NCBI GenBank assembly: GCA_963667725.2
Contig: CAXXHO010000007.1
Span: 1-64,000 of the forward strand
Source of the DNA: Treponemataceae bacterium
Lineage (GTDB): Bacteria > Spirochaetota > Spirochaetia > Treponematales > Rectinemataceae
Direction of reading: 5' to 3'
Length of the DNA: 64,000 nucleotides
The notes beneath the pieces are model-generated. The model worked only from the letters and a program-made list of their open reading frames with translations, had not been told where the DNA came from and searched no databases. Both the position numbers and the translations under genes were made by a program. Within the stretch, counting starts at the first letter, position 1. Each line of letters starts with the position of its first letter. Shown in pieces: positions 1-64,000 of the stretch.

Positions 1-332
1 GCCCACGAGGACGATTCCGTTGGTGAGGATATCCTTCCTGCTGCCCGGCTCGAGGAGGCCGGCCTTCTGGAGGCTGTCCATGTCCTCGGCCGCGGCGGAG
101 AAAAAGACATCGACCGGCGCGCCTTCCCGATCTGTCTGCGCAGGGTGCCGGAGGCGCCGAAGTTGAAGAGTATCCTGGCGCCGGAGGCGGCCTCGGCTTC
201 GGCCTTGAGTCCGGAGAGCGCGTCGGTGAGGCTCGAGGCCGCGGCGACCAGCAGCTCGTTCGGGGCCGCCGCCGCGGCGATGGGGAGGAGAAAGGCCGCC
301 ATGAGCGCGGCGAAGGTAATGGATTTCTTCAC
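1..332 (-). CDS. modA: Molybdate/tungstate ABC substrate-binding protein, 5' part (runs off window; apparent 1-nt frameshift near 127)
   Basis: Manual translation from GTG 332: signal peptide, LLVAAASSL, FNFGASGTLRRQI; EGAPVDVFFSAA continues in a shifted frame. Confidence 0.8.
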   Translation of the reverse strand, partial: MKKSITFAALMAAFLLPIAAAAAPNELLVAAASSLTDALSGLKAEAEAASGARILFNFGASGTLRRQIGKARRSMSFSPPRPRTWTASRRPASSSRAAGRISSPTESSSW

Positions 333-392
333 TGTTTCGCCTTTCGTGAGCTGTGGCGGACGCGGAGCGTCGGGCCACTGTGCCAAGTCGCA

Positions 393-409
393 TACTCACT
401 GAGTGAGTA
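393..409. promoter_or_regulatory. Perfect 8-1-8 inverted repeat, candidate operator
   Basis: TACTCACT-G-AGTGAGTA between divergent modA and PadR genes. Confidence 0.55.
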
Positions 410-565
410 GTATCCTGCCCGCGGCGCGGCGTCAAGGCGAATCGCGCCGCGCGGCTGCCCCTCGGGGGCTCGCGCATGCGCCGGGCTGTGGCGCGCGGCG
501 GCAGGCGCGGCTGCCGCGCCGCAGTTTCGCTTGACAAGCGCCGGGGCGCCCCCTACTGTCTACCC

Positions 566-1213
566 GTGGCTGCAGAAAAAAATGGCGCCCCGGCGCGGCG
601 TCCCCCCGATCTCCGTCCCGAGTTCGTGGCGCTGGGCTTGCTCGCCGAGGGGCCGGCCCACGGCTACGAGCTTTTCAGGCGTTTCAAGGCTTCCCTGGGA
701 GGGCTGTGGCGCATCAGCGAGAGCCAGTTCTACGCCACGCTCAAGCGCCTCGAGGCTCGCGGCCTCGCCCGCCCCGCGGACGCGGCTCCGACAGCCGCGG
801 CTCCCGCGGCCGAAGCTCCTTCCGGCGGCGCCCCCGGTCCACGGGTCCTGTCCCTCACGCCCGAAGGTCGGGCGCTCTTCGATGCCTGGCTCGCGGAGCC
901 CACGGCACCGAGTTCGCGGCTCCTCCATCTGGAATTCCTCGCCCGGCTGCATTTCCTCGCCCGGCTCAGCCCGGAAAGGGTCGCCGGCGAGGCTGCCGCC
1001 GCCGCCGAAGCTCAGGCCCGCGCCCTCGCCGGCGACATCGCGCGGCTCGAGGCGGCGCAGCCGGCGATGTCCTCCGCCGATCCGGCCGGCCTCGACGTGG
1101 GCGCCCTTTCGGCAGCCTTCAGATTGAGCCAGCTCCGCGCCGCCCTCGCCTGGATCGGGGAGTCGGTGCTGCCGGCTATCGCCGCGGTCTTCAGCGGATC
1201 GAACCGGGCTTGA
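566..1213 (+). CDS. PadR-family transcriptional regulator
   Basis: LGLLAEGPAHGYEL...SQFYATLKRLEARGL...LTPEGR; GTG 566 taken as start. Confidence 0.85.
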   Translation: MAAEKNGAPARRPPDLRPEFVALGLLAEGPAHGYELFRRFKASLGGLWRISESQFYATLKRLEARGLARPADAAPTAAAPAAEAPSGGAPGPRVLSLTPEGRALFDAWLAEPTAPSSRLLHLEFLARLHFLARLSPERVAGEAAAAAEAQARALAGDIARLEAAQPAMSSADPAGLDVGALSAAFRLSQLRAALAWIGESVLPAIAAVFSGSNRA

Positions 1214-2099
1214 GGTTCTCCGCGTTGAGGGCGCCCATCCGCGCGCCGTCCGCGATCGCGCCGCGCAGGGTGGCTCCGTTCGCCAGGGCATAGGCCAGAC
1301 CTGCGGTGAAGGAGTCGCCCGATCCCGTCGGGTTGATCGCCTTCGCCCGCACGATCGGTTCCTCCGCCGCCAGCCCTCCTTCGTTGAACCAGATCGGCTT
1401 GCCTCCCCGCGTGATCACGAGCTCGGTGCCATAGCGCTCCTTCAGCGAGGCGGCCGCGGAGCGCACGTGCTCGCGCAGCGCCTCCCCCTCGCCGGCTCCT
1501 GCGGGGGCGGGGAAGGTGCCCAGGAACTCGCTCAGGTTGGGCTTCACGACGGCCGGCCCGAAGGGCAGGCAGGCGAGGAGGTCCTTTCCTTTTATGTCGA
1601 GGACGATCAGGGCGCCGCGGGCCGCCGCCCTCTCCACCATGGCGGGGATGATCCCGTCGGAGTAGCCGGTCGCCTTCGTGCCCGATACGACGAGGACGTC
1701 GAAGCCGGGGATCGCGGCGTCGAAGAGCTCGAGGAGCCGCTCCTCGGTGCCCGGCCCGATGGGCGAGGCTTCTTCGACGAGTTCGGTGGCGGTGTGCGCC
1801 TCGGCGTCGATCACGGTGGTGCAGATGCGCGCCTCGGAGCCCGAGTCGACCCAGCGGACGTCGAGGCCGTCGGCGGCGCAGAGGGCGAGGAACCATTCGC
1901 GGTTGGCCCCGCCCGCGTGCGTGAGGTGAGCCACCTCGGCGCCGCGCTGCGAGAGCACGCGCGCGACGTTGATGCCCTTTCCGGAGGCGTCGGTGCGCGC
2001 GATCCGCGCGCGGTTCACGTGGTCGATGGCGAGGCCGTCGAACACGAGGGTTTTCTGGATGACGGGGTTGAGGCAGACTGCGAGGAATTTTTTAGGCAT
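1191..2099 (-). CDS. PfkB-family 1-phosphofructokinase-like kinase
   Basis: LNP, GKGINVARVL, VKPNLSE, NPTGSGDSF motifs. Confidence 0.85.
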   Translation of the reverse strand: MPKKFLAVCLNPVIQKTLVFDGLAIDHVNRARIARTDASGKGINVARVLSQRGAEVAHLTHAGGANREWFLALCAADGLDVRWVDSGSEARICTTVIDAEAHTATELVEEASPIGPGTEERLLELFDAAIPGFDVLVVSGTKATGYSDGIIPAMVERAAARGALIVLDIKGKDLLACLPFGPAVVKPNLSEFLGTFPAPAGAGEGEALREHVRSAAASLKERYGTELVITRGGKPIWFNEGGLAAEEPIVRAKAINPTGSGDSFTAGLAYALANGATLRGAIADGARMGALNAENLKPGSIR

Positions 2100-2273
2100 G
2101 CCGAGACAATAGCCGCCTCGTTCCGCGCCTGTCAAGGCGAAGCCTTTTTAGAGGGGCGGCGCGACGGCGCGGGCGGGCGGAGAGCATCCGCGACGGTCTC
2201 GTCGCATCTCCGATTTCAATAAGACCTGGCCATAATTGCCATTCCCCGTCAATTCGCGTAACTTTTGATACAT

Positions 2274-3926
2274 ATGACGGCAGCACAACAATCCGGCGCG
2301 TCCAGCGCGCGATCTCTTCTCATGGGCCTTTTGGGTGCCCTGGCCGGGGCTTCGCTCTTGGCCTGCAGTCTGCCCTCCTCGCCGACCATAGGCGGCTCGA
2401 TCGACATCAACTTCGACCTTTCCGCCCAATCGGCGCTCAAAATCAATTTCCAAGGCAGCGACACGGCGAAGGTAAAGCTCGTCAACGTGCCTGCGGGGCA
2501 ATTATATCTGGCGAAAGCCAATGTGTCGGGGACGGCTACCGCCGCTTCGAATACGGGGTCGGTGGCTTCCTTCGCGGCGGTGAGGGAAGCGGCGGCCGCG
2601 CGCGGGGCAGCGTCCCTGCCGGGCATCCTGATGGATAAGCCTGAGGCCCGCGACTTCGTCCCTCCCCCGGGAGCGACGTCCCGCCTGATCAGGCCCTCGG
2701 GCAGCGTCATCAGCTTCGGCCCCGCGAACGGAACCCTGACAGTTGGCAGTTCCACGAGACAGTTCTGGGTGCAGACGACGGGCCAAACCACCTGGACCCA
2801 GCAGACGGCCACCCTCCGCGCCGCCACCAGCATCGCCTATATCTGGGTCGCGAACAGCAACTATTGGAATCTCTCAGCCCTTGGCAACGACAACCTCCTC
2901 AATCAGTCGCAGATCGACGCTCTCGGCCAGAAATTCGGGACCAACCCGACGACAGGGAACGGCATCAGGGCTCTCGTGTCCAACATCTTTTCCACCGAGT
3001 ATGGCGGGGAAGTCGGGGGCAATGGCGGCATCGACGGCGACCAGCATGTCCAGATTTTCATCTATGATATCGACGGGGATTACAGCTCGACCCAGTCGAG
3101 CGGCATGGTGGGCTATTTCTGGGCGAAGGATGAATATCTCGACGCGTCGGTAGCTCCAACCTACCGCTCCAACGAGGCCGAGCTCTTCTATCTGGACGCG
3201 TATTTCGCCGACCTTGATGCCGATCTGAGCGCCTCGACCTTGGCGCACGAGTATCAGCACATGATTCAGTTCAATCAGAAAAAGCTATTGAGAGGCGTTG
3301 AGGCCTCGACATGGTTCGACGAGATGTGTTCCATGGCGAGCGAGGATTTCGTCGGGCAAGCTCTCGGCATACCCGACTCGTCTTCTCCCCGCTCTCGCGT
3401 TCCCCAGTTCAACGCTTCCTACTACCAGGCCGGCGTCACGGAATGGCTGACCGGCAGCGATGTCCTCAAGAGCTACGCGGCGCTTTATGTCTTCGGCGCC
3501 TACCTCTCCCGGAATTTAGGCGGAGCTGCCCTTTTCCACGACCTTGTCGTTTCTTCCCAGGTGGACCAGACGGCCATAAGCTCCGCCCTGCAGGCGGTCG
3601 GCACGGGCACGACCTTCGACGCCGCCTTCCGCGACTACAGCTCGACCTTTGTCTTCGGGAATCCAGCCCCCTCAGGCGCTTATTCCTTTCCCGCGAAAGC
3701 CTCGCTCTACAATGGCGTAACGTACAACCTCCCCGCCTTCGCCCTCTCCGATTACAGCCCAAGCCTCACGGTCTTTTCCCCCAGCGGCCAGGTGGACCTT
3801 CGCCCTTACGGCCACAGCATCCACGGCATCTCCTCCTGGTCCAACCCGGCCGAGGGTACGGTGGTCACGGTGCTGAGGCCGGCCGACGCGGATGTGCAGG
3901 TGTCCCTGTTGTTCGTGAAAAATTGA
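2274..3926 (+). CDS. Lipoprotein zinc metallopeptidase (M30-like)
   Basis: Lipobox LLAC; AHEYQH (HExxH) followed by WFDE. Confidence 0.7.
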   Translation: MTAAQQSGASSARSLLMGLLGALAGASLLACSLPSSPTIGGSIDINFDLSAQSALKINFQGSDTAKVKLVNVPAGQLYLAKANVSGTATAASNTGSVASFAAVREAAAARGAASLPGILMDKPEARDFVPPPGATSRLIRPSGSVISFGPANGTLTVGSSTRQFWVQTTGQTTWTQQTATLRAATSIAYIWVANSNYWNLSALGNDNLLNQSQIDALGQKFGTNPTTGNGIRALVSNIFSTEYGGEVGGNGGIDGDQHVQIFIYDIDGDYSSTQSSGMVGYFWAKDEYLDASVAPTYRSNEAELFYLDAYFADLDADLSASTLAHEYQHMIQFNQKKLLRGVEASTWFDEMCSMASEDFVGQALGIPDSSSPRSRVPQFNASYYQAGVTEWLTGSDVLKSYAALYVFGAYLSRNLGGAALFHDLVVSSQVDQTAISSALQAVGTGTTFDAAFRDYSSTFVFGNPAPSGAYSFPAKASLYNGVTYNLPAFALSDYSPSLTVFSPSGQVDLRPYGHSIHGISSWSNPAEGTVVTVLRPADADVQVSLLFVKN

Positions 3927-4047
3927 TGGGATAACGGGAGAGGAAACCCTTTCCCGTGAATCATTCCAATCCTGTTATCCTGTCGCGGCTTCTTCCCCGT
4001 TCCGCGCGCCTGAGACCTCGGCTATAATGAAAGGACAGGAGTCCGCC

Positions 4048-5220
4048 ATGGAAAATTTCGTTTCCCAGCTTCCCACCAAGATCATCTTCGGGCGCGGCAC
4101 GGAGGCCGGCGTCGGCGCCGAAGCCGCCCGCTATTCAAAGAAAGCCCTCCTCCACTTCGGCGGTTCCAGCGCCGAGAAATCCGGCCTCCTGGCCCGCGTG
4201 CGCGCCTCCCTCGCCGCCGCCGGCGTCGAGTGGGTCGAGCTGGGCGGCGTCAAGCCGAACCCCGCGCTGAGCATGGTCCGCCGCGGCATCGCCCTCGCCA
4301 GGGCGGAGAAGGTCGGCATCGTCCTCGCTGTGGGCGGGGGCTCCGTCATCGACTCGGCCAAGGCCATCGCCGTGGGCGCCTTGGCCAGCCGCGATATTTG
4401 GGATTTCTACTCGGGCGCCGCCCCCGAGCCGGTGGAAGCCCTGCCCGTCGGCACCGTCCTCACCATCCCGGCGGCCGGCAGCGAATCCTCGGGCGGCTCC
4501 GTCGTCACCAACGAGGAGGGCGCCCTCAAGCGGGCCCTCAACGCGGACTGCATCGTACCCCGCTTCTCGATCCTCAACCCCGAGCTCGCCATGACCCTGC
4601 CCGCCGGCCAGATCGCGAACGGCGCGGCCGACATCATGGCCCACCTCTTCGAGCGCTACTTCACGAACGTGAGGCACGTCGACTTCTCCGACCGCCTCAT
4701 CGAGGGAACCCTGCGCGCCGTGATCGCCGCCGCGCCGAAGATTCTCGCGGACCGGAACGACTACGACGCCTGGGCCGAGCTGATGTGGGCCGGCTGCCTG
4801 GCGCACAACAACCTCCTCGACCGGGGGCGGATCGGCGACTGGGCCTCGCACATGATCGAGCACGAGCTCTCCGGCATCTACGACGTCGCCCACGGCGCCG
4901 GCTTGGCCGTGATCTTCCCCGCCTGGATGAAGTACACGCTCTCCCACGACGTCGCGCGCTTCGCCCAGCTCGCCGTGCGCGTCTGGGGCGTCGAGCCCGG
5001 CTACTTCGACCAGGAGGCGGTCGCCTGCGAGGGCATCGCGCGCCTCGAGGCTTTTTGGAAAGGGCTCGGCCTTGCGGTCCGCCTCTCCGGCCTCGGCATC
5101 GGCCTGGACCGCGCCGCCGAGATGGCGCGCAAGTGCACCGAGGGCGACGCCTTCACCACCGGCCAGTTCGTCAAGCTGACCTCGGCCGACATCGAGAGGA
5201 TCTACAAGCTCGCGGAGTGA
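4048..5220 (+). CDS. Iron-containing alcohol dehydrogenase (butanol dehydrogenase-like)
   Basis: GGGSVIDSAK, AAGSES, HMIEHELS, HGAGLA. Confidence 0.9.
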   Translation: MENFVSQLPTKIIFGRGTEAGVGAEAARYSKKALLHFGGSSAEKSGLLARVRASLAAAGVEWVELGGVKPNPALSMVRRGIALARAEKVGIVLAVGGGSVIDSAKAIAVGALASRDIWDFYSGAAPEPVEALPVGTVLTIPAAGSESSGGSVVTNEEGALKRALNADCIVPRFSILNPELAMTLPAGQIANGAADIMAHLFERYFTNVRHVDFSDRLIEGTLRAVIAAAPKILADRNDYDAWAELMWAGCLAHNNLLDRGRIGDWASHMIEHELSGIYDVAHGAGLAVIFPAWMKYTLSHDVARFAQLAVRVWGVEPGYFDQEAVACEGIARLEAFWKGLGLAVRLSGLGIGLDRAAEMARKCTEGDAFTTGQFVKLTSADIERIYKLAE

Positions 5221-5321
5221 GGGCCGCAAGCGTTATAGCCGCGATGTCAATTTATTCTAACAAATATGTACTTATACGAATAAGTATGTATAATTCAGTA
5301 TAAGTTCCTATAGGAGGCCAT

Positions 5322-6521
5322 ATGGATACTACAAGAAATCCGTTTGCCCCAGGAGCCGGATCGCCTCCTCCCGAGCTTGTTGGCCGAGGCGAAGTCCTTG
5401 AACAGGCTAAAGTCCTCCTGGGGCGGGTGAAAAACCATCGATCCGAGAAGAGTCTTCTTTTGCATGGGCTTAGGGGTGTAGGAAAGACTGTTTTATTGAA
5501 TGAGATAGAACACCTTGCTCAAGAATACGGCTATAAGACCATCCTCGTTGAAGCGAGCGAGAGCAAGTCCCTTGCCGCCGTGATCGCACCGCAGCTCAGG
5601 AAGATCTTGTTCTCCTTGGACAGGATGGCAAATGTCGGCAACAAGGTTAAAACGGCCCTTGCGGCTCTGAAGGGTTTTATTGGAGTTGTGAAAGTAAGCA
5701 TGGGGGACATCGAACTAGGAATCGATACCGATCCCCTTATCGGCGTTGGTGATAGCGGCGATCTGGAAATCGATTTGCCCGATTTATTGGCCGCAGTGGC
5801 GGAAGCGGCCGATGAACGAGGTAGCGCAGTCGCTTTATTGATCGATGAGATCCAGTACTTTTCGTCAAAAGAATTAAGCTCCCTCATCATGGCGATGCAT
5901 CGGATGCAGCAGAAAAGCCTTCCGCTCGTACTTGTGGGAGCAGGGCTTCCGATACTTCCCGGACTCGCTGGAGAATCAAAATCGTATGCTGAAAGGCTCT
6001 TCAGCTTTCCGACAATCGGAGCGCTGACTAAGCAGGATGCGATGAAAGCTTTGCAGGAACCGGTGTTGAGAGAAGGAATTGAATTTTCCGAATCGGCTCT
6101 GATATCTATCTTCAAGAAGACTCAGGGCTATCCATATTTCATCCAGGAATGGGGATATCAGGCTTGGAACTATGCATATAAATCCCCGATCGATGAGCCA
6201 GTCATTGGCGAAGTATCGCGTCTTGTCGGAAAGCGTCTGGACGAAAATTTCTTTAAAGTCCGATTTGATCGGCTGACTCCTCGGGAGAAAATATTCCTTC
6301 GAGCGATGGCGGAGTCTGGAAAGGGACATAGTAAAACAAGCAGTGTCGCTGATCTTCTCAATGTAAAAGTGACTTCCCTTGGGCCATTGCGCGCCGGTTT
6401 GATAAGGAAAGGAATGATCTATAGCCCCGCCTTCGGCGAAATGACCTTTACGGTACCACTGTTCGATGAATTTATAAAACGTGCGATTCCCGATTTGCCG
6501 GCAGCGAGATTGTCGGACTAG
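5322..6521 (+). CDS. P-loop AAA ATPase with probable C-terminal winged helix
   Basis: NPFAPGAG, Walker A GLRGVGKT, Walker B LLIDEIQ, GYPYFIQ; lower GC than flanks. Confidence 0.8.
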   Translation: MDTTRNPFAPGAGSPPPELVGRGEVLEQAKVLLGRVKNHRSEKSLLLHGLRGVGKTVLLNEIEHLAQEYGYKTILVEASESKSLAAVIAPQLRKILFSLDRMANVGNKVKTALAALKGFIGVVKVSMGDIELGIDTDPLIGVGDSGDLEIDLPDLLAAVAEAADERGSAVALLIDEIQYFSSKELSSLIMAMHRMQQKSLPLVLVGAGLPILPGLAGESKSYAERLFSFPTIGALTKQDAMKALQEPVLREGIEFSESALISIFKKTQGYPYFIQEWGYQAWNYAYKSPIDEPVIGEVSRLVGKRLDENFFKVRFDRLTPREKIFLRAMAESGKGHSKTSSVADLLNVKVTSLGPLRAGLIRKGMIYSPAFGEMTFTVPLFDEFIKRAIPDLPAARLSD

Positions 6522-6645
6522 GGGAATCAATGACCGCCTTTCCACTGGAAGGGTTCCGATTTTGTCAAAACGTCAGTGTATTCTGCATAATCTCCTGCAA
6601 GCTTTTTTGATTACAATAAAAAATTGGGAGAAAGCGCGGTTATAT

Positions 6646-6675
6646 AAAAAGCTGCCCGAAAACGGGCAGCTTTTT
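6646..6675. terminator. Bidirectional intrinsic terminator
   Basis: AAAAA-GCTGCCCG-AAAA-CGGGCAGC-TTTTT between convergent genes. Confidence 0.8.
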
Positions 6676-6698
6676 GCATATTTAGTCTCGAACAAATT

Positions 6699-8507
6699 CT
6701 ACTTATACATCGGCCCCAGCGCCGCGCAGGCGCGGTAGTCCGAGCCCTCGGCGTCCATCCCGAAGGCGCGCCAGTAGCTCGGCCTGAATATCTCGTCGGC
6801 CGGCACGTTGTGCATTGCCACGGGAATGCGCAGCATCGAGGCCAGGGTGACGAGGTCGGCGCCGATGTGGCCGTAGGAGATCGCGCCGTGGTTGGCGCCC
6901 CAATTGGCCATCACCGAGTACACGTCCTTGAAGGCGCCCTCGCCGGTCGTCCTGGGCACGAACCAGGTGGTCGGCCAGGTCGGGTCGGTGCGGAGGTCGA
7001 GCTTGTCGTGGACGTTGGCCGGCAGGGTGGCGGTCCAGCCCTCGGCGATCTGGAGCATGGGCCCCAGGCCCTTCACCATGTTGACGCGCATCATCGTCAC
7101 GGGCATGCCGCCCTCGGTCAGGAAGTCCGAGGAATAGCCGCCGCCGCGGAAGTAGCCCAGGGAGGCGTAGCGCCAGCTCGTGGCGTCGAGGCAGGCTACG
7201 GCGTCCTTCTCGGTGACGTCCCACCACTGCTTCATCGTCGGCTTGCCGTCGGCGTCGCGCTGGGCGCCGGTGCCGTCCATGGTGGTCGCGCCGGAGTTGA
7301 TCAGGTGGATGAAGCCGTCCTTGGCCACGCCCGTGGGCTTCCAGCCGGTGACGCGCTCGACCGCCTCGGGGCTCCAGTAGGTGCGCACGTCGGAGAAGAT
7401 CTGCGCGCGGCCGGTGAGCAGGTGGCCGAAGAGCATGGCCACGCCGTTCAGGGAGTCGTTCTCGGTGGCGACGATGTAGGGTTCGCGGATGCCGTTCCAG
7501 TCGAAGCTGGAGTTGAGCAGGGTCTCGAGGAAGTCGCCGTTGGGCGAGTGGTCGTTCCAGTGGCGCTGGCCCTGGAAGCCGCCCAGGATGGCGTTGTGGC
7601 CGAGGGCTTCCTCGTCCAGGCCCTTGCGGCTCAAGGAGGGGTTGCCGACCATCAGGTCGCGCATGATCATCGCCATCTTGACGCAGGTCTCCCAGACCTT
7701 GTCCTTCTTGGCGCGGGAGTGCTGGACCGCGGGCGGGTTGTTGTCCGGGCCCTCCTTGCAGTGCTGCTTGGTCCAGGCCAGGGCGCGCCTGAACTCGGCG
7801 TCTGAGTAGATCTTCTCCTCCAGGCGGCGGGTGATCTCGCTCATGTCCACGTACTCGTTGCGCATGCCCAGGTAGTCCTGGAAGAAGTCCGGGTCGACGG
7901 TGGAGCCGGCGATGCCCATGGAGACCGAGCCCAGGGAGAGGTAGCTCTTGCCGCGCATGGTGGCGGCGGCCACCGCCGCGCGGGCGAAGCGCAGTATCTT
8001 GTCGGCGACGTCGGCGGGGATGGTGCCGATGTCGTTCATGTCCTGGACGTCGCGGCCGTAGATGCCGAAGGCGGGCAGGCCCTTCTGGCTGTGCGCGGCC
8101 AGGACGGCGGCTAGGTAGACGGCGCCGGGCCTGTCCGTGCCGTTGAAGCCCCACACAGCCTTGATGGTGGAGCGGTCCATGTCCATGGTCTCGGAGCCGT
8201 AGCACCAGCAGGGCGTCACGGTGAGCGTGACGGCCACGCCCTCGCGCTCGAACTTCTCTTGGCAAGCCGCCGCCTCGGTCACGCCGCCGATCGTCGTATC
8301 GGCGATCACGCACTCCACCGGCTGGCCGGAGGCGTGGCGCAGGTTCTCGGAAATAAGCTTGGCGGCCGCGACCGCCATGCCCATGGTCACTTCTTCCAGG
8401 CTCTCGCGCACGCCGCGGCGGCGCCCGTCGATGGCCGGCCTGATCCCGACCTTGGGCAGACCGCCCTTGAGCCGCATCGTCGGGGCTTTTACTTCGAATT
8501 CTGCCAT
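6699..8507 (-). CDS. fucI: L-fucose isomerase
   Basis: [40 protein letters not shown]; 602 aa. Confidence 0.95.
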
Positions 8508-8536
8508 ATCGATCCTCCTGATGGAATTTTGTTCGT

Positions 8537-9544
8537 TTATTGTCTGACCGCGTGCCGTATCAGCCGCGTCTTAAGCCTGATTATCTGGGCCGCGCTCTCC
8601 TCGGGTTCCCTGATCCGCTTTATGATCAGCCTGGCCGCCGTCTTGCCCAGCTCGGCGATGGGCTGTTGCACCGAGTAGCGGCAGAAGCGCAGCAGGGGCG
8701 AGTAGGGCATCTCGTCGAAGGCCGCGAACACCGTCCGCGGAGCCCGCGCGCGGCCTTCGGTCAAAAGGTAGTTCGTCGCGCCGATGTGCGTGAAGGCGTT
8801 CACCAGGAACCATGCGTCCGGCGAATCCTCGCGCTTCACCATCTCCTCCATGGCGTGGTAGCCGAAGGGAAGGGTCGGGGGGCCGAAGCGGACGAACTCC
8901 TCCTCGATCGGGAGGCCCGCTTCCTCCATGGCCCGCTTGTAGCCCGAGAAGCGCTCGATCGATGTCGAGATCTCGGGCTTGCCGCCGATGAAGCCGATGC
9001 GCGCGCAGCCGTCCCTGATCAGGGCGCTCGTGGCCTCGTAGGCGCCCTCCTCGTTCTCGGTCAGCACGGTGTCGACGCCGATGTCCTTGACCATGCGGTC
9101 GACGCAGACCACGGGGATGCCGCAGTCCTTCAAAAAGGCGAAGTGCGCGCCGCGGTCGGTGGCCGGGATCATGACGACGCCGTCCACCAGGCGCTCGGCA
9201 AGGTGCCGCAAGCGCTTGGCCTCTTCCTCGATCGAGTCGTGGGACACGCAGACGACGAGGGAGTAGCCGTTGGCCTGGAGCTCGCGGTCCATGCTCTCGG
9301 CGATGTACATGAAGTAGTCGCCCGACAGGTCGGGCGCCATGATGCCGATGGTCTTGGTGCGCGAGGTCTTGAGGCTGCGCGCCACGAAGTTTACCTTGTA
9401 GCCCAGCCGGTCCATGGCCTCGTGCACCTTGTCGCGGGTAGCCTGGGCCACGCGGTCGTCGTCGTTGAGCACGCGCGACACCGTGGCGGTGGACACGAGG
9501 GCATACCTCGCCACGTCGCGGATCGTCACGCTGCGCTTGGTCAT
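8537..9544 (-). CDS. LacI-family regulator
   Basis: [25 protein letters not shown] plus sugar-binding domain. Confidence 0.92.
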
Positions 9545-9557
9545 GGCTGGCCTCTCC

Positions 9558-9998
9558 TCACTCGACCGTGATGGGCGGAACGCCCTTCTTGAGGATGATG
9601 TTGCCGTAGGGGGCCGTCTCGCCCGTCATCACGACGGCGAAGGCCTTCCTCGTGCGCTCGTAGAAGGCGAAGCGCTCCATGCGCGCGATGGGCGGGGTGT
9701 CGGGCCAGTAGCGGTCGACCGCCTCGCGGTAGCGGCGCTCGACGGACATGTCGACAGTGTCGCCGGCCGAAGGCTGCATCATGACGACCGGCGCCTTGTC
9801 GTAGGCGTCTAGGTTTATGAGGCGCAGGATCCCGTCCAGCAGGTCGGCGATCTTGATCCCGTCGGCGCGGACCACCCGCGCGTTCAGGGCGTCGCCGGTG
9901 AAAAAGGCGTCCGCGAGGACGATCTCGTCGCCGTGCCCCATGCGGTAGAGCACGGACAGCAGTTCGGCGGAGATGCAGGGTTTGATGCCGATAAGCAT
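9558..9998 (-). CDS. fucU: RbsD/FucU-family mutarotase
   Basis: MGHGDEIVLADA, ERFAFYER, YGNIILKKG. Confidence 0.88.
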   Translation of the reverse strand: MLIGIKPCISAELLSVLYRMGHGDEIVLADAFFTGDALNARVVRADGIKIADLLDGILRLINLDAYDKAPVVMMQPSAGDTVDMSVERRYREAVDRYWPDTPPIARMERFAFYERTRKAFAVVMTGETAPYGNIILKKGVPPITVE

Positions 9999-10024
9999 AG
10001 CTGCCTCCTATAGTCCCGGCGGCC

Positions 10025-10984
10025 TTAAAGGCCGCAGCCGGGGTAAGCCCGCTCGAGTTCGGCGAGGGTGGGGGGATTGGCCCCCTCCTTCGTGCAGTTG
10101 AGGGCGGCCGCCGCCGCCGCGAAGCGCAGGAGCGCCTCGAGTTCGGCGGCTTCGAGCCCGGCCAGCTTTTCGCGGCTGTCCGCGCCCCTGCGGTCCAGGG
10201 CGGCGAGCACCGCCGCGTGGAAGGTGTCGCCCGCGCCGATCGTGTCCACCACGGGCACGGCGAAGGCCGGCAGGCTCGCCTTCGCCTTCCGGGTCGCGGC
10301 GGAGCTGCCTTTGTCGCCCCGCGTCACAAAGACGAGTTCGGGGCCCAATTCCAATATGTGCGATACGACCTCGTCCTCGGGGACGGGGCCGTAGAGCCAT
10401 TCGAGGTCGGAGTCCGAAGCCTTCACGATGCCGCAGGCGCCGCAGAGGGCTTCGAATTTCTTCAGGTAGGCCGCCCGGTCGGGGATGAGGGAGGGCCTGA
10501 TGTTCGGGTCGAAGCTGACGATGAGCCGGTTTTTCTCGCGCTCCACGAGCCTGAGGATCGTGCTCGCCTCCGGCTCCATGACGATGGAGATCGATCCCGC
10601 CAGGAGGAAGCGCGCCTCGGGCGGCAGGGCGGGCGGGATGTCGGCCCAGGAGAGGGAGCGGTCGGCCGCGCCCTCGGCGTAGAAGGCGTAGCGCGCCTCG
10701 CCGGCGGCGTTCTTTTCGACGAAGGCCAGGAGGACGGGACGGTCGCTGCGCACCAGGAGATCCGTGCCCACCTTGTTCTCGGCGAGCCGCGCGAAAAGCT
10801 TGTCGCCGAGGAAATCGGAGGCCATGGCCCCCAGGAACCGCGTGTCGGCGCCGAGGCGCGCGGCGGCGATGGCGCTGTTGTAGGGGCAGCCGCCGGGAGC
10901 GACCCGGAAGCTCCCGTAAGGTGTCTTCTCGCCGGTCTCGGCGGGCACCATGTCGATCAGGTTTTCCCCACAGCAGATGATCAT
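10025..10984 (-). CDS. PfkB-family carbohydrate kinase
   Basis: GENLID, PGGCPYN, FDPNIR, VDTIGAGDTF. Confidence 0.88.
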   Translation of the reverse strand: MIICCGENLIDMVPAETGEKTPYGSFRVAPGGCPYNSAIAAARLGADTRFLGAMASDFLGDKLFARLAENKVGTDLLVRSDRPVLLAFVEKNAAGEARYAFYAEGAADRSLSWADIPPALPPEARFLLAGSISIVMEPEASTILRLVEREKNRLIVSFDPNIRPSLIPDRAAYLKKFEALCGACGIVKASDSDLEWLYGPVPEDEVVSHILELGPELVFVTRGDKGSSAATRKAKASLPAFAVPVVDTIGAGDTFHAAVLAALDRRGADSREKLAGLEAAELEALLRFAAAAAALNCTKEGANPPTLAELERAYPGCGL

Positions 10985-11086
10985 CGCGCAGCTCCGAATG
11001 TTTTCCTAATGATGAGTGGAAGAATAGCGCCCCGCCGCCGCGGAGGCCGCGGGGCGCTAAAGCTAAAGTACCTTACCGAAGAACGC

Positions 11087-12034
11087 TCACTGATACAAGA
11101 CGGCCTTGATCTTGGGATCGTCGATGTTGGTCTTGTCGTAGTAGTAGAAGCCGGTGTCGACGACTTTCGGGAACTTCTCGCCCTTGAGGGCCTTCACGGC
11201 GCACTCGACGGTCTTGTAGCCGATGCCGACCGGGTTCTGGGTGATGGCGCCGTTCATCTCGCCGGCCTTGATGGCCGCGATTTGCTGGGCGCCGGAGTCG
11301 TAGCCGATCACCACGATCTTGCCGATCTTCTTCATTTCCTTGACGCCGTTCATCACGCCGATGGCGGAGCCTTCGTTGGCGCCGAAGAAACCCTTGAGGT
11401 TCGGGTGGGCCTGGATGATGGCCTTGGCCAGGTCGGTGGACTTCAGGTGGTCGCCACCGCCGTACTGCACGTCGACGACCTTGATCTTGGGATACTTCGC
11501 CTTGATCCTGTTGACGAACCCGTCGCGGCGGTCGATGCCGGTGCGGCTGGTCTGGTCGTGGACGATGACGGCGACTTCGCCTTCGTTGTTGATGAGCTTG
11601 GCCATCATGTCGGCGGCGTAGGCGGCCGCGGCGACGTTGTCGGTCGCGCAGGTGGTCAGGGGGATGTCGCTGTCGACGCCGGAGTCGAAGGCGATGACGG
11701 GGATGTTGGCGGCCTTGGCCTTCTGGAGCAGGGGCAGGGCGGCCTTGCTGTCGAGGGCGGCGAACCCGAGGGCGGCCGGCTTTTTGGCCAGCGCGGCGGA
11801 CAGCATGTCGATCTGCTTGTCGACCATGGTTTCGGACTCGGGGCCTTCGAAGGTGATCGTGACCTTGTAGTCCTTGGCCGCCTGCTCGGCGCCCTGCTTG
11901 ACGGCCTGCCAGAACTGGTGCTGGAAGCCTTTGGAGATCAGGGGAATGTACAGCTGCTGCTGGGCGAACACCCCGGACACCGTGACCAAAAGCATTGCTA
12001 CGATAAGGCTCGCGACGAGCTTCTTATTCTTCAT
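11087..12034 (-). CDS. Sugar ABC substrate-binding protein (RbsB-like)
   Basis: Signal peptide; KGFQHQFWQ, TDNVAA, ITQNP. Confidence 0.9.
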   Translation of the reverse strand: MKNKKLVASLIVAMLLVTVSGVFAQQQLYIPLISKGFQHQFWQAVKQGAEQAAKDYKVTITFEGPESETMVDKQIDMLSAALAKKPAALGFAALDSKAALPLLQKAKAANIPVIAFDSGVDSDIPLTTCATDNVAAAAYAADMMAKLINNEGEVAVIVHDQTSRTGIDRRDGFVNRIKAKYPKIKVVDVQYGGGDHLKSTDLAKAIIQAHPNLKGFFGANEGSAIGVMNGVKEMKKIGKIVVIGYDSGAQQIAAIKAGEMNGAITQNPVGIGYKTVECAVKALKGEKFPKVVDTGFYYYDKTNIDDPKIKAVLYQ

Positions 12035-12100
12035 AGCAACCTCCTCTTTGAACTCTCCGGTTCCCCGATGGGACCGGTACGGAACAGGATCGATGCCGCC

Positions 12101-13102
12101 TCACTTCCTGCGGCGCAGGATGTCGAGGTAGACGGCGAAGATGATGATGGCGCCCGTCGTCACGATCTGCCACTCCTGGGGCACCGACAGGATGCGCAGG
12201 CCGTTCGTCAGCGTGCTGATGATGAAGGCGCCGATGATGGTGCCGAGGATCGTGCCCTCGCCGCCCGACATCGAGGTGCCGCCGATGACCACCGCCGCGA
12301 TGGCGTCCAGCTCGTAGCCCTGGCCCAGGGCCGGCTGCGCCGAGCTGAGCCGCGATCCGATCAGGATGCCCGCGATGCCGACGATGGCGCCGCAGAAGGC
12401 GTACACGGCGATCTTCCACTTGTCGGTGTTGATGCCCGACAGGCGCACGGCCTCCTCGTTGGAGCCGATGGCGAAGGTGTAGCGGCCGAAGGTCGTCTTG
12501 GTCAGGATGATCGCCGCCACGATGGCCACGGCGAAGAAGATCAGCACGGCGTTCGGTATCTGGAAATCCTCGGTGAAGGTGAAGAGCGAGCCCATGGATA
12601 TCTGGTTGTAGGCCGGATAATCCGAGAAGTAGATCGGCTTTGAGTGGGCGATGATCAGCGAGAGCCCCTTGGTGAACAGGTTCATGCCGAGGGTGGCGAT
12701 GAAGGGCGGCAGCTTGAGCTTGGCCACCATCACGCCCGAGAGCCCGCCGCAGATCACACCGGTCAGGATGGCGACGGCCAGGCCGACCCAGATGGGCAGG
12801 TGCCAGTTGACGACGGCCTGGGCCGACATCACCGCGGTCAGGGTCATCATCGTGCCGATCGACAGGTCGATGCCGCCGGTGATGATGATGAAGTTGACGC
12901 CCACGGCCAGCACGCCGTTCACCGCCGTCGCCAGCATGATCGCGATCAGGTTGGCCGGCTGGAAGAAGTTGGGCGACGCCAGCGAGAAGCCGACGATCAG
13001 GATGACTAGGCTGGAGAAGGCCAGGATCTTCTGCTTCGCCTGCGACGAGGTGAAGGCGTCCTTCGGGGCGCCCTCGGTCTTCACGGTAGCTGCTGTTGCC
13101 AT
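12101..13102 (-). CDS. Sugar ABC permease (RbsC-like)
   Basis: GGIDLSIG, YELDAIAAVVIGGTS; multiple TM segments. Confidence 0.9.
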   Translation of the reverse strand: MATAATVKTEGAPKDAFTSSQAKQKILAFSSLVILIVGFSLASPNFFQPANLIAIMLATAVNGVLAVGVNFIIITGGIDLSIGTMMTLTAVMSAQAVVNWHLPIWVGLAVAILTGVICGGLSGVMVAKLKLPPFIATLGMNLFTKGLSLIIAHSKPIYFSDYPAYNQISMGSLFTFTEDFQIPNAVLIFFAVAIVAAIILTKTTFGRYTFAIGSNEEAVRLSGINTDKWKIAVYAFCGAIVGIAGILIGSRLSSAQPALGQGYELDAIAAVVIGGTSMSGGEGTILGTIIGAFIISTLTNGLRILSVPQEWQIVTTGAIIIFAVYLDILRRRK

Positions 13103-13104
13103 AG

Positions 13105-14643
13105 TCATTCCTTCACGGTTTGTTTCGCGGCCGCTTTGACCATGGTCTCGCGCTGCGTGGCGAGCTTCATGATCCTTTCCTGCGTCGCTTCGGAGGCGGA
13201 AAGCTCCCCGGTGATCCTGCCCTCGCACATCACGATGATGCGATGGCTCAGCCTCAGTATCTCTGGCAGCTCCGACGAAATCATGATGATGGTCTTGCCG
13301 GCCTCGGCCAGCTCGTTCAGCAGCGAGTAGATCTCCTGCTTGGCGCCGATGTCGATGCCGCGGGTCGGCTCGTCGAAAAAGAGGATGTCGCAGTTGCGGA
13401 TCAGCCACTTGGCGATGACCACCTTCTGCTGGTTGCCGCCCGACAGGAACTTGAGCTTCTGCTGCAGGCTCGGCGTCTTTATCGACAGCTTCGCGACGTG
13501 GTCCTCGGCCGCCCTCCGGATGTCCCTGCTCTTGACGAAGCCCGCGAAGCCCGTGAAGCGCCCCATCGAGGCCATGGCGGAGTTCGTCTCGACGTCCATG
13601 CCGATGGCGATCCCGAAGCGCTTGCGGTCCTCGGAGAGGTAGCCGATGCCGTGGCGCACGGCGTCGCAGGGGTGGCGGATGCTCACCTTGGCGCCATTGA
13701 CGTAGATCTCGCCCGAGTCGATGGGATCGGCCCCGAAGATCGCCCGGGCCGCCTCGGTCCGCCCCGCGCCCATCAGGCCCGCGAAGCCTAGTATCTCGCC
13801 CTTCTTCGCCGCGAAGCTGATGTCCTTCAGCACCTTTCCGCGGTTCAGTCCCCTTACCTCGAGCATCACGGGGCGGTTCGCGCCCAGGTCCACCTGCGGG
13901 GCGGTCACTTCGATCGACCGGCCGACCATCAGGGAGATGACATGGTCGAGGTTGGTCTCGCCCACCTTGAGCGTGTCGACGTACTGGCCGTCGCGCATCA
14001 CCGTGATGCGGTCCGAGATGCGGAAGAGCTCGTCCATGCGGTGCGAGATGTAGATTATGGCGACGCCCTTGTTTCTCAGGTCGCGGATGATGCCGAAGAG
14101 TTCCTCGATCTCCGCGTCGTTCAGGGGCGAGGTGGGCTCGTCCATGATGAGGACGCGCGCGTCATAGGAGAGGGCTTTCACGATCTCGACCATCTGCTGC
14201 TTGGCGATGGTCAGCTCGCCGATCTTGACGCGCGGGTCTATGTCGATTTTCAGGAGGCCGAAGAGTTCCTGGGCTTTCCGGTTTATCGTCTTTTCGTCCA
14301 GGAAGATGCCCGTTTTGTCCTTGGGCTCCCTGCCGATGAAGATGTTCTGCGCCGCCGTCAGGTGGTTCATCAGGTTGAGTTCCTGGTGGATGATCGAGAT
14401 GCCGAGCTTCTGGGCGGCTTTGGGGTTGGGGATGGCGACCGGCTTCCCGTCGAGGAGTATCTCGCCGGAGTCTTTCTGGTAGACGCCCGAGATCACCTTC
14501 ATGAGGGTGGACTTGCCCGCGCCGTTCTCTCCCACGAGCGTGTGCACTTCGCCCGGATAGAGGTCGAAGCGGATATCCTTGAGCGCGTGGACGCCCGGAA
14601 AGGATTTGTTCAGGTTCTTGACGACGATCAGGGGCTCTGCCAA
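13105..14643 (-). CDS. Sugar ABC ATPase (RbsA-like, two domains)
   Basis: [28 protein letters not shown] start 7 nt after AGGAG. Confidence 0.9.
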
Positions 14644-14704
14644 GGACACGCTCCTTTCGAGAGGGTTGCTTGCCGAATGTACACGATTACCAAAATGTTT
14701 TTCA

Positions 14705-14726
14705 TGAATGTATACGTTTACATTCA
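14705..14726. promoter_or_regulatory. LacI-type operator (weaker second copy near 14675-14690)
   Basis: TGAATGTA-TACGTT-TACATTCA palindrome with central CG upstream of the sugar operon. Confidence 0.7.
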
Positions 14727-14782
14727 GCGATTGTATTGTTGAACGGGTTTCCGAATCTGTCAATGAGAAAAGCGCGCAAAAT

Positions 14783-14811
14783 AAAAAAGGCGGAAGCTGC
14801 GCGCTTCCGCC
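14783..14811 (-). terminator. Intrinsic terminator
   Basis: GGCGGAAGC/GCTTCCGCC stem with T6 tail on minus strand. Confidence 0.7.
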
Positions 14812-14884
14812 TGCGGGGGTATGGTGGTTTGTCCGCGGTGCGCGGCTCGCCGCCGCGAGGCGGCGAGCCGCAAGTTGCCGCGCC

Positions 14885-15874
14885 CTAGCGCAGCTCCTCC
14901 CAGGCGCCGGAGCGCTCCGAGCGGAAGAGGGCGTCCAGGGCCTTCATGTTCGCGATGGCGTCCTCGGGCGGGGTCGGCTCGGGCGCGCCCTCGAGGATGC
15001 TCTTCGAGTAGGCGTCGAACATGGCGCGGTACTGTCCTGCCGGGCCGCAGGCGACGGTCCTCGTGCCGAGGCTGGTCGTCACTTCCAGCTCGGCGGGGAC
15101 GTCGGGGTACATGTTGTAGGGGATCTTCAGCTCGAGGCGGCCCGAGGTGCCGAGCACCTGCACGCGCTGGAACGGGAAGGCCTGGGTCGATACGGTGAAG
15201 CCGGCGTGGGCCTCGCCGAAGTCGAGAATGCCTGAGCTCAGCGTGTCGGTGCCGAGCTGGGGGTCGCGGTTCACCAGGGCGAGGGCGCGGCGCGGCTCCC
15301 CCCCGAGGATGAAGCGCGCGCAGGACGCCGCGTAGCAGCCGATGTCCATGAGTCCGCCGCCGCCCGCTTCCTTTATGTTGCGGATGTTCTTCGGATCTTT
15401 GTTGTTGTAGGTTAATGCGGCTTGAACCATGACCACCTTGCCCAGCTCGCCCGTCCGGACGATCTGCCGCGCCCGCTGCCACTGTGGGTGGAAGCGGTAC
15501 ATGAAGGCTTCCATCACCCGGACGCCCTTCGCCCGCGCGGTGGCGATCGCCTCTTCGGTTTCGGCGGCGTTCAGGGCGAAGGGTTTTTCGCAGAGGATGT
15601 GCTTGCCGGCCGCGGCGGCGGCCTTCACCCAGGGCGCGTGGAGGTGGTTGGGCAGGGGGATGTAGACCGCGTCGATCTCGGGGTCGGCCAGCAGGGCTTC
15701 GTAGGAGGAATAGGCGCGCGGGATTTCAAGCCGCGCGGCTTCGGCGGCGGCCTTGTCGCCGTCGCGCGAGGCTATGCCCGCGATCCTGGAGAGCGGGGCC
15801 TCCTTAAGCTCATTCCACACTCTGAGCCTGAAATGATTGGATACCGAGAGAACGCCCCATCTGACATAGTCCAT
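14885..15874 (-). CDS. Gfo/Idh/MocA oxidoreductase
   Basis: [36 protein letters not shown]. Confidence 0.9.
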
Positions 15875-15953
15875 GGAAACCTCCTTGAGCCGAACAGGGG
15901 GTAATTCTACCACGCTCTTTTACCCCGGGCAAAGGCCGGGATATACTGCGCCA

Positions 15954-16745
15954 ATGGGCATCCTCGTCTTCCGCATCGCGCTCTCCTTCGTCATCGCCGG
16001 CGTCTGGATCGCCGCGGCCACCCTCGTCGGCGAGCGGCTAGGCAGCCGCAAGGCTGGCCTCATTGGCAACCTGCCGTCGAACATCCTCATCTCCCTGCTC
16101 TTCATGGCGCTGACCAAGGGGCCGGACTACGCGGCGGCGGCCACGGCCGGCGTCCCCATGGGCATGGCCATCGACTCGATCTTCCTGGCGGTCCTCATCT
16201 TCGCCCTCGGCAAGGGGCTGGCCGCCGCCCTCGGGCTGGCCCTGGCCGCCTGGGCGATCGTCGCCACCCTCGCCGTGGCCGTCCTGCCCCCGCTGGGCTA
16301 CGCCGCCTCCCTCGCGGTCTTCGCCGCGGCGGCCCTCTCCCTCTTCTTCCTGGCCGACGCCAGGCTGGGCAGGGAAAAGGCCGAGAAAAAGCCCGTGCCC
16401 TTCTCCTGGAAAGTCATGGTCCTGCGCGCCTTCTTCGCCGGCACCATCGTCGCCGGCGCGGTCGCGATCGCCCAGGTGGCGCCCCCCTACATGACAGGCG
16501 TCTTGGCCACCTTCCCGGCGGTTCTCACCACGACTATGGTGATCCTCGTCCAAAGCCAGGGCATCGCCTTCGCCCGCGCCACGGGCAAGATCCTCATCCT
16601 CTCCAACGTCAACATCATCGTCTACACGACCTGCGTCGGCCTGCTCTACCCGACGGTCGGCCCCTGGCTCGGAACCGTCTTGGCTTTCGCCGCTTCTGTC
16701 GTCTCTATCTATCTCGTGGGACGCCTGACCCAGCGCCTGGCCTGA
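15954..16745 (+). CDS. Multi-pass membrane protein of unknown function
   Basis: About 8 hydrophobic segments in two similar halves. Confidence 0.7.
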   Translation: MGILVFRIALSFVIAGVWIAAATLVGERLGSRKAGLIGNLPSNILISLLFMALTKGPDYAAAATAGVPMGMAIDSIFLAVLIFALGKGLAAALGLALAAWAIVATLAVAVLPPLGYAASLAVFAAAALSLFFLADARLGREKAEKKPVPFSWKVMVLRAFFAGTIVAGAVAIAQVAPPYMTGVLATFPAVLTTTMVILVQSQGIAFARATGKILILSNVNIIVYTTCVGLLYPTVGPWLGTVLAFAASVVSIYLVGRLTQRLA

Positions 16746-16819
16746 GCGCCTGACGGCGCGCCGCCCTCCGTTCGATTTGCGAACGGCTTGCAAATGCCGG
16801 CACGCGCTAGTATACTTAT

Positions 16820-16840
16820 TTTTGCGAATCATTCGCAAAA
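16820..16840. promoter_or_regulatory. Candidate Zur/Fur-family box (imperfect second copy 16776-16794)
   Basis: Perfect TTTTGCGAAT-C-ATTCGCAAAA upstream of metal ABC operon. Confidence 0.65.
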
Positions 16841-16856
16841 GGAAAGTCCCGAAACT

Positions 16857-17876
16857 ATGCAAAAAGCAGATGTGCGGCGATGCGCCGACAGCGCGAGCCT
16901 CGGAGCCCCGACCAGCGGGGCGCGATTCCCTCTCGTGGCCATTTTCGCCCTCGCGGCGCTTGCGGGCGCCTGGGCGGGGGCGGGCGGCCCCGGCGCCACT
17001 CCCGCCTCGGCGCCGACGGTGGTCGTCAGCATTCTCCCGCAGTCCGAATTCGTCGCGCGCATAGCGGGCGGCAAGGTGAAAATACTCACGCTCGTCGGTC
17101 CGGGCGCCTCGCCCCACAGCTACGAGCCCACGCCCCGCCAGATGGCCGACTTGAGCGGCGCCTCGCTCTGGCTCACCGTCGGCGGCGTCGAATTCGAGAA
17201 GGCCTTCCTGCCCAAGGTGAAGGCCCTCTACCCGCGCCTCAGGATCGTCGATACGGCGGCGGGCGTGAAGTTTCGCACGCTCGAATCCCACAGCCACGCG
17301 GGCGAGGCGGCCGCCCCGGCCGCGGCTCCCTCGTCGGCCGCGGCCAAAGCGGCTCCGGCGGCGAGCGCGCCCGCGGTCGATCCGGAAGGCGGCATCGATC
17401 CCCATGTCTGGCTCGGCCGCGACGCGGTGAAGGTGCAGCTCGCGGCAGCGACCGAAGCGCTCTGCGCCCTCCTGCCCGCGGAGGCCGCCCAGTTCAGGAA
17501 AAACCGCAACGCCTATGTCGCGGAGATAGACGCGGCCTTCACCTCGCTCGCGAAAGAGCTGGCGCCCCTCAAGGGCAAGAAGGTGTTCGTCTATCATCCG
17601 TCCTTCGGGTATTTCTTCGACAGCTTCGGAATTTTGCAGGAGGCGGTCGAGCTCGGCGGCAAGGAGCCGACGCAGAAGTCCCTCGCCGCGCTGATCGCCG
17701 AGGCCAAGGCCGACGGAGCCAAGGTGGTCTTCGTGCAGAAGCAGTTCTCGACTAACGCGGCCAGGACAGTAGCCGCCGCGATCGGCGGCGTGGTGGTGGA
17801 AGTCGATCCGCTGGCGCCCGACTGGCTCGCCAACATCAAGGCGATGGGCGACGCGCTGACGCGGGCTATCAGGTAG
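16857..17876 (+). CDS. znuA: Zn/Mn ABC substrate-binding protein
   Basis: SPHSYEPTP, DPHVWL, YHPSFGYF. Confidence 0.85.
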   Translation: MQKADVRRCADSASLGAPTSGARFPLVAIFALAALAGAWAGAGGPGATPASAPTVVVSILPQSEFVARIAGGKVKILTLVGPGASPHSYEPTPRQMADLSGASLWLTVGGVEFEKAFLPKVKALYPRLRIVDTAAGVKFRTLESHSHAGEAAAPAAAPSSAAAKAAPAASAPAVDPEGGIDPHVWLGRDAVKVQLAAATEALCALLPAEAAQFRKNRNAYVAEIDAAFTSLAKELAPLKGKKVFVYHPSFGYFFDSFGILQEAVELGGKEPTQKSLAALIAEAKADGAKVVFVQKQFSTNAARTVAAAIGGVVVEVDPLAPDWLANIKAMGDALTRAIR

Positions 17877-17905
17877 GCGCGTCTATTTATGGAAGGAGAT
17901 CGAAG

Positions 17906-18859
17906 GTGAACCAGGAAAACAGCGACACGCACCGCGCCGTTCGCGACACGCATCGCCTCCCTCGCGACGCTCATCGCGTCCCTCGCGACGCTCATCGCGT
18001 CGCGGTGCGCTTTTCGGGCGTCGACTTCGCGCATCGCGAGGCGGAGGTGCTCAAGAACGCCTCCTTCCACGTCCACGAAGGCGAGTTCGTCGCCCTGATC
18101 GGCCCCAACGGCTCGGGGAAGACGACGATCCTCCGCCTGATCCTCGGGCTGGCCCGCCCGAGCGCGGGAAAGATCGAGGTCTTCGGCGCTCCGCCCGAGC
18201 TGGCCCGCGGCGCCGTGGGCTATGTCCCGCAATCGATGAGCTTCGACCGCGCCTTCCCCATCTCGGTGGAGGAGGTCGTGCGCATGGGGCGCCTGAGCGG
18301 GACTGGGCGCGGCTGCCTGAAGGGCGGCTGCTCCGACGTCGACGACGCCCTGGCGATGGCAGACGTCGCCGATCTCCGCGACAGGCCCTACGCCGCCCTC
18401 TCGGGCGGTCAGCGCCGCCGCGTCCTCGTGGCGCGCGCCCTAGCCTCCAAGCCCCGCCTCCTCGTCCTGGACGAGCCCACGGCGAACATGGACGCGGAGA
18501 GCGAGCGCCGTCTCTACGCCGTTCTCGGCTCCCTCAAAGGCTCAGCCACGGTCATCATCGCCACCCACGACACCGATTTCGTCTCCGCGCTCACCGACGT
18601 CGTGCTCTGCGTCAACGGCCAGGGCGGCGAGGAAGCTCCCGGCGGCGTCACGCGCCACGCCTCGGGCCCGGTGGAACACGTGTCCTCCGGCCACTACGGC
18701 GGCGCCGTCCTCCAGGTCCTCCACGACACCGACCTGCCCGACGACGCGCGCTGCGCGAGCTGCGCCGACAACCCCGCCGAAACGCCCGCGGCCGCCGGGC
18801 CCGCGCCCGACGCGCCCGACGACGCCGGAGCCGCGGCTTCCAAAGGAGGCGAACGATGA
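17906..18859 (+). CDS. znuC: Zn/Mn ABC ATPase
   Basis: GPNGSGKT, GYVPQ, LSGGQRRR, LDEPT. Confidence 0.85.
   Translation: MNQENSDTHRAVRDTHRLPRDAHRVPRDAHRVAVRFSGVDFAHREAEVLKNASFHVHEGEFVALIGPNGSGKTTILRLILGLARPSAGKIEVFGAPPELARGAVGYVPQSMSFDRAFPISVEEVVRMGRLSGTGRGCLKGGCSDVDDALAMADVADLRDRPYAALSGGQRRRVLVARALASKPRLLVLDEPTANMDAESERRLYAVLGSLKGSATVIIATHDTDFVSALTDVVLCVNGQGGEEAPGGVTRHASGPVEHVSSGHYGGAVLQVLHDTDLPDDARCASCADNPAETPAAAGPAPDAPDDAGAAASKGGER
17921..18004 (+). repeat. 4 x 21-bp in-frame tandem repeat
   Basis: Units like CGCGACGCTCATCGCGTCCCT encoding (S/R)D(T/A)HRxx. Confidence 0.85.
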
Positions 18860-19695
18860 GTTTTTTCTCCGCCCTCTTCGACCCCGCCATGCCCTTCGTC
18901 CGCAACGCCCTGGTCGCCGGCGTCCTCTCGAGCATCCTCTTCGGCGTCCTGGGCTCTGTCGTCACCGTAAAGCGCATCGCCGGCCTGGCTGGAGCGATAT
19001 CCCACGCGGTGCTCGGCGGCATAGGCCTCGCGCTCTACCTGTCGGCCAACAAGATCGTGCCCGGCCTGCCGCCCATCGCGGGCGCCCTCGTCTTCGCCCT
19101 GATCGCGGCGGCTCTCATCGGCCTCGTCTCCCTCAAGGCCAAGCAGCGCGAGGACACCGTCATCAACGCGCTCTGGGCCATCGGCATGAGCATCGGCATC
19201 GTCTTCATCGCCAAGACCCCCGGCTACGCCGACCCCATGAGCTACCTCTTCGGCAACATCCTCCTGGTCTCGACCCGCGACCTCGTCATGCTGGGCGTCC
19301 TCGATATCGCCGTCATCCTCCTCGCCTGGCGCTATTACCCCCAGATCGAGGCCAGCGCCTTCGACGAGGAGTTCGCGCGCACGCGGGGCGTCTCCACCGA
19401 CGCCGTCTTCCTCGTCATCCTGGGCGTCACCGCCATCGCGGTAGTCCTCCTCCAGACCTACGTCGGCATCGTCATGGTCATCGCCATGCTCACCTTGCCC
19501 GCCGGAACTTCGGGCTATTTCGCCCGCAACCTCGCCGGCATGATGACCCTCGGCACGCTCTTCTCGGTCGCCTTCTCCGTGGCAGGCCTCGCGGTCAGCT
19601 GGGGGCTGGACCTCCCCTCGGGGGCCATCGTCGTCCTGGTGGCGGGAGCCACCTTCCTGATCGTCTCGGCGCTCCGCGCCGGGCGAAAGGCTTGA
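18856..19695 (+). CDS. znuB: Zn/Mn ABC permease
   Basis: AISHAVLGG, SYLFGNIL, FDEEFA. Confidence 0.85.
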   Translation: MSFFSALFDPAMPFVRNALVAGVLSSILFGVLGSVVTVKRIAGLAGAISHAVLGGIGLALYLSANKIVPGLPPIAGALVFALIAAALIGLVSLKAKQREDTVINALWAIGMSIGIVFIAKTPGYADPMSYLFGNILLVSTRDLVMLGVLDIAVILLAWRYYPQIEASAFDEEFARTRGVSTDAVFLVILGVTAIAVVLLQTYVGIVMVIAMLTLPAGTSGYFARNLAGMMTLGTLFSVAFSVAGLAVSWGLDLPSGAIVVLVAGATFLIVSALRAGRKA

Positions 19696-20135
19696 GGGAG
19701 CGGCGCATGACCAAGGCGAGGCAGGCCGTCCAGGATATCCTCGACGCGGCGGGAACGCCGCTCTGCGCCCTCGACGTCGAGGAGCGCGCCGGCAGCCTCT
19801 GCGACCCGGCCACGATCTATCGCTCGCTGCATTACCTCGAGGAGCGGGGACTGGCGGAATCCTTCGTGCTCCACTGCGAGGCCCACGGCACAGAGCGCTA
19901 CTACGTCTCAGGAAAAGCTCAGCATAGGCACTGGTTCCACTGCGAGCGCTGCCATCGCTTCGTGGATCTGGGCGCCTGCCGCGTGGAGCCGATCCTCCGC
20001 GACATGGAGGAGGATACGGGCGTGGCCATCCGCAGCCACACCCTCTACGCGAGCGGCTACTGCTCCGCTTGCCGCGCCCTCGGCTCAGAAGGCGGTGGTG
20101 CCGCCGGCTGCGACTCCGCGGCGCGCTGCCCCTGA
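19692..20135 (+). CDS. Fur-family regulator (Zur-like)
   Basis: ATIYRSL, HRHWFHCERC, C-terminal CSAC; last gene of metal ABC operon. Confidence 0.85.
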   Translation: MRERRMTKARQAVQDILDAAGTPLCALDVEERAGSLCDPATIYRSLHYLEERGLAESFVLHCEAHGTERYYVSGKAQHRHWFHCERCHRFVDLGACRVEPILRDMEEDTGVAIRSHTLYASGYCSACRALGSEGGGAAGCDSAARCP

Positions 20136-20208
20136 AAAGCGACGAGGGGGCGGCCATGGCCGCCCCCTCGTCCGCATCCGCCCGCGCGGCTGCCGCCGCC
20201 CCTAGCGT

Positions 20209-22425
20209 CTACGCGATCGCGCCGCCCGCCAGTCGCACAATAAATCCCACCACCCACGCCAGGGCCAGCGCGTAGCACACCTCGAAGATCATCCATTTGT
20301 CGCCCGCCTCGGCCCTGATCGTCGCCAAGCTCGCGAAGCAGGGCGGCATGATGAGTATGATCGCCATCAGCACCACCGCCGCAAGGGGCGTCATGCCCGG
20401 ATCACGCCTGAGCGCCTCCCTCAGCGAGGCCGTCTCCTCCACGTCGGTCGTGTCCGTGCCGTAGAGGATGCCGAGCGTCGAGACGACCAGCTCCTTGGCG
20501 GCGAAGCCCGGGATCAGGGCGATGCCCACTTTCCAGTTCAAGCCCAGAGGCCGCAGGATTGGCGACATCAGCTTGCCGATCGCGCCTGCCGCGCTCGACT
20601 CGAGGCGGTACTCCTTGAGGGCCGCGTCGACCGCCGCCTTGACGCGCGCCTCGGAAGCGGCGGCAGCATCGGCCCCCGCGGGAACGGTGCCCGCCGCTCC
20701 CGCCTGGCTCACCGAAAGCTCGGCGCGGAGCGCCGCGGCCTTTGCCGGCTCGTCCTTGGGCGCGGGGAAGGTGGTGAGGGCCCAGATCAGGATCGAAGCC
20801 GCCAGGATCACCGTGCCCGCTTTCTTGATGTAGTTGAGGGTCTTGCCCCAGACGTGCCAGAACACGCCGCGCCAGGTCGGCCTGCGGTAGGGCGGCAGCT
20901 CCATCACGAAGGGTGTCGTCTCGCCCCTGAGCACCGTCTTGCGCAGGAAAATCGTGGACGCCAGGGAGAGGAGGACGCCCGCCAGGTAGATGAGCATGAC
21001 GGCATTGTCCGCGTGCGCGGGAAAGAAAGTGCCCGCCAGCAGCACGTAGACCGGCAGCTTGGCGCCGCAGCTCATGAAGGGCACGGCCAGGATCGTCGCG
21101 ATGCGGTCCTTGGGGCTCTTCACCGTGCGCGTGGCCATGATCGCCGGCACGCTGCAGCCGAAACCGAGCATCAGCGGCATGAAGGACTGCCCGTGGAGCC
21201 CAAAGGCGTGCAGGATCTTGTCCGTCAGGAAAGCCGCGCGCGACATGTAGCCGGTATCCTCGAGGATCGAGATGCAGAGGAAGAGGAGCACGATGAGGGG
21301 CACGAAGGAAAAGACGCCGCCCACGCCCTGGATTATTCCGTCCACGACCAGGGAGCGCAGGAGGCCCGCGGGGATGGTCCGCTCCGCGCCCTCCGCCAGC
21401 AGCGTGAAGAGCCGGTCGAGCAGGACGGCCGGGTACTGGCCCAGCGCGAAGGTCAGCTTGAAGATGCCCCAGATGATGAGGAAGAAGATCGGCAAGCCAA
21501 GGACGCGGTTCATCAGGACGCGGTCGATGCGTTCGGTCAGCGGCACCCGGTTGATCGGCACCTGCTTCACCGCCTCCCTGATCGCGCCGCGGATGTAGCC
21601 GTAGCGCTGTTCGGTGACGATGATCTCGGCGTCCCTGCCGAAATGCTTGGCCAGCCACTCCCTGTCGGCCTTGGCCCGCGCGGCGATCTCCGCCCCGCGA
21701 GGGTGGGCGGACAGCTTTTCGCCGGCGTTCGAATCGTTCTCCAGCAGCTTGATGGCCAGCCAGCGCGCGGGATAGCGGCCTGCGAAGGCCTTGTCCGAGG
21801 CTATAGCCTCCGTCAGCGGCCCGAGCCGCGACTCGATCTCGTCGCCGTAGTGGGGCGTCTTCGGCGGGGAGGCCGCCGCGCCTTTCGGCGTTTCCGTCGA
21901 GGCATCCATCGCGGCCGCCGATGCCTCAGCCGCCGATACTTCGGCGAGCACCGCCTCGAGGAGGGCCTCGACGCCCTCGCCGTTCGTCCCCACCGTCTTC
22001 GCGAGGGGAATGCCCAAGGTCTTCGAGAGCAGGGCGGCGTCGATGCGCAGGCCCTTCGCCTCGGCTTCGTCCGACATGTTGAGGGCCCCGACCACCGGGA
22101 TCCCCAGCTCCTGGAACTGCAGGCAAAGGTAAAGATTGCGCTCCAGGTTGGTCGAATCGATCACGTCGACCACGATGTCTGGCCGCTCCTCCAAGAGGAA
22201 ATCGCGCGCCACCACCTCGTCCAGGGAATAGGCGGTCAGGCTGTAGATGCCGGGCAGGTCGATGATCCTGAAGCGCGTGTCGCGGAAATCGTGGATTCCC
22301 TCGCGCTTCTCCACGGTGACGCCGGGATAGTTCCCCACCTTGTGGTGGGCGCCGGTGATGGCGTTGAAGAGGCTGGTCTTGCCCGCATTGGGGTTGCCCG
22401 CGAGGGCGACGCTGATCGTCCTCAT
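20209..22425 (-). CDS. feoB: Ferrous iron transporter FeoB
   Basis: GNPNAGKT, VGNYPGVTVE, DLPGIYSL, GFGCSVPA, PFMSCGA. Confidence 0.95.
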   Translation of the reverse strand: MRTISVALAGNPNAGKTSLFNAITGAHHKVGNYPGVTVEKREGIHDFRDTRFRIIDLPGIYSLTAYSLDEVVARDFLLEERPDIVVDVIDSTNLERNLYLCLQFQELGIPVVGALNMSDEAEAKGLRIDAALLSKTLGIPLAKTVGTNGEGVEALLEAVLAEVSAAEASAAAMDASTETPKGAAASPPKTPHYGDEIESRLGPLTEAIASDKAFAGRYPARWLAIKLLENDSNAGEKLSAHPRGAEIAARAKADREWLAKHFGRDAEIIVTEQRYGYIRGAIREAVKQVPINRVPLTERIDRVLMNRVLGLPIFFLIIWGIFKLTFALGQYPAVLLDRLFTLLAEGAERTIPAGLLRSLVVDGIIQGVGGVFSFVPLIVLLFLCISILEDTGYMSRAAFLTDKILHAFGLHGQSFMPLMLGFGCSVPAIMATRTVKSPKDRIATILAVPFMSCGAKLPVYVLLAGTFFPAHADNAVMLIYLAGVLLSLASTIFLRKTVLRGETTPFVMELPPYRRPTWRGVFWHVWGKTLNYIKKAGTVILAASILIWALTTFPAPKDEPAKAAALRAELSVSQAGAAGTVPAGADAAAASEARVKAAVDAALKEYRLESSAAGAIGKLMSPILRPLGLNWKVGIALIPGFAAKELVVSTLGILYGTDTTDVEETASLREALRRDPGMTPLAAVVLMAIILIMPPCFASLATIRAEAGDKWMIFEVCYALALAWVVGFIVRLAGGAIA

Positions 22426-22883
22426 GCCGACCTGCCCTGGCCGCCGTCCCGCCGCGCCTCGCCGCGCCCGGCCAGGGGGCCGCCGCGACTGCCTGGATCG
22501 CCGCGGCCGCCGCAGCAATCCTGCGGGGCGAAGAGGGCGCGGAGCCCGAAGCCCCGCCCGCGATTCGGCCGGTATCCTCTCCCGGCTCGCCCAGCCCCGA
22601 AGCCACTGCCTCTGCCGCGCCCGCCAGCCACAACCGCCGGGGCTTCCGCGCCGGAGCCGCCGGCCGCCTCCACCTCGATGAGCCGCGCCTCGCTTCTCCG
22701 CACCAAAAGGTCGTAGCCCCTGATGCGGATCTGCACCGGCCCGCGCATGAAGGCGCTGCGCACCAGCTCGCCCTCGGCGCCCTCGGTGAACCCCATATCG
22801 GCGAGGCGCTTGCCTATCTCGCCGCCCACGAGAACTTTTCCCACCCGAAACGAGGCGCCCGGCCTCAACTCCGAAAGCTGCAT
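22422..22883 (-). CDS. feoA: FeoA with Gly/Arg-rich C-terminal tail
   Basis: RLADMGFTEG...GPVQIRIRG...RRSEA; overlaps feoB start. Confidence 0.88.
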   Translation of the reverse strand: MQLSELRPGASFRVGKVLVGGEIGKRLADMGFTEGAEGELVRSAFMRGPVQIRIRGYDLLVRRSEARLIEVEAAGGSGAEAPAVVAGGRGRGSGFGAGRAGRGYRPNRGRGFGLRALFAPQDCCGGRGDPGSRGGPLAGRGEARRDGGQGRSA

Positions 22884-22911
22884 CTATGGCTCCTGTCCGC
22901 TCTTTGCCCTA

Positions 22912-23370
22912 TTATTTCCCGAGCGAGTCGCGCACCGCCCGGGTGCATTCGGCACAGAGCCCTTTGAGCTCCATCATGTGTCCGATAGCCTTGAACCCAT
23001 ACTTCTCGAAGACCCTGTCCTGCGCTTTCTCGATCGCTGGATCGAAAAACTCCACAAGCTTGCCGCAGCGGATGCAGAGGAGATGGTCGTGGTGGCTGTG
23101 CCGGTACGCGTGCTCGTAGCGCCTCGGTCCCTCGTCGGAGCAGGCGCAGGCGTCGCGCGCCAGGCCTGCCTCCTGCAGGAGCTTCAGCGTGCGGAAGACC
23201 GTCGCCTGGCCTATGCCCGGATCGATGCGCCGCGCCGCGTCGAAGACATCCTCCGCGCTCAGGTGGCCCTCGGTCGCCAAAAAGGCCTGGAGCACCGTCT
23301 CCCGCGGGGAGGTCATCTTCAGGTCCTTTGTCCGCAGGTAACGTTCGAACAGTTCGCGTTCTTCGTTCAT
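22912..23370 (-). CDS. fur: Fur-family regulator
   Basis: HLSAEDV, ATVFRTL, HHDHLLCIRCG, CAEC. Confidence 0.88.
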   Translation of the reverse strand: MNEERELFERYLRTKDLKMTSPRETVLQAFLATEGHLSAEDVFDAARRIDPGIGQATVFRTLKLLQEAGLARDACACSDEGPRRYEHAYRHSHHDHLLCIRCGKLVEFFDPAIEKAQDRVFEKYGFKAIGHMMELKGLCAECTRAVRDSLGK

Positions 23371-23391
23371 GTCCACCCCTCGATGTTGATA

Positions 23392-23408
23392 TTGATAATC
23401 ATTATCAA
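23392..23408. promoter_or_regulatory. Fur box
   Basis: TTGATAAT-C-ATTATCAA directly upstream of fur-feoAB. Confidence 0.85.
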
Positions 23409-23495
23409 CAAAACTGTCAAGAGGTACCCTATCTTTATATGGTTGCTTCGCTGCTTCCCAGAGAAACTTCACAGCTTTCTTTTCTAGATTGAGAA

Positions 23496-24581
23496 CTAAA
23501 ATAATGACTTCTGCAAGTTATTTTTTTCTTGAGATAATGCGCGAACGATCATATGCTGAACTTTTTCAGCTACATGAATTGTTGTCAGCTTAGTATTTGG
23601 ATAAGTATTAGGAAAGACTCTAAATAGCTCATCCGCAAAAGCTTGCCCAATTTCAGAAACACCATCAAAGTCCAGTACTACATCTTGAAATTTCTCAAAG
23701 CGCATGACAAGACGTTTTGCCTGTGATCGAGAAATTAGCATTTCCCCTTCATATTGGGCTAGCTTAACCGGTACTATAGTCTTTGAAAAACTAAAGTCTT
23801 CAGGATTTGAATACTCACTAAAAATGTCTTTTGATTTTCTCGTAGAATCATTATCCAGTTGCAGAAATACAGTTGTACCCTTTTTTTCAGTTTCTGCTTC
23901 AAGGCAAAAATTATCTATACAATCATTTGAATGGCCAAATCTTAACTTATCTGAGACAATTATAAAAACGTCAAACATTTTCGAGGAAAAGAAGATTCCT
24001 TCTCCTGTATGAGTGTTAGGGTCTGTAGTCAATTTTCCTTTTGCTAATTCTAATATTGATTCCCGTGGATCATAAAGGTTAAATGCCTTTTGAATTTTAA
24101 GAAAAATTCCTTCTCCGACATCTTCAATCGTTGCTGTTGTATAAAGAGCGTTTCTCCATACAGTTATACTAACGATCTCTGAATTTGAATGATCAATAGC
24201 ATTATTTACCATCTCTGTAATTCCATATTGCCATATAGTCTGTACATTCTTTGGTAAATCGCTTAATTGATTTGCAAATAGCTCACGCCAGACGATATTT
24301 TCATCGAGGTCCCTTACTTGATAATTCTTTGTATTGACATATTGATTTTCAAGTTGAAAAGTTTTTGCGCGTGTTTGGCCAGTAGAGCTAATTATGCCCT
24401 CGGTAATTAGTCTAGAAACATATTTTCTTGCAGCTTCACGAGAAATACTAAACTGTTGCGCTAATTCTGATATTAATCCTTTTTGCGGAGTTCTTAATAG
24501 TCGAATAGCCTGTTGTCTTATAGCTTTTTTGTCAACTTTCACGCCCTTTATTGTCAACTTTTTATCAAGTTTTGTCAACAT
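23496..24581 (-). CDS. HTH + HATPase + STAS-like (DUF4325-type) protein
   Basis: TEMVNNAIDHS, DVGEGI, GEGIFF, LDFDGVSEIGQAFADELF; AT-rich; true start may be GTG 24542. Confidence 0.75.
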   Translation of the reverse strand: MLTKLDKKLTIKGVKVDKKAIRQQAIRLLRTPQKGLISELAQQFSISREAARKYVSRLITEGIISSTGQTRAKTFQLENQYVNTKNYQVRDLDENIVWRELFANQLSDLPKNVQTIWQYGITEMVNNAIDHSNSEIVSITVWRNALYTTATIEDVGEGIFLKIQKAFNLYDPRESILELAKGKLTTDPNTHTGEGIFFSSKMFDVFIIVSDKLRFGHSNDCIDNFCLEAETEKKGTTVFLQLDNDSTRKSKDIFSEYSNPEDFSFSKTIVPVKLAQYEGEMLISRSQAKRLVMRFEKFQDVVLDFDGVSEIGQAFADELFRVFPNTYPNTKLTTIHVAEKVQHMIVRALSQEKNNLQKSLF

Positions 24582-24707
24582 TTTTGCATAAGATTAGGAT
24601 GCTATTTTAGGTGATTTCTTGCAAAAGCTTCTGATAATGAAAATAAGTTAATTCATTTATTATATGTTACTTAACATGCCTTTATTACTGATATCTAGCA
24701 TTAAAGT

Positions 24708-24971
24708 TCAGACCTTCTTCTCGAGCTTTCTGTTTCGGAACCAGAGCGCGGTGTCGACGCCCACCATGGCGAAATTGAGGACGTACAGGTAGACGACGTT
24801 GTCGAAACGGTAGAAGAGCTTGTTGGCGATGCCGGCGAGATAGCCGATGAGCACGATGAAAAGAAAGAAGACACTCTTGCCGCCCGTCGCGCGGGAGCGG
24901 CAGGAACGGTAGATGGAAAAGGGCCAGGCTGCCCCGAAGCATACCAACATGACGATTTCGAAGATGCTCAT
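24708..24971 (-). CDS. Small 3-TM membrane protein (PQ-loop/SemiSWEET-like)
   Basis: MLVCFGAAWPFSIYRS...GKSVFF. Confidence 0.65.
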   Translation of the reverse strand: MSIFEIVMLVCFGAAWPFSIYRSCRSRATGGKSVFFLFIVLIGYLAGIANKLFYRFDNVVYLYVLNFAMVGVDTALWFRNRKLEKKV

Positions 24972-25135
24972 GAGCTTCACTCTATCGATGCGGCTCGAGC
25001 GCGCCAAGCGGGGCGTGGGCCCAGCCCGCCGCCCAGTCCGCGGCACTGCGCGCCGCTCTGCCCGCAGCCGTTTCGCCTCGCGCCTCGCGGGCTTCGGCCA
25101 TTGCCCAATCCGAAAGCTTGCTTTACAATCCTTCC

Positions 25136-25648
25136 ATGGAAAAGCGCTATTTCTCCTACCAGGAAATACACAAGACGGCGAAAAGCATGGCTGAGCGCAT
25201 CGCCGCCGCGGGCTTCCAGCCCGACGTCATCGTGGCGATCGGCACCGGGGGCTTCATCCCCGCCCGCATCATCAGGACCTTTCTGGGCGCCCCGATCCTC
25301 GCGGTCGGCATCGCCTACTACGACGCCAACGACAAGCCCACGGAATTCCCGCGCAAGGTCCAGTGGATCGAGGAAGCCGAGCGCCAGCTGGCCGGCAGGA
25401 AGATCCTCCTCATCGACGAGGTGGACGATTCGCGCACGACCCTCGAGTACTGCATCCGGGAACTCCTGAAGCACAAGCCGGCCGAGATCGCCGTGTCCGT
25501 CCTCCACAACAAGAACAAGCACAAACGGGGCGCCATCCCCCAGGAAGTCAAGCATTATATCGTCGGCGAGGAGCTGGACGATGTCTGGATCGTCTATCCC
25601 TGGGACGCCAAGGACATCGACTTCCACGATTCCATGGCCAGGCGCTGA
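25136..25648 (+). CDS. Type I phosphoribosyltransferase (purine salvage-like)
   Basis: IGTGGFIPARI, PRPP loop ILLIDEVDDSRTT, WIVYPW. Confidence 0.88.
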   Translation: MEKRYFSYQEIHKTAKSMAERIAAAGFQPDVIVAIGTGGFIPARIIRTFLGAPILAVGIAYYDANDKPTEFPRKVQWIEEAERQLAGRKILLIDEVDDSRTTLEYCIRELLKHKPAEIAVSVLHNKNKHKRGAIPQEVKHYIVGEELDDVWIVYPWDAKDIDFHDSMARR

Positions 25649-25659
25649 AGGCTGTCCGA

Positions 25660-25863
25660 TCAACCCCCGCTTATCAAATGGAAGATTTCGAGCTCATCGC
25701 CATGGGAAACGGGGGTGGTTTCGCGGCGCTCGCGCTCGACCAGGCGGCCGTTCAGCTTGGTGATGATGTGGGGGAAAGTATATCTTCGGCGCCTTATGAT
25801 CTCGGCGACGCTGAGTTCGGTTTCCGGATATTCCTCTTTCTCGAAGTTGACCGTCACGACCAT
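25660..25863 (-). CDS. ThiS/MoaD-family sulfur carrier
   Basis: 67 aa ending in ISGG. Confidence 0.8.
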   Translation of the reverse strand: MVVTVNFEKEEYPETELSVAEIIRRRRYTFPHIITKLNGRLVERERRETTPVSHGDELEIFHLISGG

Positions 25864-25958
25864 GTTTCATCCTACCTCGGCGTAACCTCCGGACGCAAGC
25901 TGGCGCCATGGGCGGCCCCTGCCGCGCCGCCGGCGACCGAAAACCCGTGCAGAGAATT

Positions 25959-25997
25959 TATGCATTATTATGCAAAACACATGCATAACTATTGTAT
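25959..25997. promoter_or_regulatory. Tandem ARG-box-like operator
   Basis: TGCATTATTATGCA and TGCATAACTATTGT cores 21 bp apart. Confidence 0.55.
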
Positions 25998-26140
25998 ATC
26001 GAGCGATCCCATCATTGACACTGTATTCGAAATATCGTATCTTCGCAAAGAAATAACGGCGCCGACGCCAGCGAGACGTCCCCGCCGCGGCGGTATGCGC
26101 CTCTCATAAGCGTTATCGCCCAAAACCAAGGAGTAACGCA

Positions 26141-26905
26141 ATGAAGAAATCCTGGTCCGCTCCCGTCGCCTTTGTCCTGCTCGCGGCCCTCGTTGTCATC
26201 GGCTCTGCGAGCCTCTCTTCCTGCGCCAAGAAACCCGCCAAGATCGTCGTCGCCTCGGACGCCACCTGGCCTCCCATGGAGTTCGTCGACGCGAACAAGA
26301 ACGTCGTCGGCTTCGACGTCGACCTCGTCAACGAGATCGCCAAGGCAGCCGGCTTCGAAGTCGAAATCAAGAACACCGCCTGGGACGGCATCTTCGCCGG
26401 CCTCGCCGCGGGCAACTACCAGGCCGTCGCCTCCTCCGTCACCATCACCGACGAGCGCAAGGCCACCATGGACTTCTCTGAAGGCTACGTCAACGCCGGC
26501 CAGGTCCTCGTCGTAAAGAAGGAGACCACCGGAGTCGCCACCCTCGCCGACCTCGTCGGCAAGAAAGTAGGCGCCCAGATCGGCACCACCGGCGCCATCG
26601 AGATCGGCAAGGTCGCCGGCGTCGAACTCAAGACCTACGACGAAGTCGGCCTCGCCTTCGAGGACCTCGCCAACGGCAACATCGTGGGCGTCGTCGCCGA
26701 CTCCCCCATCGCCGCCAACTTCGCCCTCCAGAACCCCACCTACAAGGACAAGCTCATGATCGTCGGCAAGCCCTTCACGGACGAGTGGCTCGGCTTCGCC
26801 TTCAAGAAGGGCGACGCCAAGACCGCCAAGCTCTTCGCCGACGGACTCGCGAAAGTCAAAGCCTCCGGCAAGCTTGACGAACTCACGACGAAATGGCTCA
26901 AATAG
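26141..26905 (+). CDS. Polar amino-acid ABC substrate-binding lipoprotein
   Basis: Lipobox LSSC; DATWPPMEF, GFDVDL, ITDERK. Confidence 0.9.
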   Translation: MKKSWSAPVAFVLLAALVVIGSASLSSCAKKPAKIVVASDATWPPMEFVDANKNVVGFDVDLVNEIAKAAGFEVEIKNTAWDGIFAGLAAGNYQAVASSVTITDERKATMDFSEGYVNAGQVLVVKKETTGVATLADLVGKKVGAQIGTTGAIEIGKVAGVELKTYDEVGLAFEDLANGNIVGVVADSPIAANFALQNPTYKDKLMIVGKPFTDEWLGFAFKKGDAKTAKLFADGLAKVKASGKLDELTTKWLK

Positions 26906-26909
26906 CATC

Positions 26910-27734
26910 ATGAGTAAAGGCTCTCCGAGTCGCGGCCGGGAGGATCAAACCGCCGGCCGGACGACGATAAACGTCACCGATGGCACCCTCATCCCCTCCA
27001 AGGATGAGGGCGGCCTGCTCTCCTCCTGGAATATCGCTTTCTTCGGGGCGGTCGCCCTCCTGGTCGTGCTTCCCCTGATAAGCCCCGATCCCTATCTGCG
27101 AATACTCTCCTTCGTTCCCGACGGCCTCGTGGCGACCTTCTCCGTAACCCTCATATCCATCGCCTTCGCGCTCATGATCGGCCTCTTCGCGGGGCTCGGG
27201 CGCATTTCGCAGCGCAAGGCCGTCAACCGCATAGCGACGATCTATGTCGAGGTGATCCGCGGCATCCCCCTCCTGGTCCAGCTCTTCTACATTTACTACG
27301 CGCTGGGACCACTCCTCAAGCTGCAGGGACCGCCCGCGGCCATCCTCGCCATGTCGATCTGCTACGGCGCCTACATGGCGGAGATTTTCCGCGCCGGCAT
27401 CCAGTCCATCCCCAAGGGGCAGATGGAGGCGGCGCTCGCCCTCGGCATGTCCCGGGGTCTCGCCCTGCGCAAGATCATCATTCCCCAGACGGTCAAGGTC
27501 ATCCTGCCCCCGATCGGGAACGAATTCATCGCCCTGCTCAAAGATTCGTCGCTCGTCTCCATCCTCGCGGTCTCGGATCTCCTCCGCCGCGGGCGCGAGT
27601 ACGCGTCGACCTCCTTCCGCTATTTCGAGAGCTACACGGTCATCGCGCTGATCTACCTCGTGATGACTCTCTTCTTCTCGCGCGTCGTCGCGTTCATGGA
27701 AGAAAAGCTGAGGCACCGTGGAAACGTACATTGA
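26910..27734 (+). CDS. Amino-acid ABC permease
   Basis: [40 protein letters not shown]. Confidence 0.92.
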
Positions 27735-28452
27735 GATAAAGAACGCCGTCAAAACTTTCGGCGGCACCGTCCAAGCCCTCCGCGGGGTCGACCTCACCGT
27801 CAAGAAAGGCGAGGTCGTCCTCATCATCGGCCCCTCCGGCTCGGGCAAGAGCACCCTCCTGCGCTCCGTCAACCGCCTCGAGCGCCTCGATTCGGGCACC
27901 ATCCTCATCGACGGCGAGTGCGTCACCGACGAGAAGGCCGACATCCGCCACATCCGCGAGGAAGTGGGCATGGTCTTCCAGAGTTTCAACCTCTTCCCCC
28001 ACCTGAGCGTGCTGGACAACATAACGCTCTCCCCGACCCTCGTGCTCAAGCAGGGCAAGGAAGAGGCGGTGGCCACGGCGCGCAGGCTCCTGGCCAAGGT
28101 CGGCCTCTCCGAGAAGGAGACCGCCTGGCCCGAGCAGCTCTCCGGCGGCCAGCAGCAGCGCGTCGCCATAGCCCGCGCCCTGGCCATGAACCCCAAGGTG
28201 ATGCTCTTCGACGAGCCCACCAGCGCCCTCGACCCCGAAATGATCAAGGAAGTCCTCGACGTCATGACCGACCTGGCCAAGGAAGGCATGACCATGCTGG
28301 TCGTCTCCCACGAGATGGGCTTCGCGAGGGCAGCCGCGCACCGGATCATCTTCATGGACGCCGGCCAGATCGTCGAGGAAGCCCCGCCCGAGACCTTCTT
28401 CACCTCGCCGCGCGAAGACCGCACGCGGCGCTTCCTGGAGCACATCCTGTAA
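27718..28452 (+). CDS. Amino-acid ABC ATPase (GlnQ-like)
   Basis: [28 protein letters not shown]. Confidence 0.92.
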
Positions 28453-28637
28453 ATTCCTGCCGGATACTGCGATCCCGTCGATTTTCACGTCAGGTTTCGC
28501 GCGCCGGGCCGCGGCCCAATCCTGTAGATCCTGTCGAGCTTCGCGCCCCTCTGGTCCCGCACCGGGGGGAGCGGGGCTAGACACAAAATGGATAATTTGT
28601 TATCTATATATTCAACCCCAATTTTCAGGAGTATTGG

Positions 28638-30371
28638 ATGACCAAAAGAACTCTCTGGTCGGCCCTTCTGGGCCTCTTGGCGGCGCTGTCGCTTGTAGCC
28701 TGCGCCACGACGCCCGTCTTCACCGCGGGCACCTATATCGGCATCGGCAAAGGCCACGGCGGCGACATCAAGGTCGCGGTCACGGTGAGCGCGACGAAAG
28801 TGCTCAAGATAGAGCTGCTGCAGAGCGGCGAGACCGCCGGCATCGGCGACGCGGCTTTCAAGGAGCTATCGGAGCGCGTCATGAAGGCGAACAGCGCCAA
28901 TGTCGATGTCGTGGCCGGCGCCTCCGAATCCTCGGGCGGCATTCTCGAGGCCATAAAGAACGCGTTGAACCAGGCCGGCTTCAAGGGCGCGCCGGTGGCG
29001 GGCGCGGCCGCCGCCTCGGCCAAGGCGCCGGCGAAGTCATACGACGTCGTGATCATCGGCGCGGGCGGCGCCGGTCTCTCCGCGGCCAACGCTGCCGCCG
29101 CGGCGGGCGTTTCCGTCGCGGTCTTCGAGAAGATGGGCATCGTGGGCGGCAACACCCTCCGCGCCACCGGCGGCCTCAACGCCGCGGGCACCAAGGAGCA
29201 GGCCGCCGCGGGCATCAAGGACAGCGTCGAGCTCTTCTTCCAGGACACCATGAAGGGCGGCTACAACAAGAACGACCCCTCCCTCGTGCGCACCCTCGCG
29301 GAGCAGGGCGCGGCGACGGTCGCCTGGCTCGAGTCCCTCGGCGCCGACCTCTCGGACGTCGGCAGGCTCGCTGGCGCCTCGGTCAACCGCGCCCATCGGC
29401 CGGTCGGCGGCGCCCCCGTCGGCCCCGAGGTGGTGAAGACCCTGAAAGGCGCCGCTGACAAACAAACCGGCATCGCCATCTTCACGGGCGCCAAGGTCCA
29501 GGAGATACTCCTCGACAAAGCCGGCGCGGCATCCGGCGTCCGCGTCGCCATCGGCGGCAAGGACTACAAAGTCTCCGCCAAGGCGGTCATCCTCACCGCC
29601 GGCGGCTTCGCCGCCAACAACGAGATGGTCGCCTCCTATCAGCCCTCGCTCCGCGGCTTCGCCACGACCAACCACTCGGGCGCAACGGGCGACGGCATCG
29701 TCATGGCCGAGAAGATCGGCGCCGCCCTCGTCGACATGAAGGAAATCCAGACCCACCCGACTTACGCCCCCGGCAAGGAAATGATCACCGAAGCCGTCCG
29801 CGGCAACGGCGCCATCCTAGTCGGCCACGAAGGAAAGCGCTTCATCAACGAGCTCGAGACCCGCGACGTGGTCTCCGCCGCCGTCCTCGCCCAGAAGGGC
29901 AAGACCGCCTTCCTCGTCTTTGACCAGTCCGTCCGCAAGAGCCTCAAGGCTATCGAGGATTACGTCAGGATGGGCATCGTCGCCGAAGGCGCCACGCCCG
30001 CCGCGCTCGCCGCCAAGATCGGCGTCCCCGCCGACGCCCTCGCGGCGACCCTGGCCCGCTACAACGCGGCCGTGGCCGCCAAGGCCGACCCCGACTTCAA
30101 GCGCGCCGACATGCCGCGCGCCCTCGCGACCGGCCCCTTCTACAGCATCGAGATCACGCCGGCCGTCCACCACACCATGGGCGGCGTAAAGATCGACACC
30201 TCGGCGCGCGTCATCTCCGCCGCGGGCAAGCCCATCGCCGGCCTCTGGGCCGCGGGCGAGGTCACCGGCGGCGTCCACGGCGGCAACCGCCTGGGCGGCA
30301 ACGCCATGGCCGACATCACCGTCTTCGGGCGCATCGCGGGCGCGAACGCCGCCGCTTCCATCAAAAAATAA
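28638..30371 (+). CDS. Lipoprotein flavocytochrome-c/fumarate reductase-like with N-terminal FMN-binding domain
   Basis: LVAC lipobox, DVVAGAS, GAGGAG, QTHPT, TEAVRG, HHTMGG, NRLGGN. Confidence 0.85.
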   Translation: MTKRTLWSALLGLLAALSLVACATTPVFTAGTYIGIGKGHGGDIKVAVTVSATKVLKIELLQSGETAGIGDAAFKELSERVMKANSANVDVVAGASESSGGILEAIKNALNQAGFKGAPVAGAAAASAKAPAKSYDVVIIGAGGAGLSAANAAAAAGVSVAVFEKMGIVGGNTLRATGGLNAAGTKEQAAAGIKDSVELFFQDTMKGGYNKNDPSLVRTLAEQGAATVAWLESLGADLSDVGRLAGASVNRAHRPVGGAPVGPEVVKTLKGAADKQTGIAIFTGAKVQEILLDKAGAASGVRVAIGGKDYKVSAKAVILTAGGFAANNEMVASYQPSLRGFATTNHSGATGDGIVMAEKIGAALVDMKEIQTHPTYAPGKEMITEAVRGNGAILVGHEGKRFINELETRDVVSAAVLAQKGKTAFLVFDQSVRKSLKAIEDYVRMGIVAEGATPAALAAKIGVPADALAATLARYNAAVAAKADPDFKRADMPRALATGPFYSIEITPAVHHTMGGVKIDTSARVISAAGKPIAGLWAAGEVTGGVHGGNRLGGNAMADITVFGRIAGANAAASIKK

Positions 30372-30386
30372 ACGATACTGAACATT

Positions 30387-30429
30387 CCCCGGGGCATTCG
30401 GCCGAGCGGCCGTCGCCCCGGGGCTTTTT
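30387..30429 (+). terminator. Intrinsic terminator
   Basis: CCCCGGGGC...GCCCCGGGG stem followed by T run. Confidence 0.55.
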
Positions 30430-30567
30430 CGGCCGATCTCGCCTGGCTCAGCCATTCCCGTCCGCCGCCAGATTGCCCGACGTCTTTCGTTGCCCACTAC
30501 CCGGATCCGTACTATAATGGCGTTCGACTGCCCCCAAGCCTTGGCGGTACAAGGAGGAGCCTCCCCC

Positions 30568-30972
30568 GTGATCAAATACCTTGCGACGAACGACGCCAAG
30601 TGCGTCGGGTGCATGACCTGCGCCTCTGTCTGCTCAAAGCTCTATTTCAAGGAAGACAACCCCGCTAAGTCCTGCATCCAAGTCAACGAAGCCGCCGGTG
30701 GCGCCTTCCATCTTGTGGCTTGCGACCAAGAGTGCATGGCCTGCGTCCGCGAATGCCCCACCCGGGCGATTTCCCGAAACAAGGCGGGCGCCATCGTCAT
30801 CGACAAAAAACGCTGCGTGGGCTGCTTGGCCTGCGTCGCGGTCTGTCCCATCGGCGCCATGCGCTGGTTCCCCGGCTACCCGACGACTTTCAAGTGCATC
30901 GCCTGCGGCGCCTGCGCCCGGGCCTGCCCCAAGGGAGCCCTCGAAATCCTCGCCAAGGAGGCGGCCGAATGA
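30568..30972 (+). CDS. 4Fe-4S dicluster ferredoxin
   Basis: Repeated CxxCxxCxxxC(P) motifs; overlaps AOR start. Confidence 0.88.
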   Translation: MIKYLATNDAKCVGCMTCASVCSKLYFKEDNPAKSCIQVNEAAGGAFHLVACDQECMACVRECPTRAISRNKAGAIVIDKKRCVGCLACVAVCPIGAMRWFPGYPTTFKCIACGACARACPKGALEILAKEAAE

Positions 30973-33182
30973 CCCTGACCATGAACGACCTCAAGCGGAT
31001 CGCCCGATGGGATTTCGAAAAACGCCCGCTCAAGCGCGGCTACAACAATCGCACCCTCGCCCTGGATGTCGGGGCAGCTTCGGGCGGCTGTCCCGGCATA
31101 TCGGCCGCGGCCTCGGCCGAGGGATCGACGACGCCCGGCTTCCTGGAGAAGCCCGTCAGCGCCGAAATGAAGAAACGCTTCGTCGGAGGCAAGGGCTTCG
31201 GCCTCAGACTCCTCTGGGACGGAACGAAACCTTCCACCAAGTGGGACGACCCCGAAAACGAAATCGTCATCGCCATGGGCCCGGTCTGCGGCAACACCAA
31301 CTATCCCGGATCGGGGAAGAGCCTCGTCGTCAGCCTCTCGCCCATGACAGGCATCCCCATCGACTCGAACGTGGGCGGATACTTCGGCCCCTTCCTCAAA
31401 TTCTCCGGCTTCGACGCCCTCGAGCTGACTGGCAAGGCCGACCGCGACGTCATCGTCTTCATCGACGGCGACGCCGGCACCATCGAACTCTACGAATCGC
31501 CCGAAGGCCTCGAGTCGGACACCCACATCCTCGCCGAAAAGCTCACCCACGCCTTCGCCGCGACGCAGGACGAGGCCGACCTCGCCGCCGTCTCCGTCGT
31601 GTCGGCGGGGCGGGGCGCCGAGCACACCGTACTCGGCCTCCTCAACTTCAGCCTCTACGATCGCAGGCGCAAAGGCTGCCGCGTCAAACAGGCCGGCCGC
31701 GGCGGCATCGGCACGGTCTTCCGCGACAAGAAGATCAAAGCCCTCGTCTGCCGCTTCTCCTCGCTCGCGCAGGACTCCAACGGCGCCGCCGACCCGGCGG
31801 CCGTCCAACGTCTCGGCCTCAAGCTCCACCGCGAGATCGTCAAGGAGGACGACAAGCAGTGCAAGATGCGCCGCATCGGCACCGCCCACCTCATGGAGGT
31901 CATGAACGACTACGACCTCCTGCCCGTGCAGAACCACCGCTACGGCCAGGATCCGCGCGGCCCCGAGCTCGCGTCCTGGGTCTGGGAAAAACTCTTCTCC
32001 CAGGGCCTCCCCGACGGCTGCTGGTACGGCTGCACCCTCGCCTGCGCCCACGCCGTGGACAAGTTCGAGCTCAAGACCGGCCCCTACGCCGGCCAGAAAG
32101 TCTGCGTGGACGGCCCCGAGTACGAGACCGCCGCCGGCTGCGGCTCCAACCTCGCCGTCTGGGATCCCGAGGGCGTACTCGAGATCAACTTCTATTGCGA
32201 CACCTACGGCATCGACACGATCAGCGTCGGCACCATCTCCAGCTTCCTCATGGAGTGCTGGGAGTACGGCATCCTCAACGACGCCCGCACCGGCGGCATC
32301 GACCTCGGCTGGGGCAACTGGAGATCCGTCTGCGAGCTCATGCACCAGATGGCGGAAGGGCGCGGCTTCGGCATGCTCGTCGGCCGCGGCGTGCGGTTCC
32401 TGGCCGACTACTTCGTCCAGCAGTACGGCGCCGATCCCCGGCTGATGAAGGACATCGCCCTCCACGGCAAGGGCCTCGAGCAGAGCGAGTACATCTCCAA
32501 GGAATCCCTCGCGCAGCAGGGCGGCTACTACCTCACCAACAAGGGCCCCCAGCACGACGAAGCCTGGCTCATCTTCATGGACATGGTGAACAACCGCATC
32601 CCCACCTTCGAGGACAAGGCCGAGGCGCTGCACTACTTCCCGATGTTCCGCACCTGGTTCGGGCTCCAGGGCATCTGCAAGCTGCCCTGGAACGACATCG
32701 AGCCCTCCGACAACGCCCGCTGGTCCGAGCCCAACAAGGTGCCCGAGCACGTGGACAACTATCGCCAGCTCTACACGGCCATCACCGGCGAGACCCTCTC
32801 CTGGCCCGAGCTCATCGTCCAGTCGGAACGGGTCTACAACTTCCAGCGCGTCTTCAACCTGCGCTGCGGTCACGGCAAGCGCGTCGACGACTATCCGCCC
32901 TACCGCGCCATGGGCCCCGTCACCGAAAAGGAATACCTCTCCCGCCAGGAGCGCTACGACAAGCAGCTCCGCGAGAAGGCCGGGCTCGATCCGGCATCGA
33001 TGACGCTGGAGGCCAAGGTGGCGGCCACGCGCGAATACCGCGAGGCTCAGTACGAAAGCCTCGTGGATGCCGTCTTCAAGCGCCGCGGCTGGACGAACGA
33101 CGGCGTGCCGACTCCCGAACACCTCGCGGCCATCGGCATCGACCTCCCCGAGGTCCTCGAGGTCGTCCGCCAGCACCTGTAG
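30969..33182 (+). CDS. aor: Aldehyde:ferredoxin oxidoreductase (W/Mo-pterin family)
   Basis: FVGGKGFG, DSNVGGYFG, AGRGGIG, GCWYGC, GPEYET, CDTYGIDTIS, RGWTNDGVP. Confidence 0.88.
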   Translation: MTLTMNDLKRIARWDFEKRPLKRGYNNRTLALDVGAASGGCPGISAAASAEGSTTPGFLEKPVSAEMKKRFVGGKGFGLRLLWDGTKPSTKWDDPENEIVIAMGPVCGNTNYPGSGKSLVVSLSPMTGIPIDSNVGGYFGPFLKFSGFDALELTGKADRDVIVFIDGDAGTIELYESPEGLESDTHILAEKLTHAFAATQDEADLAAVSVVSAGRGAEHTVLGLLNFSLYDRRRKGCRVKQAGRGGIGTVFRDKKIKALVCRFSSLAQDSNGAADPAAVQRLGLKLHREIVKEDDKQCKMRRIGTAHLMEVMNDYDLLPVQNHRYGQDPRGPELASWVWEKLFSQGLPDGCWYGCTLACAHAVDKFELKTGPYAGQKVCVDGPEYETAAGCGSNLAVWDPEGVLEINFYCDTYGIDTISVGTISSFLMECWEYGILNDARTGGIDLGWGNWRSVCELMHQMAEGRGFGMLVGRGVRFLADYFVQQYGADPRLMKDIALHGKGLEQSEYISKESLAQQGGYYLTNKGPQHDEAWLIFMDMVNNRIPTFEDKAEALHYFPMFRTWFGLQGICKLPWNDIEPSDNARWSEPNKVPEHVDNYRQLYTAITGETLSWPELIVQSERVYNFQRVFNLRCGHGKRVDDYPPYRAMGPVTEKEYLSRQERYDKQLREKAGLDPASMTLEAKVAATREYREAQYESLVDAVFKRRGWTNDGVPTPEHLAAIGIDLPEVLEVVRQHL

Positions 33183-33245
33183 GCGCCGCGGCGGGCCGTG
33201 GCGCGCTGTCCCCCGCGCACCACGGCCCTGTTCCTCCGACCTCGC

Positions 33246-33305
33246 GGCAAAGGAGTGGGCGCGGCCTGCCGGCCGCGCCCACTCCTTTGCCCCTCCACTT
33301 TTTTT
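33246..33305 (+). terminator. 21-bp perfect hairpin, probable terminator
   Basis: GGCAAAGGAGTGGGCGCGGCC-TGCC-GGCCGCGCCCACTCCTTTGCC then T-rich tract. Confidence 0.65.
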
Positions 33306-33375
33306 GTATTTTTTACCGCAGCCTCCGTCCAGCTTTCTTGAGCATCGCCGGCCTATCTCGGTATAGTGGAAGCAC

Positions 33376-34740
33376 ATGAAGCTCAGCCCCCTGTATCGCA
33401 ACGTCCTGGTCATCGCCGCGCCCGCCGTCGTCGAACTCGTCCTCACCTCGGCCACCGCCCTCGCGGACACGATCATGGTGGGCCAGCTCGGCGCCTACGC
33501 CATCTCGGCGGTCGGACTCACCAACCAGCCCCGCCTGATCATGCTCGCCACCTTCGTCGCCCTCAACGTCGGCACCACCGCCCTCGTCGCCCGCTTCAAG
33601 GGCCAGAAAAACAAGGAAGAAGCGGGCATCGTCACCACCCAGTCGATCCTCCTCACCCTCCTCCTGGGCTTTCTCCTCACTATCCCCGGCGTCATCTTCG
33701 CCCGGCCGATGGTCAAGTTCATGGGCGCCGGCCCCGACACCGTCGAGGCGGGCACCATCTATTTCCAGATACTGATGCTCGGCTTCATTCCAACCGTCCT
33801 GCCGATCTCCATCTCGGCCCTCCTGCGGGGCGTCGGCGACACCAAGCTCTCCATGCGCTACAACCTCACCGCCAACCTCGTGAACATCTTCTTCAACTAT
33901 CTCCTCATCTACGGCAAGTTCGGTTTCCCGCGCCTCGGAGTCGCCGGCGCCGCCATCGCCACCGTCATCGGCAATACCGTCGGGTGCGCCATGGCCTTCT
34001 GGGCCATCCTCGGCAGGCCATTCCGCAAGCCGGGCAAGGCGGCCTCCGAATTCATCGAGCTCCACTTCAGCCGCGCCAACGTCAAGCCGGATTTCGCGAT
34101 GCTCAAGCGGATATTCCGGATCGGCCTCCCCTCGGCGGGCGAACAAGTGGCCCTCCGCCTCGGGCTCCTGCTCTACACGCTCTCCGTGACCGCGCTCGGC
34201 ACCGACGTGTTTGCCGCGCACCAGATCGTGCTCACGATCCTCAACCTATCCTTCGTGAACGGCCAAGCCTTCGGCATCGCCGCCACCAGCCTCACCGGCC
34301 AGGCTCTCGGCCGCGGCGACCCCCATGGGGCCAAGACCGCATCCGCCGCCTGCCAGCGCGTGGGCGCCCTCATCTCGACGCTGATGGGCCTCGTCATGTT
34401 CGTATTCCGCCGCCAGCTGATCGGCTCCTTCACCCAGGAAGCGATCATCATCGAACTCGGGGCGAGCGTGATGATCCTCGCCGCGATCAACCAGCCCTTC
34501 TCGTCCTCCTTCCAGATCTACTCGGGCGCGCTCCGCGGCGCCGGCGACTCCCTCTATCCGGCCCTGTCCATGGCGATCGGCACGCTCGGCATCAGGCCCT
34601 TCCTGGCCGTCATCCTCATCAAGTTCTTCTCGCTCGGGCTCTTCGGCGCCTGGCTCGCCCTCATGACGGACGTCATCGCGCGCTTCTTCCTCATCGCCAT
34701 CCGGTACCGGAGAGGACGCTGGGTGCACATCACCGTCTAG
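33376..34740 (+). CDS. MATE-family efflux transporter
   Basis: DTIMVGQLG, LRGVGDTK, GVAGAAIAT, LRGAGD. Confidence 0.92.
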   Translation: MKLSPLYRNVLVIAAPAVVELVLTSATALADTIMVGQLGAYAISAVGLTNQPRLIMLATFVALNVGTTALVARFKGQKNKEEAGIVTTQSILLTLLLGFLLTIPGVIFARPMVKFMGAGPDTVEAGTIYFQILMLGFIPTVLPISISALLRGVGDTKLSMRYNLTANLVNIFFNYLLIYGKFGFPRLGVAGAAIATVIGNTVGCAMAFWAILGRPFRKPGKAASEFIELHFSRANVKPDFAMLKRIFRIGLPSAGEQVALRLGLLLYTLSVTALGTDVFAAHQIVLTILNLSFVNGQAFGIAATSLTGQALGRGDPHGAKTASAACQRVGALISTLMGLVMFVFRRQLIGSFTQEAIIIELGASVMILAAINQPFSSSFQIYSGALRGAGDSLYPALSMAIGTLGIRPFLAVILIKFFSLGLFGAWLALMTDVIARFFLIAIRYRRGRWVHITV

Positions 34741-34850
34741 CGCCCCCGCATCAGGGCGCGGTCTCCCGCCGCCCGTCGACCATCCCAAAGCCCCGCCCGC
34801 GGCGAAAACGAACGCTTGCGCCGCCCTCCGCCAACAGGTATCATTCAGCC

Positions 34851-35201
34851 ATGAAACGGAAGCTTAGCGAGGATGACTGCAGGACGGCGATGCGCGACGG
34901 GGAGTTCCCCTCCGCGCTGCGCGGTTCCGCGCCATGCGTCGCGGTCGTTCTCACGCAGAGCTGGTGCCCGCAATGGCTTTGGATGAAGTCCTACCTGGGA
35001 TCCATCGCCGAGGAAGAAGGCGTCGACGTTTATTGGATCGAATACGACCGCGAGGCCTTCTTCGACGAGTTTCGCGCCTTCAAGGAAGACTCCTTCGGAA
35101 ACTATGAAATTCCTTACGTGCGCTACTACCGCGACGGGATATTGGCTCGAGAGAGCAACTATATCGACAAGGGTGGCTTTCTCCGCTGCCTGAAACGCTA
35201 G
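34851..35201 (+). CDS. Small thioredoxin-fold-like protein (single Cys)
   Basis: VVLTQSWCPQW and IPY motifs. Confidence 0.6.
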   Translation: MKRKLSEDDCRTAMRDGEFPSALRGSAPCVAVVLTQSWCPQWLWMKSYLGSIAEEEGVDVYWIEYDREAFFDEFRAFKEDSFGNYEIPYVRYYRDGILARESNYIDKGGFLRCLKR

Positions 35202-35265
35202 CGGACCGGGGCGAAGCCTGTCGGGACGGCGTACCCAGCCAGGCTCCGCCGCCTTAGGAGGGACA

Positions 35266-36453
35266 ATGAAGCATGCAGGAAAGCGGATCTGGTTCAATAT
35301 CGCAGCCCGGGCGCTCACCATCCTGCCGCAGAAAGTCCCGACCCTGCTGACGGGCGCGGGCAGCCTCAAGCTAATCCCCTCCGAGCTCGAAGTGCTCGGC
35401 GCCAAAAAGCCCCTCATCGTCACCGACGCCGTCCTCGTAAAAACCGGGGTCGCCGCACGCGTGGCCGAGATACTCTCCGGAGCTGGCATTCCCTTTGCCG
35501 TATTTGACCAAATCCTTCCCGATCCCACCTACGAAATCTGCTCGCAGGGCCTCGCGGCCCTGCGAGCGAACGCCTGCGACGCGGTGATCGCCCTAGGCGG
35601 CGGCTCCGTGATCGACGCTGCCAAGCTCATCCGCATGGGCGCCACGCATCGCAAGAGCGTCGCCAAATTCGTCGGCCTGCTTCCCTTCCGCAACGGCGGG
35701 CTCCCCTTCATCTGCGTCCCCTCCACGGCGGGCACCGGCAGCGAGGCTACGGCCGCCGCCGTCATCACCGACGCGGCGCGCCACCGCAAGCAGACCATCC
35801 TCGACCCGCGGCTGCCCCCCAACACCGCGATCCTCGATCCCCTCATCACCACAGGCCTGCCGCCCGCCATGACCGCCGCCACCGGCATGGACGCCCTCAC
35901 GCACGCCGTCGAAGCGTATACGAACACCCTCCATTACTCCGACGTCGACGTCCAGGCGATCGAGGCGGTGCGGCTCATCTTCTCCAACCTGCGCGCCGCC
36001 TGTGCCGACGGCGGCAAGATCGAGGCCCGCGAAGCCATGCTCAGGGCCTCACACCTAGCCGGGCGCGCCTTCACCCGCGGATTCGTCGGCTACGTCCACG
36101 CGGTCGCGCATCGCTTCGGCGAACGCTACCACGTGCCGCACGGCCTCGCGAACGCCATCGCCCTGCCGTATTTCCTCGACCTCTACCGCGAGGCCTGCCC
36201 CGAACGCCTCGCCGACCTGGCCGCCGCCGCCGGCCTTCGCGACCGCGCCTCGGCCGCTCAAGCCTTCGTCGACGCGGTCCGCTCGCTCGCCGCGGACATC
36301 GGCATCCCCGCAAAGGCGACATTCCTCGCCGCGGGCGACATCCCCGCCATCGCCGCCGCCGCGCTCAAGGAGGCTCACGGCACGCCCTATCCCGTGCCCA
36401 TCGTCCTCGACGCCCCCGCGATCGAAGCCGTCATTCGCGCAATGCTGGCCTGA
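35266..36453 (+). CDS. Iron-containing alcohol dehydrogenase
   Basis: GGGSVIDAAK, GTGSE, DALTHAVE, HGLAN. Confidence 0.9.
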   Translation: MKHAGKRIWFNIAARALTILPQKVPTLLTGAGSLKLIPSELEVLGAKKPLIVTDAVLVKTGVAARVAEILSGAGIPFAVFDQILPDPTYEICSQGLAALRANACDAVIALGGGSVIDAAKLIRMGATHRKSVAKFVGLLPFRNGGLPFICVPSTAGTGSEATAAAVITDAARHRKQTILDPRLPPNTAILDPLITTGLPPAMTAATGMDALTHAVEAYTNTLHYSDVDVQAIEAVRLIFSNLRAACADGGKIEAREAMLRASHLAGRAFTRGFVGYVHAVAHRFGERYHVPHGLANAIALPYFLDLYREACPERLADLAAAAGLRDRASAAQAFVDAVRSLAADIGIPAKATFLAAGDIPAIAAAALKEAHGTPYPVPIVLDAPAIEAVIRAMLA

Positions 36454-36497
36454 AGCGCCGCCGTCGCGATGGCCGCTATAGCTAATCCAATTCGCAA

Positions 36498-36525
36498 TTG
36501 ACTTCCCCATCAATGAGGGTATGAT
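36498..36525 (+). promoter_or_regulatory. Candidate sigma70 promoter upstream of intI
   Basis: TTGACT-N16-TATGAT. Confidence 0.5.
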
Positions 36526-36699
36526 AAACACTGCGTTCAGAATGATCACAAAAGGTACGATCCGGCCCTTTTATTCTGTTTCGGCGAAGAAAGGAGCCGC
36601 GCACCGCCATACTCCCCGCTGAAGCCGACGCGCGCATTCCTCGCGTAATAGTCATATCCTTGTCCTTCCCCTGCAGGACCTCGCTGAGGAGATTGACCT

Positions 36700-37992
36700 A
36701 TGAATGTGTCCGTGTCGGCAGATGGAGACCTGTGGTTCGCCATATCGATGGAATATGACGAAGACATCGTCGCAGCCTTCAAGCGGATTCCCTGGCATCG
36801 ATGGGATCCCGATCGGAAGCTGTGGCTCTTCCCCAAAACGAAAGCCTCCCTCGACTTGGCGCGCGCGGCGCTGGACGACTCTGGACACCATATCTCTTCG
36901 CAGATCGATGCGCTGATGCCGGCTGGAGGCAAGCCGCCCGCCTTGATGCAGCCTCCCAGGAAGCTGGGTCCCGCGGACTTCTTTGAGGACGATTCGCAGC
37001 CTCTTGAGCCCTATAAGCCCGCGGCGCCCGATCAAAGCTCTCCATACATGCGGCGCTACCTGACTGCCCTGTGCGCTCGGCATTACAGCGATAGGACGAA
37101 GGAATCCTACTCGAAATGGCTGGCGCGGTTCATCGCCGCCAATAAAGGAAAAAACCCCGCCGCGATGGGCGGCCCCGATATAAACGCTTTTCTCAGCCAC
37201 CTGGCTGCCTGCGAAAACGTCAGCGCGTCGACGCAGAACCAAGCCCTTGCGGCGCTGCTATTCTTCTTTCGCAACATAATGAACAACCCCGTCGGCGACG
37301 TCGGCGAGGTTATCCGCGCTAAAAAGCCGAAGCGGCTCCCGGTCGTCATGAGCCGTCAGGAAGTCCGCGCAGTTCTTTCGGCGCTTTCGAGCGATAAATG
37401 GCTCATCGCATCGCTCATGTATGGCACAGGCCTTCGGCTCATGGAGTGCCTCGACCTTCGCGTACAGGATATCGACTTTGCGCAGAACGAAATCATTGTG
37501 CGCAACGGAAAAGGCGGCAAGGATCGGCGCACCATGCTTCCCGGGACGCTAAAGACCTCGCTGCAGGAACACCTCATCGCCGTAAAAGCCATTCACAACA
37601 AAGACCTCGCCGAAGGCTGGGGCCGCGTTCCCGTTCCGGAGGCTCTCGGGAAAAAATATCCCAACGCCGCATCCGAATGGGCATGGCAGTGGATATTCCC
37701 GCAGGAGCGGCGATGGAAGGATCCCCGCACCGGCAATCAAGGCCGCCATCACATGGACCCGAGCATCCTTCAAACAGCGGTTCATGAGGCGGTTATCAAA
37801 TCAGGCATCGCAAAGCGCGCGAGCTGCCACACGTTCCGGCATTCCTTCGCCACGCACCTGCTTGAAAATGGTTACGATATTCGCACGGTGCAAGAGCTTC
37901 TCGGCCACAGCGACGTAAAGACGACAATGATCTACACACATGTTCTGAACCGAGGCCCCAACGGCGTCCGCAGCCCCGCCGACGGCCTCTAG
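36700..37992 (+). CDS. intI: Integron integrase with ~110-aa N-terminal extension
   Basis: [25 protein letters not shown], IntI-specific insert [48 protein letters not shown]. Confidence 0.97.
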
Positions 37993-38139
37993 TTTGTCAA
38001 AAATTTACAGCGTCCCTGTCGAAAATCCTTACTAGTTGTATATGGTAATTTATATTTGTATGCCCCAAAAATACTTAACAATTCATCTCCATTTATCCTC
38101 GCTCTTATGTGGTTCAGTCTTCAATTAAACCTCTTCTCT

Positions 38140-38167
38140 TTATTGAACTGTCCAATAAATGTTAGAA
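38140..38167 (+). other. Probable attI site (crossover G|TT at 38161/38162)
   Basis: First cassette begins GTTAGAA here with no attC upstream; left limit uncertain. Confidence 0.65.
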
Positions 38168-38269
38168 CGACCTCATTCTATTGACTAGAGCCTTGCATAA
38201 TCTTGTTGCAGAATACTAAGCAACATTGCATGGCCATCATAAGAAAGATCATTTTTACATTACTGGACG

Positions 38270-38495
38270 GAAAAAAGTCTTGAGATGCCGCTCCAAGAAG
38301 CGCGCATTGGGCTTCTTGGAAAGTGGCGGCTAAGAGCTTCGCTGTAGGCAGTTCATCGGTCCCACCGCAGAAGCCTTATTGCTGTGAATAAAGATCAGTG
38401 ATTCGCAGAGAGCTGCCCACAGCGAAACGAAGAGGCCGCAAAGATCAAATAAGTAATAGCGCGCGAAGAGGAGCGGCAGAAGAGCGACTTTTTTC
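38270..38495 (+). ncRNA. Putative structured ncRNA in gene-less cassette 1 (38162-38698)
   Basis: Six nested helices found by eye; no conserved ORF; transcription unproven. Confidence 0.55.
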
Positions 38496-38579
38496 GCATT
38501 CAGAGTTGGCGAAGAGGCTCGCCAAGATTCAATATTGTGATGTTATCTTAGTGGCAGTTAGTAGCGCTAAAGTTGGCGA

Positions 38580-38704
38580 TTCTAACAACTGCTTCAACCT
38601 TATAAATCCTTTGTCATGGTTTGTGCAGGAACAACAATGCACAAACCACGCCAAGCCTTCACTAGCGCTCAGGCGCGGATTTAAAGGTTAAGCTAATGTT
38701 AGAA
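38580..38704 (+). repeat. attC 1
   Basis: TTCTAAC...GCTTCAACC...GGTTAAGC...GTTAGAA. Confidence 0.92.
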
Positions 38705-38806
38705 CGGCCTCATTCTATTGACCAGAGCCTTGCACGATCTTGTTGTAGAATACTAAACGAAATTGCACGGTCATCATAAGAAAGATTATTTTTACATTAC
38801 TGGACG

Positions 38807-39032
38807 GAAAAAAGTCTAGAGATGCCGCTCCAAGAAACGCGCATTGGGCTTCTTGGTAAGTGGCGGCTAAGAGCTTCGCTGTAGGCAGTTCATCGGTCCC
38901 ACCGCAGAAGCCTTATTGCTGGGAATAAAAACCAGTGATTCGCAGAGAGCTGCCCACAGCGAAGCGAAGAGGCCGCAAAGGGAAAAAGTAAAATAGCGCG
39001 CGAAGAGGAGCGGCAGAAGAGCGACTTTTTTC
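38807..39032 (+). ncRNA. Putative structured ncRNA in gene-less cassette 2 (38699-39235)
   Basis: Second copy with helices retained. Confidence 0.55.
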
Positions 39033-39116
39033 GCATTCCGAGTTGGCGAAGAGGCTCGCCACGATTACATAATGTGATTATATCTTTGTGGCGGTTAATA
39101 GCGCTAAAGCTGGCGA

Positions 39117-39241
39117 TTCTAACAAAAGCTTCAACCTTGTAAATCCTTTGGCATGGTTTGTGCAAGAACAACAATGCACAAACCACGCCAAGCCTGAGCT
39201 AGCGCTCAGGCGCGGATTTAAAGGTTAAGCAAATGTTAGAT
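39117..39241 (+). repeat. attC 2
   Basis: TTCTAAC...GTTAGAT. Confidence 0.92.
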
Positions 39242-39269
39242 TGACGCTTCGCGCAGAGGAGAAGAACAT

Positions 39270-39965
39270 ATGTTGAGTGACATTTCTAGCTTAAAATTGA
39301 ACCCGATTAGCAAATATGAGTTCGAGCGCCTACTTAAAGTTAATATGCCAGAATTATTGGATAGGTTTTCACAATCAAAAGATCTAATAATTAAAATGGC
39401 AGATATCGTGCTTGAGACTGTTGCGCATGCAGAATTTCAGGTTAAAAAAGAGGAACATGTTAATGAATGGTCAAGTATAATCAAAATATGGAATGTAATT
39501 GGATTCGTATTATTAGCATCGCTTGATCTGAAAATATATTTAGAGTTAATGTGTATGTCAAAAGATAATATGCAAAAGATAGCTATAACTAGAATGGTTT
39601 ATACTCAACTATATGAAATTGCCAAAAATTTAGACGATTTAACTAATATCAGGTTTGTTGAAGAAATGAAAAAAATAAATGCTAATCAATATATAGCTGA
39701 ACTATATGAAAAAAGAAAAATGCTTTCTGATTTAAAAAGGAGATATGAAAAAGACTTATTTAGTGTAAGAGTCAACATAGGAGCACATAGAGAAAAAAAC
39801 TATCAAGTTTTTCATCAGTATTTATGTAGTATGGACTATACTGCTTCAATTCAACTAGTATTTATGTTTAATGAAGTAATCGATGCATTAGGAGAGACTC
39901 TTCAAAAAATAATGAATCAATCAGTGGGATTTATTAAAGATACATATAATGGAAAAGAAATCTAA
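39270..39965 (+). CDS. Cassette 3: hypothetical protein with HEPN-like R-X5-H motif
   Basis: Helical-looking sequence, RVNIGAH; stop codon inside attC R''. Confidence 0.7.
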   Translation: MLSDISSLKLNPISKYEFERLLKVNMPELLDRFSQSKDLIIKMADIVLETVAHAEFQVKKEEHVNEWSSIIKIWNVIGFVLLASLDLKIYLELMCMSKDNMQKIAITRMVYTQLYEIAKNLDDLTNIRFVEEMKKINANQYIAELYEKRKMLSDLKRRYEKDLFSVRVNIGAHREKNYQVFHQYLCSMDYTASIQLVFMFNEVIDALGETLQKIMNQSVGFIKDTYNGKEI

Positions 39966-40083
39966 CAAATGCTTCAACCTTGTAAATCCTTTGTCATGGT
40001 TTGTGCAAGAACTCCCTTGCACAAACCATGACAAGCCTTCGCTTTGCTCAGGCGCGGATTTAAAGGTTAAGCTAATGTTAGGC
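39960..40083 (+). repeat. attC 3
   Basis: ATCTAAC...GTTAGGC. Confidence 0.92.
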
Positions 40084-40183
40084 AGACGCCTTCGGCGCCC
40101 GGGGCAAAGTTGAAATCGTATAAGTACCAAGGTCAAAAAAAATGTGCCTTGTATTTATAGAGTGCATAAGTAGCGAGAATAGA

Positions 40184-40942
40184 ATGAAACCAGTAAACGT
40201 AGTCAGAAAAGGAGAAGACAATAATAGCGTTTTTATTGCTTCAAATATAGGAGAATTGCTTTTGGATACTGGTGCAACATCATCACAAATTACTGAAAAA
40301 AGTGTACCATTGAATACAAAAATAGTTGGGGATATAAAATCTCACGGTTTCTTTGGCAAAAGCAGAACTATGAGAAATTCTACTGTTCCGATTTTATCTA
40401 TAGGCGATATAGTAAAGCAAAATGTACCAATGCAAATTGATATGTCGCTTAATGCCCATGGGATATTGGGAATGGATATTTTATCAGAGTATAAAGTATT
40501 CCTTGATATAAAAAATGGTATTGTATGCTTTGATTCAGAAAAAATATGCTCACAAGAAATGTATAAAGGTAATCGTAAAATGTATTGCCTTCCCATAGTA
40601 CTAAATGGCATTTCGTTATGGGGGCTATTAGATACAGGTGCAAGCGGAACAATAGTGAGCAAAACACTATTCAAAAAGTATCCTGAGTTTTTTGAATATG
40701 CAGGAAAAGATACAGCAAAAGATTGGACAGGAGCAGGTTTTTCGTGTGATTTAGTGACAATAAAGAATCTTATTGTAGGAGATTATAAGATTCCTGATCA
40801 TAAGGGAGCTATTCTAAATCTTTGGCCTTACAGATTCCTCATTGGGAAAGCTATTGAGTTTATAATTGGTGTAACAACATTAGAGAAGGGTAATTGGATT
40901 TTTGATTTTCCTAACTCGAAATGGGAATATATTGCGTATTGA
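40184..40942 (+). CDS. Cassette 4: retropepsin-like aspartic protease (two domains)
   Basis: LLDTGA twice, GILGMD, FIIG. Confidence 0.8.
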   Translation: MKPVNVVRKGEDNNSVFIASNIGELLLDTGATSSQITEKSVPLNTKIVGDIKSHGFFGKSRTMRNSTVPILSIGDIVKQNVPMQIDMSLNAHGILGMDILSEYKVFLDIKNGIVCFDSEKICSQEMYKGNRKMYCLPIVLNGISLWGLLDTGASGTIVSKTLFKKYPEFFEYAGKDTAKDWTGAGFSCDLVTIKNLIVGDYKIPDHKGAILNLWPYRFLIGKAIEFIIGVTTLEKGNWIFDFPNSKWEYIAY

Positions 40943-40963
40943 ATAAGGGCATAGGATAATTTT

Positions 40964-41087
40964 GCCTAACACCTGCTTCAACCTTATAAATCCTTTGGCA
41001 TGGTTCTAGCGAAAAGATCGCGCAAGAACCATGCCAAGCCTTCGCAGTAGCTCAGGCGCGGATTTACAGGTTAAGCTAATGTTCTAC
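40964..41087 (+). repeat. attC 4
   Basis: GCCTAAC...GTTCTAC. Confidence 0.9.
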
Positions 41088-41140
41088 GGACCCTCCGGGC
41101 GGGAAGAATATATATACCTAATCATAGATGATTAGAGTAA

Positions 41141-41626
41141 ATGAGGGATTTTATGGGAAGTATTTTTACAGTTGACAATTTCAAACTCGCAAGTTCTATT
41201 GTTTCTCCCTTTTTAGCTGCATATCTAGCATCGCATTGGGCATTAAAAAAACACTACAAAGAAAAATGGTGGGAAAGAAAAGAAATTGCATATAAAGACA
41301 TTATTGACTCATTATATGATCTTCTACAGTATTGTGAAATTGAAAAAGAAGACTATGAGCATAGATCAACAATACAGATAGATAAATTTAATGAACTTCA
41401 GGGGAAATACAATAATGCATATTGGAATATTAAGAAAAATACCATTATAGCTGAATATCTAGTTTCAAAAGATGCAGCAGCTGCTTTAAAAATATTGCAA
41501 AATCGCGAAAAGTTGAAATGGGACGAAAATCCTCCATGGGAAATATTCGAAGCAGAATATAATGCTTATCAGAAAGCACTTATGGAAATAATCCGTACTT
41601 CAAATATTGATTTGAAAAAGAAATAA
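41141..41626 (+). CDS. Cassette 5 ORF1: hypothetical protein with N-terminal hydrophobic helix
   Basis: 161-aa ORF, EKWWERKEIAY. Confidence 0.7.
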   Translation: MRDFMGSIFTVDNFKLASSIVSPFLAAYLASHWALKKHYKEKWWERKEIAYKDIIDSLYDLLQYCEIEKEDYEHRSTIQIDKFNELQGKYNNAYWNIKKNTIIAEYLVSKDAAAALKILQNREKLKWDENPPWEIFEAEYNAYQKALMEIIRTSNIDLKKK

Positions 41627-41729
41627 GTCAAATATATCAATATTGTGATTAGATTTAAGAACTTACAATAGCAAGAAGATATATATTGTGTGGTAAGGTT
41701 TAGAGTTAAATATTTTTTAAGGGGGAGAA

Positions 41730-41933
41730 ATGAATATCAAGGAAGGTTTTAGGAGATTATCGATTTTGATTGGTATTATTAGTACATTAGTTTTCTTTTT
41801 AGCTTTTGCTTCAAATAATGGAGAACAAATAGGTTTAGTAATTCTTGTTTCACTAGTGGTAGGGTTAGTTGCATCTGGAATCACTTTACTGATTGGTTAT
41901 GTCCTAGAAGGCTTTAAAAATAAAAATGCGTAG
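41730..41933 (+). CDS. Cassette 5 ORF2: small 2-TM protein
   Basis: RBS GGGGAG; two hydrophobic helices; stop in attC. Confidence 0.7.
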   Translation: MNIKEGFRRLSILIGIISTLVFFLAFASNNGEQIGLVILVSLVVGLVASGITLLIGYVLEGFKNKNA

Positions 41934-42053
41934 AACACATGCTTCAACCTTATAAATCCTTTGGCATGGTTTGTGCAGGAACAAAAATGCACAAACCACG
42001 CCAAGCCTTCACTTTGTTCAGGCACGGATTTAAAGGTTAAGCAAATGTTAGAT
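41930..42053 (+). repeat. attC 5
   Basis: GTAGAAC...GTTAGAT. Confidence 0.9.
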
Positions 42054-42110
42054 GGACGCCTTCGGCGCATATAAAATAAAAAAGTAAAAGCTGCCATTTT
42101 AAGGGTTACT

Positions 42111-42638
42111 ATGAAAATATTTACAAATAGATTGGAATTAAGAGAGTATTGTGAAAATGATCTAGAGCTGTTGCATAACTTTAGGATTGATAAAAATATT
42201 TCAAAGTATATTCATTGGAATGACCTAAGCCTTGAAGGTACGAGAAGTATTCTAAAAGAGGGGCTTGATGATCAAAAAGAAGAAAATAGAAAGTATTATC
42301 ATTTTGTAGTTTGCTTAATGCCGGATAATATCCCAATTGGAGAGATAGGTGTCAATATAAAAATTAGCAATATATATGGCGGCATTGGTATATTAGGCTA
42401 TTTTATGTTTAAAGAATATTGGCATAATGGGTATATGTCTGAAGCAGCGCATGGAATTATAGAATATATGTTTATTGAGCTTAAGTTACATAAAATAGAG
42501 GCATATGTTGATTATAAGAATAAAAGATCAATAAAGGTGTTAAAAAGATTAGGAATGAAGAAAGAAGCACAATTTAAAAAAGAAGTATTCGTTAACAATA
42601 GATGGGAAGATGTTGTTTATTATGCATTAGTAAAGTGA
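42111..42638 (+). CDS. Cassette 6: RimJ/RimL-type GNAT
   Basis: TNRLELR, YWHNGYMSEA, NKRSIKVLKRLGM. Confidence 0.88.
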   Translation: MKIFTNRLELREYCENDLELLHNFRIDKNISKYIHWNDLSLEGTRSILKEGLDDQKEENRKYYHFVVCLMPDNIPIGEIGVNIKISNIYGGIGILGYFMFKEYWHNGYMSEAAHGIIEYMFIELKLHKIEAYVDYKNKRSIKVLKRLGMKKEAQFKKEVFVNNRWEDVVYYALVK

Positions 42639-42667
42639 AATTGAGAAAATGAGATTGGGAAGCATTC

Positions 42668-42790
42668 ATCTAACAACTGCTTCAACCTTATAAATCCTTT
42701 GTCATGGTTTGTGCAAGAAAAAAGAGCACAAACCACGCCAAGCCTTCGCTTTGCTCAGGCGCGGATTTAAAGGTTAAGCTAATGTTAGAA
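42668..42790 (+). repeat. attC 6
   Basis: ATCTAAC...GTTAGAA. Confidence 0.92.
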
Positions 42791-42892
42791 CGACCTCATT
42801 CTATTGACTAGAGCCTTGCATGATCTTGTTGCAGAATACTAAGCAGAATTGCATGATTATCATAAGAAAGATCATTTTTACATTACTGGACG

Positions 42893-43117
42893 GAAAAAAG
42901 TCTTGAGATGCCGCTCCAAGAAGCGCGCATTGGGCTTCTTGGAAAGTGGCGGCTAAGAGCTTCGCTGTAGGCAGTTCATCGGTCCCACCGCAGAAGATTT
43001 CTCTCTGGGAATGAAACCAGTGATTCGCAGAGAGCTGCCCACAGCGAAGCGAAGAGGCCGCAAAGGGAAAAAGTAAAATAGCGCGCGAAGAGGAGCGGCA
43101 GAAGAGCGACTTTTTTC
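42893..43117 (+). ncRNA. Putative structured ncRNA in gene-less cassette 7 (42785-43319)
   Basis: Third copy with helices retained. Confidence 0.55.
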
Positions 43118-43201
43118 GCATTCAGAGTTGGCGAAGAGGCTCGCCAAGATTACGTAATGTGATTATATCTTTGTGGCGGTTGGTAGCGCTAAAGTTGGCG
43201 A

Positions 43202-43325
43202 TTCTAACAAAAGCTTCAACCTTATAAATCCTTTGTCATGGTTTGTGCAGAAATCCCATGCACAAACCACGCCAAGCCTTCGCAGTAGCTCAGGCGCGGA
43301 TTTAAAGGTTAAGCTAATGTTAGAT
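43202..43325 (+). repeat. attC 7
   Basis: TTCTAAC...GTTAGAT. Confidence 0.92.
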
Positions 43326-43382
43326 TGACGCTCCCGCGCAGGAAGAAAACAATATAGGCTGCTATTTGAGTAAACGGGTTCT

Positions 43383-43943
43383 ATGATGGACAAATCGTAT
43401 AAAGCAATTACCGACTTCATATTTCTTGAAGATCAACCTCAGAAAGCAGATATAATACTTATTCCTGGTGGCAGCAAACCACAACTAATGGAAAGAGCGT
43501 GTTCATTATTTTTTGATGGGTATTCATCATTGTTACTTCCATCTGGGGGAAAGAATAAAGCATTAGTAAACTATGAAACAGAATGGGACTATTTTTTTGA
43601 AATAGCAAAGAAAATGAGTATTCCAGAAGAGGTTGTACTTAAAGAAGATAAAGCGACTAATACATATGAGAATGCACTTTATTCGAAAAGAATAATTGAA
43701 GATAAGGGAATACTAATAAAGAAAGCATTGTTAGTATGTAAAGCATTTCATGCTAGAAGAGCCTTATTAACATATCAGACATGGTTTATGAATGATATAG
43801 AATACATTATTTGTCCAATTGTGGATGATAGAGGAATAAGTAGAGATAATTGGTATCTAGATCAAAATAAAATTGTAAAAGTAATGAGTGAAGTAGAAAA
43901 GGTAGGGAAGTATTTTAAAGATAATTTGAGTTGGATCATTTAA
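43383..43943 (+). CDS. Cassette 8: YdcF/DUF218-family protein
   Basis: ADIILIPGG, SGG, EDKATNTYENA, FHARRA. Confidence 0.85.
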   Translation: MMDKSYKAITDFIFLEDQPQKADIILIPGGSKPQLMERACSLFFDGYSSLLLPSGGKNKALVNYETEWDYFFEIAKKMSIPEEVVLKEDKATNTYENALYSKRIIEDKGILIKKALLVCKAFHARRALLTYQTWFMNDIEYIICPIVDDRGISRDNWYLDQNKIVKVMSEVEKVGKYFKDNLSWII

Positions 43944-43956
43944 GAACTGAAAAGAA

Positions 43957-44096
43957 ATCTAACACATGCTTCAACCTGATAAAAACTTTGTCACGGTTTG
44001 TGCGATCGCGCGCCACTTCGTGGCTTCGCTCTTCACGCACAAACCGCGCCAAGCGCGAGTACGCGCCTGTTTTTACAGGTTAAGCCAATGTTAGCC
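43957..44096 (+). repeat. attC 8
   Basis: ATCTAAC...GTTAGCC. Confidence 0.9.
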
Positions 44097-44117
44097 ATAT
44101 TAAGTTAAAATCAAGGC

Positions 44118-44960
44118 GTGAACATGCAATTTGAACAATTATACAAATTATCAAGAAGGCCGAAGCTTTACGAGTTAGGCAACTCAATTATGTGGACGGA
44201 TCCGTATATATCAAAACAGCTTCTTGAATGTCATCTCAATCCAAATAATGATATGGCGAGTAGAAGTAATGATAAAATCAACCTTGTAATAGATTGGATT
44301 GAGCAACATACAAATAAAGAAAAAATGGATATTCTTGATCTTGGATGTGGTCCCGGACTTTATGCAGAAAAGTTCGCAAGCCATGGCCATAAAGTTTCTG
44401 GTGTAGACTTTTCAAGCAACTCTATAGCGTATGCGAAAAAAGCTACATTGCTGAACAAGACAAATATTAGCTATTACTGTAAGAACTACTTGGATATCGA
44501 TTTCAAAGAGGCTTTTGATCTAGTTATACTGATCTACCTTGATTTTTGTGTTCTTAATGTTCATGAACGTAAAGTAGTAATAGAAAATGTATATAGATCA
44601 CTAAGAGATGGCGGAGTCTTTATATTTGATGTAGTGAATAGCAACAACATAGAAGATAAAGTACTAAAACAATCATGGGATATAAGTAAAAAAGGCTTTT
44701 GGAGTGATAAGCCATATATTGTCATGAATAATGGCTATAATTATAAAGATGATAAAGTATTGCTAAACCAGCATATTGTCATTACGGAAGATGAGGCTGT
44801 AAAGACATATCATTTCTGGAGCATATATTATGATTATGAAGATATCGTTCCATCACTAAAAGACAGTCGTTATAAAAGTATTGAAAGTTATAATAACGTG
44901 CTTCCAAAGACTGATGCTTGGACAGGAGATAACATTTCATTCTATATAGCAAGGAAATAG
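44118..44960 (+). CDS. Cassette 9: class I SAM-dependent methyltransferase
   Basis: ILDLGCGPG, GVDFS, LRDGGVFIFD. Confidence 0.88.
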   Translation: MNMQFEQLYKLSRRPKLYELGNSIMWTDPYISKQLLECHLNPNNDMASRSNDKINLVIDWIEQHTNKEKMDILDLGCGPGLYAEKFASHGHKVSGVDFSSNSIAYAKKATLLNKTNISYYCKNYLDIDFKEAFDLVILIYLDFCVLNVHERKVVIENVYRSLRDGGVFIFDVVNSNNIEDKVLKQSWDISKKGFWSDKPYIVMNNGYNYKDDKVLLNQHIVITEDEAVKTYHFWSIYYDYEDIVPSLKDSRYKSIESYNNVLPKTDAWTGDNISFYIARK

Positions 44961-44971
44961 TAAAAAGAAAT

Positions 44972-45097
44972 GGCTAACAAATGCTTCAACCTGATAATTG
45001 CTTTTGTCACAGTTCTTGCAGTCGCTTCGCTCGGCAAGAACTGCGCCAATCCTTCGCTTCGCTCAGGCCGCAATTACAGGTTAAGCCAATGTTATGC
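44972..45097 (+). repeat. attC 9
   Basis: GGCTAAC...GTTATGC. Confidence 0.92.
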
Positions 45098-45162
45098 GGA
45101 CTCGCGCATTCGCGCGAGCTAAGTTGTTATATTAGCGAAATATATAATTAGCTATATTGCCC

Positions 45163-45191
45163 TTGACATTACACATACAGATGTGTAAACT
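45163..45191 (+). promoter_or_regulatory. TA promoter with overlapping operator
   Basis: TTGACA-N17-TAAACT; IR TTACACAT-N4-ATGTGTAA. Confidence 0.8.
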
Positions 45192-45211
45192 ATAAGGGTA
45201 TGGAGGACATC

Positions 45212-45409
45212 ATGGCTACAAACCTCGCTATAGATGATAGATTACTCACAAAAGCGCTTGAAATTGGCGGTTATAAATCAAAAAAGGACACTGTTAATGC
45301 TGCACTCGATGAATTTATCAAAAGAAGAAAAGCGAAAGAGCTTATAGATATTTTTGGTACAATTGAATATGAGGCTTCTTATGATTATAAAAAAATGAGA
45401 TCACGATGA
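45212..45409 (+). CDS. vapB: Cassette 10: VapB-type antitoxin
   Basis: MATNLAIDDRLL...SKKDTVNAAL; overlaps PIN toxin. Confidence 0.85.
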   Translation: MATNLAIDDRLLTKALEIGGYKSKKDTVNAALDEFIKRRKAKELIDIFGTIEYEASYDYKKMRSR

Positions 45410-45819
45410 AACGAGTATTAGTAGATACTTCAGTATGGTCTCTTGCATTAAGAAAAAAGGAAAGAACGGAGGAAGAACAAAAGATTGTAAGCCATCTATC
45501 TAAACTAATAAGTAATCTTACTATTGTTCTTATAGGTCCAATACGGCAAGAGATTCTATCGGGAATTCCAACGAAAGAACGATTTGAAGCACTTAAAGAA
45601 AAAATATCAATATTCGAAGATCATAAAATACATACAAATGATTATGAGCTTGCCGCAGAATACTTCAATGAATGTAGAAAACATGGGATACAAGGATCTC
45701 ATATAGATTACTTAATATGTTCCGTTGCTACAAATAATGATATGTCAATATTTACATTGGATAATGATTTTCAACTCTATAAAAAACATATAAGAATTAA
45801 GTTAGAAAAATTCGCATAA
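45406..45819 (+). CDS. vapC: Cassette 10: PIN-domain toxin
   Basis: VLVDTSVW, QEILSG, IDYLI, TLDNDF. Confidence 0.88.
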   Translation: MKRVLVDTSVWSLALRKKERTEEEQKIVSHLSKLISNLTIVLIGPIRQEILSGIPTKERFEALKEKISIFEDHKIHTNDYELAAEYFNECRKHGIQGSHIDYLICSVATNNDMSIFTLDNDFQLYKKHIRIKLEKFA

Positions 45820-45938
45820 CAACCGTTTCAACCTTATAAATCCTTTGTCATGGTTTGTGCAGGAACAACAGTGCACAAACCACGCCAAGCCTGAGCTAGC
45901 GCTCAGGCGCGGATTTAAAGGTTAAACGAATGTTCGAT
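45814..45938 (+). repeat. attC 10
   Basis: GCATAAC...GTTCGAT; compensated L box CGTTTCAACC/GGTTAAACG. Confidence 0.9.
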
Positions 45939-46063
45939 GGACGCCTGCGGCGCAGCGTAAATAATGTATAGAGTATCATTAGGTTTCTACGATCTATTAA
46001 GCATTATAGAGTACTATTTGGTGTGTACAATCAAATAATACTAATCCTAAAATATTTACTTAT

Positions 46064-46555
46064 TTGGAGATTCAATTGTTTTCTGGAAAAGAAAAAATCA
46101 AAGTAAAAGCTTTAGGGCTATTTCAGCAAGAGGATTTCATATTTGTTTCGAAATCATATGATACAGTTAAGAAAGATTACTTCTTTAGGCCGATTGGTGG
46201 GACTGTTGAGTTTGGAGAATATGCACTTGATACGTTACGAAGAGAAATACTTGAAGAAATGAAGGCAGAGATTGTTAATATTAGGTTAGAGAAAATATGG
46301 GAGAATATATTTGTATGTGATGGAATAGATGGGCATGAGATAGTATTTCTGTATACGGCAGACTTCAAAGATGTAAAGTATTATGAGAAAAAAGAATACA
46401 CAATTGTTGAATCAAATGGAGAAGAAGTGCCAGCCTTATGGGTTAAGAAAGAAGAGTTTCTAGAGAAAAGATTACGATTGGTTCCTGAGGCATTAGTTGA
46501 GTATTTGAAAAATGATAGTCATGGAAGACATCGAACACATGCTTCAACCTTGTAA
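46064..46555 (+). CDS. Cassette 11: NUDIX hydrolase
   Basis: GGTVEFGEYALDTLRREILEE; reads into attC. Confidence 0.85.
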   Translation: MEIQLFSGKEKIKVKALGLFQQEDFIFVSKSYDTVKKDYFFRPIGGTVEFGEYALDTLRREILEEMKAEIVNIRLEKIWENIFVCDGIDGHEIVFLYTADFKDVKYYEKKEYTIVESNGEEVPALWVKKEEFLEKRLRLVPEALVEYLKNDSHGRHRTHASTL

Positions 46556-46653
46556 ATCCTTTGTCATGGTTTGTGCAAGAACAACAATGCACAAACCACG
46601 CCAAGCCTTCGCTGCGCTCAGGCGCGGATTTAAAGGTTAAGCTAATGTTAGAC
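46530..46653 (+). repeat. attC 11
   Basis: ATCGAAC...GTTAGAC. Confidence 0.9.
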
Positions 46654-46730
46654 GGACGCGCTTAACGCGCGCGCATAGGAATTTGATGTAGCCTGAGTCT
46701 TAAGAGTAGATGTTTTGAGTATATTACGGC

Positions 46731-46940
46731 CTAGCCCCAAATGACTTCTGGTTTCTTCTTCTCTTTAGCACATTGAGATAGAAAGTAGTTGATCAACGTC
46801 TGATAGGGTATGCCTGATTCTTTAGCCAAATCCTTAAAGTAGGAAATTGTATCTTCATCAAGCCTAATCGTAATAGACTTCTTGAGCCTATTGAGATAAG
46901 GATTCTTAACCGATTTAGAAAAGTCGTAGTTATCACGCAT
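46731..46940 (-). CDS. brnA: Cassette 12: BrnA-type antitoxin (inverted)
   Basis: YDFS...NPY...ITIRLD...YFK...PYQTLIN. Confidence 0.85.
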   Translation of the reverse strand: MRDNYDFSKSVKNPYLNRLKKSITIRLDEDTISYFKDLAKESGIPYQTLINYFLSQCAKEKKKPEVIWG

Positions 46941-47232
46941 TTCGGTATTCTTCATAGGAGGCTTCCTCCTTTCCCGTGGCTTTTCTTGCCGAAATTAACC
47001 GGATAATAGAATCCGATTCACGATAGCAATGGCAAACGACTAAAAGCCTGAGCTTGATACTTAATCCCAAGATAATAAAACGGTCTTCTTCGTCTGAATG
47101 ATCCGGGTCATAGATCACTCGAGCGTATTCATCATAGAAGACGGTTTTAGCTTCATCAAAATCAACACCATCATGTTTGGTTTGATTGATGAGATTCTTT
47201 CTTGGGTTCCAAACGAAGGATATGTCCTTCAT
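46933..47232 (-). CDS. brnT: Cassette 12: BrnT toxin (inverted)
   Basis: FVWNPRKN, KHDGVDF, EDRF, RLISARKA. Confidence 0.9.
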   Translation of the reverse strand: MKDISFVWNPRKNLINQTKHDGVDFDEAKTVFYDEYARVIYDPDHSDEEDRFIILGLSIKLRLLVVCHCYRESDSIIRLISARKATGKEEASYEEYRNA

Positions 47233-47326
47233 GCCTACAAAGTATGTACATTATTCATGAAAAGTCAAGAGTTGTTTATGCAGCAGAGTAAAAAGGTAAG
47301 TAACTATAGTTATAGAAAAGAAAAGC

Positions 47327-47451
47327 GTCTAACACCTGCTTCAACCTTATAAATCCTTTGTCATGGTTTGTGCAGGAACAACAATGCACAAACCACGCCA
47401 AGCCTGAGCTAACGCTCAGGCGCGGATTTAAAGGTTAAGCTAATGTTAGCT
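47327..47451 (+). repeat. attC 12
   Basis: GTCTAAC...GTTAGCT. Confidence 0.92.
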
Positions 47452-47506
47452 GGACGCCTTCGGCGCTTGGGCATTTTTAATTTGAAATAATAGTAGAGTT
47501 GAGATC

Positions 47507-48064
47507 ATGCAGTTTGAAGATATTAAAACAAATAGATTGCTGATTCGTGAATACTCTGATGTGTATCTAGAACAACTATTCGAGTATCGATCAGATCCAA
47601 AAGTCTACACATGGTATACGAAGAAACAAAACTCTGTTGAAGATCTTAGTGAGTATTTAAAGAGCAATATTACCGAGTTTGATAAGGATAATGGATATTC
47701 GGTATTTGTAATACTTTTCGAAGGTAAAGTTATAGGAGATATAGCTATAAGCTATTGGGATTATAACAATGAAAGAAGTGCACTAGGGTATGCGATACGG
47801 CCAGAGTATCAAAGACTTGGGTATGGATATGAAGCAGTAAATGCCCTAATAGGCTTTATGTTTGAGGTAATGAAGCGAAACAGAATACAAGCAGGAGTTG
47901 ATTACAATAATAAAGCATCAATAGGGTTGCTCAAGAAATTAGGGTTTAGAAGAGAAGGATACTTTCGACAGACTGAGTATAAGAATGGTGTATGGAAAGA
48001 TTCATGTTTGTATGCAATCTTGAGAGAAGATTGGGTTAAGAACAGAAATAGCATAATTCATTAA
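47507..48064 (+). CDS. Cassette 13: RimJ/RimL-type GNAT
   Basis: TNRLLIR, YQRLGYGYEA, NKASIGLLKKLGFRREG. Confidence 0.88.
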   Translation: MQFEDIKTNRLLIREYSDVYLEQLFEYRSDPKVYTWYTKKQNSVEDLSEYLKSNITEFDKDNGYSVFVILFEGKVIGDIAISYWDYNNERSALGYAIRPEYQRLGYGYEAVNALIGFMFEVMKRNRIQAGVDYNNKASIGLLKKLGFRREGYFRQTEYKNGVWKDSCLYAILREDWVKNRNSIIH

Positions 48065-48092
48065 GGTAGATGTTGATAAGTAAAGTACTGGC

Positions 48093-48203
48093 AGCTAACA
48101 ATCGCTTCAACCTGACTCGGCTATTGTCACAGTTTGTGCTTTCAGGCTTCGCCCGGCACAAACTGCGCTAATGTACGCCTCGCAGGTTAAGCGTATGTTA
48201 GAC
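48093..48203 (+). repeat. attC 13
   Basis: AGCTAAC...GTTAGAC. Confidence 0.9.
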
Positions 48204-48241
48204 GGACGCGCTTAACGCGCGCAAGAATAAAGGGACTGTTA

Positions 48242-48586
48242 ATGACTGATATTGAGGCGATTCGAAGCATTCTTGATCACAAATACAAATCTCTAGATGA
48301 ATCTGATATCTTTTCAGAAATTAACAACGATGATGAAGTGATTATGTTAAGACTTGAAAGGTTAGTATTAGATTTGCTTGATGAAGGAAATGAAAGAGTA
48401 ATTTATTCAAGGTGTGCAATTTGGGCGTCTTCAGTCCGTAATAGACTAAAGCAGTACATTAAGGATAATACTACTCTTGCTAATAAAGAAGAGTTAATAA
48501 AGATATGTAATCATATTTCTATGTTTATTGAAGAGTTGGCAGTATTAGATGGTATTAAAGGCATGAAGTTTAATCAAAACAGATGA
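48242..48586 (+). CDS. Cassette 14 ORF1: hypothetical protein
   Basis: 114-aa ORF with RBS. Confidence 0.65.
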   Translation: MTDIEAIRSILDHKYKSLDESDIFSEINNDDEVIMLRLERLVLDLLDEGNERVIYSRCAIWASSVRNRLKQYIKDNTTLANKEELIKICNHISMFIEELAVLDGIKGMKFNQNR

Positions 48587-48612
48587 TTTTTATTTGAAAA
48601 GGTACATACAAT

Positions 48613-49020
48613 ATGGATTCACAAGTATCTGCAATGGCTGGTGAGTTTTTAACGACAGGGAAGTTGTTTAAGCTTGGGCTACAAGCATCAATTACTTTGG
48701 GGAATGCTAAGTATATAGATATTATGGTATATAATGAAAAGATCAATAAGCACTATAATGTGCAAGTAAAGACGTTAAGAAAGAGGAATTGCTTTCCAAT
48801 AAAACGCGAAAGAATTATTGATGATGATATTTATATTTTTATAGTATTGAATGAGAAAGGGTTTGAAGAGGAATACTATATTATTAAAGGGAACACAATA
48901 TTGAATGATATAGATCATTTTTTTGGATCTTCATATAAAAACAATAAAGTTTCTAGAGTACCTGCAATAAATTATGGAGCAGTTAAGCAGTATAAAAACA
49001 ATTGGGACTTGTTCTTTTAA
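48613..49020 (+). CDS. Cassette 14 ORF2: PD-(D/E)XK nuclease-like protein
   Basis: AGE...YIDI...VQVKT pattern. Confidence 0.65.
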   Translation: MDSQVSAMAGEFLTTGKLFKLGLQASITLGNAKYIDIMVYNEKINKHYNVQVKTLRKRNCFPIKRERIIDDDIYIFIVLNEKGFEEEYYIIKGNTILNDIDHFFGSSYKNNKVSRVPAINYGAVKQYKNNWDLFF

Positions 49021-49026
49021 TAATTC

Positions 49027-49152
49027 GTCTAACACCTGCTTCAACCTGATAATTGCTCTTGGCACAGTTCTTGCAGTCGCTACGCTCGGCAAGAACTGTG
49101 CCAATCCTTCGCTTCGCTCAGGCCGCAATTACAGGTTAAGCCAATGTTAGAT
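49027..49152 (+). repeat. attC 14
   Basis: GTCTAAC...GTTAGAT. Confidence 0.92.
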
Positions 49153-49209
49153 GGACGCCTTCGGCGCATATAAAATAAAAAAGTAAAAGCTGCCATTTTA
49201 AGGGTTACT

Positions 49210-49737
49210 ATGAAAATATTTACAAATAGATTGGAATTAAGAGAGTATTGTGAAAATGATCTAGAGCTGTTGCATAGCTTTAGGATTGATAAAAATATTT
49301 CAAAGTATATTCATTGGAATGACCTAAGCCTTGAAGGTACGAGAAGTATTCTAAAAGAGGGGCTTGATGATCAAAAAGAAGAAAATAGAAAGTATTATCA
49401 TTTTGTAGTTTGCTTAATGCCGGATAATATCCCAATTGGAGAGATAGGTGTCAATATAAAAATTAGCAATATATATGGCGGCATTGGTATATTAGGCTAT
49501 TTTATGTTTAAAGAATATTGGCATAATGGGTATATGTCTGAAGCAGCGCATGGAATTATAGAATATATGTTTATTGAGCTTAAGTTACATAAAATAGAAG
49601 CATATGTTGATTGTAAGAATAAAAGATCAATAAAGGTGTTAAAAAGATTAGGAATGAAGAAAGAAGCACAATTTAAAAAAGAAGTATTCGTTAACAATAG
49701 ATGGGAAGATGTTGTTTATTATGCATTAGTAAAGTGA
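49210..49737 (+). CDS. Cassette 15: GNAT, duplicate of cassette 6
   Basis: Differs at 2 aa from 42111-42638. Confidence 0.88.
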   Translation: MKIFTNRLELREYCENDLELLHSFRIDKNISKYIHWNDLSLEGTRSILKEGLDDQKEENRKYYHFVVCLMPDNIPIGEIGVNIKISNIYGGIGILGYFMFKEYWHNGYMSEAAHGIIEYMFIELKLHKIEAYVDCKNKRSIKVLKRLGMKKEAQFKKEVFVNNRWEDVVYYALVK

Positions 49738-49766
49738 AATTGAGAAAATAAGATCGGGAAGCATTC

Positions 49767-49890
49767 ATCTAACACCTGCTTCAACCTTATAAATCCTTTG
49801 TCATGGTTTGTGCAAGATAGAAAAGCACAAACCATGCCAAGCCTGAGCTAACGCTCAGGCGCGGATTTACAGGTTAAGCTAATGTTAGGC
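49767..49890 (+). repeat. attC 15
   Basis: ATCTAAC...GTTAGGC. Confidence 0.92.
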
Positions 49891-49899
49891 AGGTAAAAC

Positions 49900-50702
49900 A
49901 TGAGTTTATATAAATATCGAGCGGTTGGGGACTTGGCTTCTGGAGACATTGATCCGCATTAGCTACCTTACTTTCAAAAGGTGAAATATATTTTTCTAGT
50001 CCTAAAGAATTTAATGATCCGTTTGATTGTTTATTTTCTTTTTACAAAAATGTAACTAATATTGAAATAATTAAACACTTAAGGAGTATTTTAGTACCAG
50101 AGTCTGAAATACAATATTTATTAACTAATCATGGTCTAGCAAAACTAAAAGATAAAGTAATTGAGAAGAATGAAAATGCTGATCTTTTACGAATATTTAG
50201 TCTGGCTAAAAATTGCTTAAATACTTTACTTTGGTCTCATTACTCACAAAATCATTATGGTATATGTATAGGCTTTAAGACTTATAACTATAATAATACA
50301 GAGCATTTATATATAACACGTAATCAAATAGATGTTAATTTACCTGAATATCCAAATAACCTAGTACCCGCAGTTAAGGTAAATTACACTAGTGAAAGAC
50401 CTGAAGCATTTAGTATTATTTTAAAAGAATCCGATGATCTTAAGAAAGTATTTTTAACAAAAGATATATGTTGGGAATATGAAGAAGAAAGAAGAATTAT
50501 TGTTCCAAGTAAATATATTAAGAGAAATCCTATTCATATAAATCGATCTCAAATTGAAGAAATTATCTTTGGATTGAGAACACCAAAAATATTTGAGGAC
50601 AAAATCATAAGTATAGTAAGCGATATTAAGGATATAAAGATATATAAAGTTAAAATAAAGAATGGATCATTTAAATTAATTAAGCAAAAATATACTGCCT
50701 AA
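49900..50702 (+). pseudogene. Cassette 16: DUF2971-type protein with single frameshift near 49959
   Basis: MSLYKYR...DPH*; shifted frame gives IYFSSPKEFNDPFDC, LWSHYSQNHYGICIGF, TKDICWEYEEERR open to TAA 50702; absent from ORF track. Confidence 0.8.
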
Positions 50703-50820
50703 CACATGCTTCAACCTTATAAATCCTTTGTCATGGTTTGTGCAAGAAAAGAAGAGCACAAACCACGCCAATCCTTCGCTTCGCTCAGGCGCGGATTTAA
50801 AGGTTAAGCTAATGTTAGAA
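50697..50820 (+). repeat. attC 16
   Basis: GCCTAAC...GTTAGAA. Confidence 0.92.
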
Positions 50821-50978
50821 AGGCTAGGAATAATATCAATATTTAAGTACCTAAAGTAAAGCAGCAATACGCTTTGGCATAATTGCGAAAGCAGAATTAG
50901 AATTGTTTCGCATTACGTTTTGACGGTATCATACTATTGGGTAGTAATACGGTAGAATAATCGTGGTGGAGGATAAAT

Positions 50979-51350
50979 ATGAAGTTTTGTTGGGTAACAA
51001 TCAATGTCAAGAATATGCAGGAATCTTTAGAATTTTATAAGGAAGTAGTTGGCCTTAAGGTTTATAGGATGATGAATCCTACGAAAGGAACTGAAATCGT
51101 ATTTTTAGGTGAGGGTGAAACGAAAGTGGAATTAATTAAGAATGATAGAAATATGAATCCAGAATACGGAAGAGATATATCATTAGGATTTGAAGTAGAA
51201 TCTATAGAAAAAGAAATGGAAAGGATAAAGGGCAAAGGAATAATTGAGATACAGGGACCATATCAACCAAGCCCAATGATTAAGTTTATCTATATTACTG
51301 ATCCTAATGGAGTAAAGATCCAATTAGTCGAAAATATACAGAACAAGTAA
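50979..51350 (+). CDS. Cassette 17: VOC/glyoxalase-family protein
   Basis: VKNMQESLEFYKEVVGL, TDPNGVKIQL. Confidence 0.88.
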   Translation: MKFCWVTINVKNMQESLEFYKEVVGLKVYRMMNPTKGTEIVFLGEGETKVELIKNDRNMNPEYGRDISLGFEVESIEKEMERIKGKGIIEIQGPYQPSPMIKFIYITDPNGVKIQLVENIQNK

Positions 51351-51359
51351 AAGTGAGCT

Positions 51360-51470
51360 TTCTAACACTCGCTTCAACCTGACTCGGCTATTGTCACAGT
51401 TTGTGCTATCGGGCTGCGCCCGGCACAAACTGCGCCAATGTATGCCTCGCAGGTTAAGCTAATGTTATGT
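51360..51470 (+). repeat. attC 17
   Basis: TTCTAAC...GTTATGT. Confidence 0.9.
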
Positions 51471-51534
51471 TGACGCTTCGCGCAGAGGAAATAATAACTG
51501 AATATCAAATTCTACTACTAAAGGAATACTGCTT

Positions 51535-52071
51535 ATGAAAAGTATAAGAATACTATGGGGATTAGTAATATCCCTAATCCTTTTTGGGTGTGAAGTGCCA
51601 ACAGGACTTATCTTAGGAAGTACAAACAATTATGGTAGTGGAGTAGCACAAGATACATTGATTATGAAAGCAGATTCTACAGAAACAAGGATTTCATCAA
51701 TAACGAATGATGAATGCGTACTTAGTAATAATAAAGTAGGCAAACAAGTAAGAAGCATATATATAGGGACCGAGAAGAGTCTTATATTAATAAAAACTAA
51801 TACTAGTAAGAGCCTACTTATTGGAGGGGATCAACCTATAAAAACAACATTTGGGTGGATTCCGGTAAAAGAACTAGAAGTAGGTGCGCTTGTATACTGT
51901 ATAAATGGTCTTGAAATGGTCGTGCAAATAAATGTACAGACATATAATTCTAGAACGTATAATGTAGCATTTGATGAAGAAATAGGGATATATGGGAATG
52001 GGATACTGATAGGGGATTATACTATGATGCGGCGCATGAAATATGACCAAGTAATTTATACTGATCGATAG
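51535..52071 (+). CDS. Cassette 18: lipoprotein with degenerate Hint-like domain
   Basis: LFGC lipobox; GVAQDTLIMKAD, GWIPVKELEVG, TYN...YGNGILIGD. Confidence 0.65.
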   Translation: MKSIRILWGLVISLILFGCEVPTGLILGSTNNYGSGVAQDTLIMKADSTETRISSITNDECVLSNNKVGKQVRSIYIGTEKSLILIKTNTSKSLLIGGDQPIKTTFGWIPVKELEVGALVYCINGLEMVVQINVQTYNSRTYNVAFDEEIGIYGNGILIGDYTMMRRMKYDQVIYTDR

Positions 52072-52129
52072 GGAAAAAGTAATTAAATATATAAAATACT
52101 TATAGATCAAAGAAAGGAAAGTAGAAGAA

Positions 52130-52243
52130 ACATAACACTCGCTTCAACCCGACTCGGCTACTGTCACGGTTTGTGCAGCTCACTACGTTCGCAAGCCACA
52201 AACCGCGCCAGTTGACGCCTCGCAGGTTAAGCAAATGTTAGAA
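52130..52243 (+). repeat. attC 18
   Basis: ACATAAC...GTTAGAA. Confidence 0.9.
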
Positions 52244-52289
52244 GGACGCCTCCGGCGCCGGACCTTAAGAATCTATATTGGAGCGTGTT

Positions 52290-52823
52290 ATGCATATCAA
52301 GAAAATTGTTGGCGACAAATGCTACCTTTCTCCAATTGATCTCGAAGACACTAATCTCTATCTCGAATGGCTCAACTGTGAGGATGTTTATAAATACCTC
52401 CTTGTAGGAACAAGCGTACTTACTTATGAAACCGAGAAAGAAGCCTTGATTAGGCTTTCAAAAGAGCATGTGTATGGCATTATAGATAAAGAAACTGCTA
52501 CTTTAATCGGCAATGTTGGGCTAATGAGTGTCAATCACATTCATAAAACGGCAGAAGTAGGAATCTTCATTGGGAATCAAGACTATTGGGGCAAAGGGTA
52601 TGGGACTGAAGCATTAAGACTTCTTGTAGATTTTGCCTTTAGAATACTAGGGCTCGAGAACATAATGTTGAAGACGTATGATTATAATGTGAGAGCACAA
52701 AAGAGCTATAAGAAAGTAGGGTTTAAAGTGATGGGTGTAAGAAGGAGCTCACACTATTATAATAATGAAAGGCATGATGATATTTATATGGATATAGTAA
52801 AAGAAGACTTTTATAGGCAATAA
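52290..52823 (+). CDS. Cassette 19: RimJ/RimL-type GNAT
   Basis: YWGKGYGTEA, NVRAQKSYKKVGF. Confidence 0.88.
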   Translation: MHIKKIVGDKCYLSPIDLEDTNLYLEWLNCEDVYKYLLVGTSVLTYETEKEALIRLSKEHVYGIIDKETATLIGNVGLMSVNHIHKTAEVGIFIGNQDYWGKGYGTEALRLLVDFAFRILGLENIMLKTYDYNVRAQKSYKKVGFKVMGVRRSSHYYNNERHDDIYMDIVKEDFYRQ

Positions 52824-52835
52824 GGAAGAGGAAGC

Positions 52836-52949
52836 TTCTAACACTCGCTTCAACCTGACTCGGCTACTGTCACGGTTTGTGCAGCTCACTACGTTCGCAA
52901 GCCACAAACCGCGCCAGTTGACGCCTCGCAGGTTAAGCAAATGTTAGCC
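52836..52949 (+). repeat. attC 19
   Basis: TTCTAAC...GTTAGCC. Confidence 0.9.
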
Positions 52950-52970
52950 ATATTAAGTTAAAATCAAGGC

Positions 52971-53813
52971 GTGAACATGCAATTTGAACAATTATACAAA
53001 TTATCAAGAAGGCCGAAGCTTTACGAGTTAGGCAACTCAATTATGTGGACGGATCCGTATATATCAAAACAGCTTCTTGAATGTCATCTCAATCCAAATA
53101 ATGATATGGCGAGTAGAAGTAATGATAAAATCAACCTTGTAATAGATTGGATTGAGCAACATACAAATAAAGAAAAAATGGATATTCTTGATCTTGGATG
53201 TGGTCCCGGACTTTATGCAGAAAAGTTCGCAAGCCATGGCCATAAAGTTTCTGGTGTAGACTTTTCAAGCAACTCTATAGCGTATGCGAAAAAAGCTACA
53301 TTGCTGAACAAGACAAATATTAGCTATTACTGTAAGAACTACTTGGATATCGATTTCAAAGAGGCTTTTGATCTAGTTATACTGATCTACCTTGATTTTT
53401 GTGTTCTTAATGTTCATGAACGTAAAGTAGTAATAGAAAATGTATATAGATCACTAAGAGATGGCGGAGTCTTTATATTTGATGTAGTGAATAGCAACAA
53501 CATAGAAGATAAAGTACTAAAACAATCATGGGATATAAGTAAAAAAGGCTTTTGGAGTGATAAGCCATATATTGTCATGAATAATGGCTATAATTATAAA
53601 GATGATAAAGTATTGCTAAACCAGCATATTGTCATTACGGAAGATGAGGCTGTAAAGACATATCATTTCTGGAGCACATATTATGATTATGAAGATATCG
53701 TTCCATCACTAAAAGACAGTCGTTATAAAAGTATTGAAAGTTATAATAACGTGCTTCCAAAGACTGATGCTTGGACAGGAGATAACATTTCATTCTATAT
53801 AGCAAGGAAATAG
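52971..53813 (+). CDS. Cassette 20: methyltransferase, duplicate of cassette 9
   Basis: One aa difference (I/T) from 44118-44960. Confidence 0.88.
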   Translation: MNMQFEQLYKLSRRPKLYELGNSIMWTDPYISKQLLECHLNPNNDMASRSNDKINLVIDWIEQHTNKEKMDILDLGCGPGLYAEKFASHGHKVSGVDFSSNSIAYAKKATLLNKTNISYYCKNYLDIDFKEAFDLVILIYLDFCVLNVHERKVVIENVYRSLRDGGVFIFDVVNSNNIEDKVLKQSWDISKKGFWSDKPYIVMNNGYNYKDDKVLLNQHIVITEDEAVKTYHFWSTYYDYEDIVPSLKDSRYKSIESYNNVLPKTDAWTGDNISFYIARK

Positions 53814-53824
53814 TAAAAAGAAAT

Positions 53825-53950
53825 GGCTAACAAATGCTTCAACCTGATAATTGCTTTTGTCACAGTTCTTGCAGTCGCTTCGCTCGGCAAGAACTGCGCC
53901 AATCCTTCGCTTCGCTCAGGCCGCAATTACAGGTTAAGCCAATGTTAGAC
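53825..53950 (+). repeat. attC 20
   Basis: GGCTAAC...GTTAGAC. Confidence 0.92.
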
Positions 53951-54026
53951 AGACGCGCTTCGCGCGCGCAAAATAAAGTCATATAGTTTAATAAGTTAAG
54001 TTGAAATAGTAAGTTTTTTAACTTTC

Positions 54027-54063
54027 TTGACAATTTGCTTCAATATGAATACAATTGAAGCAA
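54027..54063 (+). promoter_or_regulatory. TA promoter with operator
   Basis: TTGACA-N17-TACAAT; IR TTGCTTCAAT...ATTGAAGCAA. Confidence 0.8.
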
Positions 54064-54074
54064 GAGGTGTTTGT

Positions 54075-54308
54075 ATGGCAAAAACTATTACTGTACGGCT
54101 AGAGGAAGCTACTTACGATATATTCAAAAAAGCTGCTGAAGGCCAAAAGAGGACTATATCTAACTATCTCGAGTATGCCGCTCTTAACTTCACTGTTAAT
54201 GAATCCATAGTTGATGATGAAGAAATGAAAGAGATACTTTCCTTTGAGAAAGATCTTAAGAAAGGCCTTAAAGACATTTCCGCAGGAAGGTATAAAGTAA
54301 TTGCCTAA
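54075..54308 (+). CDS. Cassette 21: ribbon-helix-helix antitoxin
   Basis: MAKTITVRL...RTISNYL; overlaps RelE-like toxin. Confidence 0.8.
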   Translation: MAKTITVRLEEATYDIFKKAAEGQKRTISNYLEYAALNFTVNESIVDDEEMKEILSFEKDLKKGLKDISAGRYKVIA

Positions 54309-54570
54309 ATATAAAATTGCTGAGACTGAGACTTTTGAGAAAAAGATCAATACTCAGAAGTACAAGTTCTTATATAAGAAAATTAGGGAATACATTTATC
54401 CTATATTGAGAGAGAATCCGTACTTTGGGCCAAATATTAAGAAGCTTAAGAGTGAATATAAAGAATTGTATCGGTATAGAATTGGAGACTATAGGCTATT
54501 TTATAAAGTATCTGAAGAAACAGTAATAATATTTATAATTGATATAGAGAATAGAAAAGACGCTTATTAG
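54301..54570 (+). CDS. relE: Cassette 21: RelE/StbE-family toxin
   Basis: NIKKLK, YRYRIGDYRLFY, RKDAY. Confidence 0.85.
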   Translation: MPKYKIAETETFEKKINTQKYKFLYKKIREYIYPILRENPYFGPNIKKLKSEYKELYRYRIGDYRLFYKVSEETVIIFIIDIENRKDAY

Positions 54571-54580
54571 TGAAAAAATT

Positions 54581-54712
54581 GTCTAACAAATGCTTCAACC
54601 TGATAATTGCTTTTGTCACACTTTTTGCAGTCGTCGCTTCGCTCCTTGGCAAAAAGTGCGCCAATCCTTCGCTTCGCTCAAGCCGCAATTACAGGTTAAG
54701 CTAATGTTAGCT
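54581..54712 (+). repeat. attC 21
   Basis: GTCTAAC...GTTAGCT. Confidence 0.9.
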
Positions 54713-54743
54713 GGACGCCTCCGGCGCCCCGGAATCGAAGAAT

Positions 54744-54772
54744 TTGACAATCCTTATCGATAGTGTTATAGT
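54744..54772 (+). promoter_or_regulatory. TA promoter
   Basis: TTGACA-N17-TATAGT with extended TG. Confidence 0.75.
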
Positions 54773-54790
54773 AAGACATGGGGGCTATCG

Positions 54791-54997
54791 ATGAAAACTA
54801 TCACTATATCAAGCAAATATCAAGTTGTTATACCTAAAGAAATAAGAGAAACTATAGGGCTGCATGTAGGTGCAAAACTTGAGATCATTACCTATGGATC
54901 AAGAATTGAACTTGTCCCTATTCAATCTATGAAGAAACTCAAAGGGGCTTTCAAGGGAATCGATACTAATGTTCAAAGAGAAGAAGACAGAATATGA
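54791..54997 (+). CDS. Cassette 22: AbrB/MazE-type antitoxin
   Basis: ISSKYQVVIPKEIRE. Confidence 0.85.
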   Translation: MKTITISSKYQVVIPKEIRETIGLHVGAKLEIITYGSRIELVPIQSMKKLKGAFKGIDTNVQREEDRI

Positions 54998-55368
54998 ACA
55001 TTGTAGATTCATCATGTTGGCTAGAGTATTTTGCAGGAAGCCGTGTAGGAGATGAAGTATCATCAGTTATAGAAGATACGGATCATCTCCTGGTTCCTTC
55101 AATCATTGTCTATGAAGTGTTCAAAAAGCTCATACTTGAATTGGATGAAGATAAGGCAATATATGCAGTAGCCCATATGAAACAAGGGCATATAGTGAAT
55201 CTTGATACTGACTTAGCAATCTACGCAGCAAAAATTGGCAAAGACAATAAGCTTGCTATGGCAGATAGTATAATCTACGCGATAACAAAAAAGTATAATG
55301 CTTTATTATGGACACAAGACAAACACTTCAAGGATTTGAAGTCAATCAAGTATTTTGAAAAGAAATAG
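54994..55368 (+). CDS. vapC: Cassette 22: PIN-domain toxin
   Basis: IVDSSCWLEY, YEV, MADSII, TQDKHF. Confidence 0.88.
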   Translation: MNIVDSSCWLEYFAGSRVGDEVSSVIEDTDHLLVPSIIVYEVFKKLILELDEDKAIYAVAHMKQGHIVNLDTDLAIYAAKIGKDNKLAMADSIIYAITKKYNALLWTQDKHFKDLKSIKYFEKK

Positions 55369-55479
55369 CTAACACCTGCTTCAACCCTATAACGCTATTG
55401 TCACGGTTTGTGCAATTCGCTTCGCTCGCAAGCACAAACCGCGCCAGCTTACGCCTCGCAGGTTAAGCTAATGTTAGGT
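55367..55479 (+). repeat. attC 22 (chimeric arms)
   Basis: AGCTAAC...GTTAGGT. Confidence 0.88.
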
Positions 55480-55520
55480 GGACGCGCTAACGCGCGCGCA
55501 AAATCGCGATCCTGTAAAGC

Positions 55521-55549
55521 TTTACAAATGCTTCAGTGGTGTGTATACT
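55521..55549 (+). promoter_or_regulatory. TA promoter
   Basis: TTTACA-N17-TATACT. Confidence 0.7.
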
Positions 55550-55582
55550 ATTACTAGATAGTACACATTGTGGAGGTTCTGT

Positions 55583-55774
55583 ATGAGAACTAATGTTGTA
55601 ATTGATGATAAATTAATGAATAAGGCAAAGAAGGTCTCTGGCTTGAAAACCAAAAAGGAAACTATTGAAGAGGCTCTTAAGCTTTTGGTAGCTCAAAAGG
55701 AGCAATCAGAGATCAGAAAGCTTCGTGGAAAGCTCAAATGGGAAGGTAACCTTGAAGAGATGAGGCTAGACTGA
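55583..55774 (+). CDS. vapB: Cassette 23: VapB-type antitoxin
   Basis: MRTNVVIDDKLM...TKKETIEEAL. Confidence 0.85.
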   Translation: MRTNVVIDDKLMNKAKKVSGLKTKKETIEEALKLLVAQKEQSEIRKLRGKLKWEGNLEEMRLD

Positions 55775-56166
55775 TGATAATAGCAGATACTTCAGTCTGG
55801 ATTGATTACGTTCGAGGCATTAAGTCAGAACAGACAGATTTACTCGATTATGAGTTGCTCAATGATAGGGTAGCGACAGGAGATATTATAATTGTTGAGT
55901 TTCTTCAAGGATTTCGAGAAGATAAAGATCTAAAAATAGCAAAAGGGATAATGGATCGACTTGAATACTATGACTTTCTTGGGAGAGAGATGGCTTTTAT
56001 AGTGTCAGAAAACTATAGAAAGTTAAGGAGACATGGAGTAACTGTAAGAAAGACCATAGATGTAATAATCGCAAGCTTTTGTATCGAGAAGGGATTTGAG
56101 CTATTACATAATGATCGAGACTTTGATCCAATGGAAAAGTACTTAGGTTTAAAAGTAAAAAGATAA
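55774..56166 (+). CDS. vapC: Cassette 23: PIN-domain toxin
   Basis: IADTSVWID, EFLQG, TIDVII, HNDRDF. Confidence 0.88.
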   Translation: MIIADTSVWIDYVRGIKSEQTDLLDYELLNDRVATGDIIIVEFLQGFREDKDLKIAKGIMDRLEYYDFLGREMAFIVSENYRKLRRHGVTVRKTIDVIIASFCIEKGFELLHNDRDFDPMEKYLGLKVKR

Positions 56167-56170
56167 AATC

Positions 56171-56292
56171 AGCTAACACCTGCTTCAACCATATAAACCC
56201 TTTGTCATGGTTTGTGCAAGAAAGAAGAGCACAAACCACGCCAAGCCTTCGCTTCGCTCAGGCCGCAATTACAGGTTAAGCTAATGTTAGAT
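56171..56292 (+). repeat. attC 23 (chimeric arms)
   Basis: AGCTAAC...GTTAGAT. Confidence 0.88.
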
Positions 56293-56416
56293 TCACGCTG
56301 CGCGAGCGGAAAAAGATACATGTTAATCTTTTTATTGCCAATGTTAAGTTGATCCTTCAAAAAATAATATCAAGACTAAAAGTTTTTAGAGTCTTTATTT
56401 TAAATAAGGGACAATT

Positions 56417-56914
56417 ATGGAATATTGGGATGTATTGGATTCAAATAGAAATAAAACTGGAAAAGTTATTCTTCGTGGTGAAGCATTCAAAGAGAATGAA
56501 TATCATCTAATTGTACATGTATGGATAAAGAATTCAAAGAATGAATTTGTAATTTCAAAAAGAAAGAAAGATAAATATCCGTACCCTGGGTTATGGGAAT
56601 GTACAGGTGGTTCGGCTGTATCAGGAGATGATAGCTTAGAAACTGCTTTGAAAGAAGTAAAAGAAGAATTAGGAATTGATTTGGATAAAGAAAGAGGAAA
56701 GATCATATATCAATATAAAGGTGATAATGGCTTTAGTCCGCATTTTGTAGATGTATGGGTCTTTAATCAAGAAGTAGATAAAATGGCAATACAATGTCAA
56801 GAATCTGAAGTTGAAGAAGCAAGAATAGCATCACGAGAAGAAGTACTAGAACTTATAAAGGATAATAAGTTCGTACCTGATTGTAGACTATATATAGATA
56901 AGGTAGTTAATTAA
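56417..56914 (+). CDS. Cassette 24: NUDIX hydrolase
   Basis: GGSAVSGDDSLETALKEVKEELG. Confidence 0.88.
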   Translation: MEYWDVLDSNRNKTGKVILRGEAFKENEYHLIVHVWIKNSKNEFVISKRKKDKYPYPGLWECTGGSAVSGDDSLETALKEVKEELGIDLDKERGKIIYQYKGDNGFSPHFVDVWVFNQEVDKMAIQCQESEVEEARIASREEVLELIKDNKFVPDCRLYIDKVVN

Positions 56915-56921
56915 AGAGGAA

Positions 56922-57034
56922 ATCTAACACATGCTTCAACCCTATAACGTTATTGTCACGGTTTGTGCAACTCGCTTTGCTCGCAAGCACAAACCGCGCC
57001 AATGTACGCGTTAATGGTTAAGCTAATGTTGGAC
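56922..57034 (+). repeat. attC 24
   Basis: ATCTAAC...GTTGGAC. Confidence 0.9.
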
Positions 57035-57067
57035 GGACGCGCTTAACGCGCGCCCTAGGAGCTTGAA

Positions 57068-57616
57068 ATGATCATTAAAGAGTTAAGCCTAATTACAATG
57101 TCTGATTGGTTTGATTTCTTTGATAATCGGGCATTTTTAGATCATGAAGATTGGAATGGCTGCTATTGTACTGCTTTCTATTACCCAAAACCAAAGGAGT
57201 ATGTAAATCTATCAGATAGAAGAAAAGAATATGCCAAATGGCTAATAGAAACGGGCAGGATGAAGGGATACTTGGCATATGATGAAGAGAAAGTAATAGG
57301 CTGGGTAAATGCTAATGAAAAGAAGAACTATCCAAGGCTAGAAGATATCTATGATGCTTCCGAGAAAGTACTATCGATCGTTTGCTTTATAGTTCAAAAA
57401 GAGTACAGAAGAAAAGGTATAGCAAAGCAACTACTAAGTAGAATTGATGAAGATGCAAAAGGAAAAGGATATCTAGTTATAGAGGCATATCCAAAGAAGA
57501 GATCAAAATCAGAATTCGGAATCTGGAATGGTCCCTATGAAATGTATGTTAAGGCAGGATTTAGTGATTATAAAATTGGGAAAGTTAATGTAGTTAGGAA
57601 GTACATAGGCAGTTAA
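57068..57616 (+). CDS. Cassette 25: GNAT acetyltransferase
   Basis: GCYC, IVCFIV, YRRKGIA, IEAYP. Confidence 0.85.
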   Translation: MIIKELSLITMSDWFDFFDNRAFLDHEDWNGCYCTAFYYPKPKEYVNLSDRRKEYAKWLIETGRMKGYLAYDEEKVIGWVNANEKKNYPRLEDIYDASEKVLSIVCFIVQKEYRRKGIAKQLLSRIDEDAKGKGYLVIEAYPKKRSKSEFGIWNGPYEMYVKAGFSDYKIGKVNVVRKYIGS

Positions 57617-57624
57617 ATAGGGTC

Positions 57625-57758
57625 GTCCAACAACTGCTTCAACCTGATAGTTGCTTTTGAAACACTTTTTGCAGTCGTCGCTTCGCTCCTTGGCAAAAAG
57701 TGCGCCAATCATTCGCTTCGCTCAGGCGCGGATTTAAAAGTTTAAGCTAATGTTAGGC
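57625..57758 (+). repeat. attC 25 (chimeric, mutated L box)
   Basis: GTCCAAC...GTTAGGC. Confidence 0.85.
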
Positions 57759-57796
57759 GGACCCTGCTATCGCAGGGCAATCTATAGAGAGTTCAT

Positions 57797-57961
57797 ATGG
57801 GTAAGATAAATAAAGAGTGGCATGAAAAGAATAAGATGCCTCAGAATGCTTCAGATGAGCAAAGAATAGCATGGCATTTAGCTCATTCGCAGAATTGTGC
57901 TTGTAGAAAAATTCCTAAAGGTATAATTAACCTTATGAAAGAAAAGCATTTATCAGTTTAG
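57797..57961 (+). CDS. Cassette 26 ORF1: 54-aa His/Cys-containing small protein
   Basis: MGKINKEWHEKNKMPQNASDEQRIAWHLAHSQNCACRKIP...; below ORF-track cutoff. Confidence 0.65.
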   Translation: MGKINKEWHEKNKMPQNASDEQRIAWHLAHSQNCACRKIPKGIINLMKEKHLSV

Positions 57962-57974
57962 AAAGATAATAGAC

Positions 57975-58502
57975 ATGAATAGAAAACCATTATTCTTTAT
58001 CTTCTCTGGATTGCCTGGAGTAGGGAAGACAACGCTTTCTAAAGCTCTTGCTATTCAGTATCATGCAGCTTTCTTTAGAATTGATACCATAGAACATGGT
58101 ATCAAAGAGTTGTGTAACTTTTCTGTACAAAGTGAAGGCTATAGATTAACTGAAAAGATAGTTAAGGATAATCTTCTTATTGGGAGTAATGTTGTTATTG
58201 ATTGCTGTAATCCTTATGAGTTCATACGAAAAGAGTGGAGCGATCTAGGGTTAGAATGTAATGCAGAAAATATAAGAATTGAAATAGTATGTACTGATAA
58301 GAAAGAACATAAAGAGCGAGTAGGGAAACGAGAGAGTGATATACAAGGGTTTGAAGTACCATCATGGGAAGAAGTAGAAGCTAGGGAGTACGAGGCATGG
58401 GAGATTGATGTAATAAGGGTTGAGACATCAGGGAGAAGTGAAGAAGAGAGCATTAAAGAGCTTATAAATATGGTTAAAATGAAGGTAAAAGATTTCGCCT
58501 AA
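57975..58502 (+). CDS. Cassette 26 ORF2: P-loop kinase (AAA_33-like)
   Basis: SGLPGVGKTT, RIDTIE. Confidence 0.85.
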   Translation: MNRKPLFFIFSGLPGVGKTTLSKALAIQYHAAFFRIDTIEHGIKELCNFSVQSEGYRLTEKIVKDNLLIGSNVVIDCCNPYEFIRKEWSDLGLECNAENIRIEIVCTDKKEHKERVGKRESDIQGFEVPSWEEVEAREYEAWEIDVIRVETSGRSEEESIKELINMVKMKVKDFA

Positions 58503-58603
58503 CAAAAGCTTCAACCTTAAAAATCCTTTGGCATGGTTTGTGCAAGAACTCCCATGCACAAACCGCGCCAATGTACGCGTTAATGGTTAAGCTAATGTTA
58601 GAT
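58497..58603 (+). repeat. attC 26 (chimeric arms)
   Basis: GCCTAAC...GTTAGAT. Confidence 0.88.
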
Positions 58604-58619
58604 TTATTTAGGAGAACAT

Positions 58620-59285
58620 GTGAAGCAAGATGATATATTAGCTCGTGTGAAAGAATTTACGGAAGTGTCTTTTCTCGATCATAGATATTCTTCATTTGAT
58701 TATTGTTACAATTATTTTAGAGAAAATGAAAATAATAAAATTCTTGAAGATATGGAAAAATCATGTGCGATTTTAGGATTCTATTTAGCTAGTTGGGGTA
58801 TGTACCGTGGTTCTAGTTTCCTATTGCAGAAGAGCTATAGATATTTTATTGATTTAGTAAATTATATAGCTAGTGTTGATAGAGCAATATGGAAAATTAA
58901 GCCTGATAAATTCATAGATAAAGAAAGTCAAGAATTGATATTGGAAATATATAAAAAGGTTAAAGAGAATATAATTAAAGATGAAAATCAAGAAAGGGTA
59001 CTTATAACAAAAATAATGCTTGGAGTGTTTGGAGTAATTCCTGCATTTGATACCTATTTTTGTAAAGCTTTTAAAGAGATAGAGCCTAAAACTTCTCGAT
59101 TTACTAAAGTAAATGAAGATTCTCTTAGTGTAATCGGAAGATTCTATATTGAAAATGAATATGATATAGTTAGTTTATCTAAAGAGATAAAAACAAATGA
59201 CTTTATTACCGGAAAAGAAAGATATCAATATACAAATGCAAAAATTATAGATATGTATGGATTTGTAAAAGGAACAAAAATCTAA
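58620..59285 (+). CDS. Cassette 27: hypothetical protein
   Basis: GFYLASWGMYRGSSFLLQ, ITKIMLGVFGVIPAFD. Confidence 0.75.
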   Translation: MKQDDILARVKEFTEVSFLDHRYSSFDYCYNYFRENENNKILEDMEKSCAILGFYLASWGMYRGSSFLLQKSYRYFIDLVNYIASVDRAIWKIKPDKFIDKESQELILEIYKKVKENIIKDENQERVLITKIMLGVFGVIPAFDTYFCKAFKEIEPKTSRFTKVNEDSLSVIGRFYIENEYDIVSLSKEIKTNDFITGKERYQYTNAKIIDMYGFVKGTKI

Positions 59286-59389
59286 CAACTGCTTCAACCT
59301 GATAATATGGCCTATCACGGTTCTTGCAGCGCTCCGCGCTTGGCAAGAACTACGCCAGTCTCATTTTAAAGGTTAAGCGTATGTTAGCC
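59280..59389 (+). repeat. attC 27
   Basis: ATCTAAC...GTTAGCC. Confidence 0.85.
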
Positions 59390-59417
59390 GGACGCAGCTT
59401 CGCTGCGCGGGATCAAA

Positions 59418-59726
59418 TTATAGAATCTGAAGATAGTTGCGCTTACCGTAAATGAATCGATGGATCTGGACTTCGTTTTCAACAATCACATAGAAAAGGA
59501 GAAAGTTATCTATCGGGATCATGTGGTACCCTAGTTGATTCAAGTATGGATCCTTTACTAATGGGTAAATCAAAAGATTGTTTTCTAATCGATCAATGGC
59601 TTCAGAGAACTTGTTGAATAAAGAAGCTGGAGAGGTTTTTAGTATTTGTTCAAAGTATTCTTTAATGTCATAGAGATCATGTTCAGCTGTCGGATAGATG
59701 AGAACAGAATACCTCTGCTTACTCAT
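59418..59726 (-). CDS. Cassette 28: ParE/RelE-family toxin (inverted)
   Basis: AEHDLYDI, FLLFY, IHRFIYGKRN. Confidence 0.82.
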   Translation of the reverse strand: MSKQRYSVLIYPTAEHDLYDIKEYFEQILKTSPASLFNKFSEAIDRLENNLLIYPLVKDPYLNQLGYHMIPIDNFLLFYVIVENEVQIHRFIYGKRNYLQIL

Positions 59727-59980
59727 GATACTAAGAGCCCATTTATGACATCATGAGCATTTTTCCCTTTAGCATCTTTCTTGATCTCCTCGCGGGCTTC
59801 ATTAAGCTTTTGGTAGAGCTCAAGTTTTGCGAGCTGTTGATCATAGTACTCGAGAGACATTACAACGAGATCACCAATACCGTTTTTAGTGAGAAATACT
59901 GGTTCACTATCCGAATGTGCAATCTCGGAGATAGATGTGAAGTTGTTTCGAAGATCGGAAATCGGACGAATAATGGGCAT
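59723..59980 (-). CDS. Cassette 28: Phd/YefM-family antitoxin (inverted)
   Basis: IRPISDLRNN, EPVFLTKNG, VVMS. Confidence 0.88.
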   Translation of the reverse strand: MPIIRPISDLRNNFTSISEIAHSDSEPVFLTKNGIGDLVVMSLEYYDQQLAKLELYQKLNEAREEIKKDAKGKNAHDVINGLLVS

Positions 59981-59998
59981 GGGATCCTCCTAAAAGAT

Positions 59999-60027
59999 AG
60001 TATAATGATACTATAATGATAAGTCAA
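59999..60027 (-). promoter_or_regulatory. TA promoter
   Basis: TTGACT-N17-TATACT on minus strand. Confidence 0.75.
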
Positions 60028-60094
60028 GAAGATAAAGCCAGTAGATAGTATTGATATATAGTTACTTCTAAAAGAATTAGCTGTTAAAAGATAC

Positions 60095-60227
60095 GGCTAA
60101 CACATGCTTCAGCCTGATAATTGCTTTTATCACACTTTTTGCAGTCGTCGCTTCGCTCCTTAGCAAAAAGTGCGCCAATCCTTCGCTTCGCTCAGGCATG
60201 GATTTAAAGCTTAAGCTAATGTTAGGT
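60095..60227 (+). repeat. attC 28 (chimeric arms)
   Basis: GGCTAAC...GTTAGGT. Confidence 0.85.
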
Positions 60228-60256
60228 GGACGCGCTTAACGCGCGCTACAAGGAAA

Positions 60257-60916
60257 GTGAGTATGATCAAGAATAAGGCAATTATACTAGCAACTAGAAT
60301 ATCCTCATTCATTGTTGTCTTATTGGGCATCATCTCCATAGGTGGCGGGTTCAAAGGAAAATGGAACTGGTCATTATTCATGTACTATACCGTGCAAAGC
60401 AATACTCTCGTGCTGCTGATGTTTGGCTATTTGATTGTTAGGACGATTATAAGCATTAAGAACAAATCTGATCTCATAACCAAAACCAAAGACTTCGAAA
60501 TGGTCTGCATGGTAGACATATTTTTGACCTTCTTTGTGTATTGGACAATGTTGGCGCCGAAAATGACCTCACTGTGGGAGTTTTCAAACATTACCGTTCA
60601 TGGCGTAACGCCATTACTATGCATTATTGACTACATTCTTTATTATCAAAATAGTAGGTTAAAGTATCGAACTGTTTATTATGCCCTTATCTATCCGTTG
60701 CTCTATATAGTTTCCAATTCAATCGTGGGTTTACTTGGATATATCTATTACTATGATAGAACAGGTAGGCCTGTACATTTCCCTTACTTTTTTATGGATT
60801 ATGACAGGTTGGGGATCAAAACCATACCTTATATAGCTGGGTTAGTCGTGTTCATGGTTTGCATGAGTCATATAGTCTATGGTATTGATAAACGTATACT
60901 GAAGAAAAAGAGATAA
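60257..60916 (+). CDS. Cassette 29: Pr6Pr-like membrane protein
   Basis: YYTVQSN, VHGVTP, YPLLY, FPYFF. Confidence 0.75.
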   Translation: MSMIKNKAIILATRISSFIVVLLGIISIGGGFKGKWNWSLFMYYTVQSNTLVLLMFGYLIVRTIISIKNKSDLITKTKDFEMVCMVDIFLTFFVYWTMLAPKMTSLWEFSNITVHGVTPLLCIIDYILYYQNSRLKYRTVYYALIYPLLYIVSNSIVGLLGYIYYYDRTGRPVHFPYFFMDYDRLGIKTIPYIAGLVVFMVCMSHIVYGIDKRILKKKR

Positions 60917-60931
60917 TGAAGTAATAGTAGC

Positions 60932-61058
60932 ATCTAGCACCTGCTTCAACCCGATAATTGCTTTTGGCGCAATTCTTGCAGTCGCTGCGCTCGGCAAGAA
61001 CTGCGCCAAGCCTTTGCTTCGCTCAGGCGCGGATTTAAAGGTTAAGCCAATGTTAGGT
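60932..61058 (+). repeat. attC 29 (R'' mutated, chimeric)
   Basis: ATCTAGC...GTTAGGT. Confidence 0.8.
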
Positions 61059-61124
61059 GGACGCGCTAAGGCGCGCCAAGCAAGATACTGAATAGTTGAG
61101 CTATTGATGCATAGGAGTATAATC

Positions 61125-61766
61125 ATGTCGGATTACTCAAAAAGTGCATTGGAGATCTTGCGCAATCCTCAGAAGACAATGCAATGGTACATTATCCCGA
61201 TCTTTGTAATTGTCTTATACATATATTATAAAGAGTTACATGATAAGCACTACAATGTAGTATTAGGGGCATTTGCTTTATGGGGAATGGACCTCTTTAA
61301 CGAGATATGGAATAGCATTGTTTTTCATGCAACGGGGTTTGCTCCAGTGTGGGGCACTCCTGGCGGAGTAGGGAATACTTCATTATTGCTCTTGATTGGC
61401 TACAATATAGAAATATCGCTTATGTTCGCTGTTATGGGGATCGCCGTATGCTTAAGCTTGCCTAAAGACAAGACAAAGAAGATATTGGGGATCAATAATA
61501 GAATATTTTTAGGAATAGGGTTTACTACCGTAGCGGTGCTTGTCGAATGCTTTTTAAATTATGCTGGTTTATTGACGTGGGAATATCCTTGGTGGAGCAG
61601 GCAGGCGCCATGGCTTGTATGGCTTATAGGGTATGCTCCATTCTTTACGATGGCATTTATTGTCCATGATATGAAGAAACGCAAGAATCAAATACTTACT
61701 TTAGGTATAATACTGGGCATTGATATCATTGCATTAATTGTATTTGGAAGTATTGGTTGGATGTAA
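61125..61766 (+). CDS. Cassette 30: multi-pass membrane protein
   Basis: About 6 TM segments; AGGAG RBS. Confidence 0.75.
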   Translation: MSDYSKSALEILRNPQKTMQWYIIPIFVIVLYIYYKELHDKHYNVVLGAFALWGMDLFNEIWNSIVFHATGFAPVWGTPGGVGNTSLLLLIGYNIEISLMFAVMGIAVCLSLPKDKTKKILGINNRIFLGIGFTTVAVLVECFLNYAGLLTWEYPWWSRQAPWLVWLIGYAPFFTMAFIVHDMKKRKNQILTLGIILGIDIIALIVFGSIGWM

Positions 61767-61778
61767 TAGAGAAGAAGC

Positions 61779-61908
61779 TTCTATCAATCGCTTCAATCCA
61801 ACTCGGCTACTGTCACGGTTTGTGCAAGGCCGCTTGGCTCCCAGCACAAACCACGCCAAGTTTTCGCTTCGCGCAGGCTCGGATTTAAAGGTTAAGCTAA
61901 TGATAGAC
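61779..61908 (+). repeat. attC 30 (both core triplets altered)
   Basis: TTCTATC...GATAGAC. Confidence 0.75.
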
Positions 61909-61940
61909 AAACGCGCTTCGCGCAGAGGAAAGATCTTCAC

Positions 61941-62384
61941 ATGAGAGTATGGTCATTGCACCCCAAATACCTAGATGCAAAAGGCATCGTCGCGGCGTGG
62001 AGAGAAGGGCTATTGGCAAAAAAGGTGCTAGAGGGAAGAACAAACGGATACAGAAACCATCCTCAGCTATGCCGATTCAAAGAGTGTAAAGACCCTGTTG
62101 AAGCAATAACTGCATATCTGCAGCATGTGTATAGTGAATCCCTTGTACGGGGCTATCGATTCAATGGAGACAAAATAGGTCCACATAGAGAATGTACGGA
62201 AATGATGATAGAAGTGACAGACGGGCAAATTGCATATGAGTATCGCTTGTTGCTGCATAAACTGAAGGCAAGAGATCCAACTAAATATAATCGGATAAAG
62301 AACATAAAGGACATTGAAGTAAACGGGATATTCAAGGTGATTGAAGGTGGGATTTGTGAATGGGAGAAAATGAAAGAACTATAG
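61941..62384 (+). CDS. Cassette 31: pyrimidine-dimer DNA glycosylase/endonuclease V-like
   Basis: MRVWSLHPKYLD, WREGLLA, GYRNHPQL, RGYRF. Confidence 0.8.
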   Translation: MRVWSLHPKYLDAKGIVAAWREGLLAKKVLEGRTNGYRNHPQLCRFKECKDPVEAITAYLQHVYSESLVRGYRFNGDKIGPHRECTEMMIEVTDGQIAYEYRLLLHKLKARDPTKYNRIKNIKDIEVNGIFKVIEGGICEWEKMKEL

Positions 62385-62463
62385 GTTCACTATCCGAATG
62401 GGCAATCTCGGAGATAGTTGTGAAGTTGTTTCGAAGATCAGAAATCGGATAAAAAAGAAGAAC

Positions 62464-62537
62464 GGCCAACTCCTGCTTCAGCTTGATAATTGCTTTTGTC
62501 ACAGTTCTTGCAGTCGCTGAGCTCGAGAAGAATTGCC
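62464..62537 (+). repeat. Truncated attC (left part only)
   Basis: GGCCAAC..GCTTCAGC..TAATTGCTTTTGTCACAGTTCTTGC; no L'/R' boxes. Confidence 0.7.
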
Positions 62538-62554
62538 TACCTAAAGGATAAGCG

Positions 62555-63070
62555 ATGAATGTATCATTCCAGCTACTTAAGAAACCTACAAACGAAATAA
62601 TTGAAAAAATGGTTATATGGAATAATGATCCAAGCCTAAGGCCTCTTATTAGACCGAATAAATGTGAAGCAGATCTAGAAAAAATAATGACCACTTCTGA
62701 AATTGAATCGGGAATGAAGCACAGTATTACGCATATAATAAAAATTGACAAAGAAGTGGTTGGAGAAATAGGATATCAGATAGAACCACCTCAGTTGTTT
62801 AAGAAAGAAAAAGGAACCGTATGGATATCTATCATAATAGGAGAACAAGCAGCCCATGGCAAAGGTATTGGAACTGAAGCGATGGAGTATATAGAAAAAG
62901 TAATAAAAAAAGAAGGCTTTAGTAGGATTGAACTAGGAGTATTTGAGTTTAACAAGGTAGCACTAGGACTCTATCAAAAGATGGGATATAAGGAGATAGG
63001 AAGAGTGAAAGAATTCACCTATTGGAATGGAAAGATGTGGCAAGATATAAGAATGGAAAAGAACATTTGA
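62555..63070 (+). CDS. Cassette 32: GNAT acetyltransferase
   Basis: HGKGIGTEA, NKVALGLYQKMGY. Confidence 0.85.
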   Translation: MNVSFQLLKKPTNEIIEKMVIWNNDPSLRPLIRPNKCEADLEKIMTTSEIESGMKHSITHIIKIDKEVVGEIGYQIEPPQLFKKEKGTVWISIIIGEQAAHGKGIGTEAMEYIEKVIKKEGFSRIELGVFEFNKVALGLYQKMGYKEIGRVKEFTYWNGKMWQDIRMEKNI

Positions 63071-63085
63071 ACGAGGAATGAATAT

Positions 63086-63199
63086 TTCTAACACTCGTTT
63101 CAACCTGACTCGGCCACTGTCAAGGTTTGTGCTGCTCACTTCGTTCGCAAGCCACGAATCGCGCCTATTGACGCCTCGCAGGTTAGACGTATGTTAGAA
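63086..63199 (+). repeat. attC 32
   Basis: TTCTAAC...GTTAGAA. Confidence 0.85.
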
Positions 63200-63245
63200 C
63201 GGCGCCTCCGGCGCCGGATCTTAAGAATCTATATTGGAGTGCAAT

Positions 63246-63779
63246 ATGCATATCAAGAAAATTATTGGCGACAAATGCTATCTTTCTCCCATCGATCTCG
63301 AAGACATCAATCTCTATCTAGAATGGCTCAACTCAGAGGATGTTTACAAATACCTCCTTGTAGGAACAAGCGTGCTTACGTATGAGACTGAAAAAGAAGT
63401 GTTGCTTAAGCTTTCTAAAGAACATGTGTATGGCATTATTGATAAGGAGACTGATAAACTACTAGGCAATGTTGGGCTAATGAGTGTCAATCACATTCAT
63501 AAAACGGCAGAAGTAGGAATATTTATTGGGAATCAAGAGTATTGGGGCAAAGGCTATGGAACTGAAGCTTTGAAGCTTCTTGTAGATTATGCCTTTCGAA
63601 TATTAGGGCTAGAGAACATTATGTTGAAGACCTATGATTATAATGTGAGAGCACAAAAGAGTTATAAGAAAGTAGGTTTTAAGGTTATGGGTGTGAGAAG
63701 AAGCTCTCATTACTATAATAATGAACGACATGATGATATTTATATGGATGTAGTAAAAGAAGACTTTTATCGTCAATAA
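63246..63779 (+). CDS. Cassette 33: GNAT, diverged paralogue of cassette 19
   Basis: Near-identical protein, many synonymous changes. Confidence 0.88.
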   Translation: MHIKKIIGDKCYLSPIDLEDINLYLEWLNSEDVYKYLLVGTSVLTYETEKEVLLKLSKEHVYGIIDKETDKLLGNVGLMSVNHIHKTAEVGIFIGNQEYWGKGYGTEALKLLVDYAFRILGLENIMLKTYDYNVRAQKSYKKVGFKVMGVRRSSHYYNNERHDDIYMDVVKEDFYRQ

Positions 63780-63884
63780 GAAGCGGCAATGCAGTATAGA
63801 CCTTAGCTGCAAGGTAATTGATGAAGAGAATTATTTATGTTTAATAGCGCATTAAGCTTAAACGTGTGTTGAAAGGGGGTGAAT

Positions 63885-64000
63885 ATGCTAATTACATTGA
63901 TAATTGTCGGCGGAATCACAATAATATCTATAGCAGGTATTATTGGAGAAAGTTTAAGCAAGTCGAAAAAATCTACGTCATCAATAGATGCTAAAGAGAT
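63885..64000 (+). CDS. Partial ORF with N-terminal TM helix
   Basis: GGGGGT RBS; MLITLIIVGGITIISIAGIIG; runs off window. Confidence 0.55.
   Translation, partial: MLITLIIVGGITIISIAGIIGESLSKSKKSTSSIDAKE

Follow-up and report, generated by a model that had tools for sequence, protein, structure and literature searches.

The stretch analysed here (the window) comprises 64,000 nucleotides of contig CAXXHO010000007.1 from a Treponemataceae bacterium, and holds an integron platform followed by a cassette array (Table 1). A scan of positions 36450-38170 returned one promoter-like match, at a chance expectation of 1.0, and found no plus-strand terminator-like site between this candidate and attI. Three cassettes, in slots 1, 2 and 7, carry no gene; the bounds and slot numbering given to them in the first-pass annotation were borne out. 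These units are bounded by attI or attC sites, have the crossover GTT and end in attCs resembling those of their neighbours, and the attI-to-cassette junction in G010 and L045 is the same as in the window. As had been claimed, the three are close copies, with 91.5-92.4% identity over the cassette body. Cassette 2 is a mosaic: its apex is the one found in copy 1, and its bubble has the 3′ strand of copy 7.

Each copy contains a rod-like fold of 225-226 nt. The six helices, 20 × 19 bubble and 3′ hairpin proposed earlier for copy 1 were all found in the sequence, the MFE fold and the centroid fold, and the predicted advantage over shuffled controls was confirmed (z = -6.07, -5.99 and -6.95 for the three copies, with 0 of 200 shuffles as stable for each). 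The minus strand of copy 1 folds as well (z = -7.26), so folding energy gives no strand choice. Differences among the copies lie mostly where they had been placed, the apex holding 9 of the 21 variable rod columns and the 3′ bubble strand 8; of the remaining four, two fall in loops elsewhere and two disrupt a pair. The branched apex and 7-bp 3′ hairpin described at the outset are not conserved beyond the window's type. That the rod is merely the cassette's paired ends was ruled out, as it sits 109 and 91 nt inside them.

Table 1. Features of the integron platform and of the gene-less cassettes in the window.
Feature	Position	Strand	Basis or remark
Sigma70-like promoter candidate	36498..36525	+	5′ of intI, facing array; 10/12 matching
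IntI integron integrase	36700..37992	+	430 aa; Pfam Phage_integrase E 1e-35 and Phage_int_SAM_4; same direction as array
attI end	38142..38167	+	Crossover G/TTAGAA at 38161/38162, from sequence
Gene-less cassette 1	38162..38698	+	Sequence; slot 1 after attI
Weak -10-like hexamer	38256..38261	+	8 nt 5′ of rod; no -35; position not conserved across types
Conserved rod, copy 1	38270..38495	+	Folds, covariation, model R1 222 bits
Closing helices, copy 1	38270-79/38486-95 and 38286-94/38470-78	+	Folds
5 × 5 purine loop, 5′ strand	38295..38299	+	Partner 38465-38469
GC clamps, copy 1	38300-05/38459-64 and 38326-31/38434-39	+	Folds
Central bubble, 5′ strand	38306..38325	+	Folds
Second such purine loop	38332-35/38429-33	+	
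Apical helix, copy 1	38336-54/38410-28	+	Folds
Variable apex	38355..38409	+	54-76 nt across family; no common fold
Central bubble, 3′ strand	38440..38458	+	8-difference block, copy 1 vs copies 2/7
3′ hairpin	38506..38525	+	Only small core motif recurs: 12/15 cassettes, two different distances
attC of cassette 1	38580..38704	+	Sequence
Gene-less cassette 2	38699..39235	+	Rod 38807-39032
Gene-less cassette 7	42785..43319	+	Rod 42893-43117

No ORF is common to all cassette types, and those of at least 25 codons differ from type to type. The earlier claim of no shared ORF holds across types; within the window, a short antisense ATG frame has the same start in all three copies (34, 48 and 106 codons long), and this frame is absent from the homologues. 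No constant protein neighbour or partner gene was found travelling with the rod cassettes. An AbiF-type antitoxin RNA was ruled out, there being no linked toxin gene.

Of the loci returned by pattern scans, 4 of 13 in genomes and 8 of 20 in metagenomes were true rods; the others were dropped because they were coding or belonged to an inverted-repeat element unrelated to the rod. With duplicates removed before counting (L018, L023, L028, L039 and L040), 12 further distinct homologues were found, giving 15 rods on 10 contigs in three sequence types at 58-99% identity; they represent about four lineages, so the counts overstate independent events. All 15 lie inside gene-less cassettes and none at a chromosomal locus. 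The rod starts 79-109 nt past the cassette start in every case, ends 88-97 nt before the attC start in 13 of 15, and is always sense to the array. A rod cassette occupies slot 1 on all three contigs showing attI, two of which are near-identical; others were found mid-array, and in G065 the rod is in the last cassette and a convergent gene follows. More than one copy is present on 3 of the 10 contigs, each of which has an adjacent pair. Both the positions in slots 1, 2 and 7 of the window and the differing neighbours on the 10 contigs point to mobility. Other gene-less cassettes of the host genome are multi-copy too, so several copies do not necessarily imply a dose effect.

The rod is rare, occurring in 4 of 69 family genomes. 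Model R1, which was made without type C and may miss more distant types, matched only G065 among 151 genomes of the order and only G000 among 151 of the phylum (15 candidates scored per genome), and a type C query matched G050 only among 301 genomes. Among the candidates scored, no rod copy lay outside cassettes in the host genome or the 69 family genomes. Three pattern scans of viral contigs gave 0, 0 and 2 matches, both of the latter rejected by R1, and the phage and plasmid records held no rod match. A 24-bp match in G347 and 11 short matches from wider searches were taken as chance. When 1072 intergenic regions were scanned de novo for rods, with the best rod of each kept in the first 505, the result was noisy and serves as a lead only.

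Covariation among homologues, proposed earlier as a check, was present. In a sequence-only alignment, not fitted to structure, 14 of 42 pairs changed on both sides and 98.5% of 458 cells were paired, against 37-52% in slid controls; a model-fitted alignment showed both-side changes in 20 of 44 pairs. Copy 1 was 83% identical to G065 in the rod and 68/69% in the flanks, and 71% and 57/59% identical to L022 (shuffled baseline 48%), but against type C this contrast was gone (58-59% vs 51-65%). The apex, 3′ hairpin and flanks drift across the family. Judged from these homologues, all in gene-less cassettes and with compensatory changes, it is well supported that the rod is a mobilisable, structurally selected element.

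At its core, a bubble of ~20 × 20 nt with two-fold symmetry is bordered by GC clamps and AAGA/AAGA loops. The two purine loops flanking the clamps and bubble contain AAGA in 56 of 60 strands across the 15 rods, and of the 11 clamp pairs 8 are invariant, in contrast to the covarying outer helices. The bubble-flanking arms are alike as direct repeats (p < 0.05 in 14 of 15 rods and in 0 of 16 6S controls, under a shuffle keeping paired and unpaired classes), in a test whose window was chosen after the pattern had been seen and whose rods are related. The two bubble strands are mutually alike in 10 of the 15 rods, with shared words that differ between type B and G065, but not in the three window copies (p 0.67-0.94) nor in type C (0.10 and 0.28). 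A likeness of the type B bubble word to the cassette 3′ end failed in types A and C. Antisense matches of the loop segments (with approximate bounds) in the host genome were at chance level, so there is no obvious antisense target.

Four of 22 RNA runs were examined; their cover was almost all attC, and one run gave a single contig on part of the rod, and such contigs cannot show ends or strand. This contig, from run X10 (depth 7.6), covers the end of an attC plus a rod like that of G065 and terminates close to where the 3′ hairpin finishes; it may be DNA and was not counted as evidence. No promoter is conserved across the 15 cassettes, an extended -10 lying 6 nt before the rod in only three, and the window scan found no promoter-like site ahead of the rod and no -35/-10 pair inside it. 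Nor does the rod have a conserved terminator of its own; the cassette flanks are AT-rich, and the rod's 3′ end is U-rich and might equally act as a terminator. The claim that G-T pairs favour the plus strand was right in direction, but the effect is modest (25 G-U cells in 6 columns vs 8 A·C cells in 6 columns). Unpaired bases of the rod are 43% A on the plus strand. The original proposal of a mobilisable structured RNA thus stands as to mobility and structural selection, but as to its second half we infer only that the rod is likely an RNA on the plus strand; there is a strong probability that the cargo is RNA.

The resemblance to 6S RNA suggested in the first-pass annotation holds for the overall layout, but every membership test run (Rfam, R1 and alignment) was negative. 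Rfam gave no match to the window at the gathering threshold and chance-level matches only at E ≤ 10, and, as to the rod, no family, 6S included and sRNA-Xcc1 too if it is modelled there, reached the gathering score. RF00013 did not match the rod at E ≤ 10, although this model has low sensitivity here, since none of the 151 genomes of the order gave a match and known cases elsewhere are also missed; it matched 69 of 151 phylum genomes and had no match in the host genome. R1 matched none of 25 + 4 6S loci. Aligned with E. coli 6S, the rod reached z ≤ 1.3, compared with 1.3-4.3 for spirochaetal 6S, and aligned with 25 spirochaetal 6S RNAs it exceeded z 2 in one case. The bubble-edge motifs of spirochaetal 6S are absent from the rod, and its closing stem showed no significant likeness to E. 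coli 6S (z 0.6 and -0.4). The host genome carries a separate chromosomal 6S-like candidate. Going by these comparisons of model, motif and sequence, and by the separate candidate in the host, the rod is not a 6S member.

On balance we favour an RNA acting as a trans-acting protein decoy, and tentatively name RNA polymerase holoenzyme as its target, which would make the cassette a small non-coding RNA gene and a 6S analogue of separate origin. Its anatomy indicates that IntI moves the rod cassette like any other. In slot 1 or 2 its plus strand would be transcribed, starting weakly inside the cassette or continuing from the platform, and the transcript, presumably RNA rather than DNA in its working form, would adopt the 225-250-nt rod shown by covariation. 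The open bubble, held by the clamps and AAGA/AAGA loops, would be the working surface. Because such a decoy would titrate its target in trans, extra copies and front slots would raise the dose; RNA polymerase holoenzyme would mistake the rod for an open promoter. In favour we counted the covariation, the rod-over-flank contrast in conservation, the absence of an ORF common to the types, the fixed placement within the cassette, the tandem pairs, slot 1 occupancy, the absent constant protein neighbour, the chance-level antisense matches, the 6S-like layout, the A-rich loops and the Ms1 precedent. Against the polymerase we counted a two-fold symmetry needless for an asymmetric enzyme, and, more generally, a larger bubble and longer apical domain than in 6S, the negative 6S comparisons, the Str11 precedent, the lack of a conserved promoter, the single partial RNA contig, the lost rod-over-flank contrast against type C, the few lineages behind the 15 rods and the multi-copy state of other gene-less cassettes.

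The symmetry strengthens the protein-sponge alternative given at the outset, here read as the same RNA acting as a symmetric sponge for a two-fold-symmetric protein (a dimeric nuclease, defence sensor or phage RNA-binding protein), with one site per core half and with variant bubble strands among copies widening the protein range. Though doubtful, a homodimeric target ranks close behind RNA polymerase: the direct-repeat arms missing from 6S, the like bubble strands with their differing words and the invariant clamps all fit it, and in Vibrio a cassette in a front slot can act against phage (10.1101/2024.07.02.601686). It is weakened by the unlike bubble strands of the window copies and type C, by the post hoc choice of test window among related rods, by the want of a co-travelling partner gene and by the rod's absence from the viral contigs, phages and plasmids searched. 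We consider it unlikely that the rod instead serves downstream cassettes in cis, as an RNA-only antiterminator or stabiliser of the array transcript with a role like put or EAR. Such elements exist, according to the part of PMC8632103 consulted, and constant array sense, slot 1 as well as mid-array positions and the lack of a conserved promoter or terminator would suit one; but the closing helix requires all 225 nt, whereas put, in that same part of the source, is ~65 nt with two hairpins, the G065 rod is in a last cassette beside a convergent gene, and the U-rich end could equally stop transcription.

Less probable still is a selfish cassette, in which a structure of single-stranded DNA would serve the cassette itself by aiding its folding, its excision or priming on the circle that results. 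Both strands fold, covariation cannot separate RNA from ssDNA (PMC5737381), copies are tandem and mosaic, and G-U and A·C one-side changes occur in six columns each. G-U cells nevertheless outnumber A·C cells, the loops are purine-rich on the top strand, and the rod is rare and has neither attC boxes nor a -35/-10 pair. The integrase works on the bottom strand, with which the rod's top-strand bias contrasts. An ordinary promoter-donor cassette, in which the inverted repeat would be the relic of a MITE or insertion sequence or else represent an orphan IS110 bridge RNA, appears quite improbable. Gene-less cassettes of Vibrio and Treponema commonly show promoter activity, the flanks are AT-rich, some cassettes have the extended -10, and the genome has one IS110 gene; promoter function, however, leaves the compensatory pairs and conserved loops unexplained. 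A relic sits poorly with a fixed position within the cassette, and a bridge RNA with loops that are conserved within types across hosts, not reprogrammed, and with non-significant R1 scores near the IS110 gene (best E 0.41). Membership tests for a MITE, raised at the outset, and for an IS110 bridge RNA were negative, with no copies outside cassettes among the candidates scored and no transposase linkage.

The only conserved cargo of these gene-less cassettes is a 225-base folded rod, probably an undescribed non-coding RNA acting as a protein decoy, so that integrons may shuffle RNA genes besides protein genes. Possibly it is an RNA-only adaptive module, a decoy of independent origin (open-promoter mimic or phage/host-dimer trap) with a dose adjusted through duplication and through shuffling by the integrase, and with variant bubble strands standing side by side; if so, an integron cassette would regulate transcription or block phage without any protein. 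The tested role of gene-less cassettes has so far been mostly promoter carriage, with one small-RNA precedent. In this family the structure, of 225-250 nt, is sharply defined and covaries; it occurs only in cassettes, and the 540-bp unit lends itself to cloning and direct testing. Were it to bind RNA polymerase, it would be a horizontally mobile 6S analogue; were it to trap another protein, an RNA-only defence or regulatory cassette; either outcome widens known integron cargo.

Among known systems, 6S RNA (RF00013) shares with the rod a length of ~200 nt, a closing stem, a central bubble and an apical stem interrupted by short loops, as laid out in the part of PMC8876501 consulted. The closing arm is 34-35 nt in the rod (median 39 in 17 spirochaetal 6S RNAs), but the bubble is larger and symmetric (18-21/18-20 nt vs medians of 15/13), the apex is large and variable (apical domain 113-138 nt, with an apical arm of 29-33 nt, vs 74 nt), and two-fold symmetry is seen in none of 16 6S RNAs; 6S is single-copy and chromosomal, whereas the rod is mobile and multi-copy. 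Ms1 of Actinobacteria, in the sections of PMC9130861 available to us, is likewise long and bubble-containing with extra domains, and binds core RNA polymerase without detectable sequence similarity to 6S; it is chromosomal and syntenic, whereas the rod matches no Rfam family and its polymerase binding is putative. The same sections describe Str11, a 6S-shaped RNA that fails to bind polymerase. The put and EAR antiterminators (PMC8632103, in part) are also structured RNA-only elements acting on transcription, but are much shorter or built differently from the rod, which has no Rfam match. The promoter-bearing gene-less cassettes known from integrons of Vibrionaceae and Treponema are ORF-less, of the 490-670-bp size class and can occupy first position; promoters were measured there, whereas the rod's conserved part is a fold, and a text search of the Vibrio gene-less cassette paper found no mention of secondary structure. 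sRNA-Xcc1 of Xanthomonas comes from another phylum, and differs from the rod, which is long, covarying, confined to cassettes and without Rfam match; as a trans-acting small RNA from an ORF-less integron cassette, it is, in the excerpts consulted (PMC6557892, PMC8876359), a precedent for RNA cargo.

In the window (in G000, the genome under study), gene-less cassettes 1, 2 and 7, which carry the rod, a ~225-nt fold of nested helices, are close copies (91.5-92.4% identity), as the first-pass annotation had held, and the rest of the genome contains no fourth. Every helix named in that annotation was found, with fold z-scores of -6.07, -5.99 and -6.95, and the differences between copies were concentrated where claimed, 17 of the 21 variable rod columns lying in the apex or the 3′ bubble strand and two breaking a pair. 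Cassette 2 is a mosaic, with a copy 1-like apex and a copy 7-like 3′ bubble.

DNA, pattern and model searches identified 15 distinct rods on 10 contigs, falling into three sequence types, and no ORF is common to the 15 cassettes, in keeping with the gene-less description. Records under the titles Treponemataceae and Treponema contained homologous cassettes, as did genomes from the family of G000, and the host is accordingly taken as a treponeme-like spirochaete; two records are labelled Bacteroidales (L022, L025), yet carry the same attC type as the other rod cassettes. The rod started 79-109 nt past the cassette start in all 15 and ended 88-97 nt ahead of attC in 13, while of the other two, one runs off its contig and the other has an interrupted attC. 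The interruption, a few bases before the first box, consists of unrelated sequence that may be an insertion element with attC as its target. Three contigs held several copies, always including an adjacent pair (one of them type B beside type C). The rod cassette took the first slot on all three attI-bearing contigs, two of which are near-identical, and the last position of the array in G065. The cassette is uncommon, with 4 of the 69 family genomes carrying it, and none was found outside the family among 401, 301, 151 and 151 genomes (in the 151-genome sets, 15 candidates per genome were scored) or in the viral, phage and plasmid collections searched. Chance pattern matches at five metagenome loci (L030, L032, L037, L038, L041) came from a ~250-bp element that is unrelated to the rod and is bounded by long terminal inverted repeats, and R1, our model of the rod, had no match in the four of its loci tested.

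Features and rod sequence types (positions in the window unless a contig or locus is named)
Feature	Position	Details
intI	36700-37992	reads towards attI; Pfam Phage_integrase
Type A rods		three window copies, G065 (83% in rod)
Type B rods		nine: G010, L022, L025 (two), L026, L027, L034, L036, L045; ~70% to A
Type C rods		L027 (second copy), G050; 58-64% to other types
G010 rod cassette, attC interrupted	L010:1-60
Duplicated protein cassettes (GNAT, methyltransferase)	42025-42640/49124-49740; 44076-44960/from 52929	98-100% over 300 bases compared
364-367-bp gene-less cassette	G000:C5 470289-487779	six copies
274-bp gene-less cassette	G000:C5 434352-543821; also C3 1653916-1654064	12 copies on C5; array-wide, some tandem
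Third repeated gene-less cassette	G000:C1 8704-34236	five copies; first slot after that integron's intI
rny-adjacent rod	G000:C3 ~453790-454005, minus strand (L012:1085-1330)	between rny and RRM gene

The attC-type repeat occurs ~20 times up to 55 kb of the window, and G000 holds three integrases and, by pattern count, >200 cassettes. All three integrons of G000 contain a repeated gene-less cassette family, a different one in each, so copy number is weak evidence for dose, and since GNAT and methyltransferase cassettes are duplicated too, duplication is not peculiar to the rod cassette. In the 364-367-bp family a GTTAG/CTAAC-like inverted repeat, which resembles an additional pair of recombination boxes within the cassette, closes a long hairpin (three copies folded, z -3.6 to -8.6); the 274-bp family is purine-rich and does not fold significantly (three copies, z 0.2-0.8).

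The rod is under structural selection. In an alignment built from sequence alone (11 of the 15 rods), the proposed check for covariation among homologues found changes on both sides in 14 of 42 pairs, and 98.5% of 458 cells paired, against 37-52% in slid controls; further pair types were not above shuffles (404/500). The model-fitted alignment of all 15 rods gave both-side changes in 20 of 44 pairs, part of which comes from slipped registers in type C, and because these changes fall on few branches they represent perhaps a dozen events, not 41. Folded independently, types B and C gave z of -2.9, -4.1 and -6.0, and G065 -9.8. In comparisons of type A with type B, conservation is higher in the rod than in the flanks; against type C there is no measurable contrast. 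The annotated apex and separate 3′ hairpin are present in the window copies, but beyond them the apex (54-76 nt across the family) lacks a common fold and the hairpin is type-specific.

The cassette's cargo is probably RNA. The annotation's claim that G-T pairs favour the + strand holds by cells (among one-side changes, 25 G-U versus 8 A.C) but not by columns (six each); A makes up 43% of the unpaired bases on that strand, and these two features favour, short of proof, a + strand RNA. That the rod is instead an ssDNA element is distinctly unlikely: folding energy does not discriminate between the strands, the column counts are equal, and covariation-type methods pick up ssDNA structures as well (PMC5737381, accessible text), but the G-U excess and the A-rich unpaired bases speak against it. 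A promoter cassette with a relic repeat is the least probable reading. ORF-less cassettes provide promoters in Vibrio (10.1101/2023.11.21.568050) and likewise in oral Treponema (PMC6557892), as far as the accessible parts of these sources go; in the window no promoter-like site lies ahead of the rod, and an extended -10 is located 6 nt upstream of it in 3 of the 15 cassettes. Upstream of intI there is a promoter-like site (at chance level), and no terminator-like site precedes attI, which allows read-through. Four RNA runs yielded one contig over part of a rod, which may derive from DNA and does not count as support for transcription. A cis antiterminator or stabiliser is improbable, although RNA-only antiterminators exist (PMC8632103, in part).

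We lean towards a trans-acting protein decoy: the cassette would be transcribed, and the rod RNA would act in trans on a protein target. The core is invariant and symmetric. In the GC clamps flanking the bubble, 8 of 11 pairs are invariant, whereas the outer helices covary; a 5x5 purine loop lies past each clamp, with AAGA in 56 of 60 loop strands of the 15 rods. The two arms flanking the bubble resemble each other as direct repeats (p<0.05) in 14 of the 15 rods and in 0 of 16 6S RNAs (of 25, nine could not be parsed), by a shuffle test keeping paired and unpaired classes that was designed after the pattern was seen. Clamps, loops and arm symmetry point to sequence-specific protein contact at the rod's centre. 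RNA polymerase is a possible, if doubtful, target of such a decoy. A two-fold-symmetric protein is only slightly less likely; the arm likeness would suit it, but that test was post hoc, and the bubble strands alone resemble each other in 10 of 15 rods, the window copies not among them.

The rod is real, restricted to cassettes and outside Rfam. Our literature search for structured or 6S-like cassette RNA, which went by search listings and covered few subscription papers, gave no account of this element. sRNA-Xcc1 is encoded by an ORF-less cassette (PMC6557892, PMC8876359), and first-slot cassettes can have anti-phage activity (10.1101/2024.07.02.601686), each according to the accessible text. 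The rod is a new RNA-like family within the already-known idea of cassette-borne RNA.

The likeness to 6S RNA noted in the first pass stood for the layout (compared with the description available in PMC8876501) and failed for RF00013 (Rfam 6S), R1 and alignment similarity. The rod's closing arm is 34-35 nt against a 6S median of 39 nt, its bubble 18-21/18-20 against 15/13 and its apical domain 113-138 nt against 74 nt, with medians calculated on 17 of the 25 loci, one of these mis-parsed. RF00013 did not match the rod, although the same model detects 6S in none of 151 genomes from this order but in 69 of 151 from the phylum, so that 6S in treponemes is either lost or strongly diverged; R1 had no match in 29 6S loci, and plain alignment to 6S RNAs found no similarity. 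A Borrelia 6S is described (PMC6041397, in part). In G000 the slot downstream of zapA is empty, but rny is adjoined by another conserved non-coding rod, which has no relationship to the cassette rod. It has 73-99% identity in 17 other family genomes, is G-U rich with some covariation (14 real rows and one junk row; z -2.8), and has no Rfam match or alignment similarity to known 6S; it may be the host's own divergent chromosomal 6S or a leader of the RRM gene. With this candidate beside rny and all three comparisons negative, we rejected 6S membership of the cassette RNA. In the accessible text of PMC9130861, the 6S-shaped Str11 failed to bind polymerase and Ms1 binds it despite little sequence likeness to 6S; by analogy, the cassette RNA may work in a 6S-like way though not a 6S member.

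Follow-up and report, generated by a model that had tools for sequence, protein, structure and literature searches.

The window analysed here, a 64,000-nucleotide stretch of a Treponemataceae genome, contains one of the genome's three integron integrase copies, followed by an attI site and a long cassette array. The integrase (IntI) scores 461.6 bits against TIGR02249 (E 1.3e-138), above the family cut-off of 265 bits. The attI site adjoins intI, its TGTCCAATAAAT|GTT junction is identical behind all three integrases, and the attC sites of the array show R''/L''/L'/R' boxes. intI points in the same direction as the cassettes, an arrangement shared by 8 of 9 loci with sites and a HARP-type integrase. 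Duplicated cassettes suggest that the array has recombined in the past. The first 62 or so residues of IntI resemble a HARP domain. This region scores 23.9 bits (E 3e-5) against Pfam HARP, which does not reach the gathering cut-off of 25 bits; its top match is the SMARCAL1 HARP domain 4O66, both in a profile search (E 0.007) and in Foldseek (prob 0.99, E 0.03, TM 0.51). Its similarity to the N-terminus of UvsW (Z 6.3, rmsd 2.3, 62 aligned) is level with that to unrelated folds. The features of the window are listed below; for each hairpin, the top-strand stem and the bottom-strand loop are given.

36700..37992, + strand, integron integrase IntI (430 aa), co-oriented with the cassettes
36700..36885, + strand, HARP-like N-terminal domain of IntI, residues about 1-62
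38130..38167, + strand, attI, left end approximate; crossover at G38161 in the shared junction
38161..64000, + strand, cassette array; the window covers 31 complete attC sites (107-140 bp)
39245..39253, - strand, mini-hairpin CGC-ttc-GCG, loop GAA
39950..39959, + strand, example of the purine tract just before R'', which is a pyrimidine tail when read on the bottom strand; it is the partner end to the hairpin at 39245, in the same cassette
40087..40097, - strand, mini-hairpin CGCC-ttc-GGCG, loop GAA
41091..41099, - strand, mini-hairpin CCC-tcc-GGG, loop GGA
42057..42067, - strand, mini-hairpin CGCC-ttc-GGCG, loop GAA
43329..43338, - strand, mini-hairpin CGC-tccc-GCG, loop GGGA
45101..45118, - strand, mini-hairpin CTCGCGC-attc-GCGCGAG, loop GAAT; PIN toxin-antitoxin cassette
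45942..45952, - strand, mini-hairpin CGCC-tgc-GGCG, loop GCA; NUDIX cassette
46657..46671, - strand, mini-hairpin CGCGC-ttaac-GCGCG, loop GTTAA; cassette with BrnT/BrnA genes on the opposite strand
47455..47465, - strand, mini-hairpin CGCC-ttc-GGCG, loop GAA
48207..48221, - strand, mini-hairpin CGCGC-ttaac-GCGCG, loop GTTAA
49156..49166, - strand, mini-hairpin CGCC-ttc-GGCG, loop GAA; cassette is a near-identical copy of the one at 42047
51474..51482, - strand, mini-hairpin CGC-ttc-GCG, loop GAA
52247..52257, - strand, mini-hairpin CGCC-tcc-GGCG, loop GGA
53954..53966, - strand, mini-hairpin CGCGC-ttc-GCGCG, loop GAA
54716..54726, - strand, mini-hairpin CGCC-tcc-GGCG, loop GGA
55483..55496, - strand, mini-hairpin CGCGC-taac-GCGCG, loop GTTA
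56296..56304, - strand, mini-hairpin CGC-tgc-GCG, loop GCA; linker CA, not GA; register by eye
56343..56362, + strand, second, inner core-like site 57 bases into the cassette, then a decayed hairpin
57038..57052, - strand, mini-hairpin CGCGC-ttaac-GCGCG, loop GTTAA
57762..57777, - strand, mini-hairpin CCCTGC-tatc-GCAGGG, loop GATA
59393..59407, - strand, mini-hairpin CGCAGC-ttc-GCTGCG, loop GAA; cassette with Phd/ParE genes on the opposite strand
60231..60245, - strand, mini-hairpin CGCGC-ttaac-GCGCG, loop GTTAA
61062..61075, - strand, hairpin CGCGC-taag-GCGCG, loop CTTA, which breaks the loop rule
61913..61923, - strand, mini-hairpin GCGC-ttc-GCGC, loop GAA; degenerate core, GAT for GTT; register by eye
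63202..63214, - strand, mini-hairpin GCGCC-tcc-GGCGC, loop GGA

Of the window's 32 cassette starts, 24 carry a perfect GC stem-loop (39245 to 63214), exactly the number given in an earlier note on this DNA, and all six stems quoted there were found. For the hairpins at 56296 and 61913 the register was set by eye, as an alternative to that of the script. Contigs of the runs X1 and X2, which may represent the source sample, are identical across several of the window hairpins; since they match the window without differences, the hairpin is no assembly artefact. In the whole genome, the arrangement core-N-GA-hairpin is found at 143 of 210 distinct cassette starts. Counting the G of GTT as base 1, the 5' arm begins at base 11 in 139 of the 143, so that the near-fixed offset described earlier was an understatement. 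Bases 9-10 read GA in 135/143, as the earlier nGA motif had it, and the base directly after the stem is C in 134/143. Base 10 is A in 97% of the starts with a hairpin and in 90% of those without. The remaining 67 of the 210 starts (about 30%) have no hairpin, which makes it an accessory element, and it is absent from all 17 cassettes under 400 bp.

This enrichment is real and not due to chance. Random positions in cassette bodies yield a hairpin in 48 of 19,743 cases (0.24%). When bases 11-30 were shuffled (300 shuffles), on average 9.8 and at most 19 of the 210 starts carried one, or on average 0.2 and at most 2 if the loop rule described below was added; shuffling the element's own letters alone gave 30 of 143 on average and at most 45. 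The covariation of the stems proposed earlier is likewise real, albeit limited. Across all data there are 17 distinct stem types, in which pairs 3 to 5 are C-G, G-C, T-A or A-T and pair 2 is G-C or C-G throughout, but a single type, CGCC, makes up half of all copies, and the invariant C-G closing pair is imposed by the filter used. Relatives in the same spirochaete order also carry the hairpin.

The loops obey a strand-specific rule. They read C[T..C]G on the top strand, and hence c(G..A)g on the bottom strand, in 131/143 cases, and the reverse polarity never occurs. The G(N)nA loops reported for the bottom strand in the window are GAA (9), GGA (4), GTTAA (4) and GCA (2), together with GGGA, GTTA, GATA, GAAT and CTTA once each. 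Genome-wide, the bottom-strand triloops are GAA (67), GGA (10), GCA (6) and GTA (5), an order that equals the melting order of d(GCGNAGC) given in passages of PMC13037366, where RNA counterparts of GNA mini-hairpins (related oligonucleotides) are described as far weaker. Judged by its sequence, the loop is not an RNA loop but follows the rule for DNA mini-hairpins, a class whose stability is confined to single-stranded DNA. The ViennaRNA DNA energies of the hairpin do not differ between strands, probably because the model contains no GNA bonus. Moreover, A10 and the C after the stem can form a G.T wobble on the bottom strand only, a type of strand asymmetry also reported for attC itself (passages of PMC5027507). 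Inside the attC sites of these cassettes, the same G..A mini-hairpin motif class is found 216 times on the bottom and 25 times on the top strand.

In 35 homologous cassette pairs, 22 of 302 stem positions have changed (7%) compared with 262 of 945 in the spacer (28%); loop ends changed in 7/70 and loop interiors in 11/53. In 17 tandem leaders, which share ancestry, the outer hairpin is intact in 13/17 and the inner one in 1/17, and wherever the 3' end of the cassette is known (12 cases) it agrees 5/5 with the outer core. Among element-derived starts, 3/8 in integrase-free clusters still have an intact hairpin versus 114/131 in arrays (p 0.003), although age alone may account for this decay. 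By a rough classification, the hairpin is present in 12/15 reverse-oriented cassettes, 15/17 with a promoter-like site behind the hairpin and 115/158 forward promoterless ones; the hairpin at 45101..45118, for example, lies upstream of a promoter-like site (45163-45191) in the same PIN toxin-antitoxin cassette. Because homologues keep the stem, displaced copies decay, and reverse-oriented and self-promoted cassettes carry the hairpin, selection on it looks tied to recombination rather than to expression.

The hairpin is coupled to the far end of its own cassette. Base 9 pairs with that end in 0/103 hairpin families versus 39/47 families without a hairpin, and in 0/101 versus 16/23 if only families with G at base 9 are counted (p 5e-15). 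The R-box stem is thus 8 bp long in hairpin cassettes and 9 bp in the others. In the same base-9 pairing test the hairpin was not linked to the flank of the upstream neighbour (p 0.24). Covariation with the cassette's own far end implicates the excised circle. The hairpin type is weakly linked to the type of the own attC (p 0.003 for all arrays, p 0.058 for the largest array alone). Features that go beyond the earlier note are this coupling, the HARP-like domain, the conserved A10 and the purine tract ahead of R''.

Near HARP-type integrases, 45 of 58 sites have the hairpin and 54 of 58 have A10, compared with 1/92 and 21/92 near other integrases, an association that is confounded by lineage. 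The single non-spirochaete HARP-IntI array seen (L257) has the hairpin at 0/3 sites, only 4 of 29 element-bearing genomes not labelled spirochaete encode a HARP-like domain, and HARP is also fused to recombinases other than IntI. Five plasmid class 1 cassettes, among them aacA1:gcuG, carry the leader hairpin, showing that IntI1 arrays hold such cassettes. By its sequence distribution, the element is restricted to one integron lineage.

Geometry, strand rule, purifying selection, two-end coupling and one-lineage restriction, as documented by these sequence comparisons, point to a putative, undescribed accessory part of the cassette-swapping machinery. On balance, we consider it probable that the hairpin is an accessory attC structure on the recombining bottom strand, shaped for the excised cassette circle. 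There, the two cassette ends would meet, and the bottom strand would present a GNA-type mini-hairpin, a 2-base linker (TC), the 8-bp R-box stem topped by the folded attC, and a pyrimidine tail that stays unpaired. We infer that the hairpin forms in vivo and assists either the folding of the site or its engagement; its likeliest role would be to act on the bottom strand as a clamp or a fork, where the folded attC has its base. As a clamp, it would limit fraying and, on one side of the stem, keep the number of free bases open to SSB and nucleases below 3. According to passages of PMC5737091, SSB opens attC if given at least 3 free bases and is hindered by a GC clamp at the stem base; passages of PMC13037366 state that it binds mini-hairpins poorly. 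Against a clamp, the pyrimidine tail on the other side would still be open to SSB. As a fork-like junction, the structure might be read by the HARP-like domain of this integrase clade, a candidate reader likened by sequence and fold to SMARCAL1, whose activity on forks is reported (passages of PMC3409536). More tentatively, and with considerable doubt, mini-hairpin, unpaired GA linker, 8-bp stem and pyrimidine tail may together form a two-ended signal that exists only in the excised single-stranded circle, mimics a replication fork and is read by the HARP-like domain or a primase. If true, attC recognition would have a fourth structural determinant, located outside the site, and there would be sequence evidence for cassettes living as single-stranded circles.

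The accessory single-stranded DNA element proposed earlier thus gains indirect support from the loop rule, the strand bias, the conservation in homologues, the decay of displaced copies and the coupling to the own 3' end; its weak side is that the roughly 30% of cassettes without a hairpin are no less often duplicated. Since these cassettes use a 9-bp stem instead, the hairpin would tune recombination rather than be required for it. Any effect may be small, because a GAA to TTC swap inside the VCR site changed recombination only a few-fold (passages of PMC2727003). The hairpin, together with the open base 9, might even act as a brake that lowers recombination of gene-bearing cassettes and stabilises very long arrays. 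It accompanies a stem shorter by one pair, and hairpin-less families are more often multi-copy (11/62 versus 5/145, p 0.001), but short gene-less cassettes account for most of this effect, and for long cassettes it does not reach significance (5/49 versus 5/145, p 0.13). The loops are also tuned for the recombining strand, like those inside attC, and to a brake we give the least credence of all. It is very unlikely, too, that the hairpin works in RNA, be it to stabilise the 5' end of the cassette mRNA, to mark it for processing or to modulate translation. It does lie in the 5' leader, often followed by purine-rich, SD-like runs, and passages of PMC6557892 report an effect of mRNA attC hairpins on the expression downstream. 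However, the transcript-strand loops (UUC, UCC, UGC, UCCC, UAUC) are neither UNCG nor GNRA, a search of Rfam gave no match, inner copies, which are nearer the start codon, decay, and the coupling to the own end has no explanation in RNA. Together with the presence of the hairpin in reverse-oriented and self-promoted cassettes, this disfavours the mRNA stabiliser that the earlier note had offered as the alternative.

Two further explanations place the hairpin in the life of the cassette itself. It could be a footprint of cassette birth with no later role, left when an empty unit made of core, GA, hairpin, purine run and attC took up a gene, or when copying of the 5' end as far as the hairpin produced the R'' arm. 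Consistent with this, whether the two ends match over 8 or 9 bases depends on the hairpin, hairpin type and own attC type are weakly linked, and a 55-bp gene-less unit (core, hairpin, purine run, vestigial attC-like palindrome) precedes unrelated genes. On the other hand, in old homologous pairs the stem is about four times better conserved than the adjacent spacer, loop interiors drift and loop ends do not, displaced copies decay, and no array comes closer than about 0.5 Mb to the single reverse transcriptase of the genome. The passive footprint suggested earlier is therefore quite unlikely, even if the hairpin may have a role in cassette genesis. Alternatively, the hairpin and the adjacent T could mark the start of top-strand synthesis for a primase or other polymerase on an excised single-stranded circle. 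The mini-hairpin is on the template strand, as single-strand initiation signals require, A10 is kept regardless of the hairpin, the two-end coupling points to a circle, and very short cassettes lack the hairpin. Moreover, passages of PMC13037366 place mini-hairpins at the G4 primase site and at RSF1010 ssiA, whose core CCGAAGG has the commonest loop found here, and passages of PMC5027507 state the single-strandedness of excised cassettes as open. In the triplet beside the hairpin, base 10 is nearly invariant and base 11 is C or T; this triplet varies, however, being GAC but GAT in several relatives. In the standard model, the bottom-strand circle integrates without a second strand, which also counts against a start signal, and we regard it as unlikely.

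The preferred reading, an accessory attC structure shaped for the circle, matters because the standard attC model stops at R', and here a selected structure lies beyond it and is coupled to the far end of the same cassette. It offers a sequence handle on whether excised cassettes are single- or double-stranded, which is unclear according to passages of PMC5027507, and on the origin of the match between a cassette's two ends. It also gives the N-terminal domain of these integrases, so far unexplained, a candidate substrate. Known attC features include extrahelical bases, the unpaired central spacer, the variable terminal structure and the GAA terminal loop of short sites. Folding of the bottom strand, and a GAA-type loop and G.T wobble that favour it, are common to attC (passages of PMC5027507 and PMC2727003) and the leader hairpin, and a small GC-rich apical hairpin of attC has been proposed to help IntI against SSB (passages of PMC5737091). 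The leader hairpin, in contrast, is outside R', past the crossover, and part of the downstream cassette; it meets its own attC only in the circle and co-varies with the far end of the cassette. It is not described in the passages of these three papers. The variable terminal structure, between L'' and L', is ruled out as its identity, as the hairpin begins past the crossover, at base 11. Treponema-type 'inverted' sedentary chromosomal integrons share the co-oriented intI, similar L boxes and large AT-rich cassette pools, but in passages of PMC3607928 and PMC6557892 the site ends at R', without leader hairpin, purine tract or N-terminal domain. With the DNA mini-hairpins d(GCGNAGC) and d(GCGNNAGC), known from the G4 origin, RSF1010 ssiA and the N4 virion RNA polymerase promoters (passages of PMC13037366), the element shares the loop and closing-pair rule and a functionally single-stranded strand; it differs in having pentaloops too, in its recombination-site context and in being linked to no known primase or virion polymerase. 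Finally, Ghaly 2021 (PMC8352920) placed aacA1:gcuG in Spirochaetes by its attC, in agreement with the leader hairpin found here. That study modelled attC alone, whereas the hairpin is a second mark, at the other cassette end, of the provenance of spirochaete-origin cassettes, including several aminoglycoside-resistance cassettes now in class 1 integrons.

At 38 kb the GC content of the window drops from about 65% to 35%. Two features are used throughout:

36700-37992, same direction as the cassettes: integron integrase IntI (TIGR02249, 461.6 bits, cut-off 265)
36700-36885, within IntI: HARP-like N-terminal domain of 62 residues (Pfam, 23.9 bits, below the cut-off)

The array begins at the attI junction G38161, and 31 complete attC sites lie in the window. 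The genome encodes three integron integrases of this type. A motif search found 243 attC sites, namely 160 on contig C5, 38 on C1, 28 on C7, the contig whose positions 1-64000 form the window and where a looser search added three, and 17 on C3, the last all in integrase-free clusters. Integrase homologues are named as Rectinemataceae and Treponemataceae, and the attC sites resemble those of named spirochaete records, both of which suggest a spirochaete host.

The array has a number of other features. Three cassettes (38161-38704, 38698-39241 and 42784-43325) are related to each other, measure about 426 bp and have no clear gene; two of them are the first at attI. They contain many short inverted repeats, lack the leader hairpin described below and found no Rfam match. 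Two GNAT families and one methyltransferase occur as duplicated cassettes (42047/49146, 44090/52943 and 52237/63193), and at least five cassettes between 45091 and 59980 are of toxin-antitoxin type (three PIN, BrnT/BrnA, Phd/ParE), two of them on the opposite strand. At 62445-62540, an attC site that retains R'' and L'' and lacks its right half joins two fused cassettes. On C5, two gene-less cassettes recur between 434 and 544 kb, one of 163 bp in 12 or more copies and one of 229 bp in six, all hairpin-less. No reverse transcriptase was found beside the arrays; the sole reverse-transcriptase domain of the genome (C5, 1,086,274-1,086,735) is part of a 1736-aa open frame far from them.

The earlier note had claimed a GC hairpin in 24 cassettes of the window, preceded by nGA and at a near-fixed offset after the crossover. 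We counted perfect stems of 3-7 pairs, three or more of them G/C, numbering bases from the crossover with the G of the core GTT as base 1. The claim is borne out: the hairpin is present at 24 of the 32 cassette starts of the window and, genome-wide, at 143 of 210 distinct starts. In 139 of the 143 the stem begins at base 11, in 135 bases 9-10 read GA, and in 134 the base after the stem is C. Composition controls, which the earlier note had named as a possible refutation, gave far lower frequencies: 48 hairpins among 19,743 positions drawn at random from cassette bodies, no more than 19 of 210 with bases 11-30 shuffled, and no more than 45 of 143 with the element's own letters shuffled. The stems do differ yet stay paired: the 17 stems in all data show compensatory pairs at positions 2-6 from the loop, and arms taken from different stem types cross-pair in 16 of 132 combinations. 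A seven-sequence covariation check, weak alone, found one pair changed on both sides, with a score reached by 11 of 500 shuffles. Only nine matches to core plus hairpin lie outside the attC list over 4.2 Mb; read by eye, two of them are attI junctions, five are attC sites that were missed or are damaged, and the other two are junctions at which no attC is recognisable. Contigs from sequencing runs agree with the window over several hairpins. Rfam returned nothing for the hairpin at gathering score.

The hairpin is a DNA motif of the bottom strand. There, as had been noticed from the window, the loops follow a G..A rule, with c(G..A)g in 131 of 143 cases; the triloops are GAA (67), GGA (10), GCA (6) and GTA (5). 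According to PMC13037366, only GNA among 64 triloops forms the d(GCGNAGC) structure and RNA versions are much weaker; our count ranking equals the melting order given there. A10 and the C after the stem form a mismatch on the top strand and a G.T wobble on the bottom. The same motif class occurs within these attC sites 216 times on the bottom and 25 times on the top strand, and a side hairpin GA-GC-GNA-GC-GA, with tandem G.A beside a GNA loop, is found on the bottom strand of 157 of 239 sites (e.g., 50775-50791) and on the top strand of none. Energy models were rejected as a guide to strand choice, as DNA parameters give an uninformative -4.22 (top) versus -4.24 (bottom) kcal/mol; modelled circle junctions likewise have equal pairing probabilities for both strands.

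Selection also acts on the hairpin and tracks the crossover. The comparison used 35 homologous pairs, each the most divergent of its family at no more than 96% identity (range 68-96%) and with the hairpin in at least one member; a perfect hairpin is kept in 32. Changes affect 22 of 302 stem, 7 of 70 loop-end, 11 of 53 loop-interior and 262 of 945 spacer positions. Moreover, 17 cassettes, whose leaders share common ancestry, have a second core about 55 bases inside; the hairpin is intact at 13 outer and one inner core, and the 3' end fully matches the outer core in all 12 with a known end. Five more leaders of this type were excluded because their inner core did not match the pattern. Among element-derived starts, the hairpin is intact at 114 of 131 in arrays and at 3 of 8 in integrase-free clusters (p 0.003), a decay that could come from age alone. 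At 56286-56362, in 11 further cases on C5 and at locus L094, unrelated cassettes are preceded by a unit of some 55 bp that carries no gene and consists of core, hairpin, purine run and a short palindrome like a vestigial attC; it leaves a second decayed core inside and is possibly an empty mini-cassette. A link between hairpin type and attC type was not counted as support: it is weak for the own site, nominal also for the upstream site (p 0.026, all arrays) and, for the latter, absent from the largest array. On the array contigs, noise in the GC skew prevented assignment of the replication strand.

Across 212 cassettes, pairing of bases 4-8 with the 3' end of the same cassette reaches 94-100%, against chance level for the upstream neighbour, so the excised circle would have an 8-bp R stem. 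For the test of end coupling, families were collapsed to 152, two of which were dropped for a poor end match. None of the 103 cassettes with the hairpin pairs base 9 with its own end, as against 39 of 47 without it; restricting the comparison to G at base 9 leaves 0 of 101 and 16 of 23 (p 5e-15). No such link is seen with the flank of the upstream neighbour (p 0.24). At base 10, A is almost universal, and pairing occurs in 26 of 103 hairpin and 3 of 47 hairpin-less cassettes. Pairing of base 11 in hairpin-less cassettes (55%) was discarded as composition, with 23 own versus 24 neighbour ends of 47. Outside this genome the break recurs in 31 cassettes near HARP-type integrases, where pairing drops from 0.87 at base 8 to 0.06 at base 9; in 28 cassettes near other integrases it declines gradually (0.75, 0.61, 0.54, 0.50). 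In this lineage R'' is preceded by a purine tract (0.80, against a background of 0.59; elsewhere 0.60 versus 0.55). Thus, the two ends of one cassette are coupled, and the bottom strand of the circle would read hairpin, TC, stem and pyrimidine tail, i.e., a fork-like junction. The attI left arm (38130-38160) is a pyrimidine tract followed by an inverted core; by eye, most attI sites have G as the ninth base of this core, a hint that bases 9-10 may be an extension of the integrase box.

SMARCAL1 HARP is the top match of the N-terminal domain of IntI by profile and, for a predicted model (pLDDT 81), by fold; in a wide fold search (VIA) no single family stood out. The domain is conserved across a whole clade of 390-520 aa integrases and also occurs on recombinases only 28-30% like IntI (loci L267 and L268). 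Of 141 integrase loci scanned, 12 have the domain, 101 lack it and 28 are incomplete and without sites. Nine of the 12 have sites, with the hairpin at 45 of 58 sites and seven of nine loci; among the domain-less loci, 38 have sites, with the hairpin at 1 of 92. Fifteen Bacteroidota integrase loci added 0 of 3. L257, a locus outside the spirochaetes, has the domain and 0 of 3 hairpins, and 4 of 29 other-labelled genomes with the element have the domain. The association is confounded by lineage, and attempts to separate the two failed. The sole hairpin of the 92 (L166; G656:C6, near 14,700, minus strand) conforms to every rule, with a GA linker, a cGTAg loop and C after the stem. L136-L143, L160 and L166 are long integrases of another class, which have a helical, SAM-like extension at the N-terminus and for the most part lie away from any attC array.

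PMC5737091 states that IntI recombines the folded bottom strand, and that SSB needs a free overhang of three or more bases to open attC and does so less well where the stem base is GC-clamped. A highly stable hairpin at a distance of two bases from the stem would shut one flank, as a clamp against SSB. The same hairpin may present a fork to the IntI N-terminal domain; SMARCAL1 acts on forks, according to PMC3409536. We lean towards the hairpin being an accessory to recombination, as clamp or fork, the two not separable. Counted against this are its absence from 67 of 210 starts and from all 17 cassettes below 400 bp, the undiminished duplication of hairpin-less cassettes, the other flank, which remains open, and the handling of hairpin cassettes by class 1 integrons. 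That it acts as a brake seems the least probable of the readings considered.

The hairpin might be a priming signal on the circle, which we consider unlikely; the more specific idea of a T7-type GTC primase site was given up because base 11 varies. That it is a footprint of cassette birth appears more doubtful still. An RNA element is highly improbable. The top-strand loops are neither UNCG nor GNRA, and by rough classes the hairpin occurs in 12 of 15 reverse-oriented cassettes (e.g., BrnT/BrnA at 46647 and Phd/ParE at 59383), 15 of 17 cassettes in which it precedes a promoter-like site and 115 of 158 promoterless cassettes in forward orientation.

A strict pattern matched 6 of 68 other genomes of the family. 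The survey of other spirochaete arrays that had been suggested shows the hairpin to be common in unselected stretches of relatives, and neighbouring sites not chosen by pattern have it in 40 of 50 cases, a few of the 50 being false sites. We do not claim a broad native range across phyla from the at least 111 loci, which include Bacteroidota, Bacillota, Chloroflexota and archaeal bins: at least 49 are named as spirochaete and many of the rest are contigs of 2-7 kb whose attC is of spirochaete type. Among the matches listed, a strict scan found attC in only 53 of 114 distinct ones, and some are chance matches in GC-rich genomes. Six distinct plasmid cassettes have spirochaete-type attC, of which five show GA plus hairpin, eight paired bases and an open base 9:

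aac(6')-F72
aphA16
aac(6')-Ia with gcuG (loop breaks the rule)
aac(6')-Iae
a hypothetical gene

In the sixth (L296) the core was not found, and other cassette starts in these plasmid loci have the hairpin in 0 of 11 cases. On an Aliarcobacter plasmid (L293, NZ_CP099557.1, 2460-2530), an attC site is followed by core, GA and hairpin ahead of msr(D).

A hairpin beyond R', coupling at base 9 or HARP on IntI has no account in the literature consulted, subscription articles and supplements aside, and is not described in the accessible parts of PMC3607928, PMC6557892, PMC4909258, PMC8946536 and PMC11641012; alignments in subscription articles such as the original T. denticola integron report, or in supplements, may show the motif. 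The GAA loop and G.T bias within attC are already published (PMC5027507 and PMC2727003). PMC8352920 assigns aacA1:gcuG to Spirochaetes by attC, so that this provenance was known and the hairpin is an added mark. The hairpin is a real, selected and lineage-specific extension of the attC design, with a putative role.
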